A stretch of DNA of 64,000 nucleotides, taken from the IMG/VR virus record IMGVR_UViG_3300037601_000035; one strand, 5' to 3'. Below the pieces are notes generated by a model. That model did not search any database. It worked only from the letters and a program-made list of their open reading frames with translations, and was not told the origin of the DNA. The stretch's first letter is position 1. Each line of letters begins with the position of its first letter. The DNA is from an uncultured virus (IMG/VR IMGVR_UViG_3300037601_000035) (taxonomy: Duplodnaviria > Heunggongvirae > Uroviricota > Caudoviricetes). A program made the position numbers and the translations under genes. Positions 1 through 64,000 of this stretch are shown in pieces.

Positions 1-27
1 TATATTTCTCAAGTAGGAAATGTAGAA

Positions 28-1233
28 TTGGATGGATCTGTAGACTCTGATGATCCCGTATCTATCATATTTGAACTTGTTAAAGAAGGTTCTATTTCTT
101 CTGAATCTTATTTAACTGCATTAATAAGTCTTTTTTCAAAAGTTCAAAATTCTCAAAACAAATCTTATAATCAAAAACATATATTGAAACAGGACGGAGT
201 AAATGCATTTAATAGATTTTTAAATATTCATGGTCAATTTAAAAATCAAAGTCTAAATGATATTTTAGAGACTGAAGTTGCACCTTTTATTTCAAATGAA
301 ACTGACTTGTGGGAACTTACAAATTTCATAGAAAATTCTTCAAAAATATTTTTAGAAAGCATTTTAGATTCTAGAATTTTTGTTCAAGGACAAAATCAAA
401 ATAAGAAGTTTAGTTATATGATTTATAATAAATATGACAGACTTTCTACTTTTGGCCAAACTGCTTTATCGGCATTTTCTAATACTGTAGCTTCTTTACA
501 TTATTTAAAATGGTATTTTGAATTAGGATATTCTAAATTATTTAATGAAGAAAAACAAGAAGACGTAGCTGTTAAAAAAGATACTAAAGAAGAAGATTCT
601 GTAGAAACTGCAGCTTCTATCAAATTAGATAATGTAGAAGGTATAGAAGATAATAAAAAAACGACAGCTGATAAAAAAGAAAAAATTAAACAACTTCAAA
701 ATGATATTTATATAGCTAATTATATTTTGAAGAATAAAAAAATACCAGAAGAAATTCCAAGTAAATTAAATGATGGAATAGTTGGTCCAGTAACTAAGGA
801 ACAGTTTGCTGAATTTAAAGAACTTGTTTCTGGTAATGAAGAAATTGTAAATTCTATTGACGTTGAACAAACAGATAGTTTTGGAGAATTTGAAAAAGCT
901 GTTGCTAAAAAGATAATAGATTCTTATAAGGAACAATCTTCAGCAGTAACTGGAATAACTTCTAATGATCCTAAGATAAATGACTTTTTAGGAATTGAAA
1001 ATAAATCTGTTTCTTCTAAATTTAGTGAATATATAATTAAAGATTTAATTAATACTTCTGATGAAGGAGAGCTTAGAATAAAGTTAACTAACCTTTATAA
1101 AACAGAATTTGGAAAACTTCCTGGAATAGATGAACTTGAAAAGGCAGTTAAATGGACAAATTCATTAAAAAATAAAAAAGGAAACGATGCATGGAAATAT
1201 AATAAAGATGCTCAAAATTCCAATTTATCATAG
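28..1233 (+). CDS. Hypothetical protein, probably the 3' part of a gene starting before the window
   Basis: Long ORF open at the window edge; no recognised motif. Confidence 0.6.
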   Translation: MDGSVDSDDPVSIIFELVKEGSISSESYLTALISLFSKVQNSQNKSYNQKHILKQDGVNAFNRFLNIHGQFKNQSLNDILETEVAPFISNETDLWELTNFIENSSKIFLESILDSRIFVQGQNQNKKFSYMIYNKYDRLSTFGQTALSAFSNTVASLHYLKWYFELGYSKLFNEEKQEDVAVKKDTKEEDSVETAASIKLDNVEGIEDNKKTTADKKEKIKQLQNDIYIANYILKNKKIPEEIPSKLNDGIVGPVTKEQFAEFKELVSGNEEIVNSIDVEQTDSFGEFEKAVAKKIIDSYKEQSSAVTGITSNDPKINDFLGIENKSVSSKFSEYIIKDLINTSDEGELRIKLTNLYKTEFGKLPGIDELEKAVKWTNSLKNKKGNDAWKYNKDAQNSNLS

Positions 1234-1322
1234 AAATTAAAATAAAAAATAACTTTTTTTAAATTTTAATATATAGTTTATAGAAAAAATTAATAATAGT
1301 AAATAACATTTACCCGGTAAAA

Positions 1323-3554
1323 ATGGCTGATAAAAAATCACAATATTCGCAAGAGATTTCAAAAATTAAAGCACTATATGGAAATAATCCATCTATCAAA
1401 TCTACTTGCTCTGTTTATGAATCTTTATTAAATACAGATAATTATAAAGATATCGATTCTTTAGTAGAAAACTTCTTAACTACAATTTCTGAAAATGTAG
1501 ATTCAGAAGATACTAAAAAGGCAATATTTAGACATTTTAAAACTCTTCAACTTTCTGATTTAGGATTAAATGAATCTTATGCTAAAGTAAAAACTAATTT
1601 TACTCAAGGCGATGATCCTTTATACAAATCAAAATTAGAAAGAATAGAAAAACTATTAGAGCATAAAGAAGATTATGCAAATATAGATTTGGTTTTAGAT
1701 ATTTATAAAGCTTTACCGGCAGAAGATGTTATTCTAGAACAAATTTCTTATTTAGAAGAAAACAAAAATAAATTTAGAGAAGATATTGAAGTAATCAATA
1801 TGGTTGATTATTTACAATCTTCTAATGAAGCTTCTAAATATAAGCAAACATACAAAAAATGTGCTGAGTCTTTAAAAGAATATTTAGAAAACCCGTCTCC
1901 TCAATCAAGATTAAATACTTTAGAGTGCTTAAGAGAAATTAGTCATGATTCAGAAGTGAGTACGTTTTTAAATTACTTTACTAGTCTAAACTTTAAAGAT
2001 GATGAATATGCCAGCAATAGAGATTTTACCGGATCTATGGCATCTACTAGAGTTTACGATGGTGGATTTATGGAAAAATGGATTACTGGAAAAGAAAGTG
2101 CAGGCCTTGGAGAAGTAGTTGTTGAGGCTATTAAAGAAGCTGATCAATTATCAAAATCTGTAAATGAAAGAAATGTAATCAAATTATTAATTGAAAGATT
2201 ATCTTCTATTGAATTAAATTCAGTAGAAAGTAAATTGTTAGAAAAATTACAATCGTCTTATAAGACAATCGATCTTGGGCTTTCAGACGCTATTAAAGAT
2301 TTAAGAGAATCTGCTGTAGTATCACAAACATCTAAATTTAAGCAAATAGACAATTTTGTAATGTCTAATATAGATTCAGGTGTTTCTGATAGAAAAATAG
2401 TAAATGAAGCCTTTAATCAATTATCGCAACTGAACTATGACAGTTCGGTTGCAGACGTGTTGAAGAGAATTCAAGATAATTTTGAAGAATCTAAATCTAG
2501 AATATTAGTTGAAGAAGCTTTAGATTATATTGAAGGTAATAATGTTTTAGGAATTAATAATTCATTAAAAAATGATTTATTAGAATATCTTGAAACAAAT
2601 GATCCTAAAAAACAACACAGTATAGTTGAAAAATACAGTGCTACTGTTTCAGATGTAAATTTAAGAAACTTTTTAACTTCTTGGGCAGGAGTAAAACATA
2701 ATGGAATCGTAAATACTAATCCTAAAGATTTTAATGTTAAAGAAGTTTATTCAATTCATGAAACTGTTAATGGAGAAGATCATTTTACAGTAAATGGCAA
2801 TTATTTAATTAAAAAGAAAAATGAATTAAGAGTAGTATCTGAAAAAGAAATTTCTGAAAATGTTAAAAAATATACTCAATTATTAGAAGAATTTAATTTT
2901 ATAATTACTTCTCCTGATACTTTGAAAGGATATATTTTTAAAGATAGATTAGAAATTAAATTTAATTCGGTAACTAATGAAGCTTCTTTATTTATAAACG
3001 ATCATAAATTTGAATCTTCAAATCTTACAGCATTACAATATGTTACTGAAAATCAAGGATATGGAGAGCAGTTCAAAAAAGTTATGGATTTATATGAAAA
3101 TATTCATTTATTAACTGAAATGGAATTTGCTAAAACGATTGAATATAGAAAAAATCCAAAAATAAAAGCTACTTTATTTAACATTGACGAAACTTATACT
3201 ATTAATTTTATAAATGAAACTCAAGGATTAAATAAATTCTCAAAAACTTCTAGATATTCTACATTACAGAATTGTTTATTAGAATATATGGATTTTGATA
3301 TTTCTTCTTCATTTGTAAATGAATTAAAGATAGAAAAATCTAGAATAGATAATTTAAAGGCTGAAGCATTTAAGAAACATGAACAAATTCAAGAATCAGA
3401 AGAAAAATTAGAAGAAATTAGAAATGTAATTTTAAATACTCCAGAATTTAAAGAAAAAGGAGAAGCTGTTTTAGAAGAGTTTACGACAGGATTAGAAGAA
3501 TTAAAAAAATCTTATAGAAAAGATTTAGATATTATTAAAGATCTAGAATCATAA
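1323..3554 (+). CDS. Large helical/coiled-coil protein, probably virion or head-assembly related
   Basis: 743 aa ORF after the AATATATA motif at 1268-1275, next to head genes. Confidence 0.5.
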   Translation: MADKKSQYSQEISKIKALYGNNPSIKSTCSVYESLLNTDNYKDIDSLVENFLTTISENVDSEDTKKAIFRHFKTLQLSDLGLNESYAKVKTNFTQGDDPLYKSKLERIEKLLEHKEDYANIDLVLDIYKALPAEDVILEQISYLEENKNKFREDIEVINMVDYLQSSNEASKYKQTYKKCAESLKEYLENPSPQSRLNTLECLREISHDSEVSTFLNYFTSLNFKDDEYASNRDFTGSMASTRVYDGGFMEKWITGKESAGLGEVVVEAIKEADQLSKSVNERNVIKLLIERLSSIELNSVESKLLEKLQSSYKTIDLGLSDAIKDLRESAVVSQTSKFKQIDNFVMSNIDSGVSDRKIVNEAFNQLSQLNYDSSVADVLKRIQDNFEESKSRILVEEALDYIEGNNVLGINNSLKNDLLEYLETNDPKKQHSIVEKYSATVSDVNLRNFLTSWAGVKHNGIVNTNPKDFNVKEVYSIHETVNGEDHFTVNGNYLIKKKNELRVVSEKEISENVKKYTQLLEEFNFIITSPDTLKGYIFKDRLEIKFNSVTNEASLFINDHKFESSNLTALQYVTENQGYGEQFKKVMDLYENIHLLTEMEFAKTIEYRKNPKIKATLFNIDETYTINFINETQGLNKFSKTSRYSTLQNCLLEYMDFDISSSFVNELKIEKSRIDNLKAEAFKKHEQIQESEEKLEEIRNVILNTPEFKEKGEAVLEEFTTGLEELKKSYRKDLDIIKDLES

Positions 3555-3555
3555 A

Positions 3556-3951
3556 TTGATAGAATCTTACAACCAATATATTAATAAGAAAAGATTCCTT
3601 ATTGAAGGAGTCTTTTCTGATTTTATAAAGAAAAAATCTTTAGATACTTCTTTAAAAAAATTAAAGAAAGTATGTAAAGAAAATAATAAGTATTTGCCGT
3701 TAGCTGAATATACATTTAATACGGACGAATATAGAGATTCTAGAAAATCTTTTAGTTCATTACCTAAGAATAAAATATCTAATTTTTTAAATAGAAAGAA
3801 GCTTTTATATTTTCCAGAATTTGATAGTTTTTATGTTCTAGAAGATTATAAAAAAGAATTAAAAGATGAAAATTTAAAATTTTTATCTAGAAGAAATGTA
3901 GAAAAAAATAGTTTAACCCTTCAGGAAATTATAGAAAGATTTTTTCCATAA
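3556..3951 (+). CDS. Hypothetical protein with capsid-targeting-like N-terminus
   Basis: Starts IESYNQY...LIE. Confidence 0.5.
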   Translation: MIESYNQYINKKRFLIEGVFSDFIKKKSLDTSLKKLKKVCKENNKYLPLAEYTFNTDEYRDSRKSFSSLPKNKISNFLNRKKLLYFPEFDSFYVLEDYKKELKDENLKFLSRRNVEKNSLTLQEIIERFFP

Positions 3952-4005
3952 GTTTAAAAAACTTTATTTTTTCTGCTTGATATTATTAAAAAAATAAAGT
4001 TTATT

Positions 4006-4416
4006 ATGGAAGAAAATAACACACCAAAGAAAAAACCAGTAAAGAAAAAGCGTACTAGAATGAGCAAAACAAATAGGCTCTATGTAAACAATAAAGCTTT
4101 TTATGCTGAAATGATCAAAAGCAAAGAACAAGATGAACTTACTCCTGCTGCAGTTGAGATGATGACAAAAATTGCAGAAAGAGCAATTAATAATCTTGGT
4201 TACAAATACGAAGAAGATAGAGAAGATGGAATTGCTACAGCAATTTATAAATGTCTTTTATATTGGAGAACATTTAATCCTGAAAAATCTAATAATCCTT
4301 TTTCTTATTTTACTCAAGCATGTAAAAATGCTTATGTGGAGTCTTTTCATAAATTGAGACCTTTAAAGAGTGCAGAAGTTATTTCATTATCAAATGAACA
4401 AATAAATCTTTTTTAA
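4006..4416 (+). CDS. gp55: T4 gp55-like late-transcription sigma factor
   Basis: YVNNKAFY and FNPEKSNNPFSYFTQ motifs typical of gp55. Confidence 0.85.
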   Translation: MEENNTPKKKPVKKKRTRMSKTNRLYVNNKAFYAEMIKSKEQDELTPAAVEMMTKIAERAINNLGYKYEEDREDGIATAIYKCLLYWRTFNPEKSNNPFSYFTQACKNAYVESFHKLRPLKSAEVISLSNEQINLF

Positions 4417-4419
4417 AGA

Positions 4420-4929
4420 ATGTCAATTAAAAACAATAGACCTAATAGAAGAGCAAGGACTAGACAAGGATATTATAAACCTCTTAATCCGATGAAGTAT
4501 AAAGGAGACCCTTCTAAGATAATTTTTAGATCTTCTTGGGAAAAGATGTATATGAGATATTGTGATTTATCTCCTTCTATTGTTGAATGGTCTTCTGAGT
4601 CAATTGCAATTCCTTATATTTCACCCTTAGATCCCATTGAAAGAAATAAACCTAGAAAATATTATGTAGATTTTCAAGTAGTAGAAAAACAAGAAGACGG
4701 AACATTAAAAAAATTTTTAGTTGAAGTTAAACCAAAAAAAGACTATTTAGAAAAACCTGTTTTAGAGGGAAGAAAAACTCCTAAGAAAATAAAAAATTAT
4801 AAAAAAGCAGCAGAAACATGGATCGTTAATCAAGCAAAATTTAGTGCAGCAAGACAATATGCTCAAATGTTTAATATGGAATTTAAGATAGTTAATGAAG
4901 ATACTTTAGGTCTATCTGGTAAAAAATAG
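4420..4929 (+). CDS. gp4: T4 gp4-like head completion nuclease (TnsA-like)
   Basis: NPMKYKGD, FRSSWE, WSSE..IPY.SP, YYVDF, LVEVKP, NQAKF motifs. Confidence 0.9.
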   Translation: MSIKNNRPNRRARTRQGYYKPLNPMKYKGDPSKIIFRSSWEKMYMRYCDLSPSIVEWSSESIAIPYISPLDPIERNKPRKYYVDFQVVEKQEDGTLKKFLVEVKPKKDYLEKPVLEGRKTPKKIKNYKKAAETWIVNQAKFSAARQYAQMFNMEFKIVNEDTLGLSGKK

Positions 4930-4963
4930 AAATATATAGGTTATAAAGGTTTAAAAAATTCTT

Positions 4964-5995
4964 ATGAAAAAATATAGTGACAAAAAGTTTGAAGAATCTA
5001 TAAAAGATTTAAAAATAGAAATAGTAAATGAAAATCTATTAACAGATTTTTTAAAGGTAGCAAAAAAGAAATTTTTCGATAAGAATATTTTTATATCTAC
5101 TGAAATTGCAAATGAAGCAAAGAAAGTATTTTCTGAAACTTTTATTTCGTCATTTGAAAAAGAATTAAAATTTAAAAAATTTAGACTTTCAAATATTATT
5201 TATAGCCCTTCTGATGTTATTAAAACAGTTCAAGTTAAATTATTTGAAAAACTAGAATATGAATATGAACATCCCGGAAGTTCTTCTCAATTATTTTCAT
5301 TTACTGAAGAAGGAGAAGATTATCAAAAAAATACTTCTTTATTAGCTGAATGTTATAAAATAGTAAATGAAATTGAAAATTGGATTAAAGATAATCTTGA
5401 TTTAGTTTTATCTGAAACTTACCAATTAAATTCAGTAAATATGAAAAGCGAAGCAACACAGAGATTTGTTAAAAGCTTCAAAGGAATATTTTTAGAAATT
5501 TTTGCATCTACTGAAGATAGTTTTAGAAAAAATTTAAATTTATCATTAGACGATTTTTCTAAAAGAAGTGAATTTACTCATTTAGCTTATAAGGTAATTA
5601 AAGAATTAAAAAAGATAACTAAGAAAAGTCCTCAGCCTTTAGACATTCCTAATATGTATGTTAATGATGATTTATATGTTGTTGATGATAGTCCTACTGA
5701 AATTACAGATGATCAAGCAGAAGAGTTAGTTCACACGTTAAAAGAAAGCGATATTTATGCGCTATTAAAATTATATTCTAAGAAATATAGACAATTTATT
5801 CCTCCTAGAGAAATTGCTAATTATGCAGATATTATTAAATATTCTTATAAAGAAGCTATTATAAGAAACAAAAGTTTAAAACGTCCTAATAAAAATCAAG
5901 TAGTTGAAATAATGAAAGAATATTTAGATTCTTTAGGATTTGAAAAAAATGTAGAACCTCCTAAACCTGCAGGAACAGAAAAAGAAGCTTCTTAA
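4964..5995 (+). CDS. Hypothetical protein
   Basis: 343 aa ORF after AATATATA at 4931-4938. Confidence 0.6.
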   Translation: MKKYSDKKFEESIKDLKIEIVNENLLTDFLKVAKKKFFDKNIFISTEIANEAKKVFSETFISSFEKELKFKKFRLSNIIYSPSDVIKTVQVKLFEKLEYEYEHPGSSSQLFSFTEEGEDYQKNTSLLAECYKIVNEIENWIKDNLDLVLSETYQLNSVNMKSEATQRFVKSFKGIFLEIFASTEDSFRKNLNLSLDDFSKRSEFTHLAYKVIKELKKITKKSPQPLDIPNMYVNDDLYVVDDSPTEITDDQAEELVHTLKESDIYALLKLYSKKYRQFIPPREIANYADIIKYSYKEAIIRNKSLKRPNKNQVVEIMKEYLDSLGFEKNVEPPKPAGTEKEAS

Positions 5996-6651
5996 TGTAT
6001 TTAGAAAGAGACATAGAAGAAATTTTAAAATACCCTTCTGGTAATTTCGATTATCCAGATTCTGGATGGGAAGAGCATTTAAACTACTTATATTCTAGTA
6101 GAGAAAGAATAGGTGAATTAGAAAGAACAAATGAAGTTATAAGTAAATCTAAACTTTCGATGGGAAGGTTTTATGAAAATCGTTTTTATATTTTTAATTA
6201 TCAATATAAGAACGATAATAAGTTAAGAAAATTTATTGATATTAGACCTTTAGTTTTTGTAATCGATGAATTTTATGAAAAAGATAATAGAGAAATTGTA
6301 AAAGGAATAAATTTTAATTTCTTACCGAAAAAGGCAAGGATGATATTTCTTCAATTATATTTTAAACTGTTTTTTAGCAAACATGAAACAGATGTAAATA
6401 ATTTTGAAAGAGATGAATTAATATTATATCCTTATAGTAGAAAGGAAAGAGTTTTCTTTTTAAAAGAAATAGAAAGATTATATCCTTTATTGTTTAATGC
6501 TATTAGATATTGGGATAGATCAAGGATAATATATAATTCAGTAGATTTTATACGTCCTCAAGATTATAATATTCTTTTTGAATATACTGGATACGAAAAA
6601 AGTATTAAAGGAAAATCTTGGAAAGAAGTTCAATCTAAAATATTTAATTAA
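5995..6651 (+). CDS. gp2: T4 gp2-like DNA end protector
   Basis: DIRPLVFVID...GINFNFLP..AR pattern; position between gp4 and portal. Confidence 0.6.
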   Translation: MYLERDIEEILKYPSGNFDYPDSGWEEHLNYLYSSRERIGELERTNEVISKSKLSMGRFYENRFYIFNYQYKNDNKLRKFIDIRPLVFVIDEFYEKDNREIVKGINFNFLPKKARMIFLQLYFKLFFSKHETDVNNFERDELILYPYSRKERVFFLKEIERLYPLLFNAIRYWDRSRIIYNSVDFIRPQDYNILFEYTGYEKSIKGKSWKEVQSKIFN

Positions 6652-6666
6652 TAATTATTTTTATAT

Positions 6667-8409
6667 ATGAGTGGTTTTTTAGATAGAGAAAGTGATAATT
6701 TATTTAATAGAGGCTTACGTCAATTAACAGGTCCTATTCGTAAATTAATGCGACTTGGACAAGAGTACGATGACCTGATTTTAAAAAATAAAATTGGTTT
6801 AGGAACTCATGAAACTACTTTAAGAAGATCTGGTACAGGTGATGACCAAGATTTTTGGATAGCAAATCAATATGACATTAATCCGTCGAGAAATAAAACA
6901 ATTGGTTTTTTCCAGAAGGATTACGAATCTCAAAGAAATTTTCTTAGAAAAATGTCATCTCATAGAGAAATTTCTAAATTTGTTGATATTATAGCTGATG
7001 AGTCTATAGTATTTGATAAGAATGGATATTTCTGTCAACCTAATGCTTCAATGCTTGAAGATTTTAGCGAAGAAAAAATTGAAGAAATAAAAGAAAAGTT
7101 ACAAGAGAATTTTGAGTTTATTTATTCTGTAGTATTTGATTTTAGAGATACTAAAGGCGCATGGAGATTTTTTAGAGATTATTTAATAGAAGGAATTTTA
7201 GCTTTTGAGTTAGTTTTTGATTATACTGGAAAACAAATAATTAAAGCAATTCCTTTAGATGCTGCCAGACTTAAACCTGATGTTCAAATAGTAGATGGAC
7301 AAAGAGTAACTGGGTGGGTTCAAAATCCAGGAGAAGCGGGATTGGAAAGGTTTCTTCCAGATACTCATGTAATTTATATTTCTTATGGAAAATCAGTAGC
7401 ATCAACAGAAATTTCTTATGTTCAATCTTTAATAAGAAGTTTTAATCTTTATAGAACAATTGAAAATACTGCTTCTATATGGACAATAATGAATTCTTCT
7501 TTTAGATTAAAAATGGTAATTCCTACTGCGGGTTCTGGTAAAAGAGGCCAGCAAACTGTAGGAAAAATGGTTGCTAAGTTTAAAGAAGATGTTCAAATAG
7601 ATGATGAATCTGGGGAAGTAACTGTAGATGGACAAGCAGCTTTAAATTTATTTAGAAATTATGCAATAGCTTCAAAGGATGGACAACAAACAACTATTGA
7701 ATCTATGAAGTTTGAGGGTTATGATATGTCTAACCCTGAAATGTTAAAGTATTGGAGAGATAAATTATGGGAAGATTCTCAAATTCCTTTCTCTAGATTA
7801 CAAAAAGATGCTTCTCCTACATTTTTATCTAGTGTAGATGGATTTGAAAGAGAAGAAATGAGATTTGGTAAATTTATATCTCGTTTGCGTTCAGATTTTC
7901 AAGAAGTTATTTCAAAAGCACTATACACACAGATGTATTTAGATTTTCCTGATTTAGAAGGAGATTACTTTAAATCTAAAATAGGAATAATCTTTAATAA
8001 AGAAAATATTTTTGAAGAACAAAGAGAAAGAGAAAACATGCTCAAATCTTTGGACTTTATTAAAGGTATGAGAGATTTTGTGGGAGATGACGATAAACCT
8101 TATTGGGATATTGATTTCTTAATGGAAGAATTCGGGTCATTTAGTTTAGATGTTCTTCAAGGAAATAAAAAGAAAAAAGAAGAAAAGGCTAAAAAATCTG
8201 ATAATAAAGAATCTGCTGGAGAAGAAACACAATCAGATCCTAATGCATTAGATATGGGAACTGATGTTGATAATATTTTAGGTGACTTTTCAACAGATAC
8301 TGGTCCAATAGAATCTGAAGGAGATTTAGATATTGATTTAGGAACAGATACTGGAGCACCTCCTACTGATACAGGTGACGATACTTTAGATCTAGATTTA
8401 GACTTATAA
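6667..8409 (+). CDS. gp20: Portal protein (T4 gp20-like) with acidic tail
   Basis: IDII.DESIV, QIPFSRL, REEMRFGKFISRLR motifs. Confidence 0.9.
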   Translation: MSGFLDRESDNLFNRGLRQLTGPIRKLMRLGQEYDDLILKNKIGLGTHETTLRRSGTGDDQDFWIANQYDINPSRNKTIGFFQKDYESQRNFLRKMSSHREISKFVDIIADESIVFDKNGYFCQPNASMLEDFSEEKIEEIKEKLQENFEFIYSVVFDFRDTKGAWRFFRDYLIEGILAFELVFDYTGKQIIKAIPLDAARLKPDVQIVDGQRVTGWVQNPGEAGLERFLPDTHVIYISYGKSVASTEISYVQSLIRSFNLYRTIENTASIWTIMNSSFRLKMVIPTAGSGKRGQQTVGKMVAKFKEDVQIDDESGEVTVDGQAALNLFRNYAIASKDGQQTTIESMKFEGYDMSNPEMLKYWRDKLWEDSQIPFSRLQKDASPTFLSSVDGFEREEMRFGKFISRLRSDFQEVISKALYTQMYLDFPDLEGDYFKSKIGIIFNKENIFEEQRERENMLKSLDFIKGMRDFVGDDDKPYWDIDFLMEEFGSFSLDVLQGNKKKKEEKAKKSDNKESAGEETQSDPNALDMGTDVDNILGDFSTDTGPIESEGDLDIDLGTDTGAPPTDTGDDTLDLDLDL

Positions 8410-8440
8410 AAATATATAATTTAAAAAAGAAAAGTAAACT

Positions 8441-9994
8441 ATGAAAAGTTATAAAAGAAAACATGTTCCTTTATTTGAAAAATGGGTACAGCAATTCAAT
8501 CAAGAAGAATCTATTAATGAAGCCTTTAAAGATAAAGATTTAAATAAAGTATTAGATCTTGTACAATCTTATCTAACTAAAAAAATAGGATTTGTTTCTT
8601 ACGGTCAAAGAATAGAAAATATTAAACAAAACGGAACTGAAGAATTATTTGGTATTCGTTTTTTAACAAACGATCCTGCATTTTTTAGATTAAATTGGAA
8701 ACAGAATCCAGAAAGAAATTCTTCTGAAATAGTATCAGTAGATTTTTGGATAGATGATTTACCGTTAGATGGAACTCCGGAATTTAAGTTAGTAACTAAA
8801 GGAGCTAATATTGTTCAAATTTTAGCAAAGATAGTAAATATCTTAAAAGAAAAAAGACAAACAGATAATGAAGAAGATTATTTAGATTCTTTATTAGATA
8901 TTTTAGAATCAGAAGACGAAGAAATAGAACCTATAACAGAAGGAGTAGGAAACTTTACAGATGAAGAAAGAGTTGAATTTACTTTACTAAAAGATAAAGC
9001 TAGGGGAAAAAAGAAAGATACTATGAATGTTGAAGATAAGAAAAGACTTTCTTATCTTTGGTTAGTTTTTCAAGGATTTAGAGATGTAGGAGATGAAACT
9101 TTTGATTTTGAACAAGTAAATGAAGAAGAGAACATAGACCCTGAAGAATTGAGAATGAGAGAAGAATTTGAAAAGAAATTATCTGAAGAAATAGATATTC
9201 AAACAAAATTCAAGGATATGAAAATTATTCTTTCTTCTTTAGCAAAAGGAATATACAATTCATTTATTATTACTGGTACAGCAGGTATTGGTAAAACTTA
9301 TACTGTTATAGAGACTATGAAAAATTTAGGTCTTGAGGAAGGAGTAGATTGGGTATTAAACAAAGGTACTGCTTCTCCAATTGGTATGTATAAAGAATTC
9401 TATAAATATAGAGATGACGTTGTTATCGTATTTGATGATTGTGATTCTGTATTTAGAGATGAAAACGGTATTAATGTTTTAAAAGGAGCTTTAGATTCTA
9501 GTGAAATAAGAAAAGTTTCTTGGAAAACTGGAACTACATTTGATCCAGAAAATAAGACTCCACAAGAAATTGAAAAACTTGTAGATAGAGGAAAGGTTCC
9601 AAATAATTTTGAATTAACTTCAAGATGTTTATTTATTACAAATTTAAAACAAGATGAGCTTTTAAATAATGATAAATTAGCAGCATTACTATCTAGATCA
9701 ATGTTTATGGATATGACCTTTAGTGAAGAAGAAATTATTGATAGAATAAGAGAAGTAATGCCTCACATGCACATTTTCGGTATTAATGACGAAACAAAAT
9801 TAGAAATGTTAGAATTAATGGAAAGAGCAGCCGCTACAGGAAAGTTTAAAAAAGAAATTAATTTAAGAACATTTGAACAGATGTGTAAAACAAAAGTTTC
9901 TTTAGATTTATTTGAAACTTCTTCTGAAGCAGCAGGAGAACCTGTTAAATTTTCAGAAGATGATTTAATTAGAATGGCTGTAACTTATAGCTAA
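8441..9994 (+). CDS. AAA+ ATPase with N-terminal extension and capsid-targeting-like leader
   Basis: Walker A GTAGIGKT, Walker B VIVFDDCD, NVLKGALDS, ALLSR; leader KHVPLFEKW...INE. Confidence 0.8.
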   Translation: MKSYKRKHVPLFEKWVQQFNQEESINEAFKDKDLNKVLDLVQSYLTKKIGFVSYGQRIENIKQNGTEELFGIRFLTNDPAFFRLNWKQNPERNSSEIVSVDFWIDDLPLDGTPEFKLVTKGANIVQILAKIVNILKEKRQTDNEEDYLDSLLDILESEDEEIEPITEGVGNFTDEERVEFTLLKDKARGKKKDTMNVEDKKRLSYLWLVFQGFRDVGDETFDFEQVNEEENIDPEELRMREEFEKKLSEEIDIQTKFKDMKIILSSLAKGIYNSFIITGTAGIGKTYTVIETMKNLGLEEGVDWVLNKGTASPIGMYKEFYKYRDDVVIVFDDCDSVFRDENGINVLKGALDSSEIRKVSWKTGTTFDPENKTPQEIEKLVDRGKVPNNFELTSRCLFITNLKQDELLNNDKLAALLSRSMFMDMTFSEEEIIDRIREVMPHMHIFGINDETKLEMLELMERAAATGKFKKEINLRTFEQMCKTKVSLDLFETSSEAAGEPVKFSEDDLIRMAVTYS

Positions 9995-10129
9995 AATTTT
10001 CATATAATATAATTATATTTTATTTAAAAGGTGTTCTTTGGAACATCTTTTTTATTTTTTGTAAAAAATGTTTCTTTCTTTTACTTTTTAGTATTATATT
10101 GAGACATCATTTTTCTTAATGTAGTTAAA

Positions 10130-10945
10130 ATGGGGATTATTAACTATATTAGTTCATTTTTAATTTTAGAGGTACGCATGAGTCACATAGTAGATTTACA
10201 AGAAGTCACTATAAAATTTAGAGATAATTACTTATTACTAGCAGCAGAAAAAGGAAAACCTGATGAAACACGATGCAAAGCACTAATCAATAAATATCAA
10301 TTACTTACATCAAAATACTTTAATATTATTTATAGTACTTTAAATATTAGTATTCTTTCTAGAATTTCTAAAATAATAAAAGGTAAAAATTTTATTCCTA
10401 TAGTGACGTATGAACTTACTATGGAAGCTCATCAAGATGCTTTTTTAAATTTTTATAGAAATATAGAAAAATTTGATCCTAATAGAACAATGACAACATG
10501 GCTATATAGAATAGCAGATAATGAAGCATTAAAGGTTCTTTATAGAGAAACTATTCGTAAAAAAGAAACTTCATTTACTTCTTTATATTATTCAGAAGAA
10601 AATGATGAAGAATATGGAACAAGAGAAATAATTTCTAATAATGAAAACAGTGAAGCGCATTTTAGTAAAATATATGAAAATTCTGTAGATGAAGTAATTA
10701 TTTCAGGTGATGAATTGTTAGATGAAAAATATCAGCTTGCTTTGGAATGTATAGAAGAACTTCCATCAGATAGAAAAACTATTATTGTAGATAAATATAT
10801 TAATAACATTAAACAAGTAGATTTAGAAAAATATTATGGACTTAATCTAAATACTATTAAAAGTAGAGATAGAAAAGCAAAAAGAGATTTAAACTATCTT
10901 TATCAAAAAAGAGTCCAAAGAATATATGAAGAAAACAGTTATTAA
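10130..10945 (+). CDS. ECF-type sigma-70 family factor (true start may be M18)
   Basis: Region 2 QDAFLNFYRNIEKFD..TWLYRIA.N; region 4 LP..RK...GLNLNTIKSR..KAK. Confidence 0.85.
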   Translation: MGIINYISSFLILEVRMSHIVDLQEVTIKFRDNYLLLAAEKGKPDETRCKALINKYQLLTSKYFNIIYSTLNISILSRISKIIKGKNFIPIVTYELTMEAHQDAFLNFYRNIEKFDPNRTMTTWLYRIADNEALKVLYRETIRKKETSFTSLYYSEENDEEYGTREIISNNENSEAHFSKIYENSVDEVIISGDELLDEKYQLALECIEELPSDRKTIIVDKYINNIKQVDLEKYYGLNLNTIKSRDRKAKRDLNYLYQKRVQRIYEENSY

Positions 10946-10950
10946 TTATT

Positions 10951-11454
10951 ATGAAAAAAGAATTTAGCAATTTTATAAAAAAACAATTTATATTCAATAG
11001 TATTATCATATTTAATATTGTAGGAGTTTTTAGAGATTTTTCAAATTATTTCTATTCTAGAAAAAATATAAAGAAATTTACTGAAAAAACTTTTTGGGAT
11101 GTTCTAAAATTAAGACTTGATTGGCTTGGAATGCCTTATACTGTTTTAAATTACGAAGATGAATTTTTTCAAGAAATTTCAGAAACAGGTCAAAAACATG
11201 TAATATTAAGAGATATTGCTCCTTTAATAAGAGAATTTAATTCATTCGAATCTTATGATATTATTCAACTAAAACAAAAAAGATTAAAAGGAGATGCTTC
11301 AAATTCTATTTTAATTTATTTTAGACCTGTATTTTATTTTATTACTCTAAAAAATATCTTCTTTACTTCAATACTAGGATATATAATTTATCTTAATTTA
11401 GATAAAATTTTATTAAAATTTGGGAGCATCTTAAATGCAATTGAAAAGTTATAG
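10951..11454 (+). CDS. Hypothetical membrane protein
   Basis: Hydrophobic segments near both termini. Confidence 0.55.
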   Translation: MKKEFSNFIKKQFIFNSIIIFNIVGVFRDFSNYFYSRKNIKKFTEKTFWDVLKLRLDWLGMPYTVLNYEDEFFQEISETGQKHVILRDIAPLIREFNSFESYDIIQLKQKRLKGDASNSILIYFRPVFYFITLKNIFFTSILGYIIYLNLDKILLKFGSILNAIEKL

Positions 11455-11995
11455 AGAGTATCAAGAAGAAAGAACAGAATTTGGATGTCTAATGGCATAC
11501 TTTGAGTTTCCTTCTATTATTGATATTAGAAATCAAATTTCTGAAAATGATATATTAGAAGATTTCAGAGATTCAGGAGAACCTCATGTTACTATATTAT
11601 TTGGTTTTCATTTAGATGAAACTAATTATAAAGATATAGCAGAAGATTGTAAAAATTTAATTAAACAACCTATTGATGATATAAGAATTATTAATATAAG
11701 TACTTTTGAAAACGAAGAATATGATGTTCTTAAATTTACAGTAGAATCAGAAACTTTAACATCTTTAAATAATTATTTTAGAAATACATATCCTTATACA
11801 AATAATTTTCCAGATTATAACCCTCATATTACTATAGATTATCTTAAACCTGGATCAGGAGATAAATATGTAAATTCACTAGATATTTCAGAAGCTAAAA
11901 AAGAAAAAATAATATGTGATAAAGTAGTTTACTCTATGGGAAATTCTTATTATAAACCTTTCTATTATGTTCCTTCTGAAAGAGAAATTTTATAA
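11435..11995 (+). CDS. 2H phosphoesterase, T4 gp57B/Acb1-like (possible anti-CBASS nuclease)
   Basis: Two HxT motifs (PHVT, YNPHIT) and GCLM N-terminal strand. Confidence 0.75.
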   Translation: MQLKSYREYQEERTEFGCLMAYFEFPSIIDIRNQISENDILEDFRDSGEPHVTILFGFHLDETNYKDIAEDCKNLIKQPIDDIRIINISTFENEEYDVLKFTVESETLTSLNNYFRNTYPYTNNFPDYNPHITIDYLKPGSGDKYVNSLDISEAKKEKIICDKVVYSMGNSYYKPFYYVPSEREIL

Positions 11996-12022
11996 TATAT
12001 AATTTATAAATAAAAAACAAAA

Positions 12023-12523
12023 ATGAAAAATAGAATAGTAGAAAATTTCAGTAATTGGAATAAATTAAACGAAGTCAAAACTTCTTATTTTAGTAAGATA
12101 GAGTTTCCATATTGGCCTGATTCTTCATACAGTTTTTCTGTAGTAGAACCTTTTAAGTTTCTTCATAAAACAGAAACTCCTACTGAAGACCAAATGGTAT
12201 ATCCATTTGTAAATACTGAATGGATAGAACTTAATGCTGAAATTGGAGATATTTTTATATTTAATAGTTTCCATGATAGGAAAAAAGTCAGATATAAACC
12301 TAAAATAGAAAAAGAATATTCTTTACCTGATGGAACTCCTACAATTTTAGATACTACTAGTAATATTACATGCTGGTTTGGTTCAACTAGTCATCCAACA
12401 ACACATAATATTGGTGATATGTATATAAAAGCAGAATTTATTCCTTTAGATAAAGTAGAATTGGTAGATAAAAACGAACGTAATAAACAAGAATGGATGA
12501 GACGTAGAATAAAAAATAAATAA
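12023..12523 (+). CDS. Putative internal head protein
   Basis: Leader MKNRIVENFSNWNKLNE; AATATATA at 11994-12001. Confidence 0.65.
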   Translation: MKNRIVENFSNWNKLNEVKTSYFSKIEFPYWPDSSYSFSVVEPFKFLHKTETPTEDQMVYPFVNTEWIELNAEIGDIFIFNSFHDRKKVRYKPKIEKEYSLPDGTPTILDTTSNITCWFGSTSHPTTHNIGDMYIKAEFIPLDKVELVDKNERNKQEWMRRRIKNK

Positions 12524-12532
12524 AAAACAAAA

Positions 12533-12967
12533 ATGAAAAATAGAATAGTAGAAAATTTCAGTAATTGGAATAAATTAAATGAATATAAAGAAGAATTTAA
12601 AAATTTAACTATTGATCAAATAGTAGTAGACGATTATGAATCTTCTGAAGAACCTTCAGAATTATCAATAATTAAAGAGGTTGAAAAACTTATTGGAGAT
12701 ACTATATTGTTTACTCCTAATCCAGAATTTCATAGAAATATTAATTCTTTAGAAGATGTATATTATTATCTTATAGATTTTAAAAACAATCCAAATGCTT
12801 CATATCAATTGTATTATACTAGAATGCATAATCCTGAAAATTTTGATCCTGGATTTTCTTTTGATACAGAGGATGGTGATTCTATAATGGAACCAGAAGG
12901 TTTAGATCCTTATTATATCAGTTCTCATATTAAAAAACTTCCATTTTTTAATTCAAATGAATCTTAA
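12533..12967 (+). CDS. Putative internal head protein with identical leader; frame stays open after the stop to 13171
   Basis: Same 17-aa leader as the previous gene; 67 further in-frame sense codons after TAA. Confidence 0.65.
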   Translation: MKNRIVENFSNWNKLNEYKEEFKNLTIDQIVVDDYESSEEPSELSIIKEVEKLIGDTILFTPNPEFHRNINSLEDVYYYLIDFKNNPNASYQLYYTRMHNPENFDPGFSFDTEDGDSIMEPEGLDPYYISSHIKKLPFFNSNES

Positions 12968-13200
12968 AAAGAATTTCCAGTTTCTGATTTACAAGTTGGT
13001 GACAGAATAGAATTACAATTTGATGTAGAATATGGTGATGATATTTTATATGCTGGAGATTATGAAGTAGTAAAGCCTCGAGGTCCTCATGGAGTGTATT
13101 TATTATCTCCTAGTTATACAGAACCTTTTAGAATTGAAAAAAGATCTTCTTTACCTTATATTAAATATTAAAAGAAAAATAAAAATTAAAAATTTTTTCA

Positions 13201-13289
13201 AAAAACTTTAAAAAATATTTTTTTATTACAAATAAAGTTGCTATATTACAATTCATTAAAAAACAAAACAAAAATAATTTTAATATATA
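13201..13289 (+). promoter_or_regulatory. Promoter block of tRNA operon 1 (near-duplicate of 25599-25686)
   Basis: About 90 bp shared with the region upstream of operon 2; contains TTTTTTATT..TATATTACA and AATATATA. Confidence 0.75.
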
Positions 13290-13298
13290 GATTATAAA

Positions 13299-13436
13299 AT
13301 GAAAAACAATATCACAAATATTACCCTAACACAAACGACACTTGATCAAAGTCAAGCATTATCGTCGCTTCAGTTATGTGCCGATTATCCGTGGGCATTT
13401 GGAAGGGTTATATTTAATGGTATACAAAATATGTAA
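13299..13436 (+). CDS. Attenuator leader peptide 1 (45 aa): MKNNITNITLTQTTLDQSQALSSLQLCADYPWAFGRVIFNGIQNM
   Basis: Translated by hand; codons 9-33 use only T,L,Q,D,S,A,C,Y,P,W, the amino acids of the downstream tRNAs. Confidence 0.8.
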   Translation: MKNNITNITLTQTTLDQSQALSSLQLCADYPWAFGRVIFNGIQNM

Positions 13437-13466
13437 ATATATTTTAATTAAATACGAAATTAAAAC

Positions 13467-13507
13467 AAACCCTTTCAGAAGAAATTTTGAAAGGGTTTTT
13501 CTTTTTT
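13467..13507 (+). terminator. Attenuator terminator 1
   Basis: AAACCCTTTCAGAA-GAAA-TTTTGAAAGGGTTT plus T-tract; 5' arm can instead pair with 13398-13409. Confidence 0.85.
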
Positions 13508-13522
13508 ATAGTAAAAGAAAAT

Positions 13523-13535
13523 TGTTCATTGAAAA
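13523..13535 (+). promoter_or_regulatory. boxA-like antitermination site
   Basis: TGTTCATTGAAAA, similar to the rrn-leader boxA GTTCTTTGAAAA, just before the first tRNA. Confidence 0.55.
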
Positions 13536-13551
13536 GTAGAATGTATAAAAC

Positions 13552-13638
13552 AGAAGATCTGAGTATTGGTGAACTCACCTGTCTTGAAAACAGCTGACGT
13601 CGAAAGGGGTCTTTTCGGTTCGAATCCGGAATCTTCTG
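13552..13638 (+). tRNA. tRNA-Ser(TGA)
   Basis: AGAAGAT/ATCTTCT acceptor; loop CTTGAAA; long variable arm. Confidence 0.85.
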
Positions 13639-13724
13639 CAGTGTAACTATTATGATGACTCTTAGGAGTCTGACTATATTAAAAATATTTAGGAAATTTG
13701 GACATTATAATAGTTACTATTTTT

Positions 13725-13797
13725 GGGATAGAAGTGTTAATGGAAACACGCCGCATTGTCACTGCGGAAATTGTCGGTTCGATCCCGATGTATCCCG
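13725..13797 (+). tRNA. tRNA-Asp(GTC)
   Basis: CCGCA-TTGTCAC-TGCGG; T loop GGTTCGATCC. Confidence 0.9.
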
Positions 13798-13868
13798 CAA
13801 TATTTAGGTACGGTAATACCCGTTAAAGTAAATGGATTCTTGTCGTAAGACCAGCCTAAATTTTTTAT

Positions 13869-13941
13869 CAGTCTGTAGCTCAGTTGGTAGAGTACACCGT
13901 TTGGGGCGGTGGGGCCGCCGGATCGTGACCGGCCAGACTGA
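13869..13941 (+). tRNA. tRNA-Pro(TGG)
   Basis: CACCG-TTTGGGG-CGGTG; CAGTCTG/CAGACTG acceptor. Confidence 0.9.
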
Positions 13942-13945
13942 CAAC

Positions 13946-14020
13946 ATTTGCATCGTATAATTGGAAGTACACTTACTTGTTTTGTAGGTAAAGGCAATGG
14001 TTCGATTCCATTTGCAAATA
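13946..14020 (+). tRNA. Atypical tRNA-like element (nominal anticodon GTT)
   Basis: ATTTGCA/TGCAAAT acceptor; D and T arms present; loop TTGTTTT lacks purine 37. Confidence 0.5.
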
Positions 14021-14026
14021 TGTCAT

Positions 14027-14099
14027 GGGACAATAGCTCAATCGGGAGAGCACTGGTTTTGCAAATCAGAGGTTGTGGGTTCAATCCCCATTTGTTCCA
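14027..14099 (+). tRNA. tRNA-Ala(TGC)
   Basis: CTGGT-TTTGCAA-ATCAG; G3:U70 pair present. Confidence 0.9.
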
Positions 14100-14111
14100 C
14101 ATTTTTAATAT

Positions 14112-14193
14112 GCCAGTATCGAGCCGTGGGAGCTCAGGCGGATTGTAAACCCGTCCCGGAAACGGTATATAGGTTCGACTCCTATTGCTGGCA
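14112..14193 (+). tRNA. tRNA-Tyr(GTA)
   Basis: Loop TTGTAAA; long variable arm CCGGAAACGG. Confidence 0.85.
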
Positions 14194-14200
14194 CATTTAT

Positions 14201-14271
14201 TCCCTTGTAGTGTAATGATAGCACAGTTCACTTTGAATGAACTAGTCTCGGTTTGAATCCTGGCAAGGGAG
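14201..14271 (+). tRNA. tRNA-Gln(TTG)
   Basis: GTTCA-CTTTGAA-TGAAC. Confidence 0.9.
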
Positions 14272-14275
14272 CAAT

Positions 14276-14360
14276 AGTAGATTTGGGATATTGGTAATCC
14301 TAGCATGTTTGCTAAACATGTGGCCCTTGTGGTCTAAGTGTTCGATTCACTTATCTACTG
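14276..14360 (+). tRNA. tRNA-Ser(GCT)
   Basis: CATGT-TTGCTAA-ACATG; long variable arm. Confidence 0.85.
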
Positions 14361-14376
14361 CATTTTTTAATAACAT

Positions 14377-14462
14377 GCTCCCATGGCGAAATTTAGGTAG
14401 GCGCTCAGGACTTAAAATCCTGTGATCGAAAGGTCGTCCCGGTTCGAGTCCGGGTGGGAGTA
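14377..14462 (+). tRNA. tRNA-Leu(TAA)
   Basis: CAGGA-CTTAAAA-TCCTG; long variable arm. Confidence 0.92.
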
Positions 14463-14478
14463 CATCTAACGAGTAATT

Positions 14479-14808
14479 ATGAAACTTAAACAAGTAAAGT
14501 ATTTTTGTAGAAATAACACTAAATCAGGAATTGATTCTTTTGATAATTCAGTAAAGAATGTAATTGATGGAAGAGTTATTTTTTATATGATGGATTCTCA
14601 AGGAATGTCTTTTGATATTTTAATGGATTTATTAAATAATAAAAATATGGGTTTTGATGTAGAAACTTTTATTATTGCTGCAAAGGAAAGTAAAAATTAT
14701 AGAAAAGATAGATTAAGATTATTATTTGAATATAGTTCTCCTAATAAAGAAAAATATTTAGATTTTATGGAAAAGGTAGATTATTTACTTGATAAAATAT
14801 TTGATTAA
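14479..14808 (+). CDS. Small protein inside the tRNA array; resembles a helical segment of alanyl-tRNA synthetase
   Basis: IDGRVIFYMMDSQGMSFDIL resembles the AlaRS G..AF.LYDTYGFP.DL motif. Confidence 0.45.
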   Translation: MKLKQVKYFCRNNTKSGIDSFDNSVKNVIDGRVIFYMMDSQGMSFDILMDLLNNKNMGFDVETFIIAAKESKNYRKDRLRLLFEYSSPNKEKYLDFMEKVDYLLDKIFD

Positions 14809-14812
14809 ATAT

Positions 14813-14892
14813 GCGTCGGTGGCAGATAGGCAATGCAGCGGTCTCCAAAACCGTGTCGAAAGACTATGTGGGTTCAAATCCTACCCGGCGTG
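14813..14892 (+). tRNA. tRNA-Trp(CCA) with extra variable-arm hairpin
   Basis: GCGGT-CTCCAAA-ACCGT then GTC-GAAA-GAC. Confidence 0.88.
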
Positions 14893-14898
14893 CACAAA

Positions 14899-14972
14899 GC
14901 CTCGTTAGCTTAATTGGCTAGAGCGACACCGTTGTATCGTGTTAGGTCTCAGTTCGAATCTGAGACGAGGCT
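14899..14972 (+). tRNA. tRNA-Thr(TGT)
   Basis: GCCTCGT/ACGAGGC acceptor; loop GTTGTAT. Confidence 0.8.
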
Positions 14973-14979
14973 CATGAAT

Positions 14980-15065
14980 TCCCGCGTAGGCCAGAGGTGA
15001 GTCAGCCCGTTTAGACCGGGTGGTAACGTAAGATACAGTACGAGTTCGAATCTCGTCGCGGGGAC
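14980..15065 (+). tRNA. tRNA-Leu(TAG)
   Basis: GCCCG-TTTAGAC-CGGGT; long variable arm. Confidence 0.85.
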
Positions 15066-15098
15066 ATTATTAATCTAAAAGGAAAATATATACTTTAA

Positions 15099-15719
15099 GT
15101 GATAAAAATATATATGAACTTTTTTAAACTTTTCGAATCCTTTATTAGTGAAAATAGAATAGATAATCTATATAATGTGCTTAATAAATCAAATGAAGAA
15201 ATATTTGATTTATTAATTAACATTAAAGGTGTTGATTCTATTTTAAATAAATTAGGGTTAAAAGGAAAAACAGGAAAAACTGCTTCTCTTAAGGAAATGC
15301 AAATGTTGGCTTCTGCTTTAGATAGACCTTTTTGGTATAGTTCTTTACCTGTATCTTATTTCTTTTCTAGTCCAGAAAAACTTCCTGAAAGTACTTCTTT
15401 ACTTCATTTTACAAATAGACCAGATGAGATAATTAAAAAAGGATTTATTCACGGTACTGAAGATTTTAATAAACTTGGTATGTCATGGGGTAGTATGTCG
15501 GGTGGTAAACCTGGATGGAATTACGCATTTAGATTAGAAGATATTATTAAGTATTATGGATCTATAGAAAAAGCTAAACAACATTGGGGAAGAGAAAAGG
15601 TTATTGAATTTGAAGCTCCTGGTATTTTAGTTTGGCATCATGGAGATCAAGTAGATCAAGTTTTGTTTTGGGGCCCTGACGCAAAGAATATTAGAAAATA
15701 TAAGTCTTCTAATGGATAA
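15099..15719 (+). CDS. Putative virion-packaged protein, possible ADP-ribosyltransferase-like fold (start probably 15114)
   Basis: Leader KLFESFISE; LLHFT...IIKKGF motif. Confidence 0.45.
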   Translation: MIKIYMNFFKLFESFISENRIDNLYNVLNKSNEEIFDLLINIKGVDSILNKLGLKGKTGKTASLKEMQMLASALDRPFWYSSLPVSYFFSSPEKLPESTSLLHFTNRPDEIIKKGFIHGTEDFNKLGMSWGSMSGGKPGWNYAFRLEDIIKYYGSIEKAKQHWGREKVIEFEAPGILVWHHGDQVDQVLFWGPDAKNIRKYKSSNG

Positions 15720-15751
15720 AAACTTTTCCTTATTGTATAAGTATAATAAAT

Positions 15752-16114
15752 ATGGAAAAACTTATACAATTATATTCGAATTTATTTAAAGCTGCTTCAG
15801 AAGATATTAAAGAAGGTCCCATAGAATGGGAAGATTTTTTAGAAGGAGAAAAAGAATTTTTAAAATCATTTAATCTTGCTTATAGTTATTTATATTATTT
15901 TAAAGAGCTTTTAAATATTCCTTATGATGTATTCTTAGATGCTGATTTAGATATTAGATTTGTATTTTTTAAAAGAGAAGACACTTTTTCTATTTGTTTT
16001 ACAACTGAAGGTACTTTAGTCTTTGCAACTTCTGAATATTTAATTAAACCTTTTGAAGAAGAAGCTTCTATTGAAACATTTCTTAAAATTAAAAAACTAA
16101 TATTAGAAGGTTGA
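15752..16114 (+). CDS. Hypothetical protein
   Basis: ORF after AAACTT-N16-TATAAT at 15720-15747. Confidence 0.6.
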   Translation: MEKLIQLYSNLFKAASEDIKEGPIEWEDFLEGEKEFLKSFNLAYSYLYYFKELLNIPYDVFLDADLDIRFVFFKREDTFSICFTTEGTLVFATSEYLIKPFEEEASIETFLKIKKLILEG

Positions 16115-16115
16115 A

Positions 16116-16844
16116 ATGTATTATCAAAAATATACAAATTTAGATTTATTAAAATTAGCAGAACTTAATAAAGATGTTTATAAACAACCTAATCCTTTTC
16201 CTTCAATTTATTTTGATAATTTTTTTAAAGAAGATTATTTAACAGAAGTTTTAAATGAATTTCCTGATCTTTCTAGACAAAAAGAAATTTCTTCTTTTAA
16301 TAATCAAAATGAAAAGAAATTTGCTTCTAATGGAGATATTTTATTTGGAGAAAAAACAAGAGAACTTTTAAATTTTTGTAATTCAAAATATTTTTTAAAT
16401 TTTCTTCAAACTATTACAGGAATAAATGAACCTTTAATAGGAGATCCCTATTTTCTTGGAGGAGGTCTTCATGAAATTAAAAAGGGTGGATTGCTTGAAG
16501 TTCACGCAGATTTTAACAAACACTCTCTTCTAAATCTTGATAGAAGAATAAACGTACTTATTTATCTAAATAAAGATTGGAAAGAAGAATATGGTGGTCA
16601 CTTTGAATTATGGGACAAAGAAATGAGCGGTCCTCCTATTCAACTTTTACCTATATTCAATAGAATATGTATTTTTTCAACTACTGATTTTTCATATCAT
16701 GGACATCCTAATCCATTAACTTGTCCAGAAAATATGTCAAGAAAGTCCTTGGCTCTTTATTACTATAGTAACGGAAGACCTCAAGAAGAAATAAATACAG
16801 GACTAGAAAATCATTCTACATTATTCAAAAAGAGAACAAAATGA
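16116..16844 (+). CDS. 2OG-Fe(II) oxygenase
   Basis: GGGLH, HADFN (HxD), YLNKDW...GG.FELW, SYHG, RKSLALYYY. Confidence 0.9.
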   Translation: MYYQKYTNLDLLKLAELNKDVYKQPNPFPSIYFDNFFKEDYLTEVLNEFPDLSRQKEISSFNNQNEKKFASNGDILFGEKTRELLNFCNSKYFLNFLQTITGINEPLIGDPYFLGGGLHEIKKGGLLEVHADFNKHSLLNLDRRINVLIYLNKDWKEEYGGHFELWDKEMSGPPIQLLPIFNRICIFSTTDFSYHGHPNPLTCPENMSRKSLALYYYSNGRPQEEINTGLENHSTLFKKRTK

Positions 16845-17092
16845 TTGAGATTAAACTTGATATTAAACTTGGTATAAACGATATTGAAAGCGTTACAGTT
16901 CTTACTGATCATTTATCAGTCGATGAAGGAAAGTATTTAAGACGTAATAAGGAAACAATCTTTAATTATCTTAGAGAAGGTTTAGAACATGTTCGTAGTA
17001 AATATTTATTTGAACTAAGCATACCAAAAGTAAAAAACCTTATAACTGAAGAGTTAGAAGAATATGTAAATCAAAAAATTAAAACTTGCTAA
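16841..17092 (+). CDS. Hypothetical protein; its stop codon overlaps the 5' end of tRNA-Cys
   Basis: Coupled to the upstream ORF. Confidence 0.55.
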   Translation: MIEIKLDIKLGINDIESVTVLTDHLSVDEGKYLRRNKETIFNYLREGLEHVRSKYLFELSIPKVKNLITEELEEYVNQKIKTC

Positions 17093-17159
17093 CGTACCCA
17101 AGTGGTTAGGGAACTGCCTGCAAAGCAGATACACGGGAGTTCGAATCTCTCCGTTAGCT
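17088..17159 (+). tRNA. tRNA-Cys(GCA)
   Basis: CTGC-CTGCAAA-GCAG; GCTAACG/CGTTAGC acceptor; U73. Confidence 0.88.
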
Positions 17160-17164
17160 CGAAC

Positions 17165-17203
17165 ATTAACCAGAGGTGTACAGATGACTTCTGGTTAATT
17201 TTT
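17165..17203 (+). terminator. Probable terminator ending tRNA operon 1
   Basis: TTAACCAGAGGT...ACTTCTGGTTAA plus T-run. Confidence 0.6.
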
Positions 17204-17282
17204 ATCTAAAGGTATAGGTAACAGTGTAATAACAATAAAAATCCTTCTGGTGATGAATCTGAGGATAGAATAAGGAAAACGT

Positions 17283-17765
17283 ATGAAACAATTTAGATTA
17301 TTTAGAACTTCTGATGTTATAGAAGAAGATTATATCAGATATATTGAAAACTTCTTGGAGAAAAATCCTGGTTGCAAAGTGGCTGTAGGGACAGATTCTA
17401 AATGTAGAACAAGTAAAAGAAGAATTGTTTATGCTACGTGCATTGCTATATTTTATCCTGGAGTAGATGGATATGATAAAGGTGCTCATGTTATTTATTC
17501 TAAAGAAAAATTAGTAGGGAAGATGCCTTTATTTGAAAGACTTTGGGAAGAAGTTGATAGATCTAGAATAATAGCATCTGAAATAGAAGATGAATTACAA
17601 GTTCCTGTTGAAATTCATGTTGACATTAATCCTGATAAAGACTTTAAATCTAATGTTGCTTATCAACCTGCTATAGGTATGTTACAAGGAATGGGATATA
17701 CTGTTTTAGCTAAACCGGAAGCCCCCGCTGCTTCATGCGCAGCAGACGTTCTAGTGAATAGATAA
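17283..17765 (+). CDS. RNase H-like YkuK/DUF458 family protein
   Basis: VGTDS, RLWEEV..S, EIHVDIN, KPEAPAAS..AD. Confidence 0.85.
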   Translation: MKQFRLFRTSDVIEEDYIRYIENFLEKNPGCKVAVGTDSKCRTSKRRIVYATCIAIFYPGVDGYDKGAHVIYSKEKLVGKMPLFERLWEEVDRSRIIASEIEDELQVPVEIHVDINPDKDFKSNVAYQPAIGMLQGMGYTVLAKPEAPAASCAADVLVNR

Positions 17766-17831
17766 AAATATTTTTTTATTTAAAATTTTTTTCTTAAGTT
17801 ACAATAATTCAATTTTTAATAAAGAGGAATA

Positions 17832-20024
17832 ATGGGACTTGCGTCTTCAAGAAAAAGATTTGTAAAAAGAAAACTTCTTACTCAAGATCATTTTAAAAGA
17901 CTATCTGAAGGAGATCCTTCTAAAAGTTATAAGTATCTTGAAAAGATGTGTGAATATGTTTCTTATGATAGAGCAAACATAAAAACAATAATAGATGAAG
18001 TTAAAGTTTTTGATTTTTTAGACAATACATATTTAAGCAATTCTGATATTCAAAATATTCCAAACTATTTAGAATTTCAAAGTATTATTAAAGATGCTTT
18101 AGAAAAGAAAAAAGAAATAGAATTAGTTAAAACGAAAAAGAATCATTTTGATATAATTGTTGACGATGAAAATTATTTAATAGTGTCTCCACATACTGAA
18201 GAATCTTCTATTAAATATGGCCAAGGAACTAAATGGTGTACTTCTTCTAAAGAATCTTTGAATCGTTTTGATCAATATAGAAAAGAATCTACTTTATATT
18301 ATATTCATAATAAGAAATTACCAGAAGTTGATCCTAATCATAAAATAGCACTTCAAGTATTTCTTGATGATAAAAGAGTTGATGAACATTGGAATGCAGT
18401 TGATAACAATATTTCTCCTCCTGAGTATATTGTAAATTTAAAAGAAAAATATAATTTTAAATTTTTTGAATTACCTGAAATTGAATATGAAAATGAGTAT
18501 GAAAGATACGGATTAGATATTGATAAAATTGTTTTTAATACAGATGGATCTATTGATTATCATGGAGACGTAAATCTTTCAAATAAAAAATTGACTAAGA
18601 TACCATTTAACTTTAGAAACGTCTATGGTCATTTTGATGTAAGTAACAACAAATTAATTTCTTTAAAAGGATGTCCTGAAAAAACATATAAATTTCATTG
18701 TGGTTGGAATCAATTAGTTTCATTAGAACATGGTCCAAAAAGTGTCACAACAGTCTATAATGCTGAACATAATAAATTAAAAAATATTGATTTTATTGCA
18801 ACAGAATATACTAAGTGTAATATTTATTTACAGCATAATGAAATTTCATCTATAGATTATAACATTATTTCTAATTTATCTTTTGTTTCTGCCAATGTTT
18901 TTTATATTTCATATAATTTATTAGAAGATGTAATATTAAAACCATTTTCATTTTTTAAAAATTTATATTTTTCTAATAATAAAATTAAAAAAATTATTGA
19001 TAAAGCTCTTTGGTTAGAGTTTGAACAACTAGATCTTTCTTCTAATAAATTAAAAAAATTCGGATACCAGGCAAATTCTTATACAATACACAATTTAAAT
19101 TTAGCATCTAATCAAATAGAAAATATAACCTTTGAATTTTTATCAGTAAGAAATTTAAATTTAAATAACAACAGAATTAAAAAACTTAAATCTATACTTT
19201 TATTTAAATGTGATTCATTATATTTATCCGACAATCTTATAGAAGAAGTAGATTTAGAAAATTTTATAATTTCTACAAAATTAGATTTAAATAAAAATTT
19301 AATTTGTTTTAACAAAATAAAATTTGCTAAAGCTAGAGGATATATTCAAAATCTTTTTCTTAATGATAATCCTATGTCAATTAAGAAAACTCCGTCTTCT
19401 AATAAAATAGATCGTATCGTCGCAGGAATAATTCATAACATTGAAAATTTGCTTTCATATAAAAAATTAGATTTTGAAAAACCTGAAAAAATAGATGATT
19501 TAGAAAAAGAAATTTATGACATCTACAAAAATTTTAAATTATATCAACAGCTATCCTTAAAGTTTACTTTTTCTGAAATTATTCGAATCGGGAATTATAA
19601 TTTGGGAGATTGTATGACAGGGTCTATTCAAGTAGAAAAAGAACGGCCTTATAGATGGATCACTGATGTTCCATTGCCTGGTACACAAGGAGATTTTATT
19701 TCAAGAAGAGGGATAGCGGGTTTTGGATCTCATAGTATTCAAACAACACCAAGAGAGAATATACTTAAAGTAGTTGGTCATCTAGATTATCCTTCTTCTT
19801 TAACAGTTAAATTAACAAATAAAAAAGATGATTCTAGAGAAGCGTTTGAAGAAGTAGACGGACAATTTAGATTATTTGGTCCATTAAATCACTCTTCATC
19901 AGAAACTTTCAGACTTTCTAAAAGTAGAGAACGTACTACTATAGAACAGCTGGAATCAGTTTCATATATTGTTGAAAGATATGAATCGCTTACTACGACA
20001 ACGGAAAATAGAGGAAACGAATGA
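17832..20024 (+). CDS. Leucine-rich-repeat protein with KYGQGTKWCT domain (paralog A)
   Basis: LxLxxNxI repeats; N-terminal half very similar to the next gene. Confidence 0.8.
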   Translation: MGLASSRKRFVKRKLLTQDHFKRLSEGDPSKSYKYLEKMCEYVSYDRANIKTIIDEVKVFDFLDNTYLSNSDIQNIPNYLEFQSIIKDALEKKKEIELVKTKKNHFDIIVDDENYLIVSPHTEESSIKYGQGTKWCTSSKESLNRFDQYRKESTLYYIHNKKLPEVDPNHKIALQVFLDDKRVDEHWNAVDNNISPPEYIVNLKEKYNFKFFELPEIEYENEYERYGLDIDKIVFNTDGSIDYHGDVNLSNKKLTKIPFNFRNVYGHFDVSNNKLISLKGCPEKTYKFHCGWNQLVSLEHGPKSVTTVYNAEHNKLKNIDFIATEYTKCNIYLQHNEISSIDYNIISNLSFVSANVFYISYNLLEDVILKPFSFFKNLYFSNNKIKKIIDKALWLEFEQLDLSSNKLKKFGYQANSYTIHNLNLASNQIENITFEFLSVRNLNLNNNRIKKLKSILLFKCDSLYLSDNLIEEVDLENFIISTKLDLNKNLICFNKIKFAKARGYIQNLFLNDNPMSIKKTPSSNKIDRIVAGIIHNIENLLSYKKLDFEKPEKIDDLEKEIYDIYKNFKLYQQLSLKFTFSEIIRIGNYNLGDCMTGSIQVEKERPYRWITDVPLPGTQGDFISRRGIAGFGSHSIQTTPRENILKVVGHLDYPSSLTVKLTNKKDDSREAFEEVDGQFRLFGPLNHSSSETFRLSKSRERTTIEQLESVSYIVERYESLTTTTENRGNE

Positions 20025-22213
20025 GTTTACAAACAGCAAAGAAAAGATTTTTAAAAAGAAAGTTGATTAATTATGAAGACTTTCATAAATTATCTAAATC
20101 AGATCCTTCTAAAAGTTATAAGTATCTTGAAAAGATGTGTGAATTTTATGTATACGATAAAGTAGAAATAGATATTTTATGTAAAGAAGTTGATAATTTC
20201 CATTCCATTCCAGATTCTTATTTAGAAAATTCAGATATTCAATCTATTCCAAATCACATTGAATTTGAAAAAATTGTTAAAGATGCTTTAAATAAGAAAC
20301 ACGAAAAAGAAAATAAAAAATTCTCTAAAGACAATTCTATTGTTTTAGTTGATGATGAAGAATATCAAATAGTAATTCCTAATTCTATAGATTCGTCTAT
20401 AAAATATGGTCAAGGAACTAAATGGTGTACGGCTGCTAAAGAAGATAATTATTTTAATTCTTATAGAGAAGATAATACTTTGTATTATATTTGGAATAAA
20501 AAATTATCTAAAAATAGTTATGTTTATAAAATAGCAGTAGTAGTTAATAAGGATAATATAATTAATTCTGTATGGAATGCAAAAGATCATCAAATTAATG
20601 AGCATATAGTAGAACCTATCATAAGTAAATATAAAGAAAAATTTACCTTTAAATATGTTGAAAGAACATATACTAATGAATATGAAAAATACGGGTTAGA
20701 TACAACTAAGATAACGTTTAATAGCGATGGTACTATAAATTATGACGGTAATGTTGATTTAATAGGAAAAAAATTAACTAAGATACCGTTTAATTTTAAA
20801 TATGTAAACGGATATTTTAATATAAGTAATAATCTAATATCTAGTTTAAAAGGATGTCCTGAAAGAATAGAAAGTTTTTTTAGTGCTAATTATAACAAAA
20901 TTAAAAGTTTAAAATATGGACCTATGTTTGTAGGAACTGCTTATAGTGTAACCAATAATCAATTAAGAACTATAAAAGGAATTGCCAAGGAAATAGGTTT
21001 TACTGTCGATTTAGATAGCAATAAAATATCTAACGTTAAAGGATTTGATACTATTAAATTTAAGAATAAAACAAATTTATATTTAAATGGAAATAAATTA
21101 AAAAATTCTCAATTAAAATATTTAAAAATTTATGAATGGAATAATGTAAGTTTAGCAAGTAATAAATTATCAGGAACTATCGATTCTAAATGTTTAGATT
21201 TCCCTGTATTTGAAAAAGTAGATATGGATAGATTAATATTACATGATAATGAAATATCAATTTTTAAAGTATATTTTAATTTTATAGATCAATTAAGTAT
21301 TGGGAATAATAAATTAACATATTGTACGCTTCCCGGAAACGCACGTAATGTAGATTTATCATTTAATTTAATTGAAAGGGTAGAAAATAAATCTATTTCA
21401 GATAGAAATATTAATTATTTAATATTAGATAACAATAAAATTAATCAAATAAATTTTAGAAATATATTTATTAGTGGAGAGTTATCTCTGAAAAATAATA
21501 ATATTGAAAAAAATTCTTTTATTCCTATTGAAAATGATCATTATATTAATACAATTCATTTAGGAGGTAATCCTATAAATATAGAATATGATTTTAAATT
21601 TCCTAAAAATTTTAATGTTACTAAAATAAATAATCAATCTACGATTAATTTATACGAATATGGTGATAATGATATATTTTTATCAAATAGATATAAATTG
21701 ATTAATAAAATAAACAAAAAAGAAAAGTTAGATTATGATGAATATTATCAATTATGGAATTCTAAAGAACAGCTTGTAATAAATTTTGATTCTATTAAGG
21801 AAGAAGAATTAATAGATCCGCCCATTGCTAGTGCGCCTGGAGATTTTAAAGAAATGCTTGAAAGAGCATTTAAAAATTCATTAAAAGAACATATTCTTGA
21901 TAGTAATGACATAGTACCTTCACGGCCGTCGAGAATGCCTCCTCCAACAAGGGGCCTCCATTATATTGATTATGTTTATGAACATCCAGAATCTTCAGGT
22001 ACTGTTAATCTTGGATTCAAAATTGTAAATAAAGATCAACCGGGTTTATTCGATTCAATGTATCAAAATATTGATGTTAATGGAAAAACTATATTTGAAT
22101 CTAAAGATAGTGATTTTCATATAAATGATCTTGAGGAAAAATTAAAAAATGAATCTTCTGCAGTTAAAAATATGCTTAACGAATGGACACAATTTATAGA
22201 GAGACAACAATGA
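20021..22213 (+). CDS. Leucine-rich-repeat protein with KYGQGTKWCT domain (paralog B)
   Basis: Same architecture and length as paralog A. Confidence 0.8.
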   Translation: MSLQTAKKRFLKRKLINYEDFHKLSKSDPSKSYKYLEKMCEFYVYDKVEIDILCKEVDNFHSIPDSYLENSDIQSIPNHIEFEKIVKDALNKKHEKENKKFSKDNSIVLVDDEEYQIVIPNSIDSSIKYGQGTKWCTAAKEDNYFNSYREDNTLYYIWNKKLSKNSYVYKIAVVVNKDNIINSVWNAKDHQINEHIVEPIISKYKEKFTFKYVERTYTNEYEKYGLDTTKITFNSDGTINYDGNVDLIGKKLTKIPFNFKYVNGYFNISNNLISSLKGCPERIESFFSANYNKIKSLKYGPMFVGTAYSVTNNQLRTIKGIAKEIGFTVDLDSNKISNVKGFDTIKFKNKTNLYLNGNKLKNSQLKYLKIYEWNNVSLASNKLSGTIDSKCLDFPVFEKVDMDRLILHDNEISIFKVYFNFIDQLSIGNNKLTYCTLPGNARNVDLSFNLIERVENKSISDRNINYLILDNNKINQINFRNIFISGELSLKNNNIEKNSFIPIENDHYINTIHLGGNPINIEYDFKFPKNFNVTKINNQSTINLYEYGDNDIFLSNRYKLINKINKKEKLDYDEYYQLWNSKEQLVINFDSIKEEELIDPPIASAPGDFKEMLERAFKNSLKEHILDSNDIVPSRPSRMPPPTRGLHYIDYVYEHPESSGTVNLGFKIVNKDQPGLFDSMYQNIDVNGKTIFESKDSDFHINDLEEKLKNESSAVKNMLNEWTQFIERQQ

Positions 22214-22608
22214 AAAATTTAAAAATAGCAGTTGATTTTGATGGAACTTGCGTGACACATGAATATCCTAACGTAGGAAAAACAGTTCCTTACGTAGTTG
22301 ACGTTTTAAAGAAACTTCAAGCAAAAGGATATTTATTAATTTTAAATACAATGCGATCTGGAAAAGAATTAAAAGATGCCGAAAAATGGTTTTCGGATAA
22401 TGAAATTATATTATACGGATCAAATAAAGATCCTGATCAAACTTCTTGGACAAAATCACCAAAAGTATATTCTAACATTTATATAGATGATGCTGCTTTA
22501 GGAGCTCCTCTTACAAATAAACTAGGAAGCTATAATACTTATAGAGGAAGACCTTTCGTAGATTGGAAATTAGTTGAAAAATGGTTTAAACAAAATAAAC
22601 TTTTATAA
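22210..22608 (+). CDS. HAD-superfamily phosphatase (BT0820-like)
   Basis: IAVDFDGTCV.HEYP and IYIDD motifs; ATG overlaps the previous stop. Confidence 0.8.
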   Translation: MKNLKIAVDFDGTCVTHEYPNVGKTVPYVVDVLKKLQAKGYLLILNTMRSGKELKDAEKWFSDNEIILYGSNKDPDQTSWTKSPKVYSNIYIDDAALGAPLTNKLGSYNTYRGRPFVDWKLVEKWFKQNKLL

Positions 22609-22641
22609 ATGTTTTAAGTATAATTAATAAAAGAGGTTTCA

Positions 22642-22968
22642 ATGATAGTTCCAAAATTAAAAATTAATAAGATGAAACAACATCTAGATAAATATGCAAT
22701 TGTTGTTAAATCTAAAATAAAAAATAGTCAATATCTTTATCATGCAAATAAAGAACATCCTTCTTATAAAGCGCGATTTAGAACTGGAAAAAATCCATTA
22801 ATTATAATTACTCATTCAAATGCAAGAGAATTGTATGAATATGCTTTAAATGAATTACATCTAGATTCAGGTTCTTTTGCTATTTGTGATATTATCTCAG
22901 ATAAAAAACCTATTCCTGTAGATCCTTATGGGCAACATAGAGAAATAGAAATTCCAGTATTACAATGA
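22642..22968 (+). CDS. Hypothetical protein
   Basis: ORF after AAACTT-N16-TATAAT at 22597-22624. Confidence 0.55.
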   Translation: MIVPKLKINKMKQHLDKYAIVVKSKIKNSQYLYHANKEHPSYKARFRTGKNPLIIITHSNARELYEYALNELHLDSGSFAICDIISDKKPIPVDPYGQHREIEIPVLQ

Positions 22969-23306
22969 ACGAACAAGAAAATAGATTTCAAAAATTTATA
23001 GAAAAACAAAGAGCATGCATTAGAAAAATGCGATTAGATTTTCGAAAAGAATTAAAAAATATTTATAATAAAAACGAAAGAAGAATGAAAATAAAGTATA
23101 AGAAAAGAGAAAATGGGGAATACGATTTCAGAATCGTTGGAGGAAACGGTGAAATAATTTTGGTTTCTGAAGGTTACTCAACTAAAGGAAATATGAAAAA
23201 GGGAATTAAAAATTTCTTAGAAGGACTTTCTGATTTAGAACAATATAATTCACAAGATCCTAAACAACTAAATGAAAATTTATCTAATATAGAAGAAGAT
23301 ATTTAA
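22965..23306 (+). CDS. DUF1508/YegP-like protein
   Basis: NGEY.FRI...NGEII..SEGYSTK....KGI. Confidence 0.7.
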   Translation: MNEQENRFQKFIEKQRACIRKMRLDFRKELKNIYNKNERRMKIKYKKRENGEYDFRIVGGNGEIILVSEGYSTKGNMKKGIKNFLEGLSDLEQYNSQDPKQLNENLSNIEEDI

Positions 23307-23421
23307 ATTATTTTCACAGAAATGTAAAAATAATTTTTTTATTTAAAAATTTTTTCTTATATTACATTTAATTAAACAAACAAATTATTTTTTTTTTTTA
23401 TTTTTTAAAAGGAGTTATAAA

Positions 23422-23973
23422 ATGGACGGATTAATTAACTTAAGAAATGCTGGTCCTTGTATTTCATCACCAGACTTGCATAAATTTTTACTTGAAAATC
23501 TTCAAGATCAAGTTATAGATACTCAAATGACTGCTGCTAAATTATATGGATATATGAATACTCGTGAATATCCGAAATTTAGAGCAGATGGTGATAGAAA
23601 AACATATTTTAGAATTGAAGATTTTATAGAAATGTTTAATTCTAAAGAAAATGATGACCCTGCTTTTGCAGAAATTGCTGAAGTTATTGCAGATGAAACA
23701 GGATTCTCTAATAACGAAGAGACTGATGAAGAATCTTCTTCTGATTTTAATCGTGAAGATGCATTAAACAATTTATCTCAAATGAATATTTTAGATAAAA
23801 CTATGGTATCTGGAATTGAAATAGATGGAGTATTTTTTATGACTACCCATGATGCTATGGGAAATGTAAAAACTGCATTTGAAATTCCTTCAAGCGCTTT
23901 AGCAATGGCTCAAAATTCTGAGAAAGCTAAAATAGTAGTTGCTGGAATGGTATTAAAATTACTTAATAGATAA
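23422..23973 (+). CDS. Hypothetical early protein
   Basis: AGGAG ribosome-binding site and class-A promoter at 23334-23366. Confidence 0.65.
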   Translation: MDGLINLRNAGPCISSPDLHKFLLENLQDQVIDTQMTAAKLYGYMNTREYPKFRADGDRKTYFRIEDFIEMFNSKENDDPAFAEIAEVIADETGFSNNEETDEESSSDFNREDALNNLSQMNILDKTMVSGIEIDGVFFMTTHDAMGNVKTAFEIPSSALAMAQNSEKAKIVVAGMVLKLLNR

Positions 23974-23979
23974 AATTTA

Positions 23980-24147
23980 AGCATGATAACAGACCTTTTT
24001 CAGTTGATTCAGTATTTGATTCCCCAATGAAATTCCTGAGAAGTCTAGAGATGAAATCTTCATCGACATAGAGACAAATTGAAAAACTTATTTATGCTAC
24101 CCCAGGTCGACTATTCTTTTATTGGCGTTTAGGAAATAGTCGACCTT
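23980..24147 (+). ncRNA. Candidate structured intergenic RNA plus downstream long hairpin
   Basis: AGCATGA/TTATGCT and TTTTTCAGTT/AATTGAAAAA nested stems; GATGAA-atc-TTCATC hairpin; AGGTCGACTATT/AATAGTCGACCT. Confidence 0.45.
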
Positions 24148-24173
24148 TTAATTTTAATAAAAGAGAAAAAAAC

Positions 24174-24581
24174 ATGAAATTTAAAGTTGGTGATTTCTGC
24201 TATTCAGAATTTGATTTAGTAGAAATTAAAGAAATAGAAGAAAATCCTACTAGGATTACTAGAATATCAGATGGATATTTTAATAGAGTTTCTCATAATT
24301 TAAATGATGATTGTCTTCCTATAAGTTTAAGAACTAAAATTTTATCTGAAAAAGTAAAAGAATACCACAGTAACATATTAGAATTAAGTTCTCCAAATCT
24401 TAATTTTCCGGATATTCATAGAAAATATGTACATGATTGGAAACAAATGTGTTTAGTTGAAGATGCTGAAGAAGCAACTGAAATGTTACGAGAGTTAGAA
24501 AATTTTACTTATTCAATTATCGAAAAAGTAAATCAAAATCAATTAGAAGAAATAGATAATATTAAAATATTTAAAGGATAA
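24174..24581 (+). CDS. Hypothetical protein
   Basis: MKFKVGD start common in phage proteins. Confidence 0.6.
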   Translation: MKFKVGDFCYSEFDLVEIKEIEENPTRITRISDGYFNRVSHNLNDDCLPISLRTKILSEKVKEYHSNILELSSPNLNFPDIHRKYVHDWKQMCLVEDAEEATEMLRELENFTYSIIEKVNQNQLEEIDNIKIFKG

Positions 24582-24584
24582 AAA

Positions 24585-25145
24585 ATGACTAATATGACTA
24601 AGGTTTTACAAGAAAAATTAAATCGTATATTTAATGAAGGTGTGCTTACTCATTATGATATGTACAACGAACAAAATTTAAATTTTAACTTATGTTTAAA
24701 ACCTACAAAAACTGAACCTATTTTAGATGCTACAGAAATGGAACTTACTGCAGTTTATGGAGATAATGGTAAAAAAGTATCTATCCCTAATAAATACTTT
24801 GAAGTATATTCAGGAGCAAATGATGACGATTCTTTATACAAAAGATTAATAAGTAATATCTTAAAAGTTTCTTTAAAATTATTAGAAGATTCTACTTCTC
24901 AAAATCTAACCATTATTTTAAATCAAAAAGTATATGATATTCTATATTTGAATTTAGGTGTAAATGAAAATACTCTTAAATTTAATTCTAAATCTTTATT
25001 AAATTCTAATTATTTAATAGATGGTGGAATACTACTTAATAACTTTCAAATATTTATAGATCCTACTATGAGTGATATAGATACTAAAGTTTGTATCTTA
25101 AATGAAAGCACAAATGAATCTCTAACCTTTTTAGTAGAAATCTAA
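24585..25145 (+). CDS. Hypothetical protein
   Basis: ORF only. Confidence 0.55.
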   Translation: MTNMTKVLQEKLNRIFNEGVLTHYDMYNEQNLNFNLCLKPTKTEPILDATEMELTAVYGDNGKKVSIPNKYFEVYSGANDDDSLYKRLISNILKVSLKLLEDSTSQNLTIILNQKVYDILYLNLGVNENTLKFNSKSLLNSNYLIDGGILLNNFQIFIDPTMSDIDTKVCILNESTNESLTFLVEI

Positions 25146-25170
25146 ATATATAATTTATTAAAAAATAATT

Positions 25171-25593
25171 ATGAATAACGAAAATATAGTAGAAAGTTAC
25201 AATGACTTTCATAGAATAAACGAAAACGAAGAAAGTAAAAATGATGTTTCAGAATCGATAATTTTAGTTGATAATGAAGATTATTTAATTGTTGTTCCTA
25301 AAAATTATGAAGACTCTGTTAAATATGGAAAAGGTGCTAAATGGATGCCTGCTTATACCGGATATGGTGGAGAATATTCTTTTGATTTATATAATGAACA
25401 AGGTACTTTGTACTATATTATAAACAAAAATCTCGATAGTGATGATTCATTATCTAAAATTGGAATTTATATAGATTCTAGAAATGATAGTAAACATATT
25501 TATGATGTAAATGATTATACTTTGAAATGGGAAGATTTACCAAAAGAAATTTTTGATCATTTACCTGAAGAGGAATTTATTCATAGAGATTAA
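25171..25593 (+). CDS. Putative internal protein: targeting leader plus stand-alone KYG.G.KW domain
   Basis: IVESYNDFHRINE; domain shared with the two LRR paralogs. Confidence 0.7.
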   Translation: MNNENIVESYNDFHRINENEESKNDVSESIILVDNEDYLIVVPKNYEDSVKYGKGAKWMPAYTGYGGEYSFDLYNEQGTLYYIINKNLDSDDSLSKIGIYIDSRNDSKHIYDVNDYTLKWEDLPKEIFDHLPEEEFIHRD

Positions 25594-25598
25594 TTTTA

Positions 25599-25686
25599 AA
25601 AAACTTTAAAAAATATTTTTTTATTACAAAGACATTTACTATATTACAATTCATTAAAAACAAAACAAAAATAATTTTAATATATA
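25599..25686 (+). promoter_or_regulatory. Promoter block of tRNA operon 2
   Basis: Near-identical to 13201-13289. Confidence 0.75.
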
Positions 25687-25715
25687 AATTATATTTTTAA
25701 AAACAATAAAGAAAA

Positions 25716-25844
25716 ATGCTTTCAAGAAATATACATAATAACATAAATAAGAATTTCAATATCGAAATGGGTCGTAAGAATCATTTTGGGAGAGAAATTT
25801 TTGTCGAGAATATTTCTGAGAAGCTGAACGTATTTAAAACGTAA
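25716..25844 (+). CDS. Attenuator leader peptide 2 (42 aa): MLSRNIHNNINKNFNIEMGRKNHFGREIFVENISEKLNVFKT
   Basis: Translated by hand; codons 4-33 use only R,N,I,H,K,F,E,M,G,V, the amino acids of the downstream tRNAs. Confidence 0.8.
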   Translation: MLSRNIHNNINKNFNIEMGRKNHFGREIFVENISEKLNVFKT

Positions 25845-25867
25845 ACTTTATTTAAATATAAAATTTT

Positions 25868-25904
25868 AAAAGCTTCTTAGGAAATATCTTAAGAAGCTTT
25901 TTTT
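25868..25904 (+). terminator. Attenuator terminator 2
   Basis: AAAAGCTTCTTAGGA-AATA-TCTTAAGAAGCTTTT plus Ts; 5' arm can instead pair with 25814-25825. Confidence 0.85.
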
Positions 25905-25912
25905 GTTATAAT

Positions 25913-25925
25913 AGTTCTTTGAAAA
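25913..25925 (+). promoter_or_regulatory. boxA-like antitermination site
   Basis: AGTTCTTTGAAAA just before the first tRNA. Confidence 0.65.
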
Positions 25926-25937
25926 TTTAGAAATAAC

Positions 25938-26011
25938 GCCCGAGTGGTCTAATTGGTCAGGACACTACACTTTCTATGTAGGGATTGCGAGTTCGAGTCT
26001 CGTCTCGGGTA
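25938..26011 (+). tRNA. tRNA-Glu(TTC)
   Basis: CTACA-CTTTCTA-TGTAG (unusual U37). Confidence 0.8.
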
Positions 26012-26027
26012 CACTTAAATGATAAAT

Positions 26028-26103
26028 CCGGTCGTAGCTAAGTTGGTGAAAGCATCCCACTCATAATGGGAAGATATCGAAAGTTCAAGTCTTTCCGGCC
26101 GGA
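26028..26103 (+). tRNA. tRNA with CAT anticodon (elongator Met or Ile2)
   Basis: TCCCA-CTCATAA-TGGGA. Confidence 0.85.
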
Positions 26104-26112
26104 CATTAATAT

Positions 26113-26186
26113 AGCAGGGTAGAGCAGATGGCCAGCTCGCGAGGTTCATATTCTCGAGGTCGTGGGTTCGAATCCCGCCCCTGCCA
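26113..26186 (+). tRNA. tRNA-Met(CAT), initiator-like
   Basis: A1:C72 mismatch; CGAGG-TTCATAT-TCTCG. Confidence 0.8.
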
Positions 26187-26192
26187 CTATAT

Positions 26193-26267
26193 GGGGAATT
26201 AGCTTAGTAGATTTAAAGCGCAACTTTTACAAAGTTGAGATCAAAGGTTTGAATCCTTTATTCCCTA
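26193..26267 (+). tRNA. tRNA-Val(TAC)
   Basis: CAACT-TTTACAA-AGTTG. Confidence 0.9.
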
Positions 26268-26273
26268 CAACAT

Positions 26274-26349
26274 GAACTGCTGGCGCAATTGGATTTAGCG
26301 CATCGGATTTTTACTCCGAGGGTTCCGGGTTCAAGTCCCGGGCAGTTCA
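26274..26349 (+). tRNA. tRNA-Lys(TTT)
   Basis: TCGGA-TTTTTAC-TCCGA. Confidence 0.9.
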
Positions 26350-26354
26350 CATAT

Positions 26355-26428
26355 ACACAACTAGCTTAATTGGTGAAAGCGCAGGTCTGATACACCTGAG
26401 AGTGAAAGTTCAAATCTTTCGTTGTGTA
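26355..26428 (+). tRNA. tRNA-Ile(GAT)
   Basis: CAGGT-CTGATAC-ACCTG. Confidence 0.9.
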
Positions 26429-26436
26429 CACGATAT

Positions 26437-26509
26437 TCCCTTGTAGCTCAATTGGAAGAGCGTAGGATTTCTAATCCTAAGGTTGGAGGTTCAAGTCCTC
26501 TCGAGGGAA
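26437..26509 (+). tRNA. tRNA-Arg(TCT)
   Basis: TAGGA-TTTCTAA-TCCTA. Confidence 0.92.
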
Positions 26510-26526
26510 CTTATTTTTTTAATAAT

Positions 26527-26600
26527 GCACCTATGTTGTTTAATTGCTAGCATGAAACCCTTCCAAGGTTTAGGTCTCGGTTGGAATCCGAGTAGGTGCT
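26527..26600 (+). tRNA. tRNA-Gly(TCC)
   Basis: AAACC-CTTCCAA-GGTTT; U73. Confidence 0.88.
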
Positions 26601-26713
26601 CAATATATGATACGTTTTTGAATAATTCTGTTTTATAACTAGCTTTGGTTTAGGCGAGCAGATTGAAGGAATTATCAGAAGTCTAGTAGTCTCTAGATTA
26701 TCATATTTTATAT

Positions 26714-26788
26714 GGACCCTTAACTTAAACGTGGTGAGAGTGCCTGGTTGAAGCCCAGGAAGTACTGGTTCGATTCCGGTAGGGTCCA
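26714..26788 (+). tRNA. tRNA-Phe(GAA)
   Basis: CCTGG-TTGAAGC-CCAGG. Confidence 0.88.
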
Positions 26789-26815
26789 CAATATTTAAAT
26801 TATAAGGATAATAAT

Positions 26816-27154
26816 ATGTGTATTTTTTGTTCTATTGTTAATAAAAAGATTCGATCGAATATCCAGTACGAAGATGATTTAGTACTTGCTTTTGATGATA
26901 TAAATCCAGTAGCAGATATTCATATATTGATTATTCCAAAAATTCATATTGTAAATTTATATGAAAAGAGTTCAGATGGTAAAGAATTAATTTATGGAAG
27001 AATGTTAAAAGTTGCATCTGATTTATCTCGTAAACATAAATTAAAAAATGGATTTAGAATAGTAATAAATAATGGAAAAGATGGACTTCAAGATGTTAAT
27101 CATTTACATATTCATTTAATAGGTGGAAGAAAGCTTTCATATCCTATAGCGTAA
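26816..27154 (+). CDS. HIT family (HinT-like) nucleotide phosphoramidase inside the tRNA array
   Basis: CIFC, AFDDINP, HILIIPK.H, HLHIHLIGGR. Confidence 0.92.
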   Translation: MCIFCSIVNKKIRSNIQYEDDLVLAFDDINPVADIHILIIPKIHIVNLYEKSSDGKELIYGRMLKVASDLSRKHKLKNGFRIVINNGKDGLQDVNHLHIHLIGGRKLSYPIA

Positions 27155-27164
27155 TTTAAACTTT

Positions 27165-27235
27165 TCTCCTGTAATTTAAAGGTAAAATGCCATACTGTTA
27201 ATATGGTCTTGGGGGTTCAAGTCCCTCCGGGAGAG
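27165..27235 (+). tRNA. tRNA-Asn(GTT)
   Basis: CCATA-CTGTTAA-TATGG. Confidence 0.9.
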
Positions 27236-27245
27236 CACTTTATAA

Positions 27246-27318
27246 GCCCATATAGCTCAACTGAAAGAGCACTTGAATACGAATCGAGAGGTTGTGAGTT
27301 TGAATCTTACTATGGGTT
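27246..27318 (+). tRNA. tRNA-Arg(ACG)
   Basis: CTTGA-ATACGAA-TCGAG. Confidence 0.85.
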
Positions 27319-27326
27319 CTTGATAT

Positions 27327-27404
27327 GGTGATTGTAGCTTAATTGGTTAAAGCCCTTGGTTGTGAGCCAAGACGATGCGAGTTCGACTCTCGTGAATCAC
27401 CCCA
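27327..27404 (+). tRNA. tRNA-His(GTG) with G-1 and encoded CCA
   Basis: CTTGG-TTGTGAG-CCAAG. Confidence 0.9.
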
Positions 27405-27407
27405 AAT

Positions 27408-27448
27408 AAAAATCCTTACTAAAAAATAAATTAGTAAGGATTTTTTTT
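27408..27448. terminator. Bidirectional terminator between tRNA operon 2 and the convergent gene
   Basis: AAAAATCCTTACTAA...TTAGTAAGGATTTTT. Confidence 0.8.
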
Positions 27449-27464
27449 ATTATGAAAGATAAAT

Positions 27465-29051
27465 TTATTGTATACTCCAAGTTTGAGTTATTTTTCCACT
27501 CTTAATATGATAAGTATATTTAGCGATTTCTTTTTCTCCGTAAGTTCTCATTTCTTTGATAAGTACCGATATAGGAACTAAATTATCTGAAAGAGTTTCT
27601 TTAATTTCAACCCAAATATTCATATCAGATACACCTCTAAGTTTAAGTAAATTATCTGTTATATTCACTTTAAATGTATATTTTTTTCCTTTTTCTCTAT
27701 ATAGATCGCTTTCTTCTACAAAGTCTATAGTATCTAAATTATATGAAGTATCTAGATCTGTTAAAACTTGTTCCAAAACAGTAAAGTGTAAATCAGAAGG
27801 TGTTAAAGATTTAACTTTATTTGCAATTATTTCTCTATATCTTAGAAGATTGTCTTTTCTTACGTTTTCTGCTTTTTGAGATTCTTTTTTTCCTGGATCA
27901 ATTCTGTCTAATAAAAGATCATTTCTATTTGCATCTCTAGTTTTAACTTCATCTTTAGTCATTATAAGTTCAGGATTTTCTTCAGCTTCTTCTAAAATTT
28001 TTCTAATGTTAATAGCAAATAATTCTAGGTTTTTATAATACTTCATGTCAAAGCTTCTTCTTAATCCTCCTTTTGTTAAAGCAGAATCTTCTAGCCATTC
28101 ATGATCTTTGTCATATTGAGCACGTGTATTTACATAAGAAGAATAAAATCCTAAAAATTCAGCTTTTCCTTCTGTATTATAAATCAAGTCTTCTAGTTCT
28201 ACGTCTTGATTATTTCCATCTAGATCTACAAAATAATCAATATGACTCTTAGCTTTTTCAAAAGCTTTTTTATAATCTTCGTTATATCCCCAACGATCTT
28301 GTGTATCAGGATTATAATTCTTATAGCTTTGCACTGCTTGTTTAAATTTATAACTTTGAATAAATTCTATTGATTCTTCATTATTTTTAGGAACAACTAA
28401 ATATAAATCTGTATTTTTTCTTTTATTGTGTATACGAAATGCGTATCTACTTATATTTAATTCATCTTCTAATTTATTTATTTTTTGATAAAATTCTGAA
28501 TCTTTATTATAATCTCTAATTTCTACAATGTTCATAGAAGAAGTTTTTCTTTTACTTCTATCAGCATCGTATAAAAATAACATATAGTCATCTTTTTTAG
28601 ATCCTCTAAATTTTCCTTTTAAAAGTTCATTTTTTATATTTTCTGCTCCTTTAATTATTTCAGTTGCAGAGTCAGGAATTTCAGATAATCTTACTTTTGA
28701 TTTACTACCCCAAGTATCAGATTCTTCACCTTTATATTCTCTTAATTTAGAAGAAACGTGGTCTTCCAACTTACTAATTATTCTATTTCTTTCTGTCCAA
28801 TAATGATGATGCATATTGTTTTCTTGAAAGTTTTTAGGATTAGTATTTTTCTTTCTCCAAAATTTAGGTTTATCATCAATATAGTTGTATCTATCAGTAG
28901 TATTTTTAGAAAAAAGCATCAAGTCTATAACTTCATCAAAAAAGTATTTCATATCTGAAGATTTGAAATCTTCATTAATAGATTTAAAATTTAATTGATC
29001 TCTCCACGAAGTAAAAGATTCCACTACATGATTTAATTTTTTTCTTTTCAT
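27465..29051 (-). CDS. Putative internal head protein (minus strand)
   Basis: Leader HVVESFTSW...INE; AATATATA on the minus strand at 29080-29087. Confidence 0.7.
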   Translation of the reverse strand: MKRKKLNHVVESFTSWRDQLNFKSINEDFKSSDMKYFFDEVIDLMLFSKNTTDRYNYIDDKPKFWRKKNTNPKNFQENNMHHHYWTERNRIISKLEDHVSSKLREYKGEESDTWGSKSKVRLSEIPDSATEIIKGAENIKNELLKGKFRGSKKDDYMLFLYDADRSKRKTSSMNIVEIRDYNKDSEFYQKINKLEDELNISRYAFRIHNKRKNTDLYLVVPKNNEESIEFIQSYKFKQAVQSYKNYNPDTQDRWGYNEDYKKAFEKAKSHIDYFVDLDGNNQDVELEDLIYNTEGKAEFLGFYSSYVNTRAQYDKDHEWLEDSALTKGGLRRSFDMKYYKNLELFAINIRKILEEAEENPELIMTKDEVKTRDANRNDLLLDRIDPGKKESQKAENVRKDNLLRYREIIANKVKSLTPSDLHFTVLEQVLTDLDTSYNLDTIDFVEESDLYREKGKKYTFKVNITDNLLKLRGVSDMNIWVEIKETLSDNLVPISVLIKEMRTYGEKEIAKYTYHIKSGKITQTWSIQ

Positions 29052-29173
29052 TATTTCAATATTTTTTTTTTCATATAACTATATATTTTCGAAAACTTTT
29101 CTTATATTTGTATGTATAATTAATATAAATGAATTTAATTAAAATTCAAAACGTTCTTTAAAATTGAAATTTA

Positions 29174-29481
29174 GTTGGCTATAGAAATACATACTTCTAA
29201 TAATTTAATGGATAAAATACTCGTATTTCTAATTACCAACATTTTATTAAGGTGGCTATGTTTTTAGATACTTCTAATTATACCAAACAGGAGCAAAAAC
29301 TCCTGTCTCATTTTACTAAAAACATTTTCCACTATTTTTTTTTTATTTGGCTATGAAAATGAATACTTCTATTTGGCTTATATCCAAGAGGTTGCGGGTT
29401 CGAGTCCCGTCCGGCGTCCAAGATAATTTATGACGCCGGTAGCTCAATTGGTAGAGCTCTTTTTATCATTTTCAATTACCA
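29174..29481 (+). ncRNA. Three tandem Y-RNA-like RNAs; the third has a permuted tRNA module (YrlA-like)
   Basis: Each unit starts TGGCTAT-N9/10-ATACTTCTA with 5'/3' ends paired; unit 3 has T arm, acceptor stem-loop and D arm in that order. Confidence 0.75.
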
Positions 29482-29503
29482 TAATTTTTATAGGAGGTTC
29501 AAT

Positions 29504-31621
29504 ATGAACTTAACATTAACAGAAATATTTTTAAAGAAACAAAACATTTATGTTTTAGATGATTCTAAATTGAATCGTTATAATTCTTCTGACTCTGAAG
29601 AATTGAATCAAAGCGTTCTTACTATTTTATCTGAGATGATGAATCTTGGATTTACATTGAATAAAGAAAGTATAGTAACATTAAATCATTATTTAATTGA
29701 TGATAAAGATAATATTAATTTAAATCTTATTTATAATGATATAATTCCTGCACTTAAAAAAATGGTAGGAGCAGATGTTATCTATTCTCCAATGTACCCT
29801 AATTTTCCAAAACAAGTTATTGAAGAATCAGACATGGAATTGTTTGTAAATGCATTTTTTCATTATTGGACTTGGGGATCATGGAAACCTGAATATACTA
29901 AAGAATTAAGAAAGTTTGAATTTGATTTTCAAAAAATGAAAGAAATTTCTATTTGTGAATTAAATGATGATATAATAAATGATTTAGTTCTTTCTATATT
30001 AACAAGTAATGATTCTATTTCAGAAATAGACCAAAATATTTTGAAAAAATTCCTTTCTAAAGGTTATCCAACAACAAATGATTTTCAAATAAATCATAAT
30101 GAAATTAAAGCTTTATATTGCGGGTTAAATTTAAGAAAAGGAAATTTTGAAGTTTTAGATAAAGTAAAAAATGCAACTGACATTTTAAGAATATGTACTT
30201 GGTTATCTGATGGAGATGTATCACTTGCTGAAAATACTAAATTTAAAAGTCTTTCTAGATCTTTAAGAAGACCTTTAGTTTTAAAATTAGAAGAAGTGAT
30301 CTCGGAAGAAGATATTAAAAGACATCAAAATAAATGGATTAAACTTGCTCATAATTTACACGTTGGAGATTATTCTAAAAAGGTTTATGATATTTTACAA
30401 AAGCCAAGAGAAAATGAAAATCTTGATAACATTCAAGGAAAGATTCAAGATAAAATAAATAATAAAGATTATGTAGAAGCTGCAAGGTTACTTTCATTTA
30501 GACCTGGAGAATTTGCTAGAAGAATAGATGAACTTTTAAGAAAAGAAAGTGATGATAAAAAATTACAATCTATTGTAAAACATTTTAAATCATGTTCAGA
30601 AAAAATATCTACAAGAGTACTTTTACAACTACATGGACATTTTAAAGGTCGTAATTTAGGTCTAGTGAGGGCTTCTTTTCCAAAAGGATCTACTCAAAGA
30701 GTAAATGTTTTACCTGCTCATGAAACTAAAATAAAACCTACTATAATTCATTCGATTGTAGATTCTATTAAAGATACTCTATATGATAGATTTTCTGTTT
30801 TAGATTCTTTAGGAAAAGTTTACATAGATAAAAAATTAGAAAAGTGTCCTTTGCCTACACAACAAAGATCATCTTCTGATGCCTTAAATGTAGTAGCAAG
30901 AGGAACAAGACTTCCTTTTGGAGAAGAAAATTCAAATAAAGATACTTTAAGATTTTTCATTTATTGGATAGGAAATGATATTGATCTATCTGCTGCTTTC
31001 TTAGATGAAAACTTTAGAATAACAGATCACATTTCATATACTAGATTAAGAAATTCAGATTTAGAAGCTTATCATTCAGGCGATATTACTTTTGCTCCAG
31101 GACCAGATGGTGCTTCAGAATTTATTGATATTAAAATTTCTGCTGCTGCTAAAAAAGCAAGATATGTTTCTATGAATGTTTATGTTTATAGTGGACCTAA
31201 TTTTGCAGATCATGAGAAATGTTACGCTGGATGGATGCTTCGTGAAAAGCCTCAAAGCAATGAAATATACGATCCTAGAACAGTTATTAATAAAATTGAT
31301 TTAACAGGTCAAAGTAGAAGAACTGTTCCTATCTTATTTGATTTACATACAAGAGAAGCAATTTGGGTTGATGTAGAGTTAGATGGTTTAAACGTTAGAG
31401 TTCCTAATAATATAGAAAATAGTTCTATTAGTACTGAAAATGTAGTTAGGGCACTTACATCATTGGACAATAAAACTAACTTATATGAATTATTAGAACT
31501 TCATGGAGCTTCTAGAGGGGAGCTAGTAGAAAATAAAGAAGATGCAGATACTGTATTCAGTTTAACAGAAGGGATATTACCAACTGATATTAATAAAATT
31601 AATTCTGAATTAATAATTTAA
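29504..31621 (+). CDS. Large helical (possibly TROVE/Ro-like) protein with C-terminal TerD-like domain
   Basis: MYPNFP, ATDILR, RPGEFARRID; C-terminal DIDLSA..LD, HSGDIT, GASEFIDI (TerD-like). Confidence 0.7.
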   Translation: MNLTLTEIFLKKQNIYVLDDSKLNRYNSSDSEELNQSVLTILSEMMNLGFTLNKESIVTLNHYLIDDKDNINLNLIYNDIIPALKKMVGADVIYSPMYPNFPKQVIEESDMELFVNAFFHYWTWGSWKPEYTKELRKFEFDFQKMKEISICELNDDIINDLVLSILTSNDSISEIDQNILKKFLSKGYPTTNDFQINHNEIKALYCGLNLRKGNFEVLDKVKNATDILRICTWLSDGDVSLAENTKFKSLSRSLRRPLVLKLEEVISEEDIKRHQNKWIKLAHNLHVGDYSKKVYDILQKPRENENLDNIQGKIQDKINNKDYVEAARLLSFRPGEFARRIDELLRKESDDKKLQSIVKHFKSCSEKISTRVLLQLHGHFKGRNLGLVRASFPKGSTQRVNVLPAHETKIKPTIIHSIVDSIKDTLYDRFSVLDSLGKVYIDKKLEKCPLPTQQRSSSDALNVVARGTRLPFGEENSNKDTLRFFIYWIGNDIDLSAAFLDENFRITDHISYTRLRNSDLEAYHSGDITFAPGPDGASEFIDIKISAAAKKARYVSMNVYVYSGPNFADHEKCYAGWMLREKPQSNEIYDPRTVINKIDLTGQSRRTVPILFDLHTREAIWVDVELDGLNVRVPNNIENSSISTENVVRALTSLDNKTNLYELLELHGASRGELVENKEDADTVFSLTEGILPTDINKINSELII

Positions 31622-31651
31622 CAATTTTAATAAATCATTAATATATAGTTT

Positions 31652-31891
31652 ATGAAATTTAAATATATTATTATCGATGGATTATATCCTATATTATTTC
31701 CTGAAGCTGTATCACACAATCAAATTTCACCAAATTCTAATATCAAAAGTGCTGGATATGTTCAATTTATAATTGAAGATAGTAAGGTAATTGCGAAGAC
31801 TTATGGTGAAAGTAAAACATTAAAAATAGGTCCTAAAAAGACGGATGCTATTTTAATTGAATCTATATATAGAACATTATTTACCAAATAA
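31652..31891 (+). CDS. Small conserved phage protein
   Basis: PILFP..VSH...SAG.V...YGES.TL pattern. Confidence 0.6.
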   Translation: MKFKYIIIDGLYPILFPEAVSHNQISPNSNIKSAGYVQFIIEDSKVIAKTYGESKTLKIGPKKTDAILIESIYRTLFTK

Positions 31892-31906
31892 AAAAGGAAA
31901 AATTAA

Positions 31907-32650
31907 ATGAGTAAAGATAATAAAGACCAAGAAAAAGAAATTCTTGAAGAAGTTTCAGAGGAAGAAGTACTTACTCCTGAACAAGAAATAGAAGACATGA
32001 TGCAAAATCAAGAATTATCTGTTGATGAAAAAATTAAAATTCTAACAGAAAAGTCTGAAGCATTATCTACAAAAATAATTAACGAGCCTTACGCATTAGA
32101 TTTAAGTCAAATAAAATTAGGTCAAGAAGCAAAATATATTGCTGATTTATGTGTATTTGTTAAAACTAAATTACCATGGGAAGGAACAGATTTTATTTAT
32201 GTAGAAAACATTTATAAAGAATTAGAAGATTTAAAGAAGACTTACGAAGCAGGTGAAATAGTTTTATCTGGTTCTACAATAACTGCTTTTTATCAATTAC
32301 AAATGCAAGCCGGTGGTGTAGGACATAAAGATGTTAAACAAATAAGAAGATTAGTACAACCATTTTTTCTTCCTTATGGGCAATGTTTTCACGACAATGA
32401 ACTTTATAAGAAATGGGGAGAATATTATCAAGAACTTGCAATGCAAAAGGATATGGAAGAAAAAGAAAAGTTTGAAAAAGAACAACTTTCTAAACCTGAA
32501 GCAGAACAAGAAAAACCGAAAATCGATATTCCTAGAACTTTAGTAGATATTAAATCTGTTCTTGGTGATATTAATGTAGTATTAAAAGATGTTATGGAGC
32601 AACAAGAAAAGGAAGCTCACCCACATAAAGAGGAAGAAGTAAAATCGTAA
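31907..32650 (+). CDS. Hypothetical acidic protein
   Basis: ORF only. Confidence 0.6.
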   Translation: MSKDNKDQEKEILEEVSEEEVLTPEQEIEDMMQNQELSVDEKIKILTEKSEALSTKIINEPYALDLSQIKLGQEAKYIADLCVFVKTKLPWEGTDFIYVENIYKELEDLKKTYEAGEIVLSGSTITAFYQLQMQAGGVGHKDVKQIRRLVQPFFLPYGQCFHDNELYKKWGEYYQELAMQKDMEEKEKFEKEQLSKPEAEQEKPKIDIPRTLVDIKSVLGDINVVLKDVMEQQEKEAHPHKEEEVKS

Positions 32651-32661
32651 TTAAATAATAA

Positions 32662-32922
32662 ATGTCATTTACAATTTCAGATAATGTTTCTAGAGTGCAT
32701 TTACTTGAATTATTAATATTATCTAAACATATAGAAAATCTTTTAGAAAGTTTAAATAATAATAATGAAAACATTAATTCAGAATTATATGTTACTTATA
32801 TGTCAATGTATAAGAAGTTAAAAGAAACTGAAGAAATTGGAAAAGAAACATCTTTTGAAGAATATTTAGAAGATTTATTATTTGAATTTAAACTTGAAAT
32901 AACCCAAAGGAGACAGAATTAA
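32662..32922 (+). CDS. Hypothetical protein
   Basis: ORF only. Confidence 0.5.
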   Translation: MSFTISDNVSRVHLLELLILSKHIENLLESLNNNNENINSELYVTYMSMYKKLKETEEIGKETSFEEYLEDLLFEFKLEITQRRQN

Positions 32923-32923
32923 G

Positions 32924-33223
32924 ATGAAAAACGTACTTACATGGTTTAAAGAAAACCCATTACCGATTATATTATTAATTGTTTTAGTATTTAGTTTAGT
33001 TCAATGTTCTAGTAATTCTACGCAAAAGAAAGTTGCTAAAAATTTAGTAGCAGAAGTAGATTCTTTAAGAACTGAAATAGAACAATTAAAAGAAGACTAT
33101 CCTACGAAAAAAGAAATAGAAATTCAAAACTCTAAAATGATGTATGATTTTCTAATCTATGAAGATGATTTAGATAAAGGAAAAATTTCTTTATCTCAAA
33201 TACAAGAAAAGCTTCCTAAGTAA
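32924..33223 (+). CDS. Membrane-anchored coiled-coil protein
   Basis: N-terminal hydrophobic helix ending LVQC. Confidence 0.55.
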   Translation: MKNVLTWFKENPLPIILLIVLVFSLVQCSSNSTQKKVAKNLVAEVDSLRTEIEQLKEDYPTKKEIEIQNSKMMYDFLIYEDDLDKGKISLSQIQEKLPK

Positions 33224-33363
33224 TTAGGAAAACTCAAATATACGTATTTCTCATATTCGTATATTATTTATTGGTCCTTGTTAATTAATTTTAGCAAGGA
33301 TTTTTTTATTTAAAAATTTTTAGTTATATTAGTAGTGTTATTAATTTTTATTATGGAGAAAAA

Positions 33364-34110
33364 ATGTCATCATTAGTAAACAAACTATGTTTTGATATTG
33401 AAACAATTGCTAAGACAGAACATTACTGGGATCTTTCTAAAGAAGAACAAGAAAATTGGGAAGATAAATGTGAGCGTCAATACTTAGACGAAAAGAATAA
33501 ATTTGAAAACGATTCTGAAGTAGAGTGTAATTGGTATGAAGGATGCTGGCAAAAATGGGCAGCTACTTCTCCTGAATATTCTAAAATTCTTTGTATAAGT
33601 TGTGCTGTAGTTGTAGAAAAAGATTCTGAACAAGAATTTAAAACTGTTACTTACAGCGGAAAAGGAATCCCAACAGACGAAGAAGAATTAGAAACTGTAG
33701 AAAATTTCTTTAAACTTGTTCATAAAGTATTTAACGAAAGAAATTATACTCATTTAGTAGGACATAATATTAAAGGATTTGATATTCCTTTTATTTTGAA
33801 AAAGGCTTTAATGCATGGAATATCATATTCTAAATTCCCGTTTCAATTACAATTAAGAGATAGAAAACCATGGGAAATGGATCATATTTTAGATACAAAA
33901 GAAATGTATAGATTTGGTTCATATTTTTTAAATGCTACTTTAGGTGAAACTTGTATTGCTTTAGGAGTAGAATCTCCAAAGGATGGAGCCGTTAAAGGTT
34001 CTGAGATTTATTCTTATATTTATAAAGAAGAAAATCCTATTGATGAAGTTAAAACATATTGTGAATTAGACGTTGTATCTACTATGAAAGTCCTAGAAAA
34101 GCTTTTATAA
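33364..34110 (+). CDS. DEDD 3'-5' exonuclease (PolB-exo/DnaQ-like)
   Basis: FDIET, GHNIKGFDIPF, YCELDV. Confidence 0.9.
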   Translation: MSSLVNKLCFDIETIAKTEHYWDLSKEEQENWEDKCERQYLDEKNKFENDSEVECNWYEGCWQKWAATSPEYSKILCISCAVVVEKDSEQEFKTVTYSGKGIPTDEEELETVENFFKLVHKVFNERNYTHLVGHNIKGFDIPFILKKALMHGISYSKFPFQLQLRDRKPWEMDHILDTKEMYRFGSYFLNATLGETCIALGVESPKDGAVKGSEIYSYIYKEENPIDEVKTYCELDVVSTMKVLEKLL

Positions 34111-34155
34111 AATTTGGCTATATAGACTATATTTTATTTATAAAAAAGGAAAAAC

Positions 34156-35259
34156 ATGAAAATTGGTTTATTAAAAATTGGAGGTAGAATTGCTCCAAGA
34201 ACTAGAAAGAATATAAATGCTGGAGAAGCAGATTCTATTTTACAATTATTATCTATGGAGCACGAAGTAGTTGTATTTAGTAAATACAATGAAAGGGACA
34301 TAGAACATTCTTCTGGAAATATTCAATATGTAAATTTTTTAGATGATGATTTTGATATTTCTAAGTACGACTTAGATACTTTAGTTGTTATTAATGGGTC
34401 TCCTAATTTCTTTGGAGGAGCTGTAGATCCTTCTTTAGTTAAAAATTATCAACTAATGAAAAATTGGGATGGAACAATTCAATATTATTTAATAGATCCT
34501 TTATTGTACCCTAAACAAATAAAGAAAAATGTTCTTAGGTTATCTAAGGACGAAACGTTAGCAAATTCTACAGATATTACAAATAGTAAATTTCATATTA
34601 TTACACAATGTAGAAATCATGAACCATTAAAAGAAAAAATGGAAAAAGAAGAAATTGCTTCAACATATACTTATTTTCCTTTTGATCAATATCCTTTAGT
34701 TTTAAATGAACTATTAAAAAGAAATGAAAATCCAGAAGTTGATTTAATGTATGGCGGAACTTTTAGATCGGGAAGAAGAGAAAAGGATATTGTTAAATTT
34801 TATTTTGGATATAATCCAGAAGAAATAGAAGTAGAAATATTCGGAAAGCTTCCATTGAAAAAATTTAAACCTAAAAATATAGAAGGTTTAGAAGTACCTA
34901 AAATAACTGGTGAAATTTTATTTTATGAATTTACTTCTAAAATGGCGAATGCTTTATCAACTGTAGTTATTGGAGATTCTTTTTATAGTAAATGTGAAAA
35001 TATGTCTCCTAGATTTTGGGAATCTATTCTTGCACAAAATATTGCTTTTATAGATAATAAATTTGACCAAGAAAAACATACTTTACCGGAAGAATTACAT
35101 TACCTTTATGTAGATTCTAGAGAAGATGTTCAAAAGCAAATTTTAAAAATAAAGGAAAATAAAGAACTAAGAAATGACATTTTAGATAAACAATTAAAAT
35201 TAATTGAAGGTTTTTCTAATAAAGAATATTTAAATTCACTTATAGAGGCAATGAATTAA
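34156..35259 (+). CDS. bgt: T4-type DNA beta-glucosyltransferase homolog
   Basis: NGSPNFFGG and YGGTFRSGRRE match the T4 BGT motifs NSSINFFGG and YGGSFRSGQRE. Confidence 0.8.
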   Translation: MKIGLLKIGGRIAPRTRKNINAGEADSILQLLSMEHEVVVFSKYNERDIEHSSGNIQYVNFLDDDFDISKYDLDTLVVINGSPNFFGGAVDPSLVKNYQLMKNWDGTIQYYLIDPLLYPKQIKKNVLRLSKDETLANSTDITNSKFHIITQCRNHEPLKEKMEKEEIASTYTYFPFDQYPLVLNELLKRNENPEVDLMYGGTFRSGRREKDIVKFYFGYNPEEIEVEIFGKLPLKKFKPKNIEGLEVPKITGEILFYEFTSKMANALSTVVIGDSFYSKCENMSPRFWESILAQNIAFIDNKFDQEKHTLPEELHYLYVDSREDVQKQILKIKENKELRNDILDKQLKLIEGFSNKEYLNSLIEAMN

Positions 35260-35260
35260 A

Positions 35261-37078
35261 ATGAATGTTGTAATATTTTCTGGTGGTACCGGGTCAATAG
35301 CTCTTCAACAAGGATTGAAAAAATTAAATCCAAATATAAAAATAACAAACATAATTAATGCATATGATGATGGAAAATCTACAGGAGTTTGTAGAAAGGT
35401 ATTTAATGTTTTAGGTCCTTCTGATATAAGAAAAAATCAATGGACACAATATCTTAATTCAACGACAAATGTTAATAAAGTATTAGAAGAATTATTTATT
35501 TCTAGAATAGATTTATCTGATCCTAAATTTAATGCTGAAGATTATGTTAATAGTCTTAAGTTAGAAACTGTTACTGGAGGAGAAGAGTTAAAGAAATGGG
35601 CAGAAAATTCTATTGCAGATTTTTTCTATTTTTTACCAAATTCTGGAGTTTCTAAAGAAGAATTAAAAGATTTTAGTGTAATTAATATTGTTTATGCTTT
35701 TCAATTTACTAGATGGGGAATTGACAGAACAATTCATTATTTTAGTGAAATATTAGGAATTGAAGATAATGTAATTCTAAATTCTTCTAGTAATTATTGG
35801 TTATCTGCTACTACATTAAATAATAAAAAATTAAATTGGGAACATGAAATTGTAGATTATGGAAATTCAGAAGATCCTATATCTTATATTAATTTTAGAG
35901 ATACTTTAAATCCAGAATCTCAAATAGATTCAAATGAAGAACTTATTCCTGAATTAAATTATACAGCTAGAGAAGAAATTTTAAATGCAGATATTCTTGT
36001 GTTTTCAGCAGGTACTCAATGGGCATCTTTAATTCCTACTTATATGACAAAGGGGTTTTCTGATGCTATAAGTTCTAATACAACGGCAACAAAGATTTTT
36101 ATTTTAAATACGGTAGAAGATACTGATATGTTAGGAGTATCTGCAACAGATACTTTAAATCATATAAATCAATATCTTTCATTTAATGATATAGATATTG
36201 TTTTTAATACTGATGGAGATTTGAAATTTGGAGAAGAAGATTTTAGATTTCCAATATTAAAAGCTGCATTAGGAAATAATAATGGAAAACACGACCCTGA
36301 TAAGTTAGCACGATTCGTATATCAAAGACATTATCAACTTGAAAATTATTATGATAAACCCGTAATATTTGATTTTGATGATACTTTATATTCTAGAGAT
36401 TCAGAAGAGCTTCCAGTTTCTTTACAAAATGTTAACTTAATGAATTCATTAGGAGAAAAATCTTTTGTTGCTATATGTTCTGGTAACTCTTATGAAAGAT
36501 TAAAAGGAAGGTTGTTTCCGATAGTAGGTCCATTAGATTATAACTTTAGATTATTTTGTGATGGAGGGTTAGTTGAATATGTGGATGAAAAAATAGTTAA
36601 TTCAAAAAAATTAATTGATTCTAAATTTTTGATGGACACTTCAGCAGAATATTATGAAATGGTAGAAGATGCTATAGAAAAAATTTCATCTGAACCGGAA
36701 GAATTTACCATAGAATTTAGGGGTGAAATAGATAACTATTTAGCTTGCTTTTCTATAACAGGAATGAAACAAGAATTTAGAACTTTAATGTATTATTATT
36801 TAAAAGCTACTCTAAAAGAATATCCTTTAAATATTAGATTAACGGGAAGAGGGTCAATAGATATTACTATAAAAGAATACGATAAAAATAAACTATTTGA
36901 AATATCTAATTTAAATAAAGATAATTGTCTTTATATTGGAGATGAAACAGAACAAGGAAATGATGAAAATATTGCTAAGATAGTTTCTCATAAAATACAA
37001 GTATCTTCTCCTTATGAAACAAATTGTATTTTAAAATTATTATTAAGTAATCCTGTAGAGTGGACATGTCACAAATAG
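35261..37078 (+). CDS. CofD/YvcK-family transferase fused to a HAD (PMM/Cof-like) domain
   Basis: FSGGTG, DDGKSTG, GPSDIRK, GTQWASLIP; FDFDDTL, YIGDE...GND. Confidence 0.8.
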   Translation: MNVVIFSGGTGSIALQQGLKKLNPNIKITNIINAYDDGKSTGVCRKVFNVLGPSDIRKNQWTQYLNSTTNVNKVLEELFISRIDLSDPKFNAEDYVNSLKLETVTGGEELKKWAENSIADFFYFLPNSGVSKEELKDFSVINIVYAFQFTRWGIDRTIHYFSEILGIEDNVILNSSSNYWLSATTLNNKKLNWEHEIVDYGNSEDPISYINFRDTLNPESQIDSNEELIPELNYTAREEILNADILVFSAGTQWASLIPTYMTKGFSDAISSNTTATKIFILNTVEDTDMLGVSATDTLNHINQYLSFNDIDIVFNTDGDLKFGEEDFRFPILKAALGNNNGKHDPDKLARFVYQRHYQLENYYDKPVIFDFDDTLYSRDSEELPVSLQNVNLMNSLGEKSFVAICSGNSYERLKGRLFPIVGPLDYNFRLFCDGGLVEYVDEKIVNSKKLIDSKFLMDTSAEYYEMVEDAIEKISSEPEEFTIEFRGEIDNYLACFSITGMKQEFRTLMYYYLKATLKEYPLNIRLTGRGSIDITIKEYDKNKLFEISNLNKDNCLYIGDETEQGNDENIAKIVSHKIQVSSPYETNCILKLLLSNPVEWTCHK

Positions 37079-37746
37079 ATGTATTATTTCTAAATGCTGG
37101 AAGACAAACTAGATTTAAAAGTGATTCTCCTAAAGCTCTTGCTAAAACATCAGACGGAGAATCTTTATTTGAAAAAAACATTAAAAGCTTTAGAAGTTTT
37201 TCTGAAATTGGAAAAATTTATAATGCTACATCAGAACAGTTTATAAAACATTTTGAATCTTTTGATTGCATTAATAAAATAATTCCTCAAGGCGGTGGAA
37301 CCGGAAGAGCAATTTATAATTTCTTAAATCTAGGAACTGAAGTTTCTCAAGATTTAATACTTTGCTGGGGAGATGCATACTACTCTAAAGAATTAATTGA
37401 AGAACTTCTACAACAAAAAACAAATTCTTTTCCAGTTTCTTTCAAAGAAAATCCTTACGTAGATTTTGTATTTGATTGGAAAGGAGTAGAACATGTTAAA
37501 TTTAAAAATACTCGTCCTTGGGGATTCCAAGATCTTTCTATATTTAGAGTAGATAAATTAGAATTATTATACGTTATTGAAAAATATCTTCTTTTAATGG
37601 ATGATAAATCTGAATATAATGTTTTAGATACTTTTAATTGCCTTGATACAGAATGGTCACTTAAACCTTACATTAGTACTTTTGAAGTAAAAGGATTTAA
37701 TACACAAGGTGAACTGGAGCATCTGGTGACCTCCGGATCTATATAG
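37060..37746 (+). CDS. NTP-transferase (GT-A-like nucleotidyltransferase)
   Basis: AGRQTRF....PKAL, G.GTG.A, WGD, FNT. Confidence 0.8.
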   Translation: MDMSQIDVLFLNAGRQTRFKSDSPKALAKTSDGESLFEKNIKSFRSFSEIGKIYNATSEQFIKHFESFDCINKIIPQGGGTGRAIYNFLNLGTEVSQDLILCWGDAYYSKELIEELLQQKTNSFPVSFKENPYVDFVFDWKGVEHVKFKNTRPWGFQDLSIFRVDKLELLYVIEKYLLLMDDKSEYNVLDTFNCLDTEWSLKPYISTFEVKGFNTQGELEHLVTSGSI

Positions 37747-37835
37747 GTATATGTTACTATATCTATATTTTTAAAAGTCCTTTAGAATCATTTTAAAATT
37801 TTCAAATATATAGTCTATAAGAAAAGTAATACTAA

Positions 37836-38720
37836 ATGGCATTTACTACAGAACAGAAAGCCAATATTCTTTATAATAGATTAATTGGTGGAAAATCATA
37901 TACAGATAACAATTTATCTTTAGACGAAGAACAGTTTAAAGGTAGAGATGGAGTTACGTTTGATAATGTTTGGGTTGATTCTATACCTGAAGATAATCCA
38001 TTGGAATCGCATTCTTTGTATTCTAATACAGGAGCAACACATCCTTTAGAAGATCCTATAATTAAAAAATGGCATAAAGAGCCTTTGAAAAAAGTAACTA
38101 CTGCAGCAGCAAATAGAGCTTTTTATTATGGAGATACTTTTAGAGATTTAATTCCTTCTGAATTTGGTAATGGAAAATATCAATGGCAAGTATGGAAAAA
38201 AGATGTTCATGGAAATTATACTGTAGAAGTTCCTTATGGACAAAATAATTGGTATTTTGATCCTACAAATGGAGTATTAACTTTTTTAGGGGAGCTTCCA
38301 TCAGGAATAGATAATGGATCAAATCCTCCAGCAATTACTGCTTATCAATATATTGGAAGAAAAGGTTCTTCTAATTTATTATTAGGGGCAAATGCAAGTG
38401 TATCAGCAGATTCTGTAGATGGAATAACTGTATTTTTAAATTCTAATTCTAAAATAGAAATAAAAGACAAATACAAACAAGCTGTTTATTGGAGTAATAA
38501 TTTATCTTCTAATCCTACTGAAATAAAAAGTCAATATTTAGTTTCTCATGGTTTAGATAGTAGACAATTAAGTGTAGATGTTTATGAAAAAGACGGAACT
38601 GAATTTTCTAAAGTAGAAGTTCCGTGGTCTACTACAAGTGCAAATCAAATTGTATTGAATTTCTCTCCTAATGTAAGGTCAGATAACTTTTCTTTAAGAA
38701 TAATGGCAACATATAATTAA
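37836..38720 (+). CDS. Probable virion structural protein
   Basis: AATATATA at 37805-37812; WYFD...GVL.F, YQYIG, SHGL. Confidence 0.6.
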   Translation: MAFTTEQKANILYNRLIGGKSYTDNNLSLDEEQFKGRDGVTFDNVWVDSIPEDNPLESHSLYSNTGATHPLEDPIIKKWHKEPLKKVTTAAANRAFYYGDTFRDLIPSEFGNGKYQWQVWKKDVHGNYTVEVPYGQNNWYFDPTNGVLTFLGELPSGIDNGSNPPAITAYQYIGRKGSSNLLLGANASVSADSVDGITVFLNSNSKIEIKDKYKQAVYWSNNLSSNPTEIKSQYLVSHGLDSRQLSVDVYEKDGTEFSKVEVPWSTTSANQIVLNFSPNVRSDNFSLRIMATYN

Positions 38721-38728
38721 AAAATAAA

Positions 38729-39169
38729 ATGAAAAATAAAATGAAAAATAAACAAACACAAATAGTAGAAAACTTTAACGAGTTTCATAAGAATAAATTA
38801 AACGAAAATTCTTATAATGATTTTAGAGATTCTTATAGAGAAGAAATTTATGAAGCTTCTAAGAAATTAGTTGCTCTTTCTTTTGCCGATGTTTCAAATG
38901 TTCCAGATGAACATTTTGAAGAATTTATTATTGGATTACAAGATAAAATTAGAATGTATGATAAAATAGTAATAGAAGAAATATCTAACGCTATAGGTTC
39001 AGAAGGTTTTTCTTCTGAAAGTGAAGCAGAAGATTTCATCTTAGAATTAGGAAACGAAATAGAAAATAGATATGGAACAGAAAGACAAATGGTATTACAA
39101 GCAATTGAAAGAGCATTTGATTTTACTTTAATGGCTGGATATGTAGAAGATCCTCGAGACGCAGAATAA
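38729..39169 (+). CDS. Putative internal head protein
   Basis: Leader IVENFNEFHKNKLNE. Confidence 0.65.
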   Translation: MKNKMKNKQTQIVENFNEFHKNKLNENSYNDFRDSYREEIYEASKKLVALSFADVSNVPDEHFEEFIIGLQDKIRMYDKIVIEEISNAIGSEGFSSESEAEDFILELGNEIENRYGTERQMVLQAIERAFDFTLMAGYVEDPRDAE

Positions 39170-39295
39170 TATAAAATTTAAATATTTTTTAGAAAGAGAC
39201 TTATTAACTTAGGTCTCTTTTTTTATGTTTGGTAAACTTTTTGTTATATAGAAGGTATTATTTACTAAATAAATTGAAAAACAAAGAAAAAATAA

Positions 39296-41077
39296 ATGAA
39301 ATCTAAAGAAATTGTAGCTTTATCTGATTTTGAACATGTACTTAAAAGACCTACTATTTGGGTTGGTTCAGTAGAAAAATCAGAAGAAAAGATTCCGGTA
39401 ATAGAAGACGGAAAAACTATATTAAAAGAAAAAACTATTTCAGTTGGATATTATAAACTTCTTCATGAAATTTTAGATAATGCTTTTGATGAAGCAAAAC
39501 GTCTAAAAGGAAAAATGAAAACTATAACTATAGAAGTTTTCACAAAAACGGGAAGAGTTATAGTAACAGATACTGGAAATGGTTTTGAAAAAGGATATGA
39601 AATTAATTCAAAAACAGGACTTCCGAATGTTGAAACTGCAATGTCTCAATTAAGAGCAGGTTCTAATTTTTATAATGAAGATTCAAAAGATAATTTGATT
39701 GGAACAAATGGAGTAGGCGCTTCACTTGTAAATATGTTATCTGAAGAATTTGAAATTATAACATGTGATGGAATAAAAGAATATAGACAAAAATGGGAAA
39801 AATTTGAATCTGTTTTAAAGAATACAAAAAAATGTAAAAAGAAAGGAACCTCAGTAGATTTTACTCCTAGAAAAGATACCTTTAAAGGATGTGAATGGGA
39901 TGTTGAAGTTTTACATTCAGAATTTGTATTTAAAAACTATCTTAAGAATTTAGATCCCGTAATGAGAAAGGTTAAATTTATAGCAAAGATAGATAATGAA
40001 GAACTTGATTTAGATGTTCCATTTTTTGAAGAAGATAAATCAATTACGATTGATTCTAAAGTAGGTCAAATAATAGTATGGCCTTCTTTTTCAAAGTCTA
40101 CTAGATTATCTTTTATTAATGGACAAATGTGTTCTGGTATTCATCAAAAAATAATTCAAGATAATTTAAATTCTTGGATTAAAGATGATCGAGCACATGA
40201 ATTTTATGATACTTTTATAGCTTTAAATTTAGAACCTAAAGATGTTATTTTTGGGGATCAAAATAAAACTAAATTTGCATCTAAAAGGGACCAAGTAGAA
40301 CCTATTTTAAATAAAAACTTTATTCCTAAATTAAGAAGAAATTTTAAAAATTCAGATTTATTTAAACATATAGAAAAGAAAATAGAACAAAGAGACATTG
40401 GAAAATCTTCTAGAAAAATAAATCAAATTTCTAAAAGAAAAAAGGTAATGTTATCTGATAAATTCTTTCCTTCTTCTAAATCAAAAGATATTCTATTTTT
40501 ACTTGAAGGGGGTTCTGCTCTAGGTTCGTTAAATCAAAGAAGAGATCCAAAAACAATGGCAACCTATGCCCTTAGAGGAAAGGTAAAAAATGCTAAGGAT
40601 ATTAAAGATTTAACTACAAATAAAGAAATTGCAGAAATAATTCAAATATTAGGATTGGATTTGAAAGGAGAAAATGAAACAAAATATAATAAAATAGTTA
40701 TTGCAACTGATGCCGATCCGGATGGAGATGCAATAGCTGGATTATTAATAAATTTCTTTTATAAATGGTTTCCTTATGTTATTGAAAATGGTCAACTTTA
40801 TAGATTAAGAACTCCTTTAGTTACTGCTGGAATTGGTTCTAAGATGACAAGATATTATAATATGGATTCCTTTAAAAAAGATTCAGAAAAAAAGAAACTG
40901 ACTAATATTAGATATTTAAAGGGTTTGGGATCTCTTACTAAACCAGATTGGGAGCATGTATTTAAAAATTTAGAAGATGGTCTTGTTTTATTTGAAAAAG
41001 ATAAAGAAACTGAAGATAAATTAGAACTTGCATTTGGAGATGATGCAGATAAAAGAAAAAAATGGTTAACTATATGA
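39296..41077 (+). CDS. Type II topoisomerase ATPase/TOPRIM subunit (T4 gp39+60-like)
   Basis: EHVLKRP, EILDNA.DE, DTGNG, GTNGVG, EGGSA, LRGK, TDADPDG, YLKGLG. Confidence 0.95.
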   Translation: MKSKEIVALSDFEHVLKRPTIWVGSVEKSEEKIPVIEDGKTILKEKTISVGYYKLLHEILDNAFDEAKRLKGKMKTITIEVFTKTGRVIVTDTGNGFEKGYEINSKTGLPNVETAMSQLRAGSNFYNEDSKDNLIGTNGVGASLVNMLSEEFEIITCDGIKEYRQKWEKFESVLKNTKKCKKKGTSVDFTPRKDTFKGCEWDVEVLHSEFVFKNYLKNLDPVMRKVKFIAKIDNEELDLDVPFFEEDKSITIDSKVGQIIVWPSFSKSTRLSFINGQMCSGIHQKIIQDNLNSWIKDDRAHEFYDTFIALNLEPKDVIFGDQNKTKFASKRDQVEPILNKNFIPKLRRNFKNSDLFKHIEKKIEQRDIGKSSRKINQISKRKKVMLSDKFFPSSKSKDILFLLEGGSALGSLNQRRDPKTMATYALRGKVKNAKDIKDLTTNKEIAEIIQILGLDLKGENETKYNKIVIATDADPDGDAIAGLLINFFYKWFPYVIENGQLYRLRTPLVTAGIGSKMTRYYNMDSFKKDSEKKKLTNIRYLKGLGSLTKPDWEHVFKNLEDGLVLFEKDKETEDKLELAFGDDADKRKKWLTI

Positions 41078-42381
41078 GTAAATTAAAACTAAAAAAACAA
41101 ACTATATCAAATTTTGTAGACAATGAATATAGAAATTTTGCACTTTATGCTTTAGAATTTAGAGCTATTCCAAGTTTTTATGATTCGCTAACAAATGTTA
41201 GAAGATTTATTGTTCAATATACACCTAATAGTTTTATTAAATGTGATGCAGTTATTGGTGCATGTATGGGTACAGGGTTATATCATCACGGTCCAGCATC
41301 TTTAGGTAATTCTATTAATGGTTTAGCACAAGATTACATGTGTGCAGATAAGATATTAGATGGGAGTGGTTTTTTCGGAAATGCTATTGATTCAGAAGCT
41401 TCTGCTACGAGATACACTTCTGTAAAATTAAATGCTCAGGCAAAAGAACATTTAAAAAAGTATTCTTCTTTAAATAGCACAAATGAAAATGGATGGAATC
41501 CTCTTAAAATGGAAATACCTATTGGAATATGTTCCTATATAACTGGTATTGCTTTAGGATATTCTTGTTCCATGTTACCTAGAAAATTAGAACATGTACA
41601 AGAATATCTAGATGGAAAAAGAAAATCATTAAAACCTTACTTAATGAATTTTAAAGGAAAGATAATTAAAAATGTAGATAATCCAGATAGATCTTCTTGG
41701 AAAGTTTTACCTGTAATAGAAATAGATGAAAGTAAACGTACTATCCATGTAACTGAAATTTCCCCTTCTATTTCATATTCAACGTATGTTAAGAAAATTA
41801 ATAATTTAATAGATACTTATAACTGTTCTGTTGTAAATAATACAAGAGAATCAATTGACATTAAATTGAAATTTCCTAGGAAAACAACAGATGCGGATTG
41901 GGATAAAATAGTTTCTAAAATAGATAAAGATTCTACTGCAACTATTACTGAAAATATTTTATTTATTAAAGATTCTTCTGTTCTTCAATATAATAAAATA
42001 GAAGATTACTTAGATGATTTCAAAAATTATAGAGAATTTCTATATCTTGAAAAGATGGAATATGATTTAGTTGTTTTAGATTCTGAATTAGAATTTTTAA
42101 AAGCAAAGAAAGAATATTTAGAATTTATGATGCAAAAGAAAAGGAAACAAGATGAAATTGAAAAGTTTCTTTCTAAATATAATAAAGAGATTTATTCTAG
42201 ATTAGATTCTCTAAAACTTAGATTATTAAATAATGAATATTTAAAGAAAACTATTCAAGAAATAGAAGACTATAAAAAAGATATTAAATCTAAAAACAAA
42301 GAAATAGTATCTCAAAGAAAAACTTGTTCAAAAATAAAGGATATAATAATTAAAGCTAAGACATCAAAGATAAACGCATAA
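41062..42381 (+). CDS. gp52: Type II topoisomerase breakage-reunion subunit (T4 gp52-like)
   Basis: RAIP..YD.L, YHHG..SL, G.FG, A.RY active tyrosine. Confidence 0.92.
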   Translation: MVNYMSKLKLKKQTISNFVDNEYRNFALYALEFRAIPSFYDSLTNVRRFIVQYTPNSFIKCDAVIGACMGTGLYHHGPASLGNSINGLAQDYMCADKILDGSGFFGNAIDSEASATRYTSVKLNAQAKEHLKKYSSLNSTNENGWNPLKMEIPIGICSYITGIALGYSCSMLPRKLEHVQEYLDGKRKSLKPYLMNFKGKIIKNVDNPDRSSWKVLPVIEIDESKRTIHVTEISPSISYSTYVKKINNLIDTYNCSVVNNTRESIDIKLKFPRKTTDADWDKIVSKIDKDSTATITENILFIKDSSVLQYNKIEDYLDDFKNYREFLYLEKMEYDLVVLDSELEFLKAKKEYLEFMMQKKRKQDEIEKFLSKYNKEIYSRLDSLKLRLLNNEYLKKTIQEIEDYKKDIKSKNKEIVSQRKTCSKIKDIIIKAKTSKINA

Positions 42382-42399
42382 ATAAACGGAGAGTATATA

Positions 42400-42777
42400 T
42401 TGAAAGAAGATAAAGAATATAGAATAAAAAAGTTTATGAATAATGACGAAAGCAAATTGTTATCTCAAATAGTAGATGAATTTAAAATTTCATGTGAGTG
42501 GTTCTTTTCTAGAGAAGATTATTGTATTTATTTTATTTTTGAAGATACTTTATATGGATATACAGATTTACATGGATTAGACGTAGGAAATGTAGTTTTA
42601 ATTTGGGAAGAACCTGATACTGATTATGCTATAAAGGTAGATCCTGAAACTAATAAAGAAAGACTATCAAAACAAAAAACAAACTATTATAATTTATTAG
42701 ATTACGATGCTCTAGTAAGATTATATTCAAAATTAAATGCATCGAGACATTTAAATAATAAAAATGAGGAGTCATAA
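42400..42777 (+). CDS. Hypothetical protein
   Basis: ORF with GGAG ribosome-binding site. Confidence 0.55.
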   Translation: MKEDKEYRIKKFMNNDESKLLSQIVDEFKISCEWFFSREDYCIYFIFEDTLYGYTDLHGLDVGNVVLIWEEPDTDYAIKVDPETNKERLSKQKTNYYNLLDYDALVRLYSKLNASRHLNNKNEES

Positions 42778-43285
42778 AATGACTAAAACAAAAAACGGAT
42801 ATGAAAAACAGATACTTAAAGACTTAGGAAAAGTAAATCCTAATAATTTATTATCTTATTCCTCTAACACAGAATGTATGTTATATGATGAAGATGGAGA
42901 TGCTTTAACTTTACTTTGTACTGATCACATTGAAGACATTGAATATGTTACTGATACTATGAATAAAGATACTAATATAATTACCTTAACTTTTTATCCT
43001 GATGTATTTTCTTATTTAATGGTTCAAGCTATAGATTTAAAACAATTGAATATTTCTAAAATAAAAATATCTAGAAGTGTAATAGAAAGTCTTACAAATA
43101 GTAAAGGAGAATCAAATGGGAAAAATGCAATGTTTAAATATTTTGAAGAAGTGTTTGAACCAATTTCTATGCAATTACAGTATCTAACATTTTATAAATC
43201 TAATAATTATACAGTAGGAATGCCGCGAATGACTGAAAATCCTATTTCAATGACAATAGAAGCTAAACTAATTAAGGAGTCATAA
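42764..43285 (+). CDS. Hypothetical protein
   Basis: ORF only. Confidence 0.55.
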   Translation: MRSHKMTKTKNGYEKQILKDLGKVNPNNLLSYSSNTECMLYDEDGDALTLLCTDHIEDIEYVTDTMNKDTNIITLTFYPDVFSYLMVQAIDLKQLNISKIKISRSVIESLTNSKGESNGKNAMFKYFEEVFEPISMQLQYLTFYKSNNYTVGMPRMTENPISMTIEAKLIKES

Positions 43286-43286
43286 A

Positions 43287-44411
43287 ATGAATCAAGAAAT
43301 AATTTCACAAATAAATACGATTGAAGAAGAATTGAATGAATATACTGAAACATATTCTGATAATTTAAGAACAAATTTCAATTTATCTGATTTAAATTTT
43401 CATGAAGGTGCAGGAATTATAGGAGATACTTTTTTATCTAAAACTGCTTTAAAACAATTAATGTCTTTATTTCAAGTTAAAGATAAATTTGTTTCTTCTC
43501 AAAACGCTCAAATTTTAGGTCCTACTGAAATAGCATCTTTTATTAATACTATTAAAGGAGTAAATTTAGGTAATAGATTATTTTGTTCTTATGATGATAT
43601 TACAAATCCAAAAGAAATAAAAAATATTTGGCTTTCTAGTGATGCTAGAGAAGGAGCATTTCCTGATTATCAAGTTTATTTAAATAATATCAAAGAAAAA
43701 TTAAATGAAACAGAAATTGATTTTACTTTAGATAATATAAATTTTGATAAACCTACAGGATCAATTTCTTTATCTCTTTTAACAGAAGATACTATAAATG
43801 TAGGTTCGAATAATACAAACAATATCGATGAATGGAGAAATGGTCTATACTTAGATTTTAATCTATTCACAACAACTGCAGCTCCTTTTTATTCTAGACT
43901 TATTTGTTCTAATGGAATGATTTCAAGAGAATATATGAAGCGCATGAATTTGAATCACACTAAATACAATCAAAGTAAATTAGATGCTCTAACTAAAAGA
44001 TTTTTAATTGATGGAGATTTTAGAGAGACTGAAGAAATGTTATATGAAAAATGTACAATTGCTAATGACACTCCTATTTCTATTTTAGAATTTGAATATG
44101 CTAGACAATTATTATCTTCACAATTATTAGAAGTAAATGAAGATTCTTCTGAAAAATTTGATATTACTTCTGTAGAAGATGCTTATGGAGTTGATTTAAA
44201 TGAACAATCTAAAAAATGGAAAGCTACTGCAAGAGTAAATAAATCAGTTTATGAAGTAGTAAATGATTTAACTTGGATTGCAGCAAGACCTTCTGAATAT
44301 GACATTACACAAAAAGAAGCAGAACAAATTCAACTAGGTTCATCTTCTTTGTTATTAAAGAAAAGATATGACATGGAAGAAATAGCACCTAATCCTTATA
44401 ACAATAATTAA
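43287..44411 (+). CDS. DUF932-like protein
   Basis: RLICSNGM motif and C-terminal YE.VNDLT. Confidence 0.6.
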   Translation: MNQEIISQINTIEEELNEYTETYSDNLRTNFNLSDLNFHEGAGIIGDTFLSKTALKQLMSLFQVKDKFVSSQNAQILGPTEIASFINTIKGVNLGNRLFCSYDDITNPKEIKNIWLSSDAREGAFPDYQVYLNNIKEKLNETEIDFTLDNINFDKPTGSISLSLLTEDTINVGSNNTNNIDEWRNGLYLDFNLFTTTAAPFYSRLICSNGMISREYMKRMNLNHTKYNQSKLDALTKRFLIDGDFRETEEMLYEKCTIANDTPISILEFEYARQLLSSQLLEVNEDSSEKFDITSVEDAYGVDLNEQSKKWKATARVNKSVYEVVNDLTWIAARPSEYDITQKEAEQIQLGSSSLLLKKRYDMEEIAPNPYNNN

Positions 44412-44418
44412 AAAAGAC

Positions 44419-45039
44419 ATGATACAAGTAGATAATAACATCCCAAGAAAAGATTCTTACATAGACGTAAGATATAGAATACAAATTTCTGGAAATACCC
44501 TTTCAGAAATTTGTGTTATAACAAAAGAAAATGACACTGTTCATGCAATGGTTGTAGGAGAAAATGATCCTGATTGGAAAATAAATCCTAAAATAATTTC
44601 TATGTCACCCGAAGAATTTTCTTCTTTTAATGAAATAGGAATATTAGAAAATGGACAAAGAAAATGGTTTCCTGTTAGGAAATTTTTCTTGAATATTTCA
44701 ACAGTAGATACTTCTGGAGATGGAAATATGTGGTATCCTGGAGAAATATGGATAGATCCTCATACAACTCCAAATACAGGAACTTCTGTTCCTGGATCGA
44801 CTGGCCCGCAGCCTAATACCGGAAATCCTCCTTATGATACAATAGGAAGAGATTATTATCCATGGGAAGGCGGAAATTTCCCTACAGAACCGTACGATGT
44901 TACGTATGTTCCTGCTAAAGAAAATGAAGAACCTTGTTTACATGATAGTTTTAATGACTCTTGTACAAGATGTTCTGGAAAATGTACTTGTCCTAGAAGC
45001 TTAAGCTGTCCTTGTCCTAAATGTACACCAAGGTATTAA
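44419..45039 (+). CDS. Hypothetical protein with Pro/Gly/Thr linker and Cys-rich tail
   Basis: CLHD..CTRCSGKCTCPRSLSCPCPKC. Confidence 0.6.
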   Translation: MIQVDNNIPRKDSYIDVRYRIQISGNTLSEICVITKENDTVHAMVVGENDPDWKINPKIISMSPEEFSSFNEIGILENGQRKWFPVRKFFLNISTVDTSGDGNMWYPGEIWIDPHTTPNTGTSVPGSTGPQPNTGNPPYDTIGRDYYPWEGGNFPTEPYDVTYVPAKENEEPCLHDSFNDSCTRCSGKCTCPRSLSCPCPKCTPRY

Positions 45040-46305
45040 ATGAAAACCACTTTATTATTTGTTGATACAGATAACAGAGAATTTAATCCTGTATTAAATG
45101 GACCTAACCATTTTGACAATGAATTTAATATTATTAGAGCAAACAGTGATTCAGAGGTATTTGAGTTATTAGCTTCTGAACACGTTTCTCTAATAGTAAC
45201 AGCTGAAGCCACAAATGAAATTTTATTTTCTAAATTTCCTAAATTATTTACAGAACTTCCTTCTTATTGGAAAAGTAAATGGTTTAATTTTTCTTATTTA
45301 GAAACTTTAAGTTCAGATGTAATTGCAGAAAATTTAATGTCTTTTTTTGCTACTACTTTAGACATGAATAACAATTTCTTTTCTATAGTAACTCCAGTTT
45401 ATCACACACGGCCAGATGTATTTAATAGAACTTATGAATCGTTAAAACAACAAACTCTTAAAGATTGGGAATGGATTATTATTGATGATTCAAAAGATTT
45501 AAAAAAGACTCAATATATTAAAGACATTGCAGAAAAAGATTTTAGAATTAAATACTATTCTTTAGGACATAGTGGTGTAATAGGAGAAGTAAAAAGAAGA
45601 GGATTTTCTCTAGCAGAAGGACAATGGTTATTAGAACTTGATCATGACGATGAAATTCTACCTAATACTTTACAAAAAGTAAAAGATGTTTTTTTACAAT
45701 ATCCTGAAGTAGGATTTGTTTTTTCCAATTGCGCAGAAATAGAAATAAATAAACATGGAGAAGTTGTAGGGTTTAGAAATTATGCTCGAGATGAAAATGG
45801 AGTTCCTACTAAAAATCCTTGGGGTAACTCGAGAACCGGAACAGCAGAAGAATTTGAATGGAAAGGAGTAACTGTTTTATCTAATGTTTCTCCTCAAGTA
45901 AATTCTCAATCAATTAGACATATAACTTCTGCAGGAAATCATTTAAGATGTTGGGATAAAGATGTTTATTTTAAAGCAGGAAAACATAGCTCACAGATGC
46001 ACATAGTTGATGACTATGAGCTTATGGTTCGTACCTTTATGGTAACACAATTTGCTCATTTAAATTCAACAGAGTACATCCAGTACTACGAGGTTGATGG
46101 TTCTGTAAACACTCAATATAATAGATTTGGAGAGATACAAAAATTAACTCATTATGTATCTAAACATTACGATTCTAGAATACATGAAAGGTTTAAAGAA
46201 CTCGGAGTAGAAGATTATTGTTGGGACGAAAAAGAGCAGATGGGAAAATACTGGATAGATAGAGGAGTTATTCCAGATAATTTGAACGTTAATATTAAAG
46301 TTTAA
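45040..46305 (+). CDS. Family 2 glycosyltransferase
   Basis: SIVTPVY, WEWIIIDD, ELDHDD, DDYEL. Confidence 0.9.
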   Translation: MKTTLLFVDTDNREFNPVLNGPNHFDNEFNIIRANSDSEVFELLASEHVSLIVTAEATNEILFSKFPKLFTELPSYWKSKWFNFSYLETLSSDVIAENLMSFFATTLDMNNNFFSIVTPVYHTRPDVFNRTYESLKQQTLKDWEWIIIDDSKDLKKTQYIKDIAEKDFRIKYYSLGHSGVIGEVKRRGFSLAEGQWLLELDHDDEILPNTLQKVKDVFLQYPEVGFVFSNCAEIEINKHGEVVGFRNYARDENGVPTKNPWGNSRTGTAEEFEWKGVTVLSNVSPQVNSQSIRHITSAGNHLRCWDKDVYFKAGKHSSQMHIVDDYELMVRTFMVTQFAHLNSTEYIQYYEVDGSVNTQYNRFGEIQKLTHYVSKHYDSRIHERFKELGVEDYCWDEKEQMGKYWIDRGVIPDNLNVNIKV

Positions 46306-46349
46306 AAAATTTATATTATTCTTTTAGTACAAAACAAAAAGGTAAAAAA

Positions 46350-46832
46350 ATGGATATAATAAGTATGATATTAGGTATAGGAATAGGTGTAGTTATTGTT
46401 AGTATAATAATTGCAGGTATTGTTATGTTTAAATTACACAAGAAATATGAAAATATATCTTCAGAAGTACAAACGAATAAACAAGAGATAACTAATAATT
46501 ATGATAGAGCTGACGAAGTTGCACATGATTTATGTTCTTATGCAGATGAAATAAAAAGGGAATTACAGTCTAAAATAGATAAACAGGAATCTAAGCATTC
46601 TGATCTTAAAGGAACTGTGGATCATTTTTATGTTAAAGAACGTAATGCTATTAGAGTTGATTCAATTAGAGTAGATTATATTAGGGCTGATCAAGCATCT
46701 TTGGGCGACGACTCTGTTCGTATTGACCCAGGACATTCTAATATGGTATGGACAAGTTCTAAAGGAAAACAAATAAAAGACGAAGAAGAAGTAAAAATTA
46801 ATGGAATAGGAACTACTTTAGGAAAAAAGTAA
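46350..46832 (+). CDS. Membrane-anchored coiled-coil protein
   Basis: N-terminal transmembrane helix. Confidence 0.6.
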   Translation: MDIISMILGIGIGVVIVSIIIAGIVMFKLHKKYENISSEVQTNKQEITNNYDRADEVAHDLCSYADEIKRELQSKIDKQESKHSDLKGTVDHFYVKERNAIRVDSIRVDYIRADQASLGDDSVRIDPGHSNMVWTSSKGKQIKDEEEVKINGIGTTLGKK

Positions 46833-46874
46833 TTTAATAATTTAAAAAATCACTTTAAGAATAATATAAAAAAG

Positions 46875-46909
46875 AAAAGCCTTAGACTTTAGAAATCTAA
46901 GGCTTTTTT
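46875..46909. terminator. Bidirectional terminator
   Basis: AAAAGCCTTAGA...TCTAAGGCTTTTTT between convergent genes. Confidence 0.8.
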
Positions 46910-46934
46910 ATTAAATGTAATTTTTAATAGGAGC

Positions 46935-49049
46935 TTATTTTGTTACATTTAATGTTTTAGTTTGAATTACACCATTATTTGAGATAATAATAGTATACAT
47001 TCCTGAAGGGAAATTTTCTACGTTTAAAGTATAAGTAGAATTAATAGTAGTATTTTCGAAAATTAATTTTCCCGTAATATCTGCAATTTGTATTTTTATT
47101 TCTTCAGAATTATCTTTAACAAATGTTAATATAGTAGTATTACTTGCAGGATTAGGACTAATTGAACTAAATACAAAAACATTAGAATTTTCAACTATTA
47201 CTTTATCTTCATTATTATTTGAATCAAAAGCAGTATTAGTTTCTCCTAAATCAACTAATGCGTTTTCTTCTCCTACTGTAATAGTATCTTGAATTCCTTT
47301 TTCTACATAAAAATCAACACAAGTAGTATCATCATCTTTCTTAGGATCGTATAAATATTCAACCCAAGCACATGCTTTATATTTTCCTTCTTCTCTAATA
47401 ATTAAATTAGGGAATGTTACTAATCTTGAATTGTATCTACCTTGTGGCAAGTCTTCTAAGAATGAAACTTCACTATAAACTTGATTTCCGTTTTCATCTT
47501 CTACTGTCATTCTGAAATTAACATTTGAAGCATCTGAAATACCGTTATTTAGAAATTCAACTACTGGAGAATGAGGTTTATTAACCTTTAATGTATCTCC
47601 TGATTTAGGATTTTGAAACTCTCCTGCAGTTAATTGATCGTTGAATTGAATTTCAAAATAGTGTCTACCACCTTCTCTAGGTAACCAGTTATTGAATTCT
47701 TCTTCATCAAAATCATATCTTACTTCAAATTCTATGTAATATTCTCCAACTCTCGATTCTCTAAAATTAGCAAAATTAACTTCATGCTTTTCTCCAGATT
47801 GAAGAGGAAAAACATTAGGATCATTTGTAGCATCAAAAACTACTTTAGGTAATGTTTCAACAATATTATCTGTATCTGCATCATAAATTGTAGCATATAC
47901 TTCAAATTTACTTACCGGATTTAAACCCGTATTTTGTACTTCACAATCAATTGCTATATTAGTGTTTCTAAGATATTTAAAGAATCTTGGAAATCTACTT
48001 GTTCTAGGTGAAATAATATCAGCAACTGACATATCAAAATTATTTGCTACTGTAAATATATTAATTCCTTCTGCTCTTTTCCCAGAAGCTTTAATTAAAG
48101 TAACTTTAACTTTATATTCACCGCCTTTAGTAGGAGAAAAAGTTCCTTCTACAATACTTTTAGCATTTACACCAGAAGCAGATTCTATTTCAATTTTAGT
48201 ATCATTTGTTCTAATAAGTACTTCTTCTTGTAAAGTAGTTGGATCTAATGCAGTATAAACTACTTCAGTTGATGGTAAAGGACCAGAAATCTCATACATA
48301 AATTTAGTACCTGGTCTTTGTGGTCCTTTAAAGATTACTGCAGGTAAATCAAAATTAGTCATTTGACCGTTGAACATTCTTTGAGTACCATCATAATCTT
48401 CATTATTAAATAAAATGTCTCCGTTAGTAGGATATGTTTCAGGAACAGGAGCTACAAAATTAATTGCATAATCTTCTATTTCTCCATAGGCCCATTGATA
48501 ACCAGGTCTAAAATAAGCAGTACAAGGGTCTGTATATCTATTATAAGCATTTGCCATTATTCTCATAACAGATGGTCCTTCTGGTACGTCTTCTCCGATA
48601 GTAAATTCAAAATTTTCAGTATACACTATTGGTGGCGGAATAACAAATCCAGAAGCTCTATATCTTATACCAATAAATTCTTCATCTGGTCCTATTCTAT
48701 TAAAGTCCCATCTTTGATCATCATTTTTATCAATATAAGCTCTTACATAACCTCTATAATAAACACCCCATTGAACTTGTAATTCAAAATCGTTTCCGAT
48801 ATTAAATTCATAAGGTCCATCAGTTTCATCAATAGTTGCCCACTGTTCAAATCCAGTATCTACTCTTTCAAGAACAGTAGAACTTTCAGTTATATCTTCA
48901 ACGATTACATCGTCAATAATAGCATAGTTTCTCCAAAATCTCACATAATCAAATCCACAATACTGTGCACTTGATTCTTGAGGAAGAAACATTAATAAAG
49001 ATATAAGCGCTAAAGAACTTATACCTATTTTTTGTAATAATTTTTTCAT
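46935..49049 (-). CDS. Secreted protein: signal peptide, GEVED-like domain, Ig/CARDB-like domains, T9SS type A C-terminal domain
   Basis: MKK..hydrophobic..SSA-Q; GEIEDY; ISPNPA...I.DITGK....GMY.I......KTLNVTK. Confidence 0.85.
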   Translation of the reverse strand: MKKLLQKIGISSLALISLLMFLPQESSAQYCGFDYVRFWRNYAIIDDVIVEDITESSTVLERVDTGFEQWATIDETDGPYEFNIGNDFELQVQWGVYYRGYVRAYIDKNDDQRWDFNRIGPDEEFIGIRYRASGFVIPPPIVYTENFEFTIGEDVPEGPSVMRIMANAYNRYTDPCTAYFRPGYQWAYGEIEDYAINFVAPVPETYPTNGDILFNNEDYDGTQRMFNGQMTNFDLPAVIFKGPQRPGTKFMYEISGPLPSTEVVYTALDPTTLQEEVLIRTNDTKIEIESASGVNAKSIVEGTFSPTKGGEYKVKVTLIKASGKRAEGINIFTVANNFDMSVADIISPRTSRFPRFFKYLRNTNIAIDCEVQNTGLNPVSKFEVYATIYDADTDNIVETLPKVVFDATNDPNVFPLQSGEKHEVNFANFRESRVGEYYIEFEVRYDFDEEEFNNWLPREGGRHYFEIQFNDQLTAGEFQNPKSGDTLKVNKPHSPVVEFLNNGISDASNVNFRMTVEDENGNQVYSEVSFLEDLPQGRYNSRLVTFPNLIIREEGKYKACAWVEYLYDPKKDDDTTCVDFYVEKGIQDTITVGEENALVDLGETNTAFDSNNNEDKVIVENSNVFVFSSISPNPASNTTILTFVKDNSEEIKIQIADITGKLIFENTTINSTYTLNVENFPSGMYTIIISNNGVIQTKTLNVTK

Positions 49050-49198
49050 AAGTTTTATTATTAAATTGTTTATAATCTATATAATGTATAAAAACATTTT
49101 TTACTTTTTGTTACAGAGTAACGTTAAATATTTTTTTATTTAAAAAATTTTTCTTATATTACATCCTAATTATTTATTTAATATAGGAAAACTATAAA

Positions 49199-49489
49199 AT
49201 GAAAAAATTATTTTTAGTAATTATTAGTACATTTATTTTTTTGGGATGTGAAAAAGAAGAAGAATTACACCTCCCTCCAAATTCTTCAAATTCTTATGAA
49301 TTTGTTCGTCATTCTGATTTTAATGAAGGTTATGGTATTTATATTGTAACTGTTAGAAATTGTGAATATGTTATTTATGAAAGAGGATATGGATCTGATA
49401 TGGAGCATTATGCTGATTGTCAAAATCCAAATCATATACAAAATCAAATGAAAACTAAAAAATGGAGCGCAGAAAATTTAGATGAATAA
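49199..49489 (+). CDS. Putative lipoprotein
   Basis: MKK..FLG-C lipobox-like signal. Confidence 0.65.
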   Translation: MKKLFLVIISTFIFLGCEKEEELHLPPNSSNSYEFVRHSDFNEGYGIYIVTVRNCEYVIYERGYGSDMEHYADCQNPNHIQNQMKTKKWSAENLDE

Positions 49490-50525
49490 AGAACAATTAG
49501 ATAGATTAGTAGAAGAAGGAATTTTATATAATCATGAACACGAAGAACTAGATTTAACAATTTACAATTATACACAAGATGTTCAATTTCATAAATTATG
49601 GGACGAAAATACTCTTCAGTGTAGAGGGTTAATTTTAAATTCTGAAAATAAAGTAATAGCAAGGCCTTTTAAAAAGTTTTTTAATTGGGAAGAATTACAA
49701 GAATTCCATCCTAAAGGTAAAGTTTCTGTATATGAAAAATTAGATGGATCTTTGGGAATATTGTGTTCATATAAAAATGAATGGATATGGGCTACTAGAG
49801 GATCTTTTTATTCTACTCAAGCTTATTTAGCTAGAGATTTATTTGAAAAATATAAAGAAGAAAATCCAACTTTATTAGATTCTTTAGATAAAAATTATAC
49901 TTATTTATTTGAAATAGTAGGTCCTTCAAATGTTATTGTAAATCAATATGAAAAAGACGATTTAATATTTTTAGGTGCAGTAGAAACTGAAAGTGGAAAA
50001 GAAATATTTCCTAATCATCATGACTTAAGATACATATTTCCAATTCCTGAATATTTTGGAACATTTGACTTTAAAGTTGATCTTATAGATGAATTTAGAA
50101 AACATAAAGATAACTTTGAAGGTTATATTTTTGTTGATGAAAATAATTATAGATTTAAACTTAAATTAGAAGAATATGTAAGATTACATAGAATAATTAC
50201 GGGATTTAATAGTAGAAGTGTTTGGGAATTTTTATCTCAAGGTAAAAATTTAGATGAAATATTGATTAAAGTTCCAGAAGAATTTTATAATTGGGTAAAA
50301 AATACTGCTGAAAAATTAAATATTCAATATATGAACATCATGATTCAAGCATTTGTAGATTTTTTAAATGCTTATGAAAGTACTTCAACTAAAAAAGAAT
50401 TTGCACTTAAGGTTAAAGATAATAAATATTCTTCTCAAATTTTTGCATTATATAATAAGAGAGTTGATATTGCTAGAGAAATAACATGGAAACAAATTAG
50501 ACCAAAAAATCCAACTACACTATGA
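49482..50525 (+). CDS. rnlA: RNA ligase 1 (T4 RnlA family)
   Basis: CRGL, RPFKKFFN, EKLDGSLG, ATRGSF, FE, EGY, KLK..EY. Confidence 0.92.
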   Translation: MNKEQLDRLVEEGILYNHEHEELDLTIYNYTQDVQFHKLWDENTLQCRGLILNSENKVIARPFKKFFNWEELQEFHPKGKVSVYEKLDGSLGILCSYKNEWIWATRGSFYSTQAYLARDLFEKYKEENPTLLDSLDKNYTYLFEIVGPSNVIVNQYEKDDLIFLGAVETESGKEIFPNHHDLRYIFPIPEYFGTFDFKVDLIDEFRKHKDNFEGYIFVDENNYRFKLKLEEYVRLHRIITGFNSRSVWEFLSQGKNLDEILIKVPEEFYNWVKNTAEKLNIQYMNIMIQAFVDFLNAYESTSTKKEFALKVKDNKYSSQIFALYNKRVDIAREITWKQIRPKNPTTL

Positions 50526-51064
50526 TAGATTTACAAGGAATAGATTCAAAATTAAAATATGAATACTCAGTGTATTTAACAGGAAAATTATTTGATAAAA
50601 TAAAAAGCAGAAAATTTAAACCTGGATATTATGTCTTTTCAACTAAAGAAGAAAGAGTTCTTTTTATGTCAGAACTAATTACTTATTCTTTAAATAAAAG
50701 AAATGAAGGAGTACCCATCGAGGAAGATGATATAGTTCATATTTATGATGAAGGTTGCCATGTTAGAATGAAACATATCGTTTCTTATTCTATAGAATAT
50801 GAAGGTAAGACGTATGATTTCGAAATAGAACATCCTATTTCTATTACAGAAGATGATATTAGGGAAACTTATTTTGTTAAAAATATGTCTTGTGATTGTT
50901 GGAAAAAACATATATTGAATCTTCAATATAATTTAAATATTCCTTTTACCGAAAAAGATCCTGAAACAGGAGAATTAGAATATCATAAATGTGGAAAAGA
51001 AATTCCATATTTAAACTTTAATATAGAACAAGTAGACTTTAAAAAAGATTATCTTCGCATTTAA
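50522..51064 (+). CDS. Hypothetical protein with possible metal-binding Cys residues
   Basis: NMSCDC and a distal CG. Confidence 0.55.
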   Translation: MIDLQGIDSKLKYEYSVYLTGKLFDKIKSRKFKPGYYVFSTKEERVLFMSELITYSLNKRNEGVPIEEDDIVHIYDEGCHVRMKHIVSYSIEYEGKTYDFEIEHPISITEDDIRETYFVKNMSCDCWKKHILNLQYNLNIPFTEKDPETGELEYHKCGKEIPYLNFNIEQVDFKKDYLRI

Positions 51065-51136
51065 TTTTTTTATTTAAAAATCTTTTCTTATATTACATCA
51101 CATTCAATTAACAAATAACTAATTTAGGAGTAGTTA

Positions 51137-51397
51137 ATGTCATTTAAATTTTATAAACACAATCGTTCTGACCAAGAATATGAATTATCAGAAGAAGATT
51201 TAAAGAAGCAATTTTTAAATTATTTAAAAACTTTAAATAAAGAAACTTTAGATTATTTTTCTGTAGGAAATTCTTTATGTAGAAAATTCTTAATGCAAAG
51301 AGATGATACAATGGATGTAGAAGATTATGAAAAAGTAGATGAATTTTTATATGACGTTAAAAGTAAATATATTGAACAAGTATTCGGAGAAAATTAA
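51137..51397 (+). CDS. Hypothetical early protein
   Basis: Class-A promoter at 51065-51097 and AGGAG. Confidence 0.6.
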   Translation: MSFKFYKHNRSDQEYELSEEDLKKQFLNYLKTLNKETLDYFSVGNSLCRKFLMQRDDTMDVEDYEKVDEFLYDVKSKYIEQVFGEN

Positions 51398-52270
51398 ATG
51401 CCAAGAGCAATAATATTACAAGGTGTTCCTGCTTCAGGAAAAAGTACATGGGCTAAAAAATATTGTACTAAAAATAAAGATTGGATTCGTGTTTCTAGAG
51501 ATGATTTAAGAAACATGAGAGGTCAATATTGGATTCCTAAACAAGAAAACTTAATAACTAAAATGGAAAGAGATTGTATTGAATCTGCTTTATTAGACGG
51601 AAAAAATGTTATAGTAGATGCAACCAACTTTAATCCTAAACATCTTAAATCTTTAAAAGATTTCATTAAAGAAGTAAATAAAAATACTCATATTGAAATT
51701 AAAAGATTTGATATATCTTTAGAAGAAGCAATTAGAAGAGATGTTCAAAGAGCAAATGGAGTCGGTGAAAAAATTATTAAAAACTTTTTTGATAAATATA
51801 TCAATCCTCCAGTAGAAAAAATGAAACAAGATGAATCTTTACCAAAAGCAATTATATGTGATATTGACGGAACTGTTGCTGAAATGGTAGATAGAAAACC
51901 TTATGATTGGCATAGAGTAATAGAAGATGCTCCAAGAACTGAAATCATTAATCTCGTAAAAATGTACAGGACTAATGGATATAAAATTATTTTCTTTACT
52001 GGTAGAGATGGAAATCCAGAATGCTGTAACCAAACTATAGAATGGTTAGAACATCATTTTGAATGGACAAATGAAAAAGATTTTGATCTTTACATGAGAA
52101 CTGCCGATGATAATAGAAAAGATTCTATAATTAAAAAAGAAATGTTTCATCAATATGTTGAAGGAAAATACTACATTGAAAATGTTATCGACGACAGGGA
52201 TTCTGTAGTTAAAATGTGGAGAAATAAGCTAGGGCTAAGTTGTGTACAAGTTAACTGGGGTGATTTTTAA
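51398..52270 (+). CDS. pseT: Polynucleotide 5'-kinase/3'-phosphatase
   Basis: GVPASGKST, RDD.R; DIDGTVA, TGR, RKD.IIK, DDR. Confidence 0.95.
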   Translation: MPRAIILQGVPASGKSTWAKKYCTKNKDWIRVSRDDLRNMRGQYWIPKQENLITKMERDCIESALLDGKNVIVDATNFNPKHLKSLKDFIKEVNKNTHIEIKRFDISLEEAIRRDVQRANGVGEKIIKNFFDKYINPPVEKMKQDESLPKAIICDIDGTVAEMVDRKPYDWHRVIEDAPRTEIINLVKMYRTNGYKIIFFTGRDGNPECCNQTIEWLEHHFEWTNEKDFDLYMRTADDNRKDSIIKKEMFHQYVEGKYYIENVIDDRDSVVKMWRNKLGLSCVQVNWGDF

Positions 52271-52394
52271 AATTAAAAAGTACAAACCTATATCAAAAGA
52301 AATATTATTGAAACGTGGCTTCTGTTGTGGAAATGGATGTGTAAATTGTCCGTATCTTCCAAAACATAAAAAAGGAAATACTAAAATAAAATAA
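52260..52394 (+). CDS. Small Cys-rich DUF5522-like protein (absent from the ORF track)
   Basis: Hand translation from GTG gives LLKRGFCCGNGCVNCPY. Confidence 0.7.
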   Translation: MIFKIKKYKPISKEILLKRGFCCGNGCVNCPYLPKHKKGNTKIK

Positions 52395-52651
52395 AAATGG
52401 AGTTTAAATGTCTAAAAGAATACGCGGGCAATTTATATTAACAAAAGATCATTTTAAATATCTTAAGGAAAGGTTTACCGATGAAGAAATAGATGAAAGA
52501 ATTTATAAAGATTTAGTTTGTAAAGCAGTTCAACAAGAATTTTCTTTAGAAGAATTAAAAGAAATTTTTCATTTAGAAAAGGAAATCGAAGGCGATCCAA
52601 TTAGCCAAGGAGATATTTATTCAATAGAATATAACACTAAAGGAGAATAAA

Positions 52652-52885
52652 ATGTTTAAACAAATATTAGGAATAATTGTGACTGTTATAAGTGGAATAG
52701 GATTAGTACTCTCTGGACTTGGATCTGGATTGGGACTTTTGTTTGTAGGATTAAAATTAATTGGAATTATTGATTGGTCTTGGTGGTACGTCACCCTACC
52801 GTTTTCTGTTCCATTAGTATCAATGATATTTTATATTTTAGGAATGATACTTCTAGAACAACCAAAAACTAGAAAAAGGAGATAG
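52652..52885 (+). CDS. Small membrane protein
   Basis: LKLIGIIDWSWWYV.LP motif common in phage membrane proteins. Confidence 0.7.
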   Translation: MFKQILGIIVTVISGIGLVLSGLGSGLGLLFVGLKLIGIIDWSWWYVTLPFSVPLVSMIFYILGMILLEQPKTRKRR

Positions 52886-53234
52886 AAATGTTTGATATGT
52901 TCGGAAAAAATAATTCAGAATTTTTTAATGAGCTTTTTAATCCTAAATGGGAGACTAAAGTTGGATCATATCCAAATGAAAGTTTATTTTTAGTAATACG
53001 TCAAAAAGATAAATATTATTATTTTATAAATCCTGAAAAATATTTTCAGCATGGAAGTACTTATTATTTCGGGAATCCTGTTTTAGAAATTGAAGATGAT
53101 AAATCATACACGGTAAGTTCTAAGGTTATTCATTTTATAGCATCAGAAATAAGTGAAAGATTTTATACAAAAAATCAATTTATTGACAATTTTAAAGAAT
53201 ATAAAAATTCACAAGAAAATAAAGAAGAAAATAA

Positions 53235-53456
53235 TTGAAATATTTTTGTGATAATAAAAGACATTTAATCTGCATTCCTTACTCAATAGAAAATCTTCAT
53301 TCAATGGCTATTGATTTAGGAATTGCTAAACATTGGTATCATCCAGGAAAATTTCCGCATTACGATATACCTAAAAAGAGAATAGAAGAAATTACTAAAA
53401 GATGTACATTAGTTTCTTCAAAGAAAATTGTGAAATTAATTAAGGAAAATTTATAA
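53235..53456 (+). CDS. DUF4031-like protein
   Basis: LH.MA..LG....W.......HYDI. Confidence 0.6.
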   Translation: MKYFCDNKRHLICIPYSIENLHSMAIDLGIAKHWYHPGKFPHYDIPKKRIEEITKRCTLVSSKKIVKLIKENL

Positions 53457-53729
53457 TATGAGTGGATATATCAGTTTAATAGAAGAAGTAGATATAGATG
53501 TTAGGATAGAAGATGTTTTCGAACAAATAGATGATAATGATTTAAAAAAGGAAATGAAGAGAAGAAATTTAGAATATTTAGAAGAAAAGCTTTCTGAAGG
53601 AATTCTTATAGAAGGGGTTCACATTAAAAGTTTAGAAGATGAATATAAGGTTAAAGTTATTACTTCCTTTTTAGAAAAGAATTTTAGAAAGATGAAAATA
53701 GAAGAAGTAGAAATGCTTTTTGGGGATTT

Positions 53730-54344
53730 ATGAAAAACTTAATGTTAATAGGAGACGTTCATGGTTATGTAGAACGTTATAATGATTTATTAAATAATGC
53801 ATTTGTTGAAGGAATTAATGATTCTATTCAATTAGGGGATTTCGGGTTTCAGAAACAACATGATTGGTTTATTGAAAATGTTCACGTTGGAAATCACAAA
53901 ATATTATTTGGTAATCATGACTATTATCCTTATTTAGATAAATCGTATTCATTAGGAAACTTTGGATATTTAGAAGAATATGATTTATTTTATATTAGAG
54001 GTGCTTGGTCAATAGATTATAGATATAGAGTTTTAGGAAGAGATTTATTTGAAAATGAAGAATTAAATGTAGAAGAATCAAATGAATGTATCAAACTTTA
54101 TGAAAAGGTAAAACCTGGAAGAGTTATATCACATGATTGTCCTTTAATGATTTACCCAATGGTTCGTACAAATACAGGTAAAATAGGAAATTCTCCTACG
54201 CCTAGATTATTAAATGAACTTTTTAAAATACATGAACCTGATGAATGGTATTTTGGACATCATCATAATAGTAAAATTATTTATATTAAAGACACTAAAT
54301 TTCAATGTTTAGATGAATTAGAAACTTATATTTTGGAGATTTAA
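53730..54344 (+). CDS. Calcineurin-like metallophosphoesterase
   Basis: GDVHG, LGDFG, GNHD, SHD, FGHHH. Confidence 0.9.
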   Translation: MKNLMLIGDVHGYVERYNDLLNNAFVEGINDSIQLGDFGFQKQHDWFIENVHVGNHKILFGNHDYYPYLDKSYSLGNFGYLEEYDLFYIRGAWSIDYRYRVLGRDLFENEELNVEESNECIKLYEKVKPGRVISHDCPLMIYPMVRTNTGKIGNSPTPRLLNELFKIHEPDEWYFGHHHNSKIIYIKDTKFQCLDELETYILEI

Positions 54345-54544
54345 AAAATGGGATTTAGAGGACATCAACAAATTACAAGAAGAGACGCTGAAAATGCTTT
54401 AAGAGATAAAATAGATTCGATGACAGATTACGAAGTCTGTAATTTATTAACAAGACTAGTAGATGACTATAATAATTACGAAATAGTGGATTCGAGAGAA
54501 GAAGCAGAAAGATATAATAATAGAGATAACGAGGAGTTTTAAAA

Positions 54545-55558
54545 ATGGGTGGAAATTTATTCAAAGATCAAGAAACAAGAAGAATTGAAAACAAAGAAGA
54601 ATATAACAGTTTAGTATATGAAATATTGGACCTTTTTCATTTATATTTACAAAATTATTATATTGTTAAACCTACTATTATGAATCTTATTTCTCCTGTA
54701 CAAACTTATAAAAGTAAAACTTCTTTTGGAGATATAGATTTTTTAGTTTCAAATGAATACACTGAAGAAATTAAAGAGACAATTAAAAATATTTCTGACA
54801 CTCATGTAAGAAATGGAAATGTAATTTCGTTTATTTTTGAAAAGGTTCAAATAGATTTTATTTTAACTCCACCAGAAAATTTAGAAACTGCACATTTCTT
54901 TTTTGATTATAACGATTTAGGTTTATTATTAGGAAAGCTTTGTTATTATAATAGATTTACTTTAGGACCAGAAGGATTAAGAATTAAAGTATATGACGAT
55001 GATAATGAAACTAAATTATTTGAAGAAGTTGTTTTATCTAATGTTCAACAAATTTGTATTTTTTTAGATTTGAATTATAATCAATGGAAAAAGGGATTTG
55101 ATACTTTAGAAGATATTTTTGAATTTGTGATTTCTTCTAAATATTATGATGAAAGAGCATTTAATGAAGAAAACTGGAATTCAGATCAAAGACATAGAGA
55201 TTCGAAAAGAAAAAATTTACAAAAATTTATGGAATACATGGAATTTAAAAAGAATAATCCTCCTCCAAGACCTACTCGAAAAGAAGTGTTTGAAGTTTTT
55301 AATGAACGTTTCCCCGAATTAAATTTAAAAGAAAAAAGAGATGCGGCTATTAAATTTAATGAAGCTAAAAGAGCAGCTAAAGAAAAATTTAATGGACATT
55401 TGGTTTCTGAAAAATATGGAATTGAGGGAAAGGAACTGGGAATGGTACTGAAGAATTTTTATTCTAAATTTGATAGCGAAGTAGATAGAATAAACTTTAT
55501 TAACAACAATACTAAAAATAACATTTTTAAAGTAATCGATGAAATTGTAGAAATCTAA
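54545..55558 (+). CDS. Pol-beta-superfamily nucleotidyltransferase
   Basis: MGG start, SFGDIDFLV, QIDFI; C-terminal FNG......GIEGKELG. Confidence 0.75.
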   Translation: MGGNLFKDQETRRIENKEEYNSLVYEILDLFHLYLQNYYIVKPTIMNLISPVQTYKSKTSFGDIDFLVSNEYTEEIKETIKNISDTHVRNGNVISFIFEKVQIDFILTPPENLETAHFFFDYNDLGLLLGKLCYYNRFTLGPEGLRIKVYDDDNETKLFEEVVLSNVQQICIFLDLNYNQWKKGFDTLEDIFEFVISSKYYDERAFNEENWNSDQRHRDSKRKNLQKFMEYMEFKKNNPPPRPTRKEVFEVFNERFPELNLKEKRDAAIKFNEAKRAAKEKFNGHLVSEKYGIEGKELGMVLKNFYSKFDSEVDRINFINNNTKNNIFKVIDEIVEI

Positions 55559-55586
55559 ATATATAATTTATTAAAAAAAAATAATT

Positions 55587-55886
55587 ATGGAAAATAAAAA
55601 AATAGTAGAATCATTTGATGACTTTCATAAATTAAATGAAGCCAAAGAAAATACCTTAGAGCTTATACGAGTTTATTCTCCTGTAGATGATTCAAGAGCA
55701 AATGCTTCTGGAACTTCACAAAGACTTTCTAATGATGAAATAATTTCATTGTTAAAAAATCCTGATGATATTTCTGATGACGAAGTATTTCATATAAAAA
55801 CTTCAGGGGAAAAAACAAAGAAAATGTCTATAGACCAGTTAGAAGGAAAAACTTTAATTTTTAAAGATAAAAAATATTCTATATGA
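55587..55886 (+). CDS. Putative internal head protein
   Basis: Leader IVESFDDFHKLNE; AATATATA at 55558-55565. Confidence 0.65.
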   Translation: MENKKIVESFDDFHKLNEAKENTLELIRVYSPVDDSRANASGTSQRLSNDEIISLLKNPDDISDDEVFHIKTSGEKTKKMSIDQLEGKTLIFKDKKYSI

Positions 55887-56278
55887 AAAGAATAGTAGAA
55901 TCATTTGATGAATTTCATACTAACACTTTTACTGGAAAAGAAGTAGCAGATCATGTTAAAAGCATAACACCTGAAGAATCTGATATACCAGACTTTTTTA
56001 TAGATGAATACATACTTCCTAATGATGGTTGGAAAATTCAAAATCTTAAAATAGAAGATTTATTAAAATCTGATCCTCACTTAAAAGAGTATATCGATAG
56101 CGGAGAAAATAGATACGAATCTGCAGATTCTGATTATGGAGATTACGTTCCTTATCCTGAAGAAGTAGAAGAATACATTGTAGTTTATAATAATGAGGTT
56201 TTAGACGGTTATTCTAGAATTTCAGAACTCGTAAGACAAAATGAAACTACAGTAACAGCATACGTCCTCAATAAATAA
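55883..56278 (+). CDS. ParB/Srx-like domain protein with targeting leader
   Basis: RIVESFDEF; IVV....VLDGYSR. Confidence 0.55.
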   Translation: MKRIVESFDEFHTNTFTGKEVADHVKSITPEESDIPDFFIDEYILPNDGWKIQNLKIEDLLKSDPHLKEYIDSGENRYESADSDYGDYVPYPEEVEEYIVVYNNEVLDGYSRISELVRQNETTVTAYVLNK

Positions 56279-56396
56279 AAACATAAAAATTTAATTTTTT
56301 ATCGATCCTGTTAAATTATTTTTAGCAGGATTTTTTTATTTAAAAAATTTTTCTTATATTACATCATATTCAATTAACACTTATAGGAAAAGTAAA

Positions 56397-56909
56397 ATGG
56401 GAATAATGAGAAATCAACAATATAATTTCTCAATAGATAAAAATGGATCTATTGAAATGGCTGGAGATATTAGAACTATTTTACATGCTTTAATTACTTA
56501 TTTAACAGGTAAATTGATAGTAGTTTCATCACATCATGGAACCTCAATAAAATTAAAAGATTATCCTTTTACTATACGATTTACTGAGTATAAAGGTGAA
56601 CATTTAATGTTTATTTTTAATAGAAATGATTGGGAAACTAGAATTAATTCACATGGATATAGTGATCGTATACAATGTAGAATAGGTTTAGAAGAAAAAC
56701 AAGGACTTTTACATATTTTATCTCAATATTCAGAAATATATTCATGGAATGATGAAAATGATTCTCCTACAATATCTATAGTTTTAAAGGACATTCCAAT
56801 AACAACTATAAAAGGGACGCCAGAAGAAGTCTTAGAATTTAATACTCAATTAGTAGATAATTTTACTTCTTCATTTAATTTAGCTAATTTATTAGTACAG
56901 GAAAATTAA
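56397..56909 (+). CDS. Hypothetical early protein
   Basis: Class-A promoter at 56331-56363. Confidence 0.55.
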   Translation: MGIMRNQQYNFSIDKNGSIEMAGDIRTILHALITYLTGKLIVVSSHHGTSIKLKDYPFTIRFTEYKGEHLMFIFNRNDWETRINSHGYSDRIQCRIGLEEKQGLLHILSQYSEIYSWNDENDSPTISIVLKDIPITTIKGTPEEVLEFNTQLVDNFTSSFNLANLLVQEN

Positions 56910-57158
56910 AATGAAAAAACTTAACTTTGAAAATAGAGATGAATTATTGGAAGAAATGGAAATCCTTCCAGACAAAACTAAAATTCAACCAAATAGATAT
57001 TGGTCAAATTTATTAGGATGCCATATTCAAATAAAAGAAGAAGATTCTTTAATGGATATTTTAGAAGAGATTTATGATATAGCATATAAACACGGTTTAG
57101 CAGAAGGTAAAACTACTAGAAGTAGAGAAATAAAACAATTGATATTAGGAGAATATGA

Positions 57159-59096
57159 ATGAAATATGAATCATTAGAACATAGAAGATCAATTTATCAT
57201 CAAGCAAAAGAAGCATATTACAATGCAGCAGAACCTATCATAGAAGATTATGAGTTTGATGAGCTTGAAAATTATTTAAAAGAAAATGATCCAACATTTA
57301 AAACTTATGTAGGAGCTCCTTCTAAAGAAGATAAGTATGAACATTGGTCTCCTATGTTATCTCTTAAAAAAATATCTTTAGAACCAAACGAAGATGGGAC
57401 TCCTAATAATGATCAATTAAAAGAAGATTTTTCTAAATGGTCAAAAGAAAAAGGAAATAAATTTGAAATATCCCCTAAATTTGATGGTGTTTCTATTAAC
57501 CTTCAATATGAAAATGGAACTTTAATAAAAGCAATTACTAGAGGAGATAAAGAAAAAGGAAGAGATGTAATTGAAAAAGTAAAGCATTTAGTTCCTAATG
57601 AAATTTCTCCAAGCCCTAGTAAAGTAGAAGTTAGAGGAGAAATTTTAATGAGAGTAGATATTTTTGAAGAAAAATATTCTAAAGATTTTAAAAATCCTAG
57701 AAATATAGTTTCAGGAATACTTGCTCAAAAGACTATTGACGTAGATTTAAATGACATTTCAATTGTTCCTTTTGAATTAAGAGAATATAGAAATGATACC
57801 TTTGAGTTTTGGTCTACAGATGAACTTTACGAATTTTTTAGAGAAGGTTTTGATGACTATAATCCTTTCTTAAAAGATAAATTTTTATTTAAAAAGACAT
57901 TTGAAAATTCTGAAGATTTTATTGAATTTAAAGATAAGATGGAAGTATTTAGAAAAGAATGTCCTTATCAATTAGATGGATTTGTAGTTAAAGTAGCAAA
58001 TTCAGAAATAAGAAAAGAATTAGGAGAAACTGATACTCATCCTGAATGGGGGTTAGCAGTTAAGTTTATTCCTAAAACAACAGAAACTTCAATTATAGAT
58101 ATTGACTGGAGATTAGGAAAATCTGGTGAATTTACTCCAGTTGCAACACTTGCACCTATTGAACTAGATGGAACTACTGTTCAACATGCAACCCTCCATA
58201 ATTTAGGAATTATTAGAAAAAATAAGACATGGCCAGGTGCAAGAGTTGCAATTGAGAAAAAAGGAGATATTATTCCTCAAGTAACTAAAATAATTACAGA
58301 AGCTGCTTATGAAACGGAATATCCTAAAAATTGTCCTGAATGTGGATCACATACAGTAATAGAAAATGATATTCGTTTAATGTGTTCTAATAAAGAATGC
58401 GAAGGAGTAAAAAAATTAAAATTTGTATCAGCAGCAACTAAATTAGAACTTGATTATTTAGGAACTAAGAATGCCGAAAAACTTTATGATACTGATTTAT
58501 TTTCTGACGTCTTTGATTTGTTTGATATGAACTTAATGAATGTCGAACAATTAACAGAAAATGGTTTTTCTGATGGAAAAATAGTTAGAAAAATAATAGA
58601 AGGTTTTAATAAAGTTAGAAATATTGACATTGAAAAAGTTATCTATTTAATGGAAATAGATAATTGTGGTAAAAGAATGTCTAAAGTATTAGCAAAATAT
58701 TTTTCTTATAATGAAGAAGATTTTGCAAACATGGAAAAAGAAATAATTAAAAGCTTTGTAGAAGAAGCTGGATTATATCGTGAAAGGTTATATGGTATAT
58801 TAGTAAGACTAGAAAATTATGGTGTTAAGGTGAATTTATTAGAAAGACCAACTGAAAATGGAGATACTATGAAAACATTTGAAATGACTGGGAGTCCTAA
58901 AGGATCTGGATATTCTGTTAAAAAAGAATTTTTACAAATAGCTGAAGAAAATGGATTTCAGCACACTTCTTTAAAAGCGGGCACAGATTTACTTATTACA
59001 GATTCTTTAAGTTCTACTTCTTCAAAAATGAAAAAGGCAGAAAAGTTAGGAATAGAAACAATTACTTACGAAACGTTTAAAGAAAGATATTTATAA
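57159..59096 (+). CDS. ligA: NAD-dependent DNA ligase
   Basis: AYY, PMLSL, KFDG, TRGD, EVRGE, NPRN, DG.VVK, HATLHN, CPEC zinc finger, BRCT tail. Confidence 0.96.
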   Translation: MKYESLEHRRSIYHQAKEAYYNAAEPIIEDYEFDELENYLKENDPTFKTYVGAPSKEDKYEHWSPMLSLKKISLEPNEDGTPNNDQLKEDFSKWSKEKGNKFEISPKFDGVSINLQYENGTLIKAITRGDKEKGRDVIEKVKHLVPNEISPSPSKVEVRGEILMRVDIFEEKYSKDFKNPRNIVSGILAQKTIDVDLNDISIVPFELREYRNDTFEFWSTDELYEFFREGFDDYNPFLKDKFLFKKTFENSEDFIEFKDKMEVFRKECPYQLDGFVVKVANSEIRKELGETDTHPEWGLAVKFIPKTTETSIIDIDWRLGKSGEFTPVATLAPIELDGTTVQHATLHNLGIIRKNKTWPGARVAIEKKGDIIPQVTKIITEAAYETEYPKNCPECGSHTVIENDIRLMCSNKECEGVKKLKFVSAATKLELDYLGTKNAEKLYDTDLFSDVFDLFDMNLMNVEQLTENGFSDGKIVRKIIEGFNKVRNIDIEKVIYLMEIDNCGKRMSKVLAKYFSYNEEDFANMEKEIIKSFVEEAGLYRERLYGILVRLENYGVKVNLLERPTENGDTMKTFEMTGSPKGSGYSVKKEFLQIAEENGFQHTSLKAGTDLLITDSLSSTSSKMKKAEKLGIETITYETFKERYL

Positions 59097-59103
59097 ATTT
59101 ACT

Positions 59104-59174
59104 GTAAGGACGTAAAAAACCATTCCAAATGGCTCCTTTTGTTAATTGAATATACACAAATTTTACGTCCTTAC
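59104..59174. ncRNA. Candidate structured RNA or complex terminator
   Basis: 14-bp GTAAGGACGTAAAA/TTTTACGTCCTTAC stem enclosing two small hairpins. Confidence 0.45.
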
Positions 59175-59198
59175 TTTTTAATATAAAAAGAGAATATT

Positions 59199-59813
59199 AT
59201 GACAGAAGAAATAAAGGCTTGGGTAGAATTAGATTTAATTAAACTTAAGAATATGAATAAAAAAGGATATTTAAAAGATGCTATTCTAGAAGAAGCAGAA
59301 GAATTAAGAGCTAAAGGAGTAGAGAAATATGGAAATGATTATAACATTGAATTTACAAATCAAATAAGTAGCTTTATTCATGACTTAGGAGAAAGTACGG
59401 AAAATGAAAAGGAAGTTTATAATCAAATGAAAGAAATGGAAGAAATGACAGGAGGAAAAATATTAGAACCTGGAAGTGAAGAATATGAAAAAGAAGTAGA
59501 AATATTTAAAAGCATTATTCCATTAGTAAATGAAGATTTTAAAAAGTATCAAGATTTTTTTATGAATAGATCTAATTCTATATTTGAAATGCCTCCAGAA
59601 AATTTAACAGAAGAAGATAAAGAAGAAACTGTTACTGAGTTTTTAGATTCTGAAGTAGGAAAAATTTATAGAAAAAGATTTGTTGAAGACTTTAATTTAG
59701 ATACAAGAAAATTAGATACATATATGGAATTGGTAAGATTTTGTATTGCAACAGGAGAAGAAATAAATATTGAAGATGTTAGAAATATTCAAATACTTCA
59801 GGTTGAAGATTAA
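59199..59813 (+). CDS. Hypothetical acidic protein
   Basis: ORF only. Confidence 0.55.
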   Translation: MTEEIKAWVELDLIKLKNMNKKGYLKDAILEEAEELRAKGVEKYGNDYNIEFTNQISSFIHDLGESTENEKEVYNQMKEMEEMTGGKILEPGSEEYEKEVEIFKSIIPLVNEDFKKYQDFFMNRSNSIFEMPPENLTEEDKEETVTEFLDSEVGKIYRKRFVEDFNLDTRKLDTYMELVRFCIATGEEINIEDVRNIQILQVED

Positions 59814-59854
59814 AAATATATAGATTATACTTTTATAAAAAAAAAAAAGAAATT

Positions 59855-60562
59855 ATGAAAAAAGAAAATAGAATAGTAGAATCATTTGATGGCTACTTTA
59901 AAAATAAATTAAATGAAAATGAAGACAGTAAATTTTCAATTGATGAAATCGTTACTTTATGGGATGAAGTATATGGTGAAAACATGGAAGAAGAGTACGA
60001 AGGGTTTTATAGAGCATTAGATGATGATTATAATGGAAGAGCTTCTAAAGAAGAAATTGTTACTCTATGGGATCAGATATATGGTGAAAATTTAAGAGAA
60101 GAATATGAAGCTTTTTATAAATCTATTTCAGGAAGACCTCAAAGACCTGGAGAAACAAATAAGTCGTATACTTGGTTTGAAGCTTTTACTAGAATTCCAA
60201 CTGATACTTCATTTAATAGAGGACAATATACGTATGATGGAAAAGATATAGAATCTGTTGATTTTCCAGGAAAAATTAGACTTGAAGTTTATATCGACGA
60301 TCATAATGTAGAAAATGTTAATGTTGATTATATGACATTGTCAAATGATTGTCCTATAGAAAAAGATGGTATTCCTGTACTTTGGGAGAATTTACAATAT
60401 CAAAAAGAAGATTTAGGATATACGTTTAGAGGAAAAGAAGTAGAATCTTTAAGTTATTCTGGATGGATAGAGGCGGAAATACTTATGTATGGCGGTGAAG
60501 AAGTTATAAAAGATATTTATTTAGAAGATTTAAAAGAAGATTCAATGATAGTAGAAAACTAA
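59855..60562 (+). CDS. Putative internal head protein with two internal duplications
   Basis: Leader RIVESFDGYFKNKLNE; EIVTLWD..YGEN twice; YT..GK..ES twice. Confidence 0.65.
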   Translation: MKKENRIVESFDGYFKNKLNENEDSKFSIDEIVTLWDEVYGENMEEEYEGFYRALDDDYNGRASKEEIVTLWDQIYGENLREEYEAFYKSISGRPQRPGETNKSYTWFEAFTRIPTDTSFNRGQYTYDGKDIESVDFPGKIRLEVYIDDHNVENVNVDYMTLSNDCPIEKDGIPVLWENLQYQKEDLGYTFRGKEVESLSYSGWIEAEILMYGGEEVIKDIYLEDLKEDSMIVEN

Positions 60563-60692
60563 ACTTTTATTTCCATTTGTTAATAGTTATGTTTCCTCCA
60601 TTTGATTAAGTTCATTTGGAGGTTTTTATTTTAAATCTATGTTTTAAAAAGTAATATATAAACTTTAAGAAGATTAATAACTTAAAGGATAT

Positions 60693-62936
60693 ATGGCAAC
60701 ACCGTTAATATCACCAATTAAACAGCAAGGAGGAACTCTTTATACGTTTCCTTCAGCATCTGAAGATTTTACTTATTCACAAGCAGGATCTAGAAAGCAA
60801 TTTAATTTTTCTAAATTTGCTTTATTAGATTTACCAAATATTAAATCAGGATCATCTGGTAAAAATGTAACAGGAATAGAGAATATTCCTTCCTCTTATC
60901 TACAAACAGATTTAGATAATTACAATATTTCATTTGCAGAAAGCTTTCAAAATTATTGTCTTAATTTAGAGACTTTATTAGTATCTCAATCTGGTTATGA
61001 TGCAAGTGCAACTAGAACAGTTTCAGAAAGAGTTTTTTGGAAGTGGTTAAAAGAATTAGGAGCAATTCGTTTTAGAGAAGCTAAAATTGGAAATCCTCAA
61101 GATGGAGGAGAAAGAACACGTAGAACAGAAGATAATTTAAATGCTGACAGTTTAGCAAATAGAGCAGAACTTGGAAAAAGATTTGTAGAAGAAGATACTA
61201 GAACTGTAGCTGAAGGTGATTTATATCCATATAGTAGAGTAGTAAAGTATATTGGAAACATAGATGCAGTAAACGGTGTAAAATACTTAAATTCTTCTTA
61301 TTATCAAATTCATTGTTTAGTTCCAAATTCAGTTGGAAGTACTCCTACTGTTTTATTTAAATCTATAATAGATGATAACAATTATAAAGCAGGAACCGTA
61401 ATAACTCATAAGCCTGTAAATCCTTTAGATACTGAATATTTAACAGGAAGAAGTTATAATGATACCCACCATTCGGGATTAGATATGAGAGCTCATTTCG
61501 ATAATGATACTGGATTATATAGTGCAGGATCAGTTGGAGTAAATGATTATGCCCTTGAAATTAAAAAATCAGGAGAAGATTCTTTTGTAAGTGGTTGGTG
61601 GTACCCTAACCCAGAAGCAAATTCTTATTTTTTAGAGCCAACTAAACTAAATGATTATAGAAATGATTGGATGAAGATAGATGGTAATTTAGATTCTGTA
61701 TCTAAAGAAGTTACTTTCTTACGTTCAAGATTAGATGGAATTGCTTTAGATTTTAGTTTAGACAGTTCATATTCTGATAATTTAGAAGGTAAATATAGAA
61801 CTTGGGAAGATTACAATAGATCTGAGTTAGCTACTGATTTTGAATATAATACAATGTTGATTTATTATGATTTAGTAGATTTAGATGATCCTTCTAAAAC
61901 AACTACTAATTTATATGGAGTTTACTTTTTAGATAATTGGACAGATACTGTTACTGATGGTGGTGAAATATCTAGAAGAAAGAAATTTAAACCAAATACA
62001 GTTACTAGACAAAATGGAAACGCAGATGCATTTGATATTAATTTAAAATTAGATTTGAATGCTCAGGATGTAGTTGCTGTAAATACAGTAAATGAATATA
62101 ATAACTATTCAATGCATTTATATGGAGAAGCATTAAATGTAATGAAAGAAACTCACGATAGGTTATTAGAAAATATAAATGGAATAAATGTTCTTCAAGA
62201 TAAAGTAGATCAATTAGAAGATTTAATAATTAATTCAACTACTATTTCAGATTTAGAAGAAAAAATGGAAGAAATAGAAGAATCATTACTTGCTTCTAAA
62301 AGTTTATTTGAAAATTCAGATGAAATTATTTCTTTAATAGAAAGAAACTATGATGAAGTTTTAAATATTTACAAAAACTTTACTAGTGTAGAAATGTCAT
62401 ATAACTTAGATGTTATAAAAAATGATAGAGGAGCTACAATAGATAAAACAATTCCAGGATTAGTAAAAATTGGGATAGAAAATGAAGGATATAATTTACC
62501 TAAAAATCCTATTGTAGACTGGGATTTGATGAAATATAAAAATGACGAGTCTGCTTTTTATCATTCTCATATATTAAATACAGGAGCAAACTATTTTAAA
62601 TTAATGAATGATAAAACATTAAAAACAGATAGTAGAACTCTTTCAGATGGACAAAAGATGATTTTTTATATAGATGATTCTAATGTTAAATGGAGAGAAG
62701 GTCAAAGTTTAAAGGTTTCTTTTCAACACGAATTTATATTATCTGAAGATTTACCAAAAGCAATCACTTTCTTAACAGATTCTATAAATAGAACACAATC
62801 AGAAGATGGATCATATTCTATAGAAATGGGATCTTTAAGTGGATTAGATTTATCTGCTTCTGGAAATAAACCTATTTTAGAATTTATCTGTGTAGATTCA
62901 GAAAACTTAGAATTTACATTAGATATTATAAGGTAA
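60693..62936 (+). CDS. Probable virion structural protein
   Basis: AATATATA at 60653-60660; 747 aa with coiled-coil segment. Confidence 0.6.
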   Translation: MATPLISPIKQQGGTLYTFPSASEDFTYSQAGSRKQFNFSKFALLDLPNIKSGSSGKNVTGIENIPSSYLQTDLDNYNISFAESFQNYCLNLETLLVSQSGYDASATRTVSERVFWKWLKELGAIRFREAKIGNPQDGGERTRRTEDNLNADSLANRAELGKRFVEEDTRTVAEGDLYPYSRVVKYIGNIDAVNGVKYLNSSYYQIHCLVPNSVGSTPTVLFKSIIDDNNYKAGTVITHKPVNPLDTEYLTGRSYNDTHHSGLDMRAHFDNDTGLYSAGSVGVNDYALEIKKSGEDSFVSGWWYPNPEANSYFLEPTKLNDYRNDWMKIDGNLDSVSKEVTFLRSRLDGIALDFSLDSSYSDNLEGKYRTWEDYNRSELATDFEYNTMLIYYDLVDLDDPSKTTTNLYGVYFLDNWTDTVTDGGEISRRKKFKPNTVTRQNGNADAFDINLKLDLNAQDVVAVNTVNEYNNYSMHLYGEALNVMKETHDRLLENINGINVLQDKVDQLEDLIINSTTISDLEEKMEEIEESLLASKSLFENSDEIISLIERNYDEVLNIYKNFTSVEMSYNLDVIKNDRGATIDKTIPGLVKIGIENEGYNLPKNPIVDWDLMKYKNDESAFYHSHILNTGANYFKLMNDKTLKTDSRTLSDGQKMIFYIDDSNVKWREGQSLKVSFQHEFILSEDLPKAITFLTDSINRTQSEDGSYSIEMGSLSGLDLSASGNKPILEFICVDSENLEFTLDIIR

Positions 62937-62938
62937 AA

Positions 62939-63781
62939 ATGAATAAAGAATTTAAAACATATAAAGAGTTCATAAATGAAAGTAAAGAGTTAGATCAATC
63001 TAGGTTTCCTTTAGAAGATCCTGAAGAAGTAAAACAATGGATAGAAGAACATCTAGTAGGAAAAAAAGATTATTTGGGTAAATTGATATTATCAGGAGAT
63101 TGGAATATAGATGAACAGGGGTATTTTAGTACTACTGGAGTTTTAAATTTATCTTTTATGAACTTAACTAAGTTACCGTTTAAAATTAAATATGTAGGAG
63201 TTGATTTTTATTGTTGCGAGAACAAGTTAACTACTCTTGAGGGGTTAGAGAGTTTAAAGTTTATAGGAAGAAGGTTTGAGTGTCAGATGAACAATTTAAC
63301 TAATTTTAAGGGTCTAGAGAATTTAGAGTCTGTAGGAGGTAGTTTCTGGTGTTATGATAACAAGTTAATTAGTTTTAAAGGACTAGAAAATCTAAAGTTT
63401 GTAGGAGGAGATTTCTTGTGTTATACGAATATGTTAACTAGTCTTAATGGTCTAGAGAGTCTAGAGCAAGCAGGAAGAATTTTTTCTTGTTATGATAATA
63501 AGTTACTTTCTACAAAGGTTCCTTTTGAAATTAAAGGAAATTTTACCTTTGATAATGTTAACTTTCCTTATAAATATGAAGATTCAGTAGAATATTTAGT
63601 ATTATTAAGTGAAAAAGAACAGAAGAAGGTTCTAGAAGATTTAGTAGATTTTGATAGTAGAGCTTATAGAAAATTACTTACTTATGCAAAAGAAAATAAT
63701 ATAAAACTATCTATAGATCAAGAAGAGAGTATCTGGCATCAACATGCTAATGATTTAGAAGATACAGGATTGGAATTTTAA
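62939..63781 (+). CDS. LRR-like 22-aa repeat protein with T4-like capsid-targeting leader
   Basis: KTYKEFINE; repeats LE.L..VG..F.C..N.L....G. Confidence 0.75.
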   Translation: MNKEFKTYKEFINESKELDQSRFPLEDPEEVKQWIEEHLVGKKDYLGKLILSGDWNIDEQGYFSTTGVLNLSFMNLTKLPFKIKYVGVDFYCCENKLTTLEGLESLKFIGRRFECQMNNLTNFKGLENLESVGGSFWCYDNKLISFKGLENLKFVGGDFLCYTNMLTSLNGLESLEQAGRIFSCYDNKLLSTKVPFEIKGNFTFDNVNFPYKYEDSVEYLVLLSEKEQKKVLEDLVDFDSRAYRKLLTYAKENNIKLSIDQEESIWHQHANDLEDTGLEF

Positions 63782-63821
63782 AAAATATATAGTTTATATT
63801 AAGAAAAATTAAAATAAAAGT

Positions 63822-64000
63822 ATGAAATTATTTGAAGCAACAATAGGAAACGAAAGATTATCTGGAGGTTCTTTAGCACACTCACAATTAAAATCAATAT
63901 CAGAATATTCTCAAAAAACTTCTGATTTATTTCAACCACAAGACGATTTACCGGATTGGGTCCAAGTAAAATTGGCAACGATAGAAAAGGACATGCACGA
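63822..64000 (+). CDS. Partial gene running off the window
   Basis: MKLFEA... after AATATATA at 63784-63791; contains DDLPDWVQVKL. Confidence 0.55.
   Translation, partial: MKLFEATIGNERLSGGSLAHSQLKSISEYSQKTSDLFQPQDDLPDWVQVKLATIEKDMH

Follow-up and report, generated by a model that had tools for sequence, protein, structure and literature searches.

Leader-peptide attenuation is the closest described precedent for the arrangement considered here. The enterobacterial examples include trpL, hisL, leuL and pheL, together with the multivalent thrL and ilvGMEDA leaders; they control biosynthetic enzymes, and each senses one to three amino acids. A short ORF rich in regulatory codons is combined with helices 1:2, 2:3 and 3:4 and with an intrinsic terminator in front of the regulated genes, and the read-out is given by the position of the ribosome. 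The pheST attenuator of E. coli, with its pheM leader, controls an aminoacyl-tRNA synthetase operon, and so a part of the translation apparatus instead of a biosynthetic pathway; it senses Phe alone. T-box riboswitches tie tRNA status to terminator read-through upstream of translation-related genes, but they do so by direct binding of uncharged tRNA and can dispense with an ORF. Finally, the boxA site is a conserved sequence found before stable-RNA genes and bound by NusB/NusE.

Here, we describe two tRNA operons in a 64-kb stretch of DNA (the window) from a pond phage. Each is preceded by a leader that resembles the enterobacterial attenuators in its codon-rich short ORF, its predicted alternative helices, its intrinsic terminator and its predicted dependence on ribosome position. 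As in pheST, the candidate target belongs to the translation apparatus, but the phage leaders precede tRNA genes and not a synthetase operon; as with T-boxes, tRNA status would be coupled to read-through. Unlike in the enterobacterial systems, the regulated genes would encode tRNAs, the molecule sensed would be the product itself, and each leader would attend to ten amino acids. The sensor extends over 25-30 codons, spanning the entire loop between segments 1 and 2, and the whole is phage-encoded. A literature search found no published account of leader-peptide attenuators before phage tRNA arrays, and the main text of a paper on huge phages (PMC7162821) makes no mention of attenuation, leader, tRNA array, tRNA cluster or terminator.

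Two tRNA operons and their leaders

Between them, two operons of the phage supply tRNAs for the full set of 20 amino acids, which they divide 10+10. ARAGORN reports 24 tRNAs across the window, all on the + strand. Array 1 (13552..15065, +; ARAGORN and Rfam) comprises Ser-tga, Asp, Pro, an atypical Asn-gtt element, Ala, Tyr, Gln, Ser-gct, Leu-taa, Trp, Thr and Leu-tag, with a 109-aa ORF inside it (14479-14808). A distal tRNA-Cys (17088..17160, +; ARAGORN) is presumably co-transcribed with this array: between 15065 and 17088 the + strand holds only two weak terminator-like sites, of 6 pairs each, and the next copy of the promoter motif lies at 17764. Array 2 (25938..27404, +) comprises Glu, two CAT tRNAs, Val, Lys, Ile, Arg-tct, Gly, Phe, Asn, Arg-acg and His, encloses a HIT-family gene (26816-27154), and is closed by a terminator at 27408..27445 (+). 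ARAGORN calls all of these tRNAs except for a weak tRNA-Gly with anticodon TCC (26529..26598, +), which it misses even with relaxed settings; Rfam alone detects this one, with a score of 30.1 bits where the cut-off is 29. The GTT element of array 1 (13946..14020, +) is the sole overlap between the two sets; it has 33% G+C, a T at position 37 and an Rfam tRNA score of 44.6 bits.

Both operons follow one layout: the promoter block, near-identical between them, is succeeded by a short ORF and an intrinsic terminator, and a GTTCWTTGAA motif then leads to the tRNAs. The promoter and 5'UTR block, a variant of the phage promoter motif, occupies 13196..13298 (+) in the first operon, where it is near-identical to 25594-25691, and 25594..25715 (+) in the second; its 40-nt core occurs twice in the window against an expectation of 0. 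About 100 nt upstream of each leader are thus near-identical, and the ORFs themselves are unrelated. Terminator 1 (13467..13498, +; segments 3 and 4) has 14 pairs and terminator 2 (25868..25901, +) has 15, each with a loop of 4 and followed by a T-run. Beyond them lie the boxA-like motifs GTTCATTGAA (13524..13533, +) and GTTCTTTGAA (25914..25923, +). The pattern GTTC[AT]TTG[AG][AC] is confined to the + strand and precedes tRNA genes both here and in LR756500.1, where GTTCWTTGAA also precedes a tmRNA-like stretch that starts with GGGGCTGA. As a short motif between promoter/terminator and stable-RNA genes, it recalls the boxA of rrn operons, but it matches the E. coli consensus only in part; Nus-factor binding is putative, and its role as a boxA antitermination site is an unproven suggestion from sequence.

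Leader ORF 1 has 45 codons (13299..13436, +; MKNNITNITLTQTTLDQSQALSSLQLCADYPWAFGRVIFNGIQNM) and leader ORF 2 has 42 (25716..25844, +; MLSRNIHNNINKNFNIEMGRKNHFGREIFVENISEKLNVFKT), with start contexts in the 97th and 89th percentiles, respectively, of other ATGs. Codons 9-33 of leader 1 (sensor run 1, 25 codons; 13323..13397, +) specify only S, D, P, A, Y, Q, L, W, T and C, and codons 4-33 of leader 2 (sensor run 2, 30 codons; 25725..25814, +) only E, M, V, K, I, R, G, F, N and H. Each run contains all ten amino acids of its own operon, and no other run of either kind does so in a six-frame scan of the window, where the runs are also the longest for their sets (25 codons with a runner-up of 14 for set 1, and 30 with a runner-up of 20 for set 2). 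Such runs would arise by chance with probabilities of about 1.7e-9 for leader 1 and about 2.4e-7 for leader 2 under a model that uses six-frame residue frequencies, requires all ten amino acids and considers 300 possible codon positions ahead of an array.

The correspondence extends to anticodons. By simple wobble rules, and leaving out the GTT element, all 12 anticodons of array 1 have a cognate codon in run 1, as do 11 of the 12 of array 2 in run 2; the exception is Val-tac, for which run 2 offers GTC alone. For each of Ser, Leu and Arg, the runs sample both isoacceptor families. Four codons in each run can be read only through four-way wobble or by a CAT tRNA that carries lysidine. The leaders are enriched in rare synonymous codons (P <= 0.0006), and GC3 is 0.32 in run 1 and 0.30 in run 2, against 0.116 for the genome.

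The first-pass annotation had anticipated much of this. Its list of array contents agrees with the ARAGORN calls once Rfam supplies the Gly, and the same calls bear out both the even division of the amino acids and the singling out of the GTT element as atypical and the only overlap. The composition of the two runs and their common end at codon 33 stand as described, as do a terminator and a boxA-like candidate after each leader, and its rough estimate of about 1e-7 or less for each run now has the computed values beside it.

Nevertheless, the 10+10 split is not perfectly clean, as seen from the GTT element, the leader-1 head and an out-of-set variant. At its head (K N N I T N I), leader 1 carries set-2 amino acids; its tail is rich in them (11 of 12 codons), and the tail of leader 2 is mixed. 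Public assemblies contain two 45-aa variants of leader 1. One, 96% identical, changes Ala20 to Val, an out-of-set change within the run; the other, at 82%, has two in-run changes, both in-set. Together, the in-run changes (2/3 in-set) are evidence neither for nor against a constraint on composition.

Alternative pairings and a model for attenuation

What would connect the reading of these codons to the terminator? In the full-length minimum-energy fold of leader 1, segment 1 (13312..13331, +) pairs with segment 2 (13399..13420, +; codons 34-41), which can instead pair with the 5' arm of the terminator to form a predicted antiterminator. Leader 2 offers the same choice, with segment 1 at 25718..25732 (+) and segment 2, the partner of either segment 1 or the terminator 5' arm, at 25810..25825 (+; codons 33-37). 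The antiterminator duplexes have energies of -16.2 kcal/mol (leader 1) and -17.9 kcal/mol (leader 2), values matched by 0 of 1000 dinucleotide shuffles for each leader, and both end at ORF nucleotide 111-112, even though their sequences are unrelated. When a ribosome is represented by masking, the folds of both leaders retain the antiterminator for A-site positions at codons 10-30 and lack it from codon 33 on; this would explain why both sensor runs end at that codon. In constrained folds, with the direction of the constraint labels taken from the printed structures, segment 1:2 plus terminator is favored by 8.1 and 6.5 kcal/mol in the full-length leaders; until segment 4 has been made, the antiterminator equals or exceeds segment 1:2 in stability.

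The features by which a leader-peptide attenuator is recognized in silico are therefore present: a short ORF with a plausible start, matching codons, a terminator, an antiterminator and ribosome-position dependence. We regard it as quite likely, judging from sequence, that each tRNA operon is under a ribosome-mediated (trp/his-type) transcription attenuator. In the proposed mechanism, transcription would begin at the shared phage promoter and a ribosome would start on the leader ORF. If all codons of the run were decoded quickly, the ribosome would come to lie at the ORF tail, where it would cover segment 2 or occupy the stretch separating it from segment 3; the tRNA genes would stay untranscribed, since the terminator hairpin would then form. 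If any of the ten cognate aminoacyl-tRNAs were short, the ribosome would stall within the run and keep segment 1 from segment 2, which would pair with the terminator 5' arm and let RNA polymerase read through to the tRNA genes. Given a matched ORF joined to a switchable transcription stop, the phage probably makes each tRNA set when ribosomes slow on its codons. We infer that the leaders are translated, that the response runs in this direction under some natural trigger, and that the host, presumably a member of the Bacteroidota, couples its transcription to translation; starvation, host tRNA loss and anticodon nucleases are candidate triggers. A stall in the set-2 head of leader 1 should likewise free segment 2, a point that counts against the attenuator reading, as does the stability of the antiterminator before segment 4 is made, which bears on the default state of an untranslated leader.

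Recurrence in other phages and competing explanations

The same leader design is found in seven other phage records (LR756500-LR756504, LR745206, Lak-B5 and one IMG/VR contig), for example as MTTSFQQQQQQQINRTD ahead of four tRNA-Gln genes. Other T4-like contigs are without such leaders (G001 and G003, at 0 of 6 loci, L085 and L126). An objective scan of the window and the seven records (22 further stretches) yielded 31 terminator-before-tRNA sites, and a short ORF is present at 28 of these; the 28 are not independent, given the relatedness among many of the other records. The leaders match their own arrays with a summed z of 97.1, against a mean of 1.5 for random pairings (sd 8.5, maximum 45.7), and none of 100,000 random pairings reached the former value. 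The own array is the best within-genome match for 18 of 26 leaders (about 6 by chance), every array amino acid is present in the leader at 25 of 28 sites, and upstream complementarity to the terminator 5' arm (p <= 0.05) occurs at 21 of 28, mostly close to the end of the ORF.

Co-variation of leader composition with array content in large phages had been proposed at first pass as a check on the attenuation reading, and it came out in favor. Indeed, that reading has held for every prediction testable at the level of sequence, from antiterminators and ribosome position to rare codons and co-variation. The anatomy, the statistics, the predicted alternative pairings and the co-variation can all be read from the genomes themselves. 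New here are the predicted ribosome-position-dependent antiterminator in both leaders and a design that recurs with a leader composition following the array.

Perhaps, though, these are genuine attenuator/terminator units that report translation capacity in general (for instance, the availability of ribosomes or the coupling of transcription to translation) or infection-stage timing, and not the supply of particular amino acids, with the composition match a secondary bias. Any slow ribosome yields read-through in the folds, the ORF heads and tails are not set-specific, and the enrichment of rare codons is a general one. Such a unit has no need for a set-specific composition, yet the other ten amino acids are absent over 25 and 30 codons, and composition tracks array content in other phages; we therefore consider this explanation unlikely.

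Less likely still is an RNA switch that works without translation, binding tRNA in the manner of a T-box or binding a protein, with the frames being incidental or encoding small proteins of another role. The strong folding of the leaders (z -4.9 and -5.8) would suit such a switch, as would the fact that the 45-aa frame is kept in two variants that diverge about as much as the portal protein (82% vs 82%). It would leave unexplained, however, an amino-acid-level match that uses many synonymous codons (Thr ACC/ACA/ACG, Leu CTA/CTT/TTA), as well as the poly-Gln leaders ahead of Gln tRNAs in other phages. Nor do the leaders match the T-box model: Rfam at E <= 1 over 12800-27800 returned no T-box or other cis-regulatory family, apart from one sub-threshold match on the strand opposite a tRNA gene that it overlaps.

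That spurious ORFs in AT-rich spacers merely look matched is very improbable, for although AT-rich DNA favors the K/N/I/F codons of set 2, and the second-longest set-2 run reaches 20, this must be set against the computed chance probabilities, the location of both window-wide maxima exactly upstream of the right array, and the recurrence of the design elsewhere.

Significance for phage translation

The attenuation reading bears on two open questions, why phages carry tRNAs and how their expression is timed. If it is true, tRNA genes would be under direct product feedback, since the regulated product (tRNA) is also the molecule sensed, through the oldest known attenuation logic, and one leader could watch ten amino acids simultaneously. 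Such feedback would replenish the capacity to decode all 20 amino acids as infection proceeds. The leaders may also provide a natural sensor of decoding capacity that covers all 20 amino acids and might be adapted as a reporter. For annotation, a tRNA array preceded by a terminator and a short ORF of matching composition serves as a rule that already flags units in deposited huge-phage genomes (LR756500-LR756504, LR745206 and Lak-B5).

Could the two attenuators jointly act as a monitor of decoding capacity for the 20 amino acids? Taken together with all of the consequences set out here, this is a tentative proposal that may well prove wrong. Each run would poll every isoacceptor of its own operon, and a set-2 shortage felt at the tail of leader 1 would terminate operon 1, giving a cross-priority between the two operons. 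In nature, the trigger would be the loss of host tRNAs during infection through shut-off, tRNA-cleaving defense nucleases or a mismatch in codon demand, and the leaders would serve as a counter-defense sensor alongside the Rnl1/Pnkp tRNA-repair pair of the phage. Phage translation would then be self-regulating and largely independent of host tRNA, and large phages of Bacteroidota would in general control their tRNA genes in this way, by a rule that has so far gone undescribed.

Two tRNA operons and their candidate leader peptides

By ARAGORN the window carries 24 tRNA genes in two groups, every one of them on the + strand, and a sensitive Rfam scan adds a weak one at 26529-26598 (30.1 bits, aligned anticodon TCC, Gly). 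Group 1 encodes tRNAs for Ser (two), Asp, Pro, Ala, Tyr, Gln, Leu (two), Trp and Thr, with a Cys tRNA 2 kb beyond. Group 2 encodes Glu, two CAT tRNAs, Val, Lys, Ile, Arg (two), Gly, Phe, Asn and His. With the Rfam Gly-TCC gene counted, the two groups match those listed in the first-pass annotation, and the sole overlap between them is, as described there, a GTT element in group 1 (13946-14020, + strand), atypical in its 33% G+C and in the T at position 37. In one of the CAT tRNAs (26113-26187) the first acceptor pair is mismatched and the second D-stem pair is A:T, which by tRNA identity rules we take to be initiator-like features; the other CAT tRNA may be Met or lysidine-Ile.

Each group is preceded by a short ORF, leader 1 (13299-13436, peptide MKNNITNITLTQTTLDQSQALSSLQLCADYPWAFGRVIFNGIQNM) and leader 2 (25716-25844, peptide MLSRNIHNNINKNFNIEMGRKNHFGREIFVENISEKLNVFKT). 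The proposal that each leader is built from the amino acids of its own operon holds codon by codon: codons 9-33 of leader 1 specify only S, D, P, A, Y, Q, L, W, T and C, codons 4-33 of leader 2 only E, M, V, K, I, R, G, F, N and H, and all ten residues are present in each case. In a six-frame scan of the whole window, the longest run confined to the first set is the 25 codons of leader 1 (next longest, 14) and the longest confined to the second is the 30 codons of leader 2 (next, 20); these are the only runs that contain all ten residues. Under a model that uses six-frame residue frequencies, demands all ten residues and allows 300 candidate codon positions upstream of the array, a run like that of leader 1 would arise by chance with a probability of about 1.7e-9, and one like that of leader 2 with a probability of about 2.4e-7.

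The match extends to anticodons. A simple-wobble cognate lies inside the run for 12 of 12 group-1 anticodons (GTT excluded) and 11 of 12 in group 2, and the two families each of Ser, Leu and Arg are all represented; four codons per run are readable only by four-way wobble or by a lysidine-modified CAT tRNA. The leaders use rare synonymous codons (run GC3 of 0.32 and 0.30 versus 0.116 in genes, P <= 0.0006), and the start context is gene-like in leader 1 and in the lower range in leader 2. Both codon use and start contexts fit a regulatory leader. Past its run, leader 1 has a tail in which 11 of 12 codons belong to the second set; more speculatively, a ribosome stalled in this tail would, under the attenuation model discussed below, tip operon 1 towards termination.

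Public assemblies contain two variants of leader 1, each with a 45-codon frame. In the 82%-identical variant both changes within the run stay inside the set (Ser22Pro, Ala33Thr), and in the 96%-identical variant the change (Ala20Val) falls outside it; two in-set changes of three are no evidence in either direction. A search with the leader 2 peptide returned only itself, on a 193-kb contig.

The leaders also share their surroundings. About 100 nt upstream of each ORF are nearly identical between the two, and identity collapses from the ORF start. This upstream block is a variant of a promoter-like motif (ATTTTTTTATTTAAAAA...CTTATATTACAT) that recurs at 17764, 23327, 33262-33331, 49124, 51064 and 56324; the two leader promoters form a distinct variant, with a 40-nt core found at both leaders only. 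The sigma factor that the phage itself encodes (10130-10945) may recognise this motif. A strong intrinsic terminator follows each ORF, at 13467-13498 for leader 1 and 25868-25901 for leader 2, and beyond it comes the motif GTTCATTGAA or GTTCTTTGAA and then the first tRNA. A third terminator (27408-27445) ends operon 2.

Predicted folds and ribosome position

Both leader RNAs fold far more strongly than shuffled sequences (z = -4.9 for leader 1, -5.8 for leader 2). In the full-length folds, segment 1 (spanning codons 5-11 in leader 1 and 1-6 in leader 2) pairs with segment 2, which lies just past the run; the terminator, made of segments 3 and 4, is also present. Segment 2 can alternatively pair with the 5' arm of the terminator, and this antiterminator duplex is worth -16.2 kcal/mol in leader 1 and -17.9 kcal/mol in leader 2, energies matched by none of 1000 dinucleotide shuffles of the upstream region for either leader. 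Both duplexes end at ORF nucleotide 111-112 despite unrelated sequences.

The choice between these structures was modelled by leaving free the RNA downstream of a positioned ribosome, as far as the terminator loop. In both leaders, placing the A site at codon 10, 15, 20, 25 or 30 gives the antiterminator, and placing it at codon 33, 36 or 40 abolishes that pairing. Both runs would end at codon 33 because the ribosome starts covering segment 2 there. Constrained folds, in which the direction of the constraint labels was taken from the printed structures, follow the expected energy order: once the terminator is transcribed, the state with segment 1:2 pairing plus terminator is favoured by 8.1 (leader 1) and 6.5 kcal/mol (leader 2), and while segment 4 is not yet made, the antiterminator state is as favourable or more so, with margins of 1.3 and 5.1 kcal/mol.

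Matched leaders in other phages

The window, with a G+C content of 26.8%, is part of a large T4-like phage, as judged from genes for a T4-like portal, a sigma-70-type factor of the phage's own, topoisomerase subunits, an NAD-dependent DNA ligase and a type-IX-secretion sorting-domain protein. The last of these (GEVED plus C-terminal sorting domain, 46935-49049, - strand) points to a host that is probably a member of the Bacteroidota. Contigs of 19 public runs, mostly pond metagenomes from 2019-2020, carry near-identical DNA, and none of these runs is recorded as RNA. No close relative was found among GenBank phages, where DNA searches gave short tRNA matches only and the nearest phage by portal is LR756500.1 (36% identity). 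The closest relatives in IMG/VR and JGI (L002/L003) have 58% portal identity, with synteny that stops at the gene after the sigma factor and no tRNA within the DNA fetched. A portal scan of IMG/VR gave one match (35%, without tRNAs); single-protein scans of IMG/VR with P0020 and with a 140-aa ORF (25171-25593) gave no match, the exact 22-nt promoter word is absent from IMG/VR, and a portal-profile scan of GTDB genomes found nothing.

The 140-aa ORF shares an N-terminal module (repeat families D4, D5 and D12) with two tandem paralogous 730-aa proteins (17832-20024, 20021-22213); Pfam has no family match for any of the three. Separately, the adjacent ORFs 12023-12523 and 12533-12967 have a near-identical 5' end (MKNRIVENFSNWNKLNE..., 95% over 75 nt), with weaker copies of this ORF start at 25150 and 55571.

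Matched leaders were found in distant phages, a comparative set reached by way of the portal protein. LR756500.1 has three such units, with MKAISVHIIHIWEHLLEEVNINIM ahead of His-Glu-Val-Trp, MINLVNIIDNRRDDNNIIQSSWA ahead of Asn (Asp and Arg lie farther along) and MKTLSTYPLGQAQTLGTPPITG ahead of Ala, Leu, Pro, Tyr, Gln, Gly and Thr; all three share a AATTTTAATATATA-type 5'UTR and the post-terminator motif with the window. In an IMG/VR contig of G004 (locus L156, G004:C1:12000-20000), tRNA-Leu and tRNA-Ser lie behind the ORF MKTTLSLSLLSSLSSLKSGLSYA and a terminator, and after them come a 427-aa ORF with a HIGH motif (1289-2572 of the locus) and five further tRNA-Leu genes. Read by eye, the 427-aa ORF within this Leu/Ser operon, behind its Leu/Ser-rich leader, looks like a leucyl-tRNA synthetase, possibly a fragment. 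Folds of all four extra units contain a ribosome-position-dependent antiterminator. With the two units of the window (n = 6), the true assignment of leaders to arrays comes first among 720 permutations, dropping to second place under a stricter array definition.

Twenty further tRNA-rich stretches were taken from LR756502.1, LR745206.1, LR756504.1, LR756501.1 and Lak-B5. Their arrays are isotype-sorted and have obvious matched leaders, among them MTTSFQQQQQQQINRTD ahead of four tRNA-Gln, MKTIAMIIRMRIIRPKMLG ahead of Arg-Ile-Met, MKTVNTNIAIVEIAVIGGAEEGVMGV... ahead of Glu-Ala-Ile-Val-Gly-Glu and, in Lak-B5, MKTLNMTYCMHPVCGMIHMFPCGGGRLM... ahead of His-Pro-Arg-Arg-Gly-Gly-Cys-Met. The loci from the four LR genomes (L173-L190) also show tandem isotype copies, such as Pro-Pro-Asp-Asp-Asp-Gln x4 and Leu x5, and some operons have a nested second leader, for instance a poly-Gln leader before a Gln block.

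An objective rule was applied to eight records: a hairpin with a T-run at most 250 nt ahead of a tRNA, together with the longest 12-60-codon ORF that starts at ATG and ends close to the hairpin. It yields 31 sites, 28 of them with an ORF, counts that include three spurious-looking sites (LR756500 28678, LR756500 36291 and L178 1367) and miss units visible by eye in L189 and L192. The first-pass annotation had proposed testing whether leader composition co-varies with array content in related jumbo phages, and in these records it does: with background residue frequencies from the window, and with homologous leaders entering repeatedly because several records are mutually related, the summed z of leaders with their own arrays is 97.1, against a random mean of 1.5 (sd 8.5, maximum 45.7), and none of 100,000 random pairings reaches it. 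A leader's own array is its best within-genome match in 18 of 26 cases (about 6 expected by chance), and the leader holds all of the array's amino acids in 25 of 28. In 21 of 28, and in none of the three spurious-looking sites, there is a stretch complementary to the terminator 5' arm (p <= 0.05), usually close to the end of the ORF. We regard this co-variation in distant phages as the decisive test.

Matched leaders are not universal. None was found in the other T4-like contigs L085 and L126, in six loci from G001 and G003 (L162-L167), or at the Ser-Ser and Lys-Met-Phe clusters and several single tRNAs of LR756500.1; Tenacibaculum phage PTm1 and G006-G008 gave no tRNA match.

LR756500.1 has other features of its own. 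At position 25064 of the reverse complement of 60001-120000, the GTTCTTTGAA motif directly precedes a stretch beginning GGGGCTGA, a start typical of tmRNA genes. A CTA-anticodon tRNA, amber suppressor-like, is also present, and this phage may read TAG as a sense codon.

Probable attenuation of tRNA operons and what it would sense

Leader-peptide attenuation is textbook biology. The best reading of the window is ribosome-mediated attenuation of the trp/his type acting on tRNA operons, in which each leader would poll the ten amino acids of its operon. In the literature covered, which includes only a minority of subscription journals, we came across no description of tRNA genes under the control of a leader peptide, in phage or elsewhere, and the main text of a huge-phage paper (PMC7162821) makes no mention of attenuation, leaders, tRNA arrays or clusters, or terminators. 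What is particular to the window is completeness: two long leaders that divide the full 20 amino acids cleanly, 10+10, between them.

Both arrays contain protein-coding frames. Array 1 includes a 109-aa ORF (14479-14808) that weakly resembles the class II alanyl-tRNA synthetase family PF01411, scoring below the cut-off (18.9 bits against 30.3). Within array 2 lies a HIT-family gene (PF01230, 26816-27154) that is presumably transcribed together with the array; some members of the HIT family are hydrolases of aminoacyl-adenylates, which would give this gene a thematic tie to translation.

What, then, would the leaders respond to? We infer product feedback rather than amino-acid sensing, because the regulated product is itself the sensed molecule; extra tRNA would relieve a shortage of tRNA, not one of amino acids. 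In T4, tRNA that a host anticodon nuclease has cleaved is mended by an RNA ligase together with a kinase-phosphatase. Because the window phage encodes a T4-style tRNA-repair pair, an Rnl1-type RNA ligase (PF09511, 49482-50525) and a Pnkp-type polynucleotide kinase-phosphatase (PF25109 plus kinase domain, 51398-52270), we note, as background rather than proof, that tRNA damage or host tRNA cleavage is a plausible pressure on this phage.

Follow-up and report, generated by a model that had tools for sequence, protein, structure and literature searches.

The question raised by this locus is what a short open reading frame, followed closely by an intrinsic terminator, does in front of a set of phage tRNA genes. 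We analysed the whole 64,000-nt stretch of DNA from the uncultured virus IMGVR_UViG_3300037601_000035, below called the window, in which the arrangement is found twice, once before each of two tRNA arrays. We consider it highly likely that the two leaders are ribosome-mediated (leader-peptide) transcription attenuators that gate the two tRNA arrays of the phage. By analogy with known attenuators, the phage would then probably make more of a tRNA set only when ribosomes are short of it.

The window has a G+C of about 26% and its gene content is phage-like. Annotated phage genes include a T4-type portal, a sigma-70-region-2 protein and a split type II topoisomerase; further genes encode an NAD-dependent DNA ligase, a T4-type RNA ligase 1 and a protein with a type IX secretion sorting domain. 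The portal protein is 30-36% identical to those of uncultured megaphages (460-735 kb) and of Prevotella Lak phages. For the DNA of the window 18 runs are listed, from pond, aquatic and gut metagenomes, recorded as DNA.

ARAGORN finds 24 tRNA genes in the window. Rfam adds one at 26529-26598, which is a marginal match of 30.1 bits, seen by Rfam only, with the anticodon loop CUUCCAA (Gly UCC). Only tRNA models reach the Rfam gathering score anywhere in the window. The genes that matter here are located as follows.

13552..15065, + strand: tRNA array 1, Ser(tga) Asp Pro Asn Ala Tyr Gln Ser(gct) Leu(taa), ORF 14479-14808, Trp Thr Leu(tag) (ARAGORN, Rfam)
17088..17160, + strand: tRNA-Cys(gca), alone after array 1 (ARAGORN, Rfam)
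25938..27404, + strand: tRNA array 2, Glu Met Met Val Lys Ile(gat) Arg(tct) Gly(tcc, Rfam only) Phe, HIT gene, Asn Arg(acg) His (ARAGORN, Rfam)
49482-50525: T4-type RNA ligase 1 gene

Together with the lone tRNA-Cys, the two arrays span all 20 amino acids, and Asn is the sole amino acid present in both. The tRNA-Cys at 17088..17160 possibly belongs to the transcription unit of array 1, because a single Cys codon occurs in the run of codons that precedes this array, described below.

In front of array 1, the initial annotation had described a leader with a complete attenuator set of helices, 1:2, 2:3 and 3:4. The elements of this leader, Leader 1, are the following.

13299..13436, + strand: Leader 1 ORF, 45 codons, MKNNITNITLTQTTLDQSQALSSLQLCADYPWAFGRVIFNGIQNM
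13323..13397, + strand: sensing run (codons 9-33), an unbroken stretch of 25 array-1 residues (plus Cys)
13316..13331, + strand: segment 1 (anti-antiterminator 5' arm), codons 6-11, pairs with 13400-13415 in the minimum free energy (MFE) structure
13398..13415, + strand: segment 2 (arm common to 1:2 and 2:3), codons 34-39
13467..13498, + strand: intrinsic terminator hairpin (segments 3 and 4); consensus scan: 14 pairs, loop of 4, T-rich tail
13495..13506, + strand: T-tract of the terminator, TTTTTCTTTTTT, read in the sequence

The pairings that had been claimed for this leader are indeed present. Read in the sequence, segment 1 AAATATTACCCT (13316-13327) is complementary to AGGGTTATATTT (13404-13415) at 11 of 12 positions, while TTTGGAAGGGTT (13398-13409, codons 34-37) pairs with AACCCTTTCAGA (13468-13479) at all 12 positions, two of them G-U. 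The terminator at 13467-13498, with its T-tract, is recovered by a consensus scan, and as a hairpin it has an energy of -17.5 kcal/mol.

A second leader, Leader 2, is a paralogue of the first; it precedes array 2 and contains the same kind of three-state switch.

25716..25844, + strand: Leader 2 ORF, 42 codons, MLSRNIHNNINKNFNIEMGRKNHFGREIFVENISEKLNVFKT
25725..25814, + strand: sensing run, codons 4-33, 30 consecutive residues of array 2
25718..25732, + strand: segment 1, pairs with 25810-25824
25810..25825, + strand: segment 2, with 25871-25883 as its 2:3 partner
25868..25904, + strand: terminator hairpin and T-run (hairpin 25868-25901; -17.7 kcal/mol as a hairpin)

The sensing runs of both leaders stop at codon 33, immediately before segment 2. 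The stem sequences differ, ACCCU/AGGGU in Leader 1 vs GCUUC/GAAGC in Leader 2, and both leaders lie behind a common upstream repeat. Between the two leaders the architecture is thus conserved, while the stem sequence is not. The upstream repeat is found at two places.

13196..13280, + strand: promoter-like repeat and shared 5' leader before Leader 1 (family D6), with a sigma-70-like match within
25594..25678, + strand: promoter-like repeat and shared 5' leader before Leader 2 (family D6)

The two 85-nt copies, 13196-13280 and 25594-25678, are 86% identical, and the repeat belongs to a motif family (D2) with at least six copies in the window. The sigma-70-like match, at 9 of 12 positions, lies at 13225-13252, where it is a putative promoter upstream of Leader 1. 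It should be noted that in such an AT-rich window promoter-like sites are about as frequent as expected by chance, with 19 found vs 20.2 expected. A -10-like sequence, TGTTATAAT, is also present at 25904-25912, between the terminator of Leader 2 and tRNA-Glu; judged from its sequence, it could add leader-independent transcription of array 2.

Next, we consider the folding of the leaders. For Leader 1, ViennaRNA gives -12.9 kcal/mol for helix 1:2, -16.4 for 2:3 and -18.1 for 3:4; the corresponding values for Leader 2 are -13.4, -17.9 and -19.2 kcal/mol (duplex). The 223-nt region of Leader 1 folds with a z-score of -4.9, and none of 200 shuffles folds as well; the z-score of Leader 2 is -5.4. 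When the transcript is lengthened step by step, the MFE structure of both leaders passes from 1:2 to 2:3 and then to 1:2 plus 3:4. In Leader 1 helix 1:2 is seen up to a 3' end at 13476, helix 2:3 at 13482-13488, and 1:2 together with 3:4 from 13492, where helix 3:4 has seven pairs, growing to all 14 by 13498. The three helices named by the initial annotation all appear in the MFE of the lengthening transcript, 2:3 doing so when segment 3 has been transcribed.

Helices 2:3 and 1:2 do not stand equally far from chance. For 2:3, with the energies of -15.9 and -16.4 kcal/mol used in this test, none of 400 shuffles of the upstream stretch and none of 400 other stretches of the window equal the observed value, in either leader. 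The 2:3 antiterminator is thus far beyond chance in both. Helix 1:2, on the other hand, is not clearly above chance: out of 1000 shuffles and 1000 genomic stretches each, 55 and 45 match it in Leader 1, and 14 and 162 in Leader 2. It is present in the MFE of both leaders; helix 1:2 of Leader 1 is predicted, yet indistinguishable from what AT-rich sequence offers.

Folding under ribosome-footprint constraints had been suggested as a check on the switch, and at equilibrium the antiterminator was never favoured. In the absence of a ribosome the terminator state is the more stable one by 10.4 kcal/mol; with a footprint placed over segment 1 the margin is 5.3-7.6 kcal/mol. Since the terminator state is always 5-11 kcal/mol lower at equilibrium, the switch, if it operates, must be kinetic. 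The decision in trp attenuation is also held to be kinetic, and classical attenuators likewise prefer the terminator at equilibrium; for this reason we do not hold the equilibrium preference against the attenuator model.

The residues of each leader match the tRNA array behind it. In Leader 1, 32 of the 45 residues belong to the array-1 set and all 11 amino acids of this set (with Cys) are present, while in Leader 2 this holds for 37 of 42 residues and for 10 of 10 amino acids. The sharpest evidence is given by a six-frame translation of the entire 64 kb: its longest run of array-1 residues is that of Leader 1 (25, with a runner-up of 17), and its longest run of array-2 residues is that of Leader 2 (30, with a runner-up of 20). 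When Cys is left out, the run of Leader 1 shortens to 18 and is still the longest in the window (runner-up 16); when the marginal tRNA-Gly is left out, the run of Leader 2 is no longer the longest.

Because the arrays split the 20 amino acids between them and the leaders are split likewise, each leader is the control for the other. Counting set-exclusive residues only, Leader 1 has 27 found only in array 1 (with Cys) vs 13 found only in array 2, and Leader 2 has 5 vs 28 (2x2 Fisher test of leader vs array residues, p = 6.6e-6). Compared with random segments of the real proteins of the window, Leader 1 has a P-value of 0.012 and Leader 2 one of 7.5e-5; for the two taken together P is 1e-5. Leaders 1 and 2 each rank second, at opposite extremes, in a set of 63 short ATG ORFs (35-60 codons).

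The match extends to the choice of codons. The codons that the initial annotation had called rare in the sensing run of Leader 1 (ACG, ACC, TCG, CCG, GCC, CAG) are so: in 46 long ORFs each accounts for a share of less than 0.10 of its codon family. Codons with such a share make up 10 of the 45 in Leader 1 (P = 0.023) and 8 of the 42 in Leader 2 (P = 0.028), compared with 5.5% in genes. Both Ser boxes (AGT and TCG) and both Leu boxes (TTA and CTA/CTT) are sampled in Leader 1, as had been noted, mirroring tRNA-Ser(gct), Ser(tga), Leu(taa) and Leu(tag). By eye, every tRNA species of its own array is sampled at least once in each leader, including both boxes of Ser, Leu and Arg.

The tail of Leader 1 (codons 34-45) differs from the sensing run, as 11 of its 12 residues are of array 2. 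A cross-wiring of the two arrays through this tail was considered and rejected, because the tail of Leader 2 has no counterpart (4 of 9, by eye) and because the tail is constrained by segment 2.

Is the match between leaders and arrays peculiar to this window? A megablast of 12000-17200 against phages gives no match, the exact 21-nt promoter pattern is absent from IMG/VR and so is any match to ORF 14479-14808, and blastn of the tRNA array returns only single-tRNA matches in unrelated phages. The portal protein finds one locus in IMG/VR, at 35% identity, which was left aside, and has no match in metagenome contigs or genome contigs. As no close relative was found, we examined distant ones. The window and 24 loci were screened, with the loci taken from the records LR756500.1, LR756502.1, LR745206.1, LR756504.1, LR756501.1 and that of Lak-A1, MK250016.1.

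The screen was blind to composition: it took any hairpin plus T-run at most 160 nt upstream of a tRNA, together with the longest ATG ORF of 10-90 codons ending at most 95 nt upstream of the hairpin. It yielded 40 hairpin candidates; the 24 that had an ORF and whose hairpin reached at least -9 kcal/mol in strength were kept, and 16 were dropped. The 24 kept leaders are 22 from the six megaphage records plus the two of the window itself.

Of the 739 residues in these 24 leaders, 409 are amino acids of the leader's own array, vs 221.6 expected from the pooled composition of the leaders. The own array ranks between first and third of 24 for every one of them. The mean score is 3.76, vs 0.03 +/- 0.35 when leaders are permuted over arrays, and none of 20000 permutations reaches it. 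Homologous leader-array pairs of related phages are non-independent events in this count; their peptides still diverge widely.

Individual leaders of the relatives make the pattern visible. Seven Gln in a row precede four tRNA-Gln, KKKK precedes four tRNA-Lys, and a leader of Ile, Arg and Met precedes Arg-Ile-Met tRNAs. In LR756500.1 a 24-codon ORF, MKAISVHIIHIWEHLLEEVNINIM, and a hairpin of -15.4 kcal/mol precede the array His-Glu-Val-Trp, and the 5' leader of this ORF has a short motif in common with the leaders of the window. In the same record MKTLSTYPLGQAQTLGTPPITG precedes a tRNA series Ala...Leu-Pro...Tyr-Gln-Gly-Thr-Gly, and MINLVNIIDNRRDDNNIIQSSWA a series of Asn, Asp, Arg and Met tRNAs. 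The dropped candidates include these last two leaders and a KKKK leader, all of which match their arrays by eye. Some relative arrays have nested leaders, in which a broad Pro/Asp/Gln leader comes first and the Gln tRNAs have a further, Gln-only leader in front of them.

A 2:3 partner at p <= 0.05 is present in 14 of the 24 leaders when tested by shuffles, two of these being the window's own, and in 11 of 24 when tested by genomic stretches; by shuffles, the remaining 10 have no significant partner. Usually a few codons separate the end of the 2:3 partner from the stop of the leader.

The reading of Leader 1 as an attenuator, with which the initial annotation began, is thus supported by a second copy, by the residue match and by its recurrence in relatives; for helix 1:2 and for the dynamics we rely on prediction. 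The anatomy, the energetics, the match between residues and array, and the recurrence in relatives are observed. From these we propose the following mechanism.

A phage promoter would drive a short transcript with a test ORF of 42-45 codons, ending in an intrinsic terminator about 40-55 nt upstream of the first tRNA. Codons of about 4-33 would be the part that is read, spelled almost wholly in the amino acids of the downstream tRNAs and including rare G/C-ending codons as well as both boxes of Ser, Leu and Arg. During shortage a slow codon would make the ribosome stall upstream of segment 2; helix 2:3 could then form once segment 3 emerges, so that the terminator would not be made and the polymerase would enter the tRNA genes. 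A ribosome slowed at codons of about 3-29 would leave segment 2 free, while segment 1 would be kept covered either directly (A-site at codons 3-15) or, plausibly, by queued ribosomes.

When supply is ample, the ribosome would cover segment 2 (A-site at codons 30-43) during the synthesis of segments 3 and 4. Alternatively it would terminate and helix 1:2 would re-form; in both cases 3:4 would then halt transcription. The product tRNAs would speed up the decoding of the leader and relieve the stall, and the result would therefore be a negative-feedback loop of supply on demand, with one channel per array. We infer the promoter, the translation of the ORFs, the direction of the switch and its kinetics by analogy.

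Two details of the geometry should be mentioned. The initial annotation had cautioned that a ribosome stalled at codons 30-33 would partly cover segment 2, and with a ribosome footprint from -15 to +12 around the A-site the edge does begin to cover segment 2 there. Tyr, Pro and Trp are each encoded just once in Leader 1, at codons 30-32, where the front edge of the ribosome reaches segment 2. Further, the stop codon is 19-25 nt past segment 2, and therefore a terminating ribosome would leave this segment unmasked.

Concerning translation, a Shine-Dalgarno motif is absent at the ATGs of both leaders, as it is in 23 of the 46 long ORFs of the window. Ranked among all ATGs, the start contexts of Leader 1 and Leader 2 lie at the 91st and 83rd percentile; among gene starts they lie at only the 17th and 9th. 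At the level of the sequence, the frame-specific residue match argues for decoding of the leader ORFs.

Could the same features arise without attenuation? The region might be an ordinary intergenic one, with a plain terminator, a chance or orphan ORF, and tRNAs transcribed from a promoter of their own 3' of the hairpin. The chance frequency of promoter-like sites in AT-rich DNA (19 vs 20.2) fits such a view, as do the -10-like TGTTATAAT after the terminator of Leader 2, the leader ATGs that have no Shine-Dalgarno motif and a helix 1:2 at chance level. It would leave unexplained that the longest array-matched runs of the whole window are located in exactly these two ORFs, that in neither leader does any of 400 shuffles or of 400 genomic stretches equal 2:3, and that layout and residue match recur in 22 leaders of six phage records (0 of 20000 permutations), and we regard it as very unlikely. 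The leaders could also be untranslated RNA sensors that bind tRNAs or a protein, in the manner of a T-box or of protein-mediated antitermination, a view to which the missing Shine-Dalgarno motif and the strong structure (z = -4.9 and -5.4) would lend themselves. Against it, no T-box or other riboswitch matches either leader region at E <= 10, and the array match is at the level of amino acids, in the sole frame that runs from ATG to stop; since synonymous codons of both boxes are used, only decoding would explain this match, and a sensor made of RNA only is in our view highly improbable.

If the ORFs are decoded, the products themselves might matter, as micro-proteins with, for example, the start M-[KRTN]-[TN] and a composition unrelated to regulation. 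By eye, 19 of the 24 leaders do begin in this way. Beyond the first residues, however, there is no common sequence, and the composition changes with the array downstream; easy initiation would account equally well for the N-terminal codons (AAA/ACA/AAU). We give this explanation almost no credence. Finally, the switch could be real and its readout another one: access of Rho, processing or stability of the precursor, or a stall that favours termination. The stop codon lies beyond segment 2, so that the classical masking geometry does not hold, and the direction of the switch is drawn solely from analogy and feedback logic; both points would suit a different readout. In each leader, nevertheless, a canonical hairpin is followed by a T-tract, and the 2:3 helix that excludes this hairpin is of near-equal strength; moreover, a positive feedback, in which shortage leads to less tRNA, has no evident use. 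The chance that another readout is the right one is, we believe, small. Attenuation through a leader peptide is the reading that we retain.

Leader-peptide attenuation is a textbook mechanism for amino-acid biosynthesis, while tRNA genes are thought to be controlled by their promoters. The best known cases are the enterobacterial attenuators with the leaders trpL, hisL, leuL, thrL and pheL, and the multivalent ilv leaders. The phage leaders resemble these in having a putative promoter, a short ORF, a predicted helix 1:2 together with 2:3 and 3:4, a terminator and genes to be regulated behind it. As in the enterobacterial systems, the terminator is somewhat stronger than the antiterminator and the decision would be kinetic. 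The rare codons in the sensing run of the phage recall the CUA codons of leuL.

There are also clear differences. The phage targets are tRNAs and not enzymes, so that the product itself would relieve the stall. Enterobacterial leaders have a run of one to three amino acids, whereas in the phage leaders 25-30 codons sample 10-11 amino acids, each of them a few times. Segment 2 of the phage leaders is inside the ORF, 6-12 codons before the stop, and in contrast to trp a terminating ribosome would not mask it. The setting, a phage genome with one leader per tRNA array, is different too. The best sub-threshold match of Leader 1 in Rfam is to His_leader (RF00514), with 25 bits vs a cut-off of 49 (E = 0.043); by their sequence the leaders belong to no curated Rfam leader family.

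Closer in function is the pheST attenuator, in which the pheM leader peptide controls phenylalanyl-tRNA synthetase. There, as proposed here, a leader peptide senses how much charged tRNA is available, and attenuation acts on a gene of the decoding apparatus; however, pheST concerns one synthetase and one amino acid, and the phage whole tRNA arrays with multi-amino-acid leaders. T-box riboswitches, as the phage leaders would, sense the status of tRNA through a terminator/antiterminator switch and so control genes with a role in translation, but they bind uncharged tRNA directly and need no ORF, while the phage signal is found in a frame from ATG to stop.

The nearest counterparts are the leaders of Lak-like megaphages described above, with a hairpin at most 160 nt from a tRNA, an ATG ORF of 16-59 codons at most 95 nt upstream of it, and matched residues. 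The start M-[KRTN]-[TN] is common to these leaders and to Leader 1. The Lak-like relatives often have narrower nested leaders (Gln-only, Lys-only), where the window has two broad leaders for 20 amino acids, and the nucleotide similarity is limited to the short 5'-leader motif in one leader of LR756500.1. In the full-text literature searched, with subscription and older papers outside its scope, there is no description of leader peptides or attenuators before tRNA genes. New are the tRNA arrays as target, the proposed feedback, which is self-referential, and leaders that sample many amino acids and are fitted to their own array; an older report is possible.

A wider reading is that the two leaders form a 20-amino-acid, two-channel sensor of decoding capacity, triggered by the loss of host tRNAs and acting as an inducible counter-defence. 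The trigger would be tRNA-cleaving anti-phage nucleases or the decay of host tRNAs, and the phage would replace exactly the damaged class of tRNA on demand. We offer this reading tentatively and consider it possible, though rather unlikely. The T4-type RNA ligase 1 gene is present in the same window; in T4 this ligase repairs tRNA cut by nucleases.

The window is an unusually clean case, in which two arrays split the 20 amino acids and two leaders split them in the same way. Attenuation appears here to be rewired, in that tRNA genes read the very shortage that they cure, with leaders tailored to each array, and this array-by-array tailoring appears across a whole clade of giant phages. If true, the mechanism would explain how tRNAs are dosed in phages that carry dozens of them. 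It would also provide a simple sequence signature, as the composition of a leader would predict the regulated tRNAs and vice versa. Further, it would make it testable whether the tRNA arrays of phages answer a mismatch in codon usage or an immunity that targets tRNAs.

Array 2, the tRNA genes at 25938-27404 behind Leader 2, appears to end at a defined structure. By eye, a strong hairpin with T-runs flanking both sides is seen at 27407-27449. It lies directly 3' of tRNA-His, the last gene of the array, and ahead of the convergent gene 27465-29051; judged from sequence, it is likely a bidirectional terminator that closes the array. Each array also contains a protein-coding frame, and a search of IMG/VR returned no relative of the one in array 1 (13552-15065, behind Leader 1):

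26816-27154, HIT-family hydrolase gene, embedded in array 2
14479-14808, 109-codon ORF, embedded in array 1

The tRNA-Gly(UCC) at 26529-26598 is found only as an Rfam match, at 30.1 bits against a cut-off of 29: ARAGORN does not call it at default settings, and the call is ambiguous at relaxed settings. When the gene is started at 26527, a perfect 7-bp acceptor stem can be seen by eye. Further, an 83-codon ORF at 16841-17092 has Cys as its last codon, and its 3' end runs into the start of tRNA-Cys (17088); this may be a coincidence.

In LR756500.1, a distantly related megaphage record used for comparison, an 83-codon ORF (11458-11709 in reverse-complement coordinates) carries a Ser-rich C-terminal tail, LDLSENSSLNSDSSSSLLYS, in which both Ser codon boxes are used. 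The ORF stops 5 nt 5' of tRNA-Ser(gct) and tRNA-Ser(tga), and no hairpin was seen at this locus between the ORF and the tRNA-Ser genes. Here translation may be coupled to the tRNA genes in a different way. The same record contains, at 1281-1349 in reverse-complement coordinates, a tRNA with anticodon CTA, which reads TAG. Stop-codon recoding is reported in Lak-like phages, and the CTA tRNA is in line with this. The ORFs of the window read well with table 11.

A promoter-like motif, roughly ATTTTTTTATTTAAAAA-TTTTTCTTATATTACA, occurs in multiple copies 5' of genes in the window (repeat families D2, D3 and D9):

13211, 17764, 23327, 25609, 33290, 49124, 51064 and 56324, + strand, copies of the motif

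Since the phage encodes its own sigma-70-region-2 protein (10130-10945), these recurrent motifs may be phage-specific promoters.

Genes are repeated as well. Two tandem paralogues of 730 codons each are found at 17832-20024 and 20021-22213; a KYG.G.KW stretch is conserved across both and a shorter gene at 25267-25362 (families D4, D5 and D12). A Pfam scan covered one copy, 17832-20021, and gave no match. In addition, copies of a small gene with a common N-terminus, M..RIVE.F..W / IVESF.DFH, are scattered over the window (families D1, D7 and D8):

12023-12523, 12533-12967, 25171-25593, 55587, 55880 and 59855, members of the small-gene family

The protein at 46935-49049 (- strand) carries a GEVED domain and a C-terminal sorting domain for type IX secretion, and so hints at a Bacteroidota host. 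However, Shine-Dalgarno-like motifs are present at about half of the gene starts in the window.

Two further proteins are encoded in the same genome as the putative tRNA sensors, i.e. the two leaders:

49482-50525, T4-type RNA ligase 1
11435-11995, 2'-5' RNA ligase/LigT-like protein

The LigT-like protein matches Acb1 just below threshold (26 versus 27 bits). Both are candidates for a role in RNA repair or anti-defence.

Follow-up and report, generated by a model that had tools for sequence, protein, structure and literature searches.

The question raised by this locus is whether a 42-codon open reading frame (ORF) and the hairpin that follows it govern the transcription of the twelve tRNA genes behind them, and to which signal they would respond. 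Clusters of tRNA genes are common in phages and their role is debated, with codon compensation and escape from tRNA-targeting defence as the two views, and to our knowledge next to nothing has been described of the regulation of such clusters. The first-pass annotation had read the locus as the second of two leaders that follow the same attenuator logic with unrelated sequence, and this reading is weighed here in the window, by which we mean the whole stretch of DNA analysed, with a length of 64 kb.

The window has 26.8% G+C, comes from an uncultured phage, and its genes for a portal protein, for subunits of topoisomerase II, for an RNA ligase and for a NAD-dependent DNA ligase mark it as a section of a large phage genome. 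Contigs of up to 193 kb have been recorded with the leader peptides dealt with below, and near-identical DNA was found in the 17 sequencing runs listed, all of them on record as DNA (15 pond metagenome and 2 aquatic metagenome); no cultured phage close to the window was found. For tRNA genes, 24 were found by ARAGORN and one more by Rfam, and the resulting 25 genes cover all 20 amino acids. The additional gene, tRNA-Gly(UCC) at 26529-26598, was missed by ARAGORN and is detected by Rfam at 30.1 bits (cut-off 29), its anticodon loop being that of Gly(UCC), and it explains two Gly residues of leader 2 which had seemed to lie outside the amino acid set of the array downstream. With this gene included, the phage has a complete minimal decoding set of 25 predicted tRNAs for 20 amino acids. 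The 25 genes are split between two transcription units, with Asn as the only amino acid represented in both, and both units follow one order: a promoter and 5' UTR which are near-identical between them, an ORF of 42-45 codons, an intrinsic terminator and the tRNAs. The arrays are the following:

13552-17160, + strand: tRNA unit 1, in the order Ser, Asp, Pro, Asn, Ala, Tyr, Gln, Ser, Leu, an ORF, Trp, Thr, Leu, four ORFs, Cys
25938-27404, + strand: tRNA unit 2, in the order Glu, two tRNAs with CAU anticodon, Val, Lys, Ile, Arg(UCU), Gly(UCC), Phe, an ORF with HIT domain, Asn, Arg(ACG), His
27408-27445, + strand: terminator closing unit 2

No strong terminator was found inside unit 1. The protein genes embedded in the tRNA units include the HIT-domain gene of unit 2 (26816-27154, E = 4e-23), a 109-residue ORF that matches alanyl-tRNA synthetase below threshold (14479-14808) and a 2OG-Fe(II) oxygenase gene (16116-16844), and a gene for an RNase H-like PF04308 protein (17283-17765) is grouped with them.

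The features of module 2, which carries leader 2, are given below, all of them on the strand shown.

25599-25650, + strand: promoter-like block, 32 bases of which are identical to 13201-13232 of module 1, with a -35/-10-like pair at 25623-25650
25651-25715, + strand: A-rich 5' UTR, about 90% identical to the 5' UTR of module 1
25716-25844, + strand: leader ORF 2, 42 codons plus stop
25718-25732, + strand: segment 1, the anti-antiterminator strand, overlapping codons 1-6 of leader 2
25725-25814, + strand: sensing run, codons 4-33 of leader 2, with unit-2 amino acids only and all unit-2 tRNAs sampled
25814-25825, + strand: segment 2, the antiterminator strand, which pairs with segment 1 or with 25871-25882
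25868-25904, + strand: intrinsic terminator with a 15-pair stem, its 5' arm being segment 3 and its 3' arm segment 4
25904-25912, + strand: extended -10-like element directly after the terminator, a possible unregulated promoter
25914-25924, + strand: 11-base conserved block between the terminator and the first tRNA, with a counterpart in module 1

Leader ORF 2 is the only ORF of at least 30 amino acids between 25594 and 25937; it starts 66 bases past the promoter-like block and ends 94 bases before the first tRNA. In the terminator, 25868-25882 pairs with 25887-25901 around a 4-base loop, seven T follow, and the hairpin has a folding energy of -17.7 kcal/mol. The corresponding features of module 1 are:

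13201-13252, + strand: promoter-like block
13299-13436, + strand: leader ORF 1, 45 codons, with codons 9-33 drawn from unit-1 amino acids only
13398-13409, + strand: segment 2, which pairs with 13468-13479
13467-13503, + strand: intrinsic terminator

Alignment of the two modules showed about 95% identity over the stretch that begins with the promoter-like block and ends with the 5' UTR. The ORFs and the terminators cannot be aligned and the start codons are not homologous, and each module nevertheless has its own complementarity, so that the earlier view of the two leaders as an internal replication of one design holds. What the two peptides share is a six-residue motif, at residues 24-29 of leader 2 and 34-39 of leader 1. 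Beyond the terminators, the 11-base block (13524-13534 and 25914-25924) occurs in only two copies in the window, both of them before tRNAs, where 0.37 are expected. It was also seen in other phages at 12 to 18 bases upstream of the first tRNA of an array, for example in contigs L195 (5094-5104, - strand) and L189 (7681-7691), and may be a processing or promoter element.

The strongest result concerns the match between the codons of each leader and the tRNA set behind it. In leader 2, codons 4-33 are 30 consecutive codons that all come from the ten amino acids of unit 2 (P = 1.8e-7), and in leader 1, codons 9-33 are 25 consecutive codons that all come from the eleven amino acids of unit 1 (P = 5.6e-7), where both probabilities are based on the amino acid frequencies of the window's 71 longer ORFs. 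The longest comparable in-set runs in the proteome of the window (18,779 residues) are 17 and 16, and none of the 15,868 and 15,655 proteome windows qualified as such a run. When the leaders were scored against the set of the other unit, runs of only 2 and 9 were obtained, and when the amino acids were partitioned at random, 3 of 200,000 trials did equally well. The match extends to the level of the individual tRNA: if wobble is ordinary, U34 reads all four codons of a family box and CAU anticodons read ATG or ATA, a cognate codon is present in its own leader for every tRNA (12 of 12 for unit 2 and 13 of 13 for unit 1), both isoacceptors of Arg, of Ser and of Leu are sampled, and no codon of the runs is unreadable by the tRNAs of its own unit. 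In leader 2, Arg is encoded by AGA twice and by CGT, in keeping with the Arg(UCU) and Arg(ACG) genes of unit 2, and Ile by all three codons (ATA, ATC and ATT), just as had been noted from the sequence. The sensing runs also favour rare synonymous codons, with geometric mean relative frequencies of 0.358 and 0.23; in genes, the mean is 0.533 and the 5th percentile is 0.379 (3208 gene windows). The rare codons which are over-used end in G or C, giving a GC3 of 0.30 and 0.32 in the runs in comparison to 0.114 in genes. Each tRNA is sampled by one to few scattered codons without tandem runs, and the single Trp codon of leader 1 is codon 32, a position at which a ribosome, if stalled, would hide part of segment 2. 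Taken together, we regard the link between the leaders and their tRNA sets as close to certain.

The residues of leader 2 which fall outside the set are L2, S3, S34, L37 and T42, and every one of them belongs either to one of the two pairing segments (1 or 2) or to a small hairpin located at the stop codon. The placing of L2 and S3 in segment 1 and of S34 and L37 in segment 2 agrees with the earlier description, to which T42 has to be added. In both leaders, the in-set run stops at the first base of segment 2, at 25814 in leader 2 and at 13398 in leader 1.

The two alternative pairings that had been proposed for leader 2 are both present. Segment 1 pairs with 25810-25824 (the 1:2 pairing) through 13 of 15 positions with one G-U pair and a 2-base internal mismatch, the duplex having -13.4 kcal/mol, and 11 of 2000 shuffles do as well; for leader 1 the count is 136 of 2000, so that its 1:2 pairing is not significant. 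Segment 2 pairs with the terminator arm at 25871-25882 (the 2:3 pairing) at all 12 positions, two of them G-U. For the ORF region of leader 2 against the 5' arm of the terminator, the energy was -16.4 kcal/mol in comparison to -6.9 kcal/mol (sd 1.7) for the shuffles, and 0 of 2000 dinucleotide shuffles reached it, and for leader 1 the energy was -16.2 kcal/mol, reached by 2 of 2000 shuffles. The leader RNAs as a whole are highly structured, with a fold z score of -5.8 for leader 2, where 0 of 200 shuffles folded equally well, and of -5.0 for leader 1. At full length, the minimum-energy fold of leader 2 consists of the 1:2 pairing and the terminator, and for the nascent RNA folded up to the terminator loop the 2:3 pairing is the minimum-energy structure in both leaders. 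Leader 2 thus holds a leader ORF, a codon match, an intrinsic terminator, and both an antiterminator and an anti-antiterminator pairing.

Folding of leader 2 with a 27-base ribosome footprint masked showed that the 2:3 pairing forms with the A site at codons 2-31 and is blocked at codons 32-41, a modelled behaviour that fits a classical attenuator in which a stall within the run would free segment 2. The geometry is less tidy at the end of the ORF. The stop codon lies 17 to 25 bases past segment 2 in both leaders, and a ribosome at the stop codon of leader 2 leaves segment 2 uncovered, where equilibrium folding again favours the 2:3 antiterminator, as it does for leader 2 without any ribosome (-37.7 kcal/mol in comparison to -32.4 kcal/mol for the 1:2 pairing). 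Because equilibrium folding prefers the 2:3 pairing even without a ribosome, termination after smooth translation must rest on folding order or on steric exclusion, and the latter is conceivable since segments 2 and 3 are separated by a loop of 44 bases, within which a ribosome at the stop codon would lie. The attenuator logic that had been assigned to the two leaders is supported, every structural element of it being present in both modules, and its fine geometry is less tidy than had been implied.

On these grounds, it is probable that leaders 1 and 2 are ribosome-mediated transcription attenuators which gate their tRNA units through stall-induced read-through, where we infer the translation of the leaders, the direction of the response and the kinetics. 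In the case of leader 2, transcription would begin at the conserved promoter near 25650 and a ribosome would load on the 42-codon ORF. Slow decoding of any of codons 4-33 would stall the ribosome upstream of segment 2 and block the 1:2 pairing; the freed segment 2 would pair with the 5' arm of the terminator as this arm emerges, the terminator could not form, and RNA polymerase would proceed into the twelve tRNA genes of unit 2. With smooth decoding, the ribosome would be on or just past segment 2, or the 1:2 pairing would form again, and the transcript would end near 25904, while with no translation at all the 1:2 pairing would form first and the terminator would form too. Leader 2 would thus be an OR gate with ten amino acids as inputs, the other ten plus Asn falling to leader 1. 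Since the product is tRNA and not a biosynthetic enzyme, the circuit would be a negative feedback on usable tRNA.

The same layout was found in three contigs (L143, L029 and L195) within a sample of 235 other phage loci, and their leaders are matched array by array. When small ORFs upstream of tRNA arrays were scanned (137 candidates in 47 loci), P <= 2e-4 was obtained for three of them, namely both leaders of the window and the one of L195, and in mismatched controls, in which ORFs were scored against arrays from other loci, 0 of 411 reached this value. With stricter array boundaries (655 candidates), P <= 0.01 was reached by 6 of the 48 candidates with a terminator in comparison to 14 of the 607 without one. 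Three candidates were set aside: one in L186 had a good composition score but no terminator, and a Lys-rich ORF in L188 and an ORF in L078 with three His codons before tRNA-His scored in the stricter scan, yet neither has a good terminator. The leaders of L143 and L029 are located as follows:

L143, 4772-4891, 6197-6271 and 7693-7809, - strand: paralogous leader ORFs with a common start, and a terminator after each
L029, 10596-10658, 11121-11228 and 12177-12239: leader-plus-terminator modules which subdivide one 18-tRNA array

The three leaders of L143 precede arrays for Lys/His/Phe/Trp, Arg/Ser and Asn/Asn, respectively, and carry tandem runs of cognate codons. Scored against their own arrays, 10, 8 and 7 of 18 central codons are in-set, in comparison to 0 to 5 against the other arrays, and a complement to the terminator arm stands directly after the in-set codons, a result reached by 14 of 1000 shuffles. 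In L029, modules one and two match their own sub-arrays, both by eye and in the composition scan, and the third module, upstream of tRNAs for Leu (three) and Tyr, contains many Leu codons, drawn from both codon families; in the first module, pairing with the terminator arm is matched by 137 of 1000 shuffles and falls short of significance. In L195 the layout is complete, with the terminator included, and its arm complement, again directly after the in-set codons, was reached by 43 of 1000 shuffles. No leader-like ORF was found in three cultured or assembled large-array phages (L108-L110), nor in five regions of more distant relatives (L111-L115).

As peptides, the leaders have next to no relatives. 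Among 5.8 billion proteins, leader 2 matched nothing but itself, and leader 1 has two close variants only, in public assemblies, which are 96% and 82% identical and come from contigs of 4.7 and 3.9 kb; within the run, these variants carry three substitutions, two of which stay in-set and one of which, in one of the variants, is off-set (Ala to Val at residue 20), and residue 34 is changed as well. No true relative of the leaders as a protein family was found among 1.84 billion representatives, where a HMMER scan returned long repeat proteins only. In the viral_contigs collection, a 22-base exact word of the promoter block had no match, and the neighbouring proteins of 112 and 140 amino acids had no relatives. 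A neighbouring protein of 705 amino acids was found in 29 viral and 78 metagenome loci, with an identity of 54% or less throughout, and its top match in phage records is 32% identical; among the loci found through this protein, a leader is present in L029 only.

Four other explanations have to be weighed against attenuation by stalled ribosomes. The closest of them uses the same elements with the opposite logic: active translation of the leader would lead to read-through, as segment 1 would be covered by ribosomes and the first of them would have moved beyond segment 2, and termination would follow when the leader is not translated or when a ribosome stalls on segment 2, so that the tRNA unit would be switched on by working translation, as a check or a positive feedback, and not by shortage. 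It draws on the overlap of segment 1 with the initiation region, through which initiating ribosomes would hide this segment, on the position of the stop codon beyond segment 2 in both leaders, and on the folding results, in which the 2:3 pairing is favoured as long as segment 2 is accessible, even once the ribosome has reached the stop codon. We hold it to be unlikely: it leaves unexplained why the run samples the tRNA set exactly and why it stops exactly at segment 2, a positive feedback on tRNA has no obvious use, and the tandem cognate codons in the leaders of L143 resemble those of attenuators that sense shortage.

The remaining three explanations are less likely still. The ORF could encode an ordinary small phage protein, with the hairpin ending its transcript and the tRNA array being transcribed from a downstream promoter of its own, for which the extended -10-like element at 25904-25912 would be a candidate; L189 has a promoter-like site directly before the 11-base block and a tRNA, without a leader, and the six-residue motif common to both leaders is what paralogous proteins could show. 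The extended -10 motif is however not enriched in the window (12 sites in comparison to 8.7 expected) and the site at 25904-25912 is not conserved in module 1, the near absence of relatives among the 5.8 billion proteins gives no protein family, and an ordinary protein cannot explain the set-matched composition, the complement to the terminator arm or the matched recurrence in L143, L029 and L195, which makes this explanation quite improbable. It is likewise highly improbable that the terminated leader RNA or the peptide is a trans-acting product, with tRNA control secondary or absent. The pronounced structure of both leader RNAs would suit such a role, and a trans-acting attenuator RNA is the subject of a published study (PMC6614838); but no target is evident, there is no conserved RNA family, and the codon match would be unexplained, and such a product would moreover be compatible with attenuation rather than exclusive of it. 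As for a spurious ORF that happens to lie beside a terminator in A+T-rich DNA, both of these elements abound by chance at 27% G+C, hairpins as well as small ORFs, and promoter-like hexamers are not enriched here, yet the composition, the terminator-arm pairing, the tRNA sampling and the locus scans refute chance statistically, and its probability is negligible. Stall-induced read-through is therefore the reading that we carry forward.

Leader-peptide attenuators are well known from enterobacteria, in the trp, his, leu and pheA operons and, as multivalent forms, in thr and ilvGMEDA. Similar to these, the phage modules consist of a short leader ORF with regulatory codons, an intrinsic terminator and mutually exclusive 1:2, 2:3 and 3:4 pairings, and, as in the thr and ilv leaders, one leader would sense several amino acids. 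One difference is that the phage leaders would regulate tRNA genes and not biosynthetic enzymes, from which it follows that the signal sensed would be tRNA supply rather than amino acid supply. The phage leaders also sample ten or eleven amino acids, mostly through scattered single codons, while the classical leaders use tandem codons; their stop codon lies beyond segment 2 and not before it; and they are encoded by a phage in two copies, whose complementary sets add up to all 20 amino acids. No Rfam leader family reached its cut-off on either module, and tRNA was the only Rfam family detected. The model of the His operon leader gave 25 bits (cut-off 49, E = 0.095) on 13353-13503, in module 1 only, and module 2 gave sub-threshold matches to terminator-like sRNA models.

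The control of aminoacyl-tRNA synthetase genes by tRNA charging is known from the pheM leader of the pheST operon and from T-box riboswitches. In these systems, as proposed for the phage modules, the state of the tRNA pool is sensed and a component of decoding is regulated through transcription termination. The T-box, however, binds the uncharged tRNA directly and needs no translation, while the phage leaders are proposed to act through the leader ORF, and a search for the T-box gave no match, with the gathering threshold applied to the window and E <= 5 to 25590-25940. The pheM leader senses one amino acid and controls a synthetase, while the phage leaders would control the tRNA genes themselves. 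Phage tRNA clusters, for their part, have been viewed as compensating for host tRNA loss or codon mismatch; the present phage resembles other large lytic-type phages in its large tRNA complement, which here is a complete minimal set of 25 tRNAs. A full-text literature search, taken at the level of its result summaries, returned no case of leader-peptide control of tRNA genes and no element that ties phage tRNA clusters to decoding status. The logic is that of leader-peptide attenuation, whose defining structural features are present, and the proposed control of tRNA genes is its new aspect.

If the proposed mechanism is true, phages would measure decoding capacity and tune the synthesis of tRNAs accordingly, and textbook attenuation would be widened from amino acid supply to tRNA supply. 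The signature, a leader whose composition equals the downstream tRNA set, would find further units of this kind and predict which tRNAs a phage expects to lose, and the modules, being compact (about 300 bases), could act as laboratory sensors of the depletion of single tRNAs. A broader interpretation, which we offer as tentative and take to be possible rather than probable, is that the two leaders form a complete dipstick of decoding capacity, through which the loss of any one host tRNA would induce the full replacement set, serving both as a counter-defence and as a tRNA homeostat, and that they represent a widespread and so far undescribed regulatory class of phages with tRNA arrays. The loss of host tRNA could be caused by anticodon nucleases of host defence, by phage-induced decay of host RNA, or by codon mismatch with a genome of 27% G+C.

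Some further observations concern the surroundings of the two modules. A family of promoter-like A+T-rich repeats of about 35-50 bases lies before genes at 17764, 23327, 33262, 49124, 51064 and 56324, and also at 13211 and 25609, where the promoters of the two leaders form a distinct sub-type, and many genes of the window lack a Shine-Dalgarno sequence. The promoter-like sites of L195, L189 and L029 resemble the consensus of the Bacteroidota -7 element, and by this likeness the host may be a member of the Bacteroidota. Distant relatives (L002, L009, L024, L025; L006, L013, L023, L025) carry tmRNA genes and tRNAs with the anticodon CUA (amber suppressors), which hints at a reassigned stop codon in some of them. 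In the window itself, two paralogues of 730 amino acids stand in tandem (17832-20024 and 20021-22213), and a family of small genes with a common 5' end, found at 11993, 12509, 25141, 55557, 55847 and 59828, includes the gene immediately upstream of leader 2.
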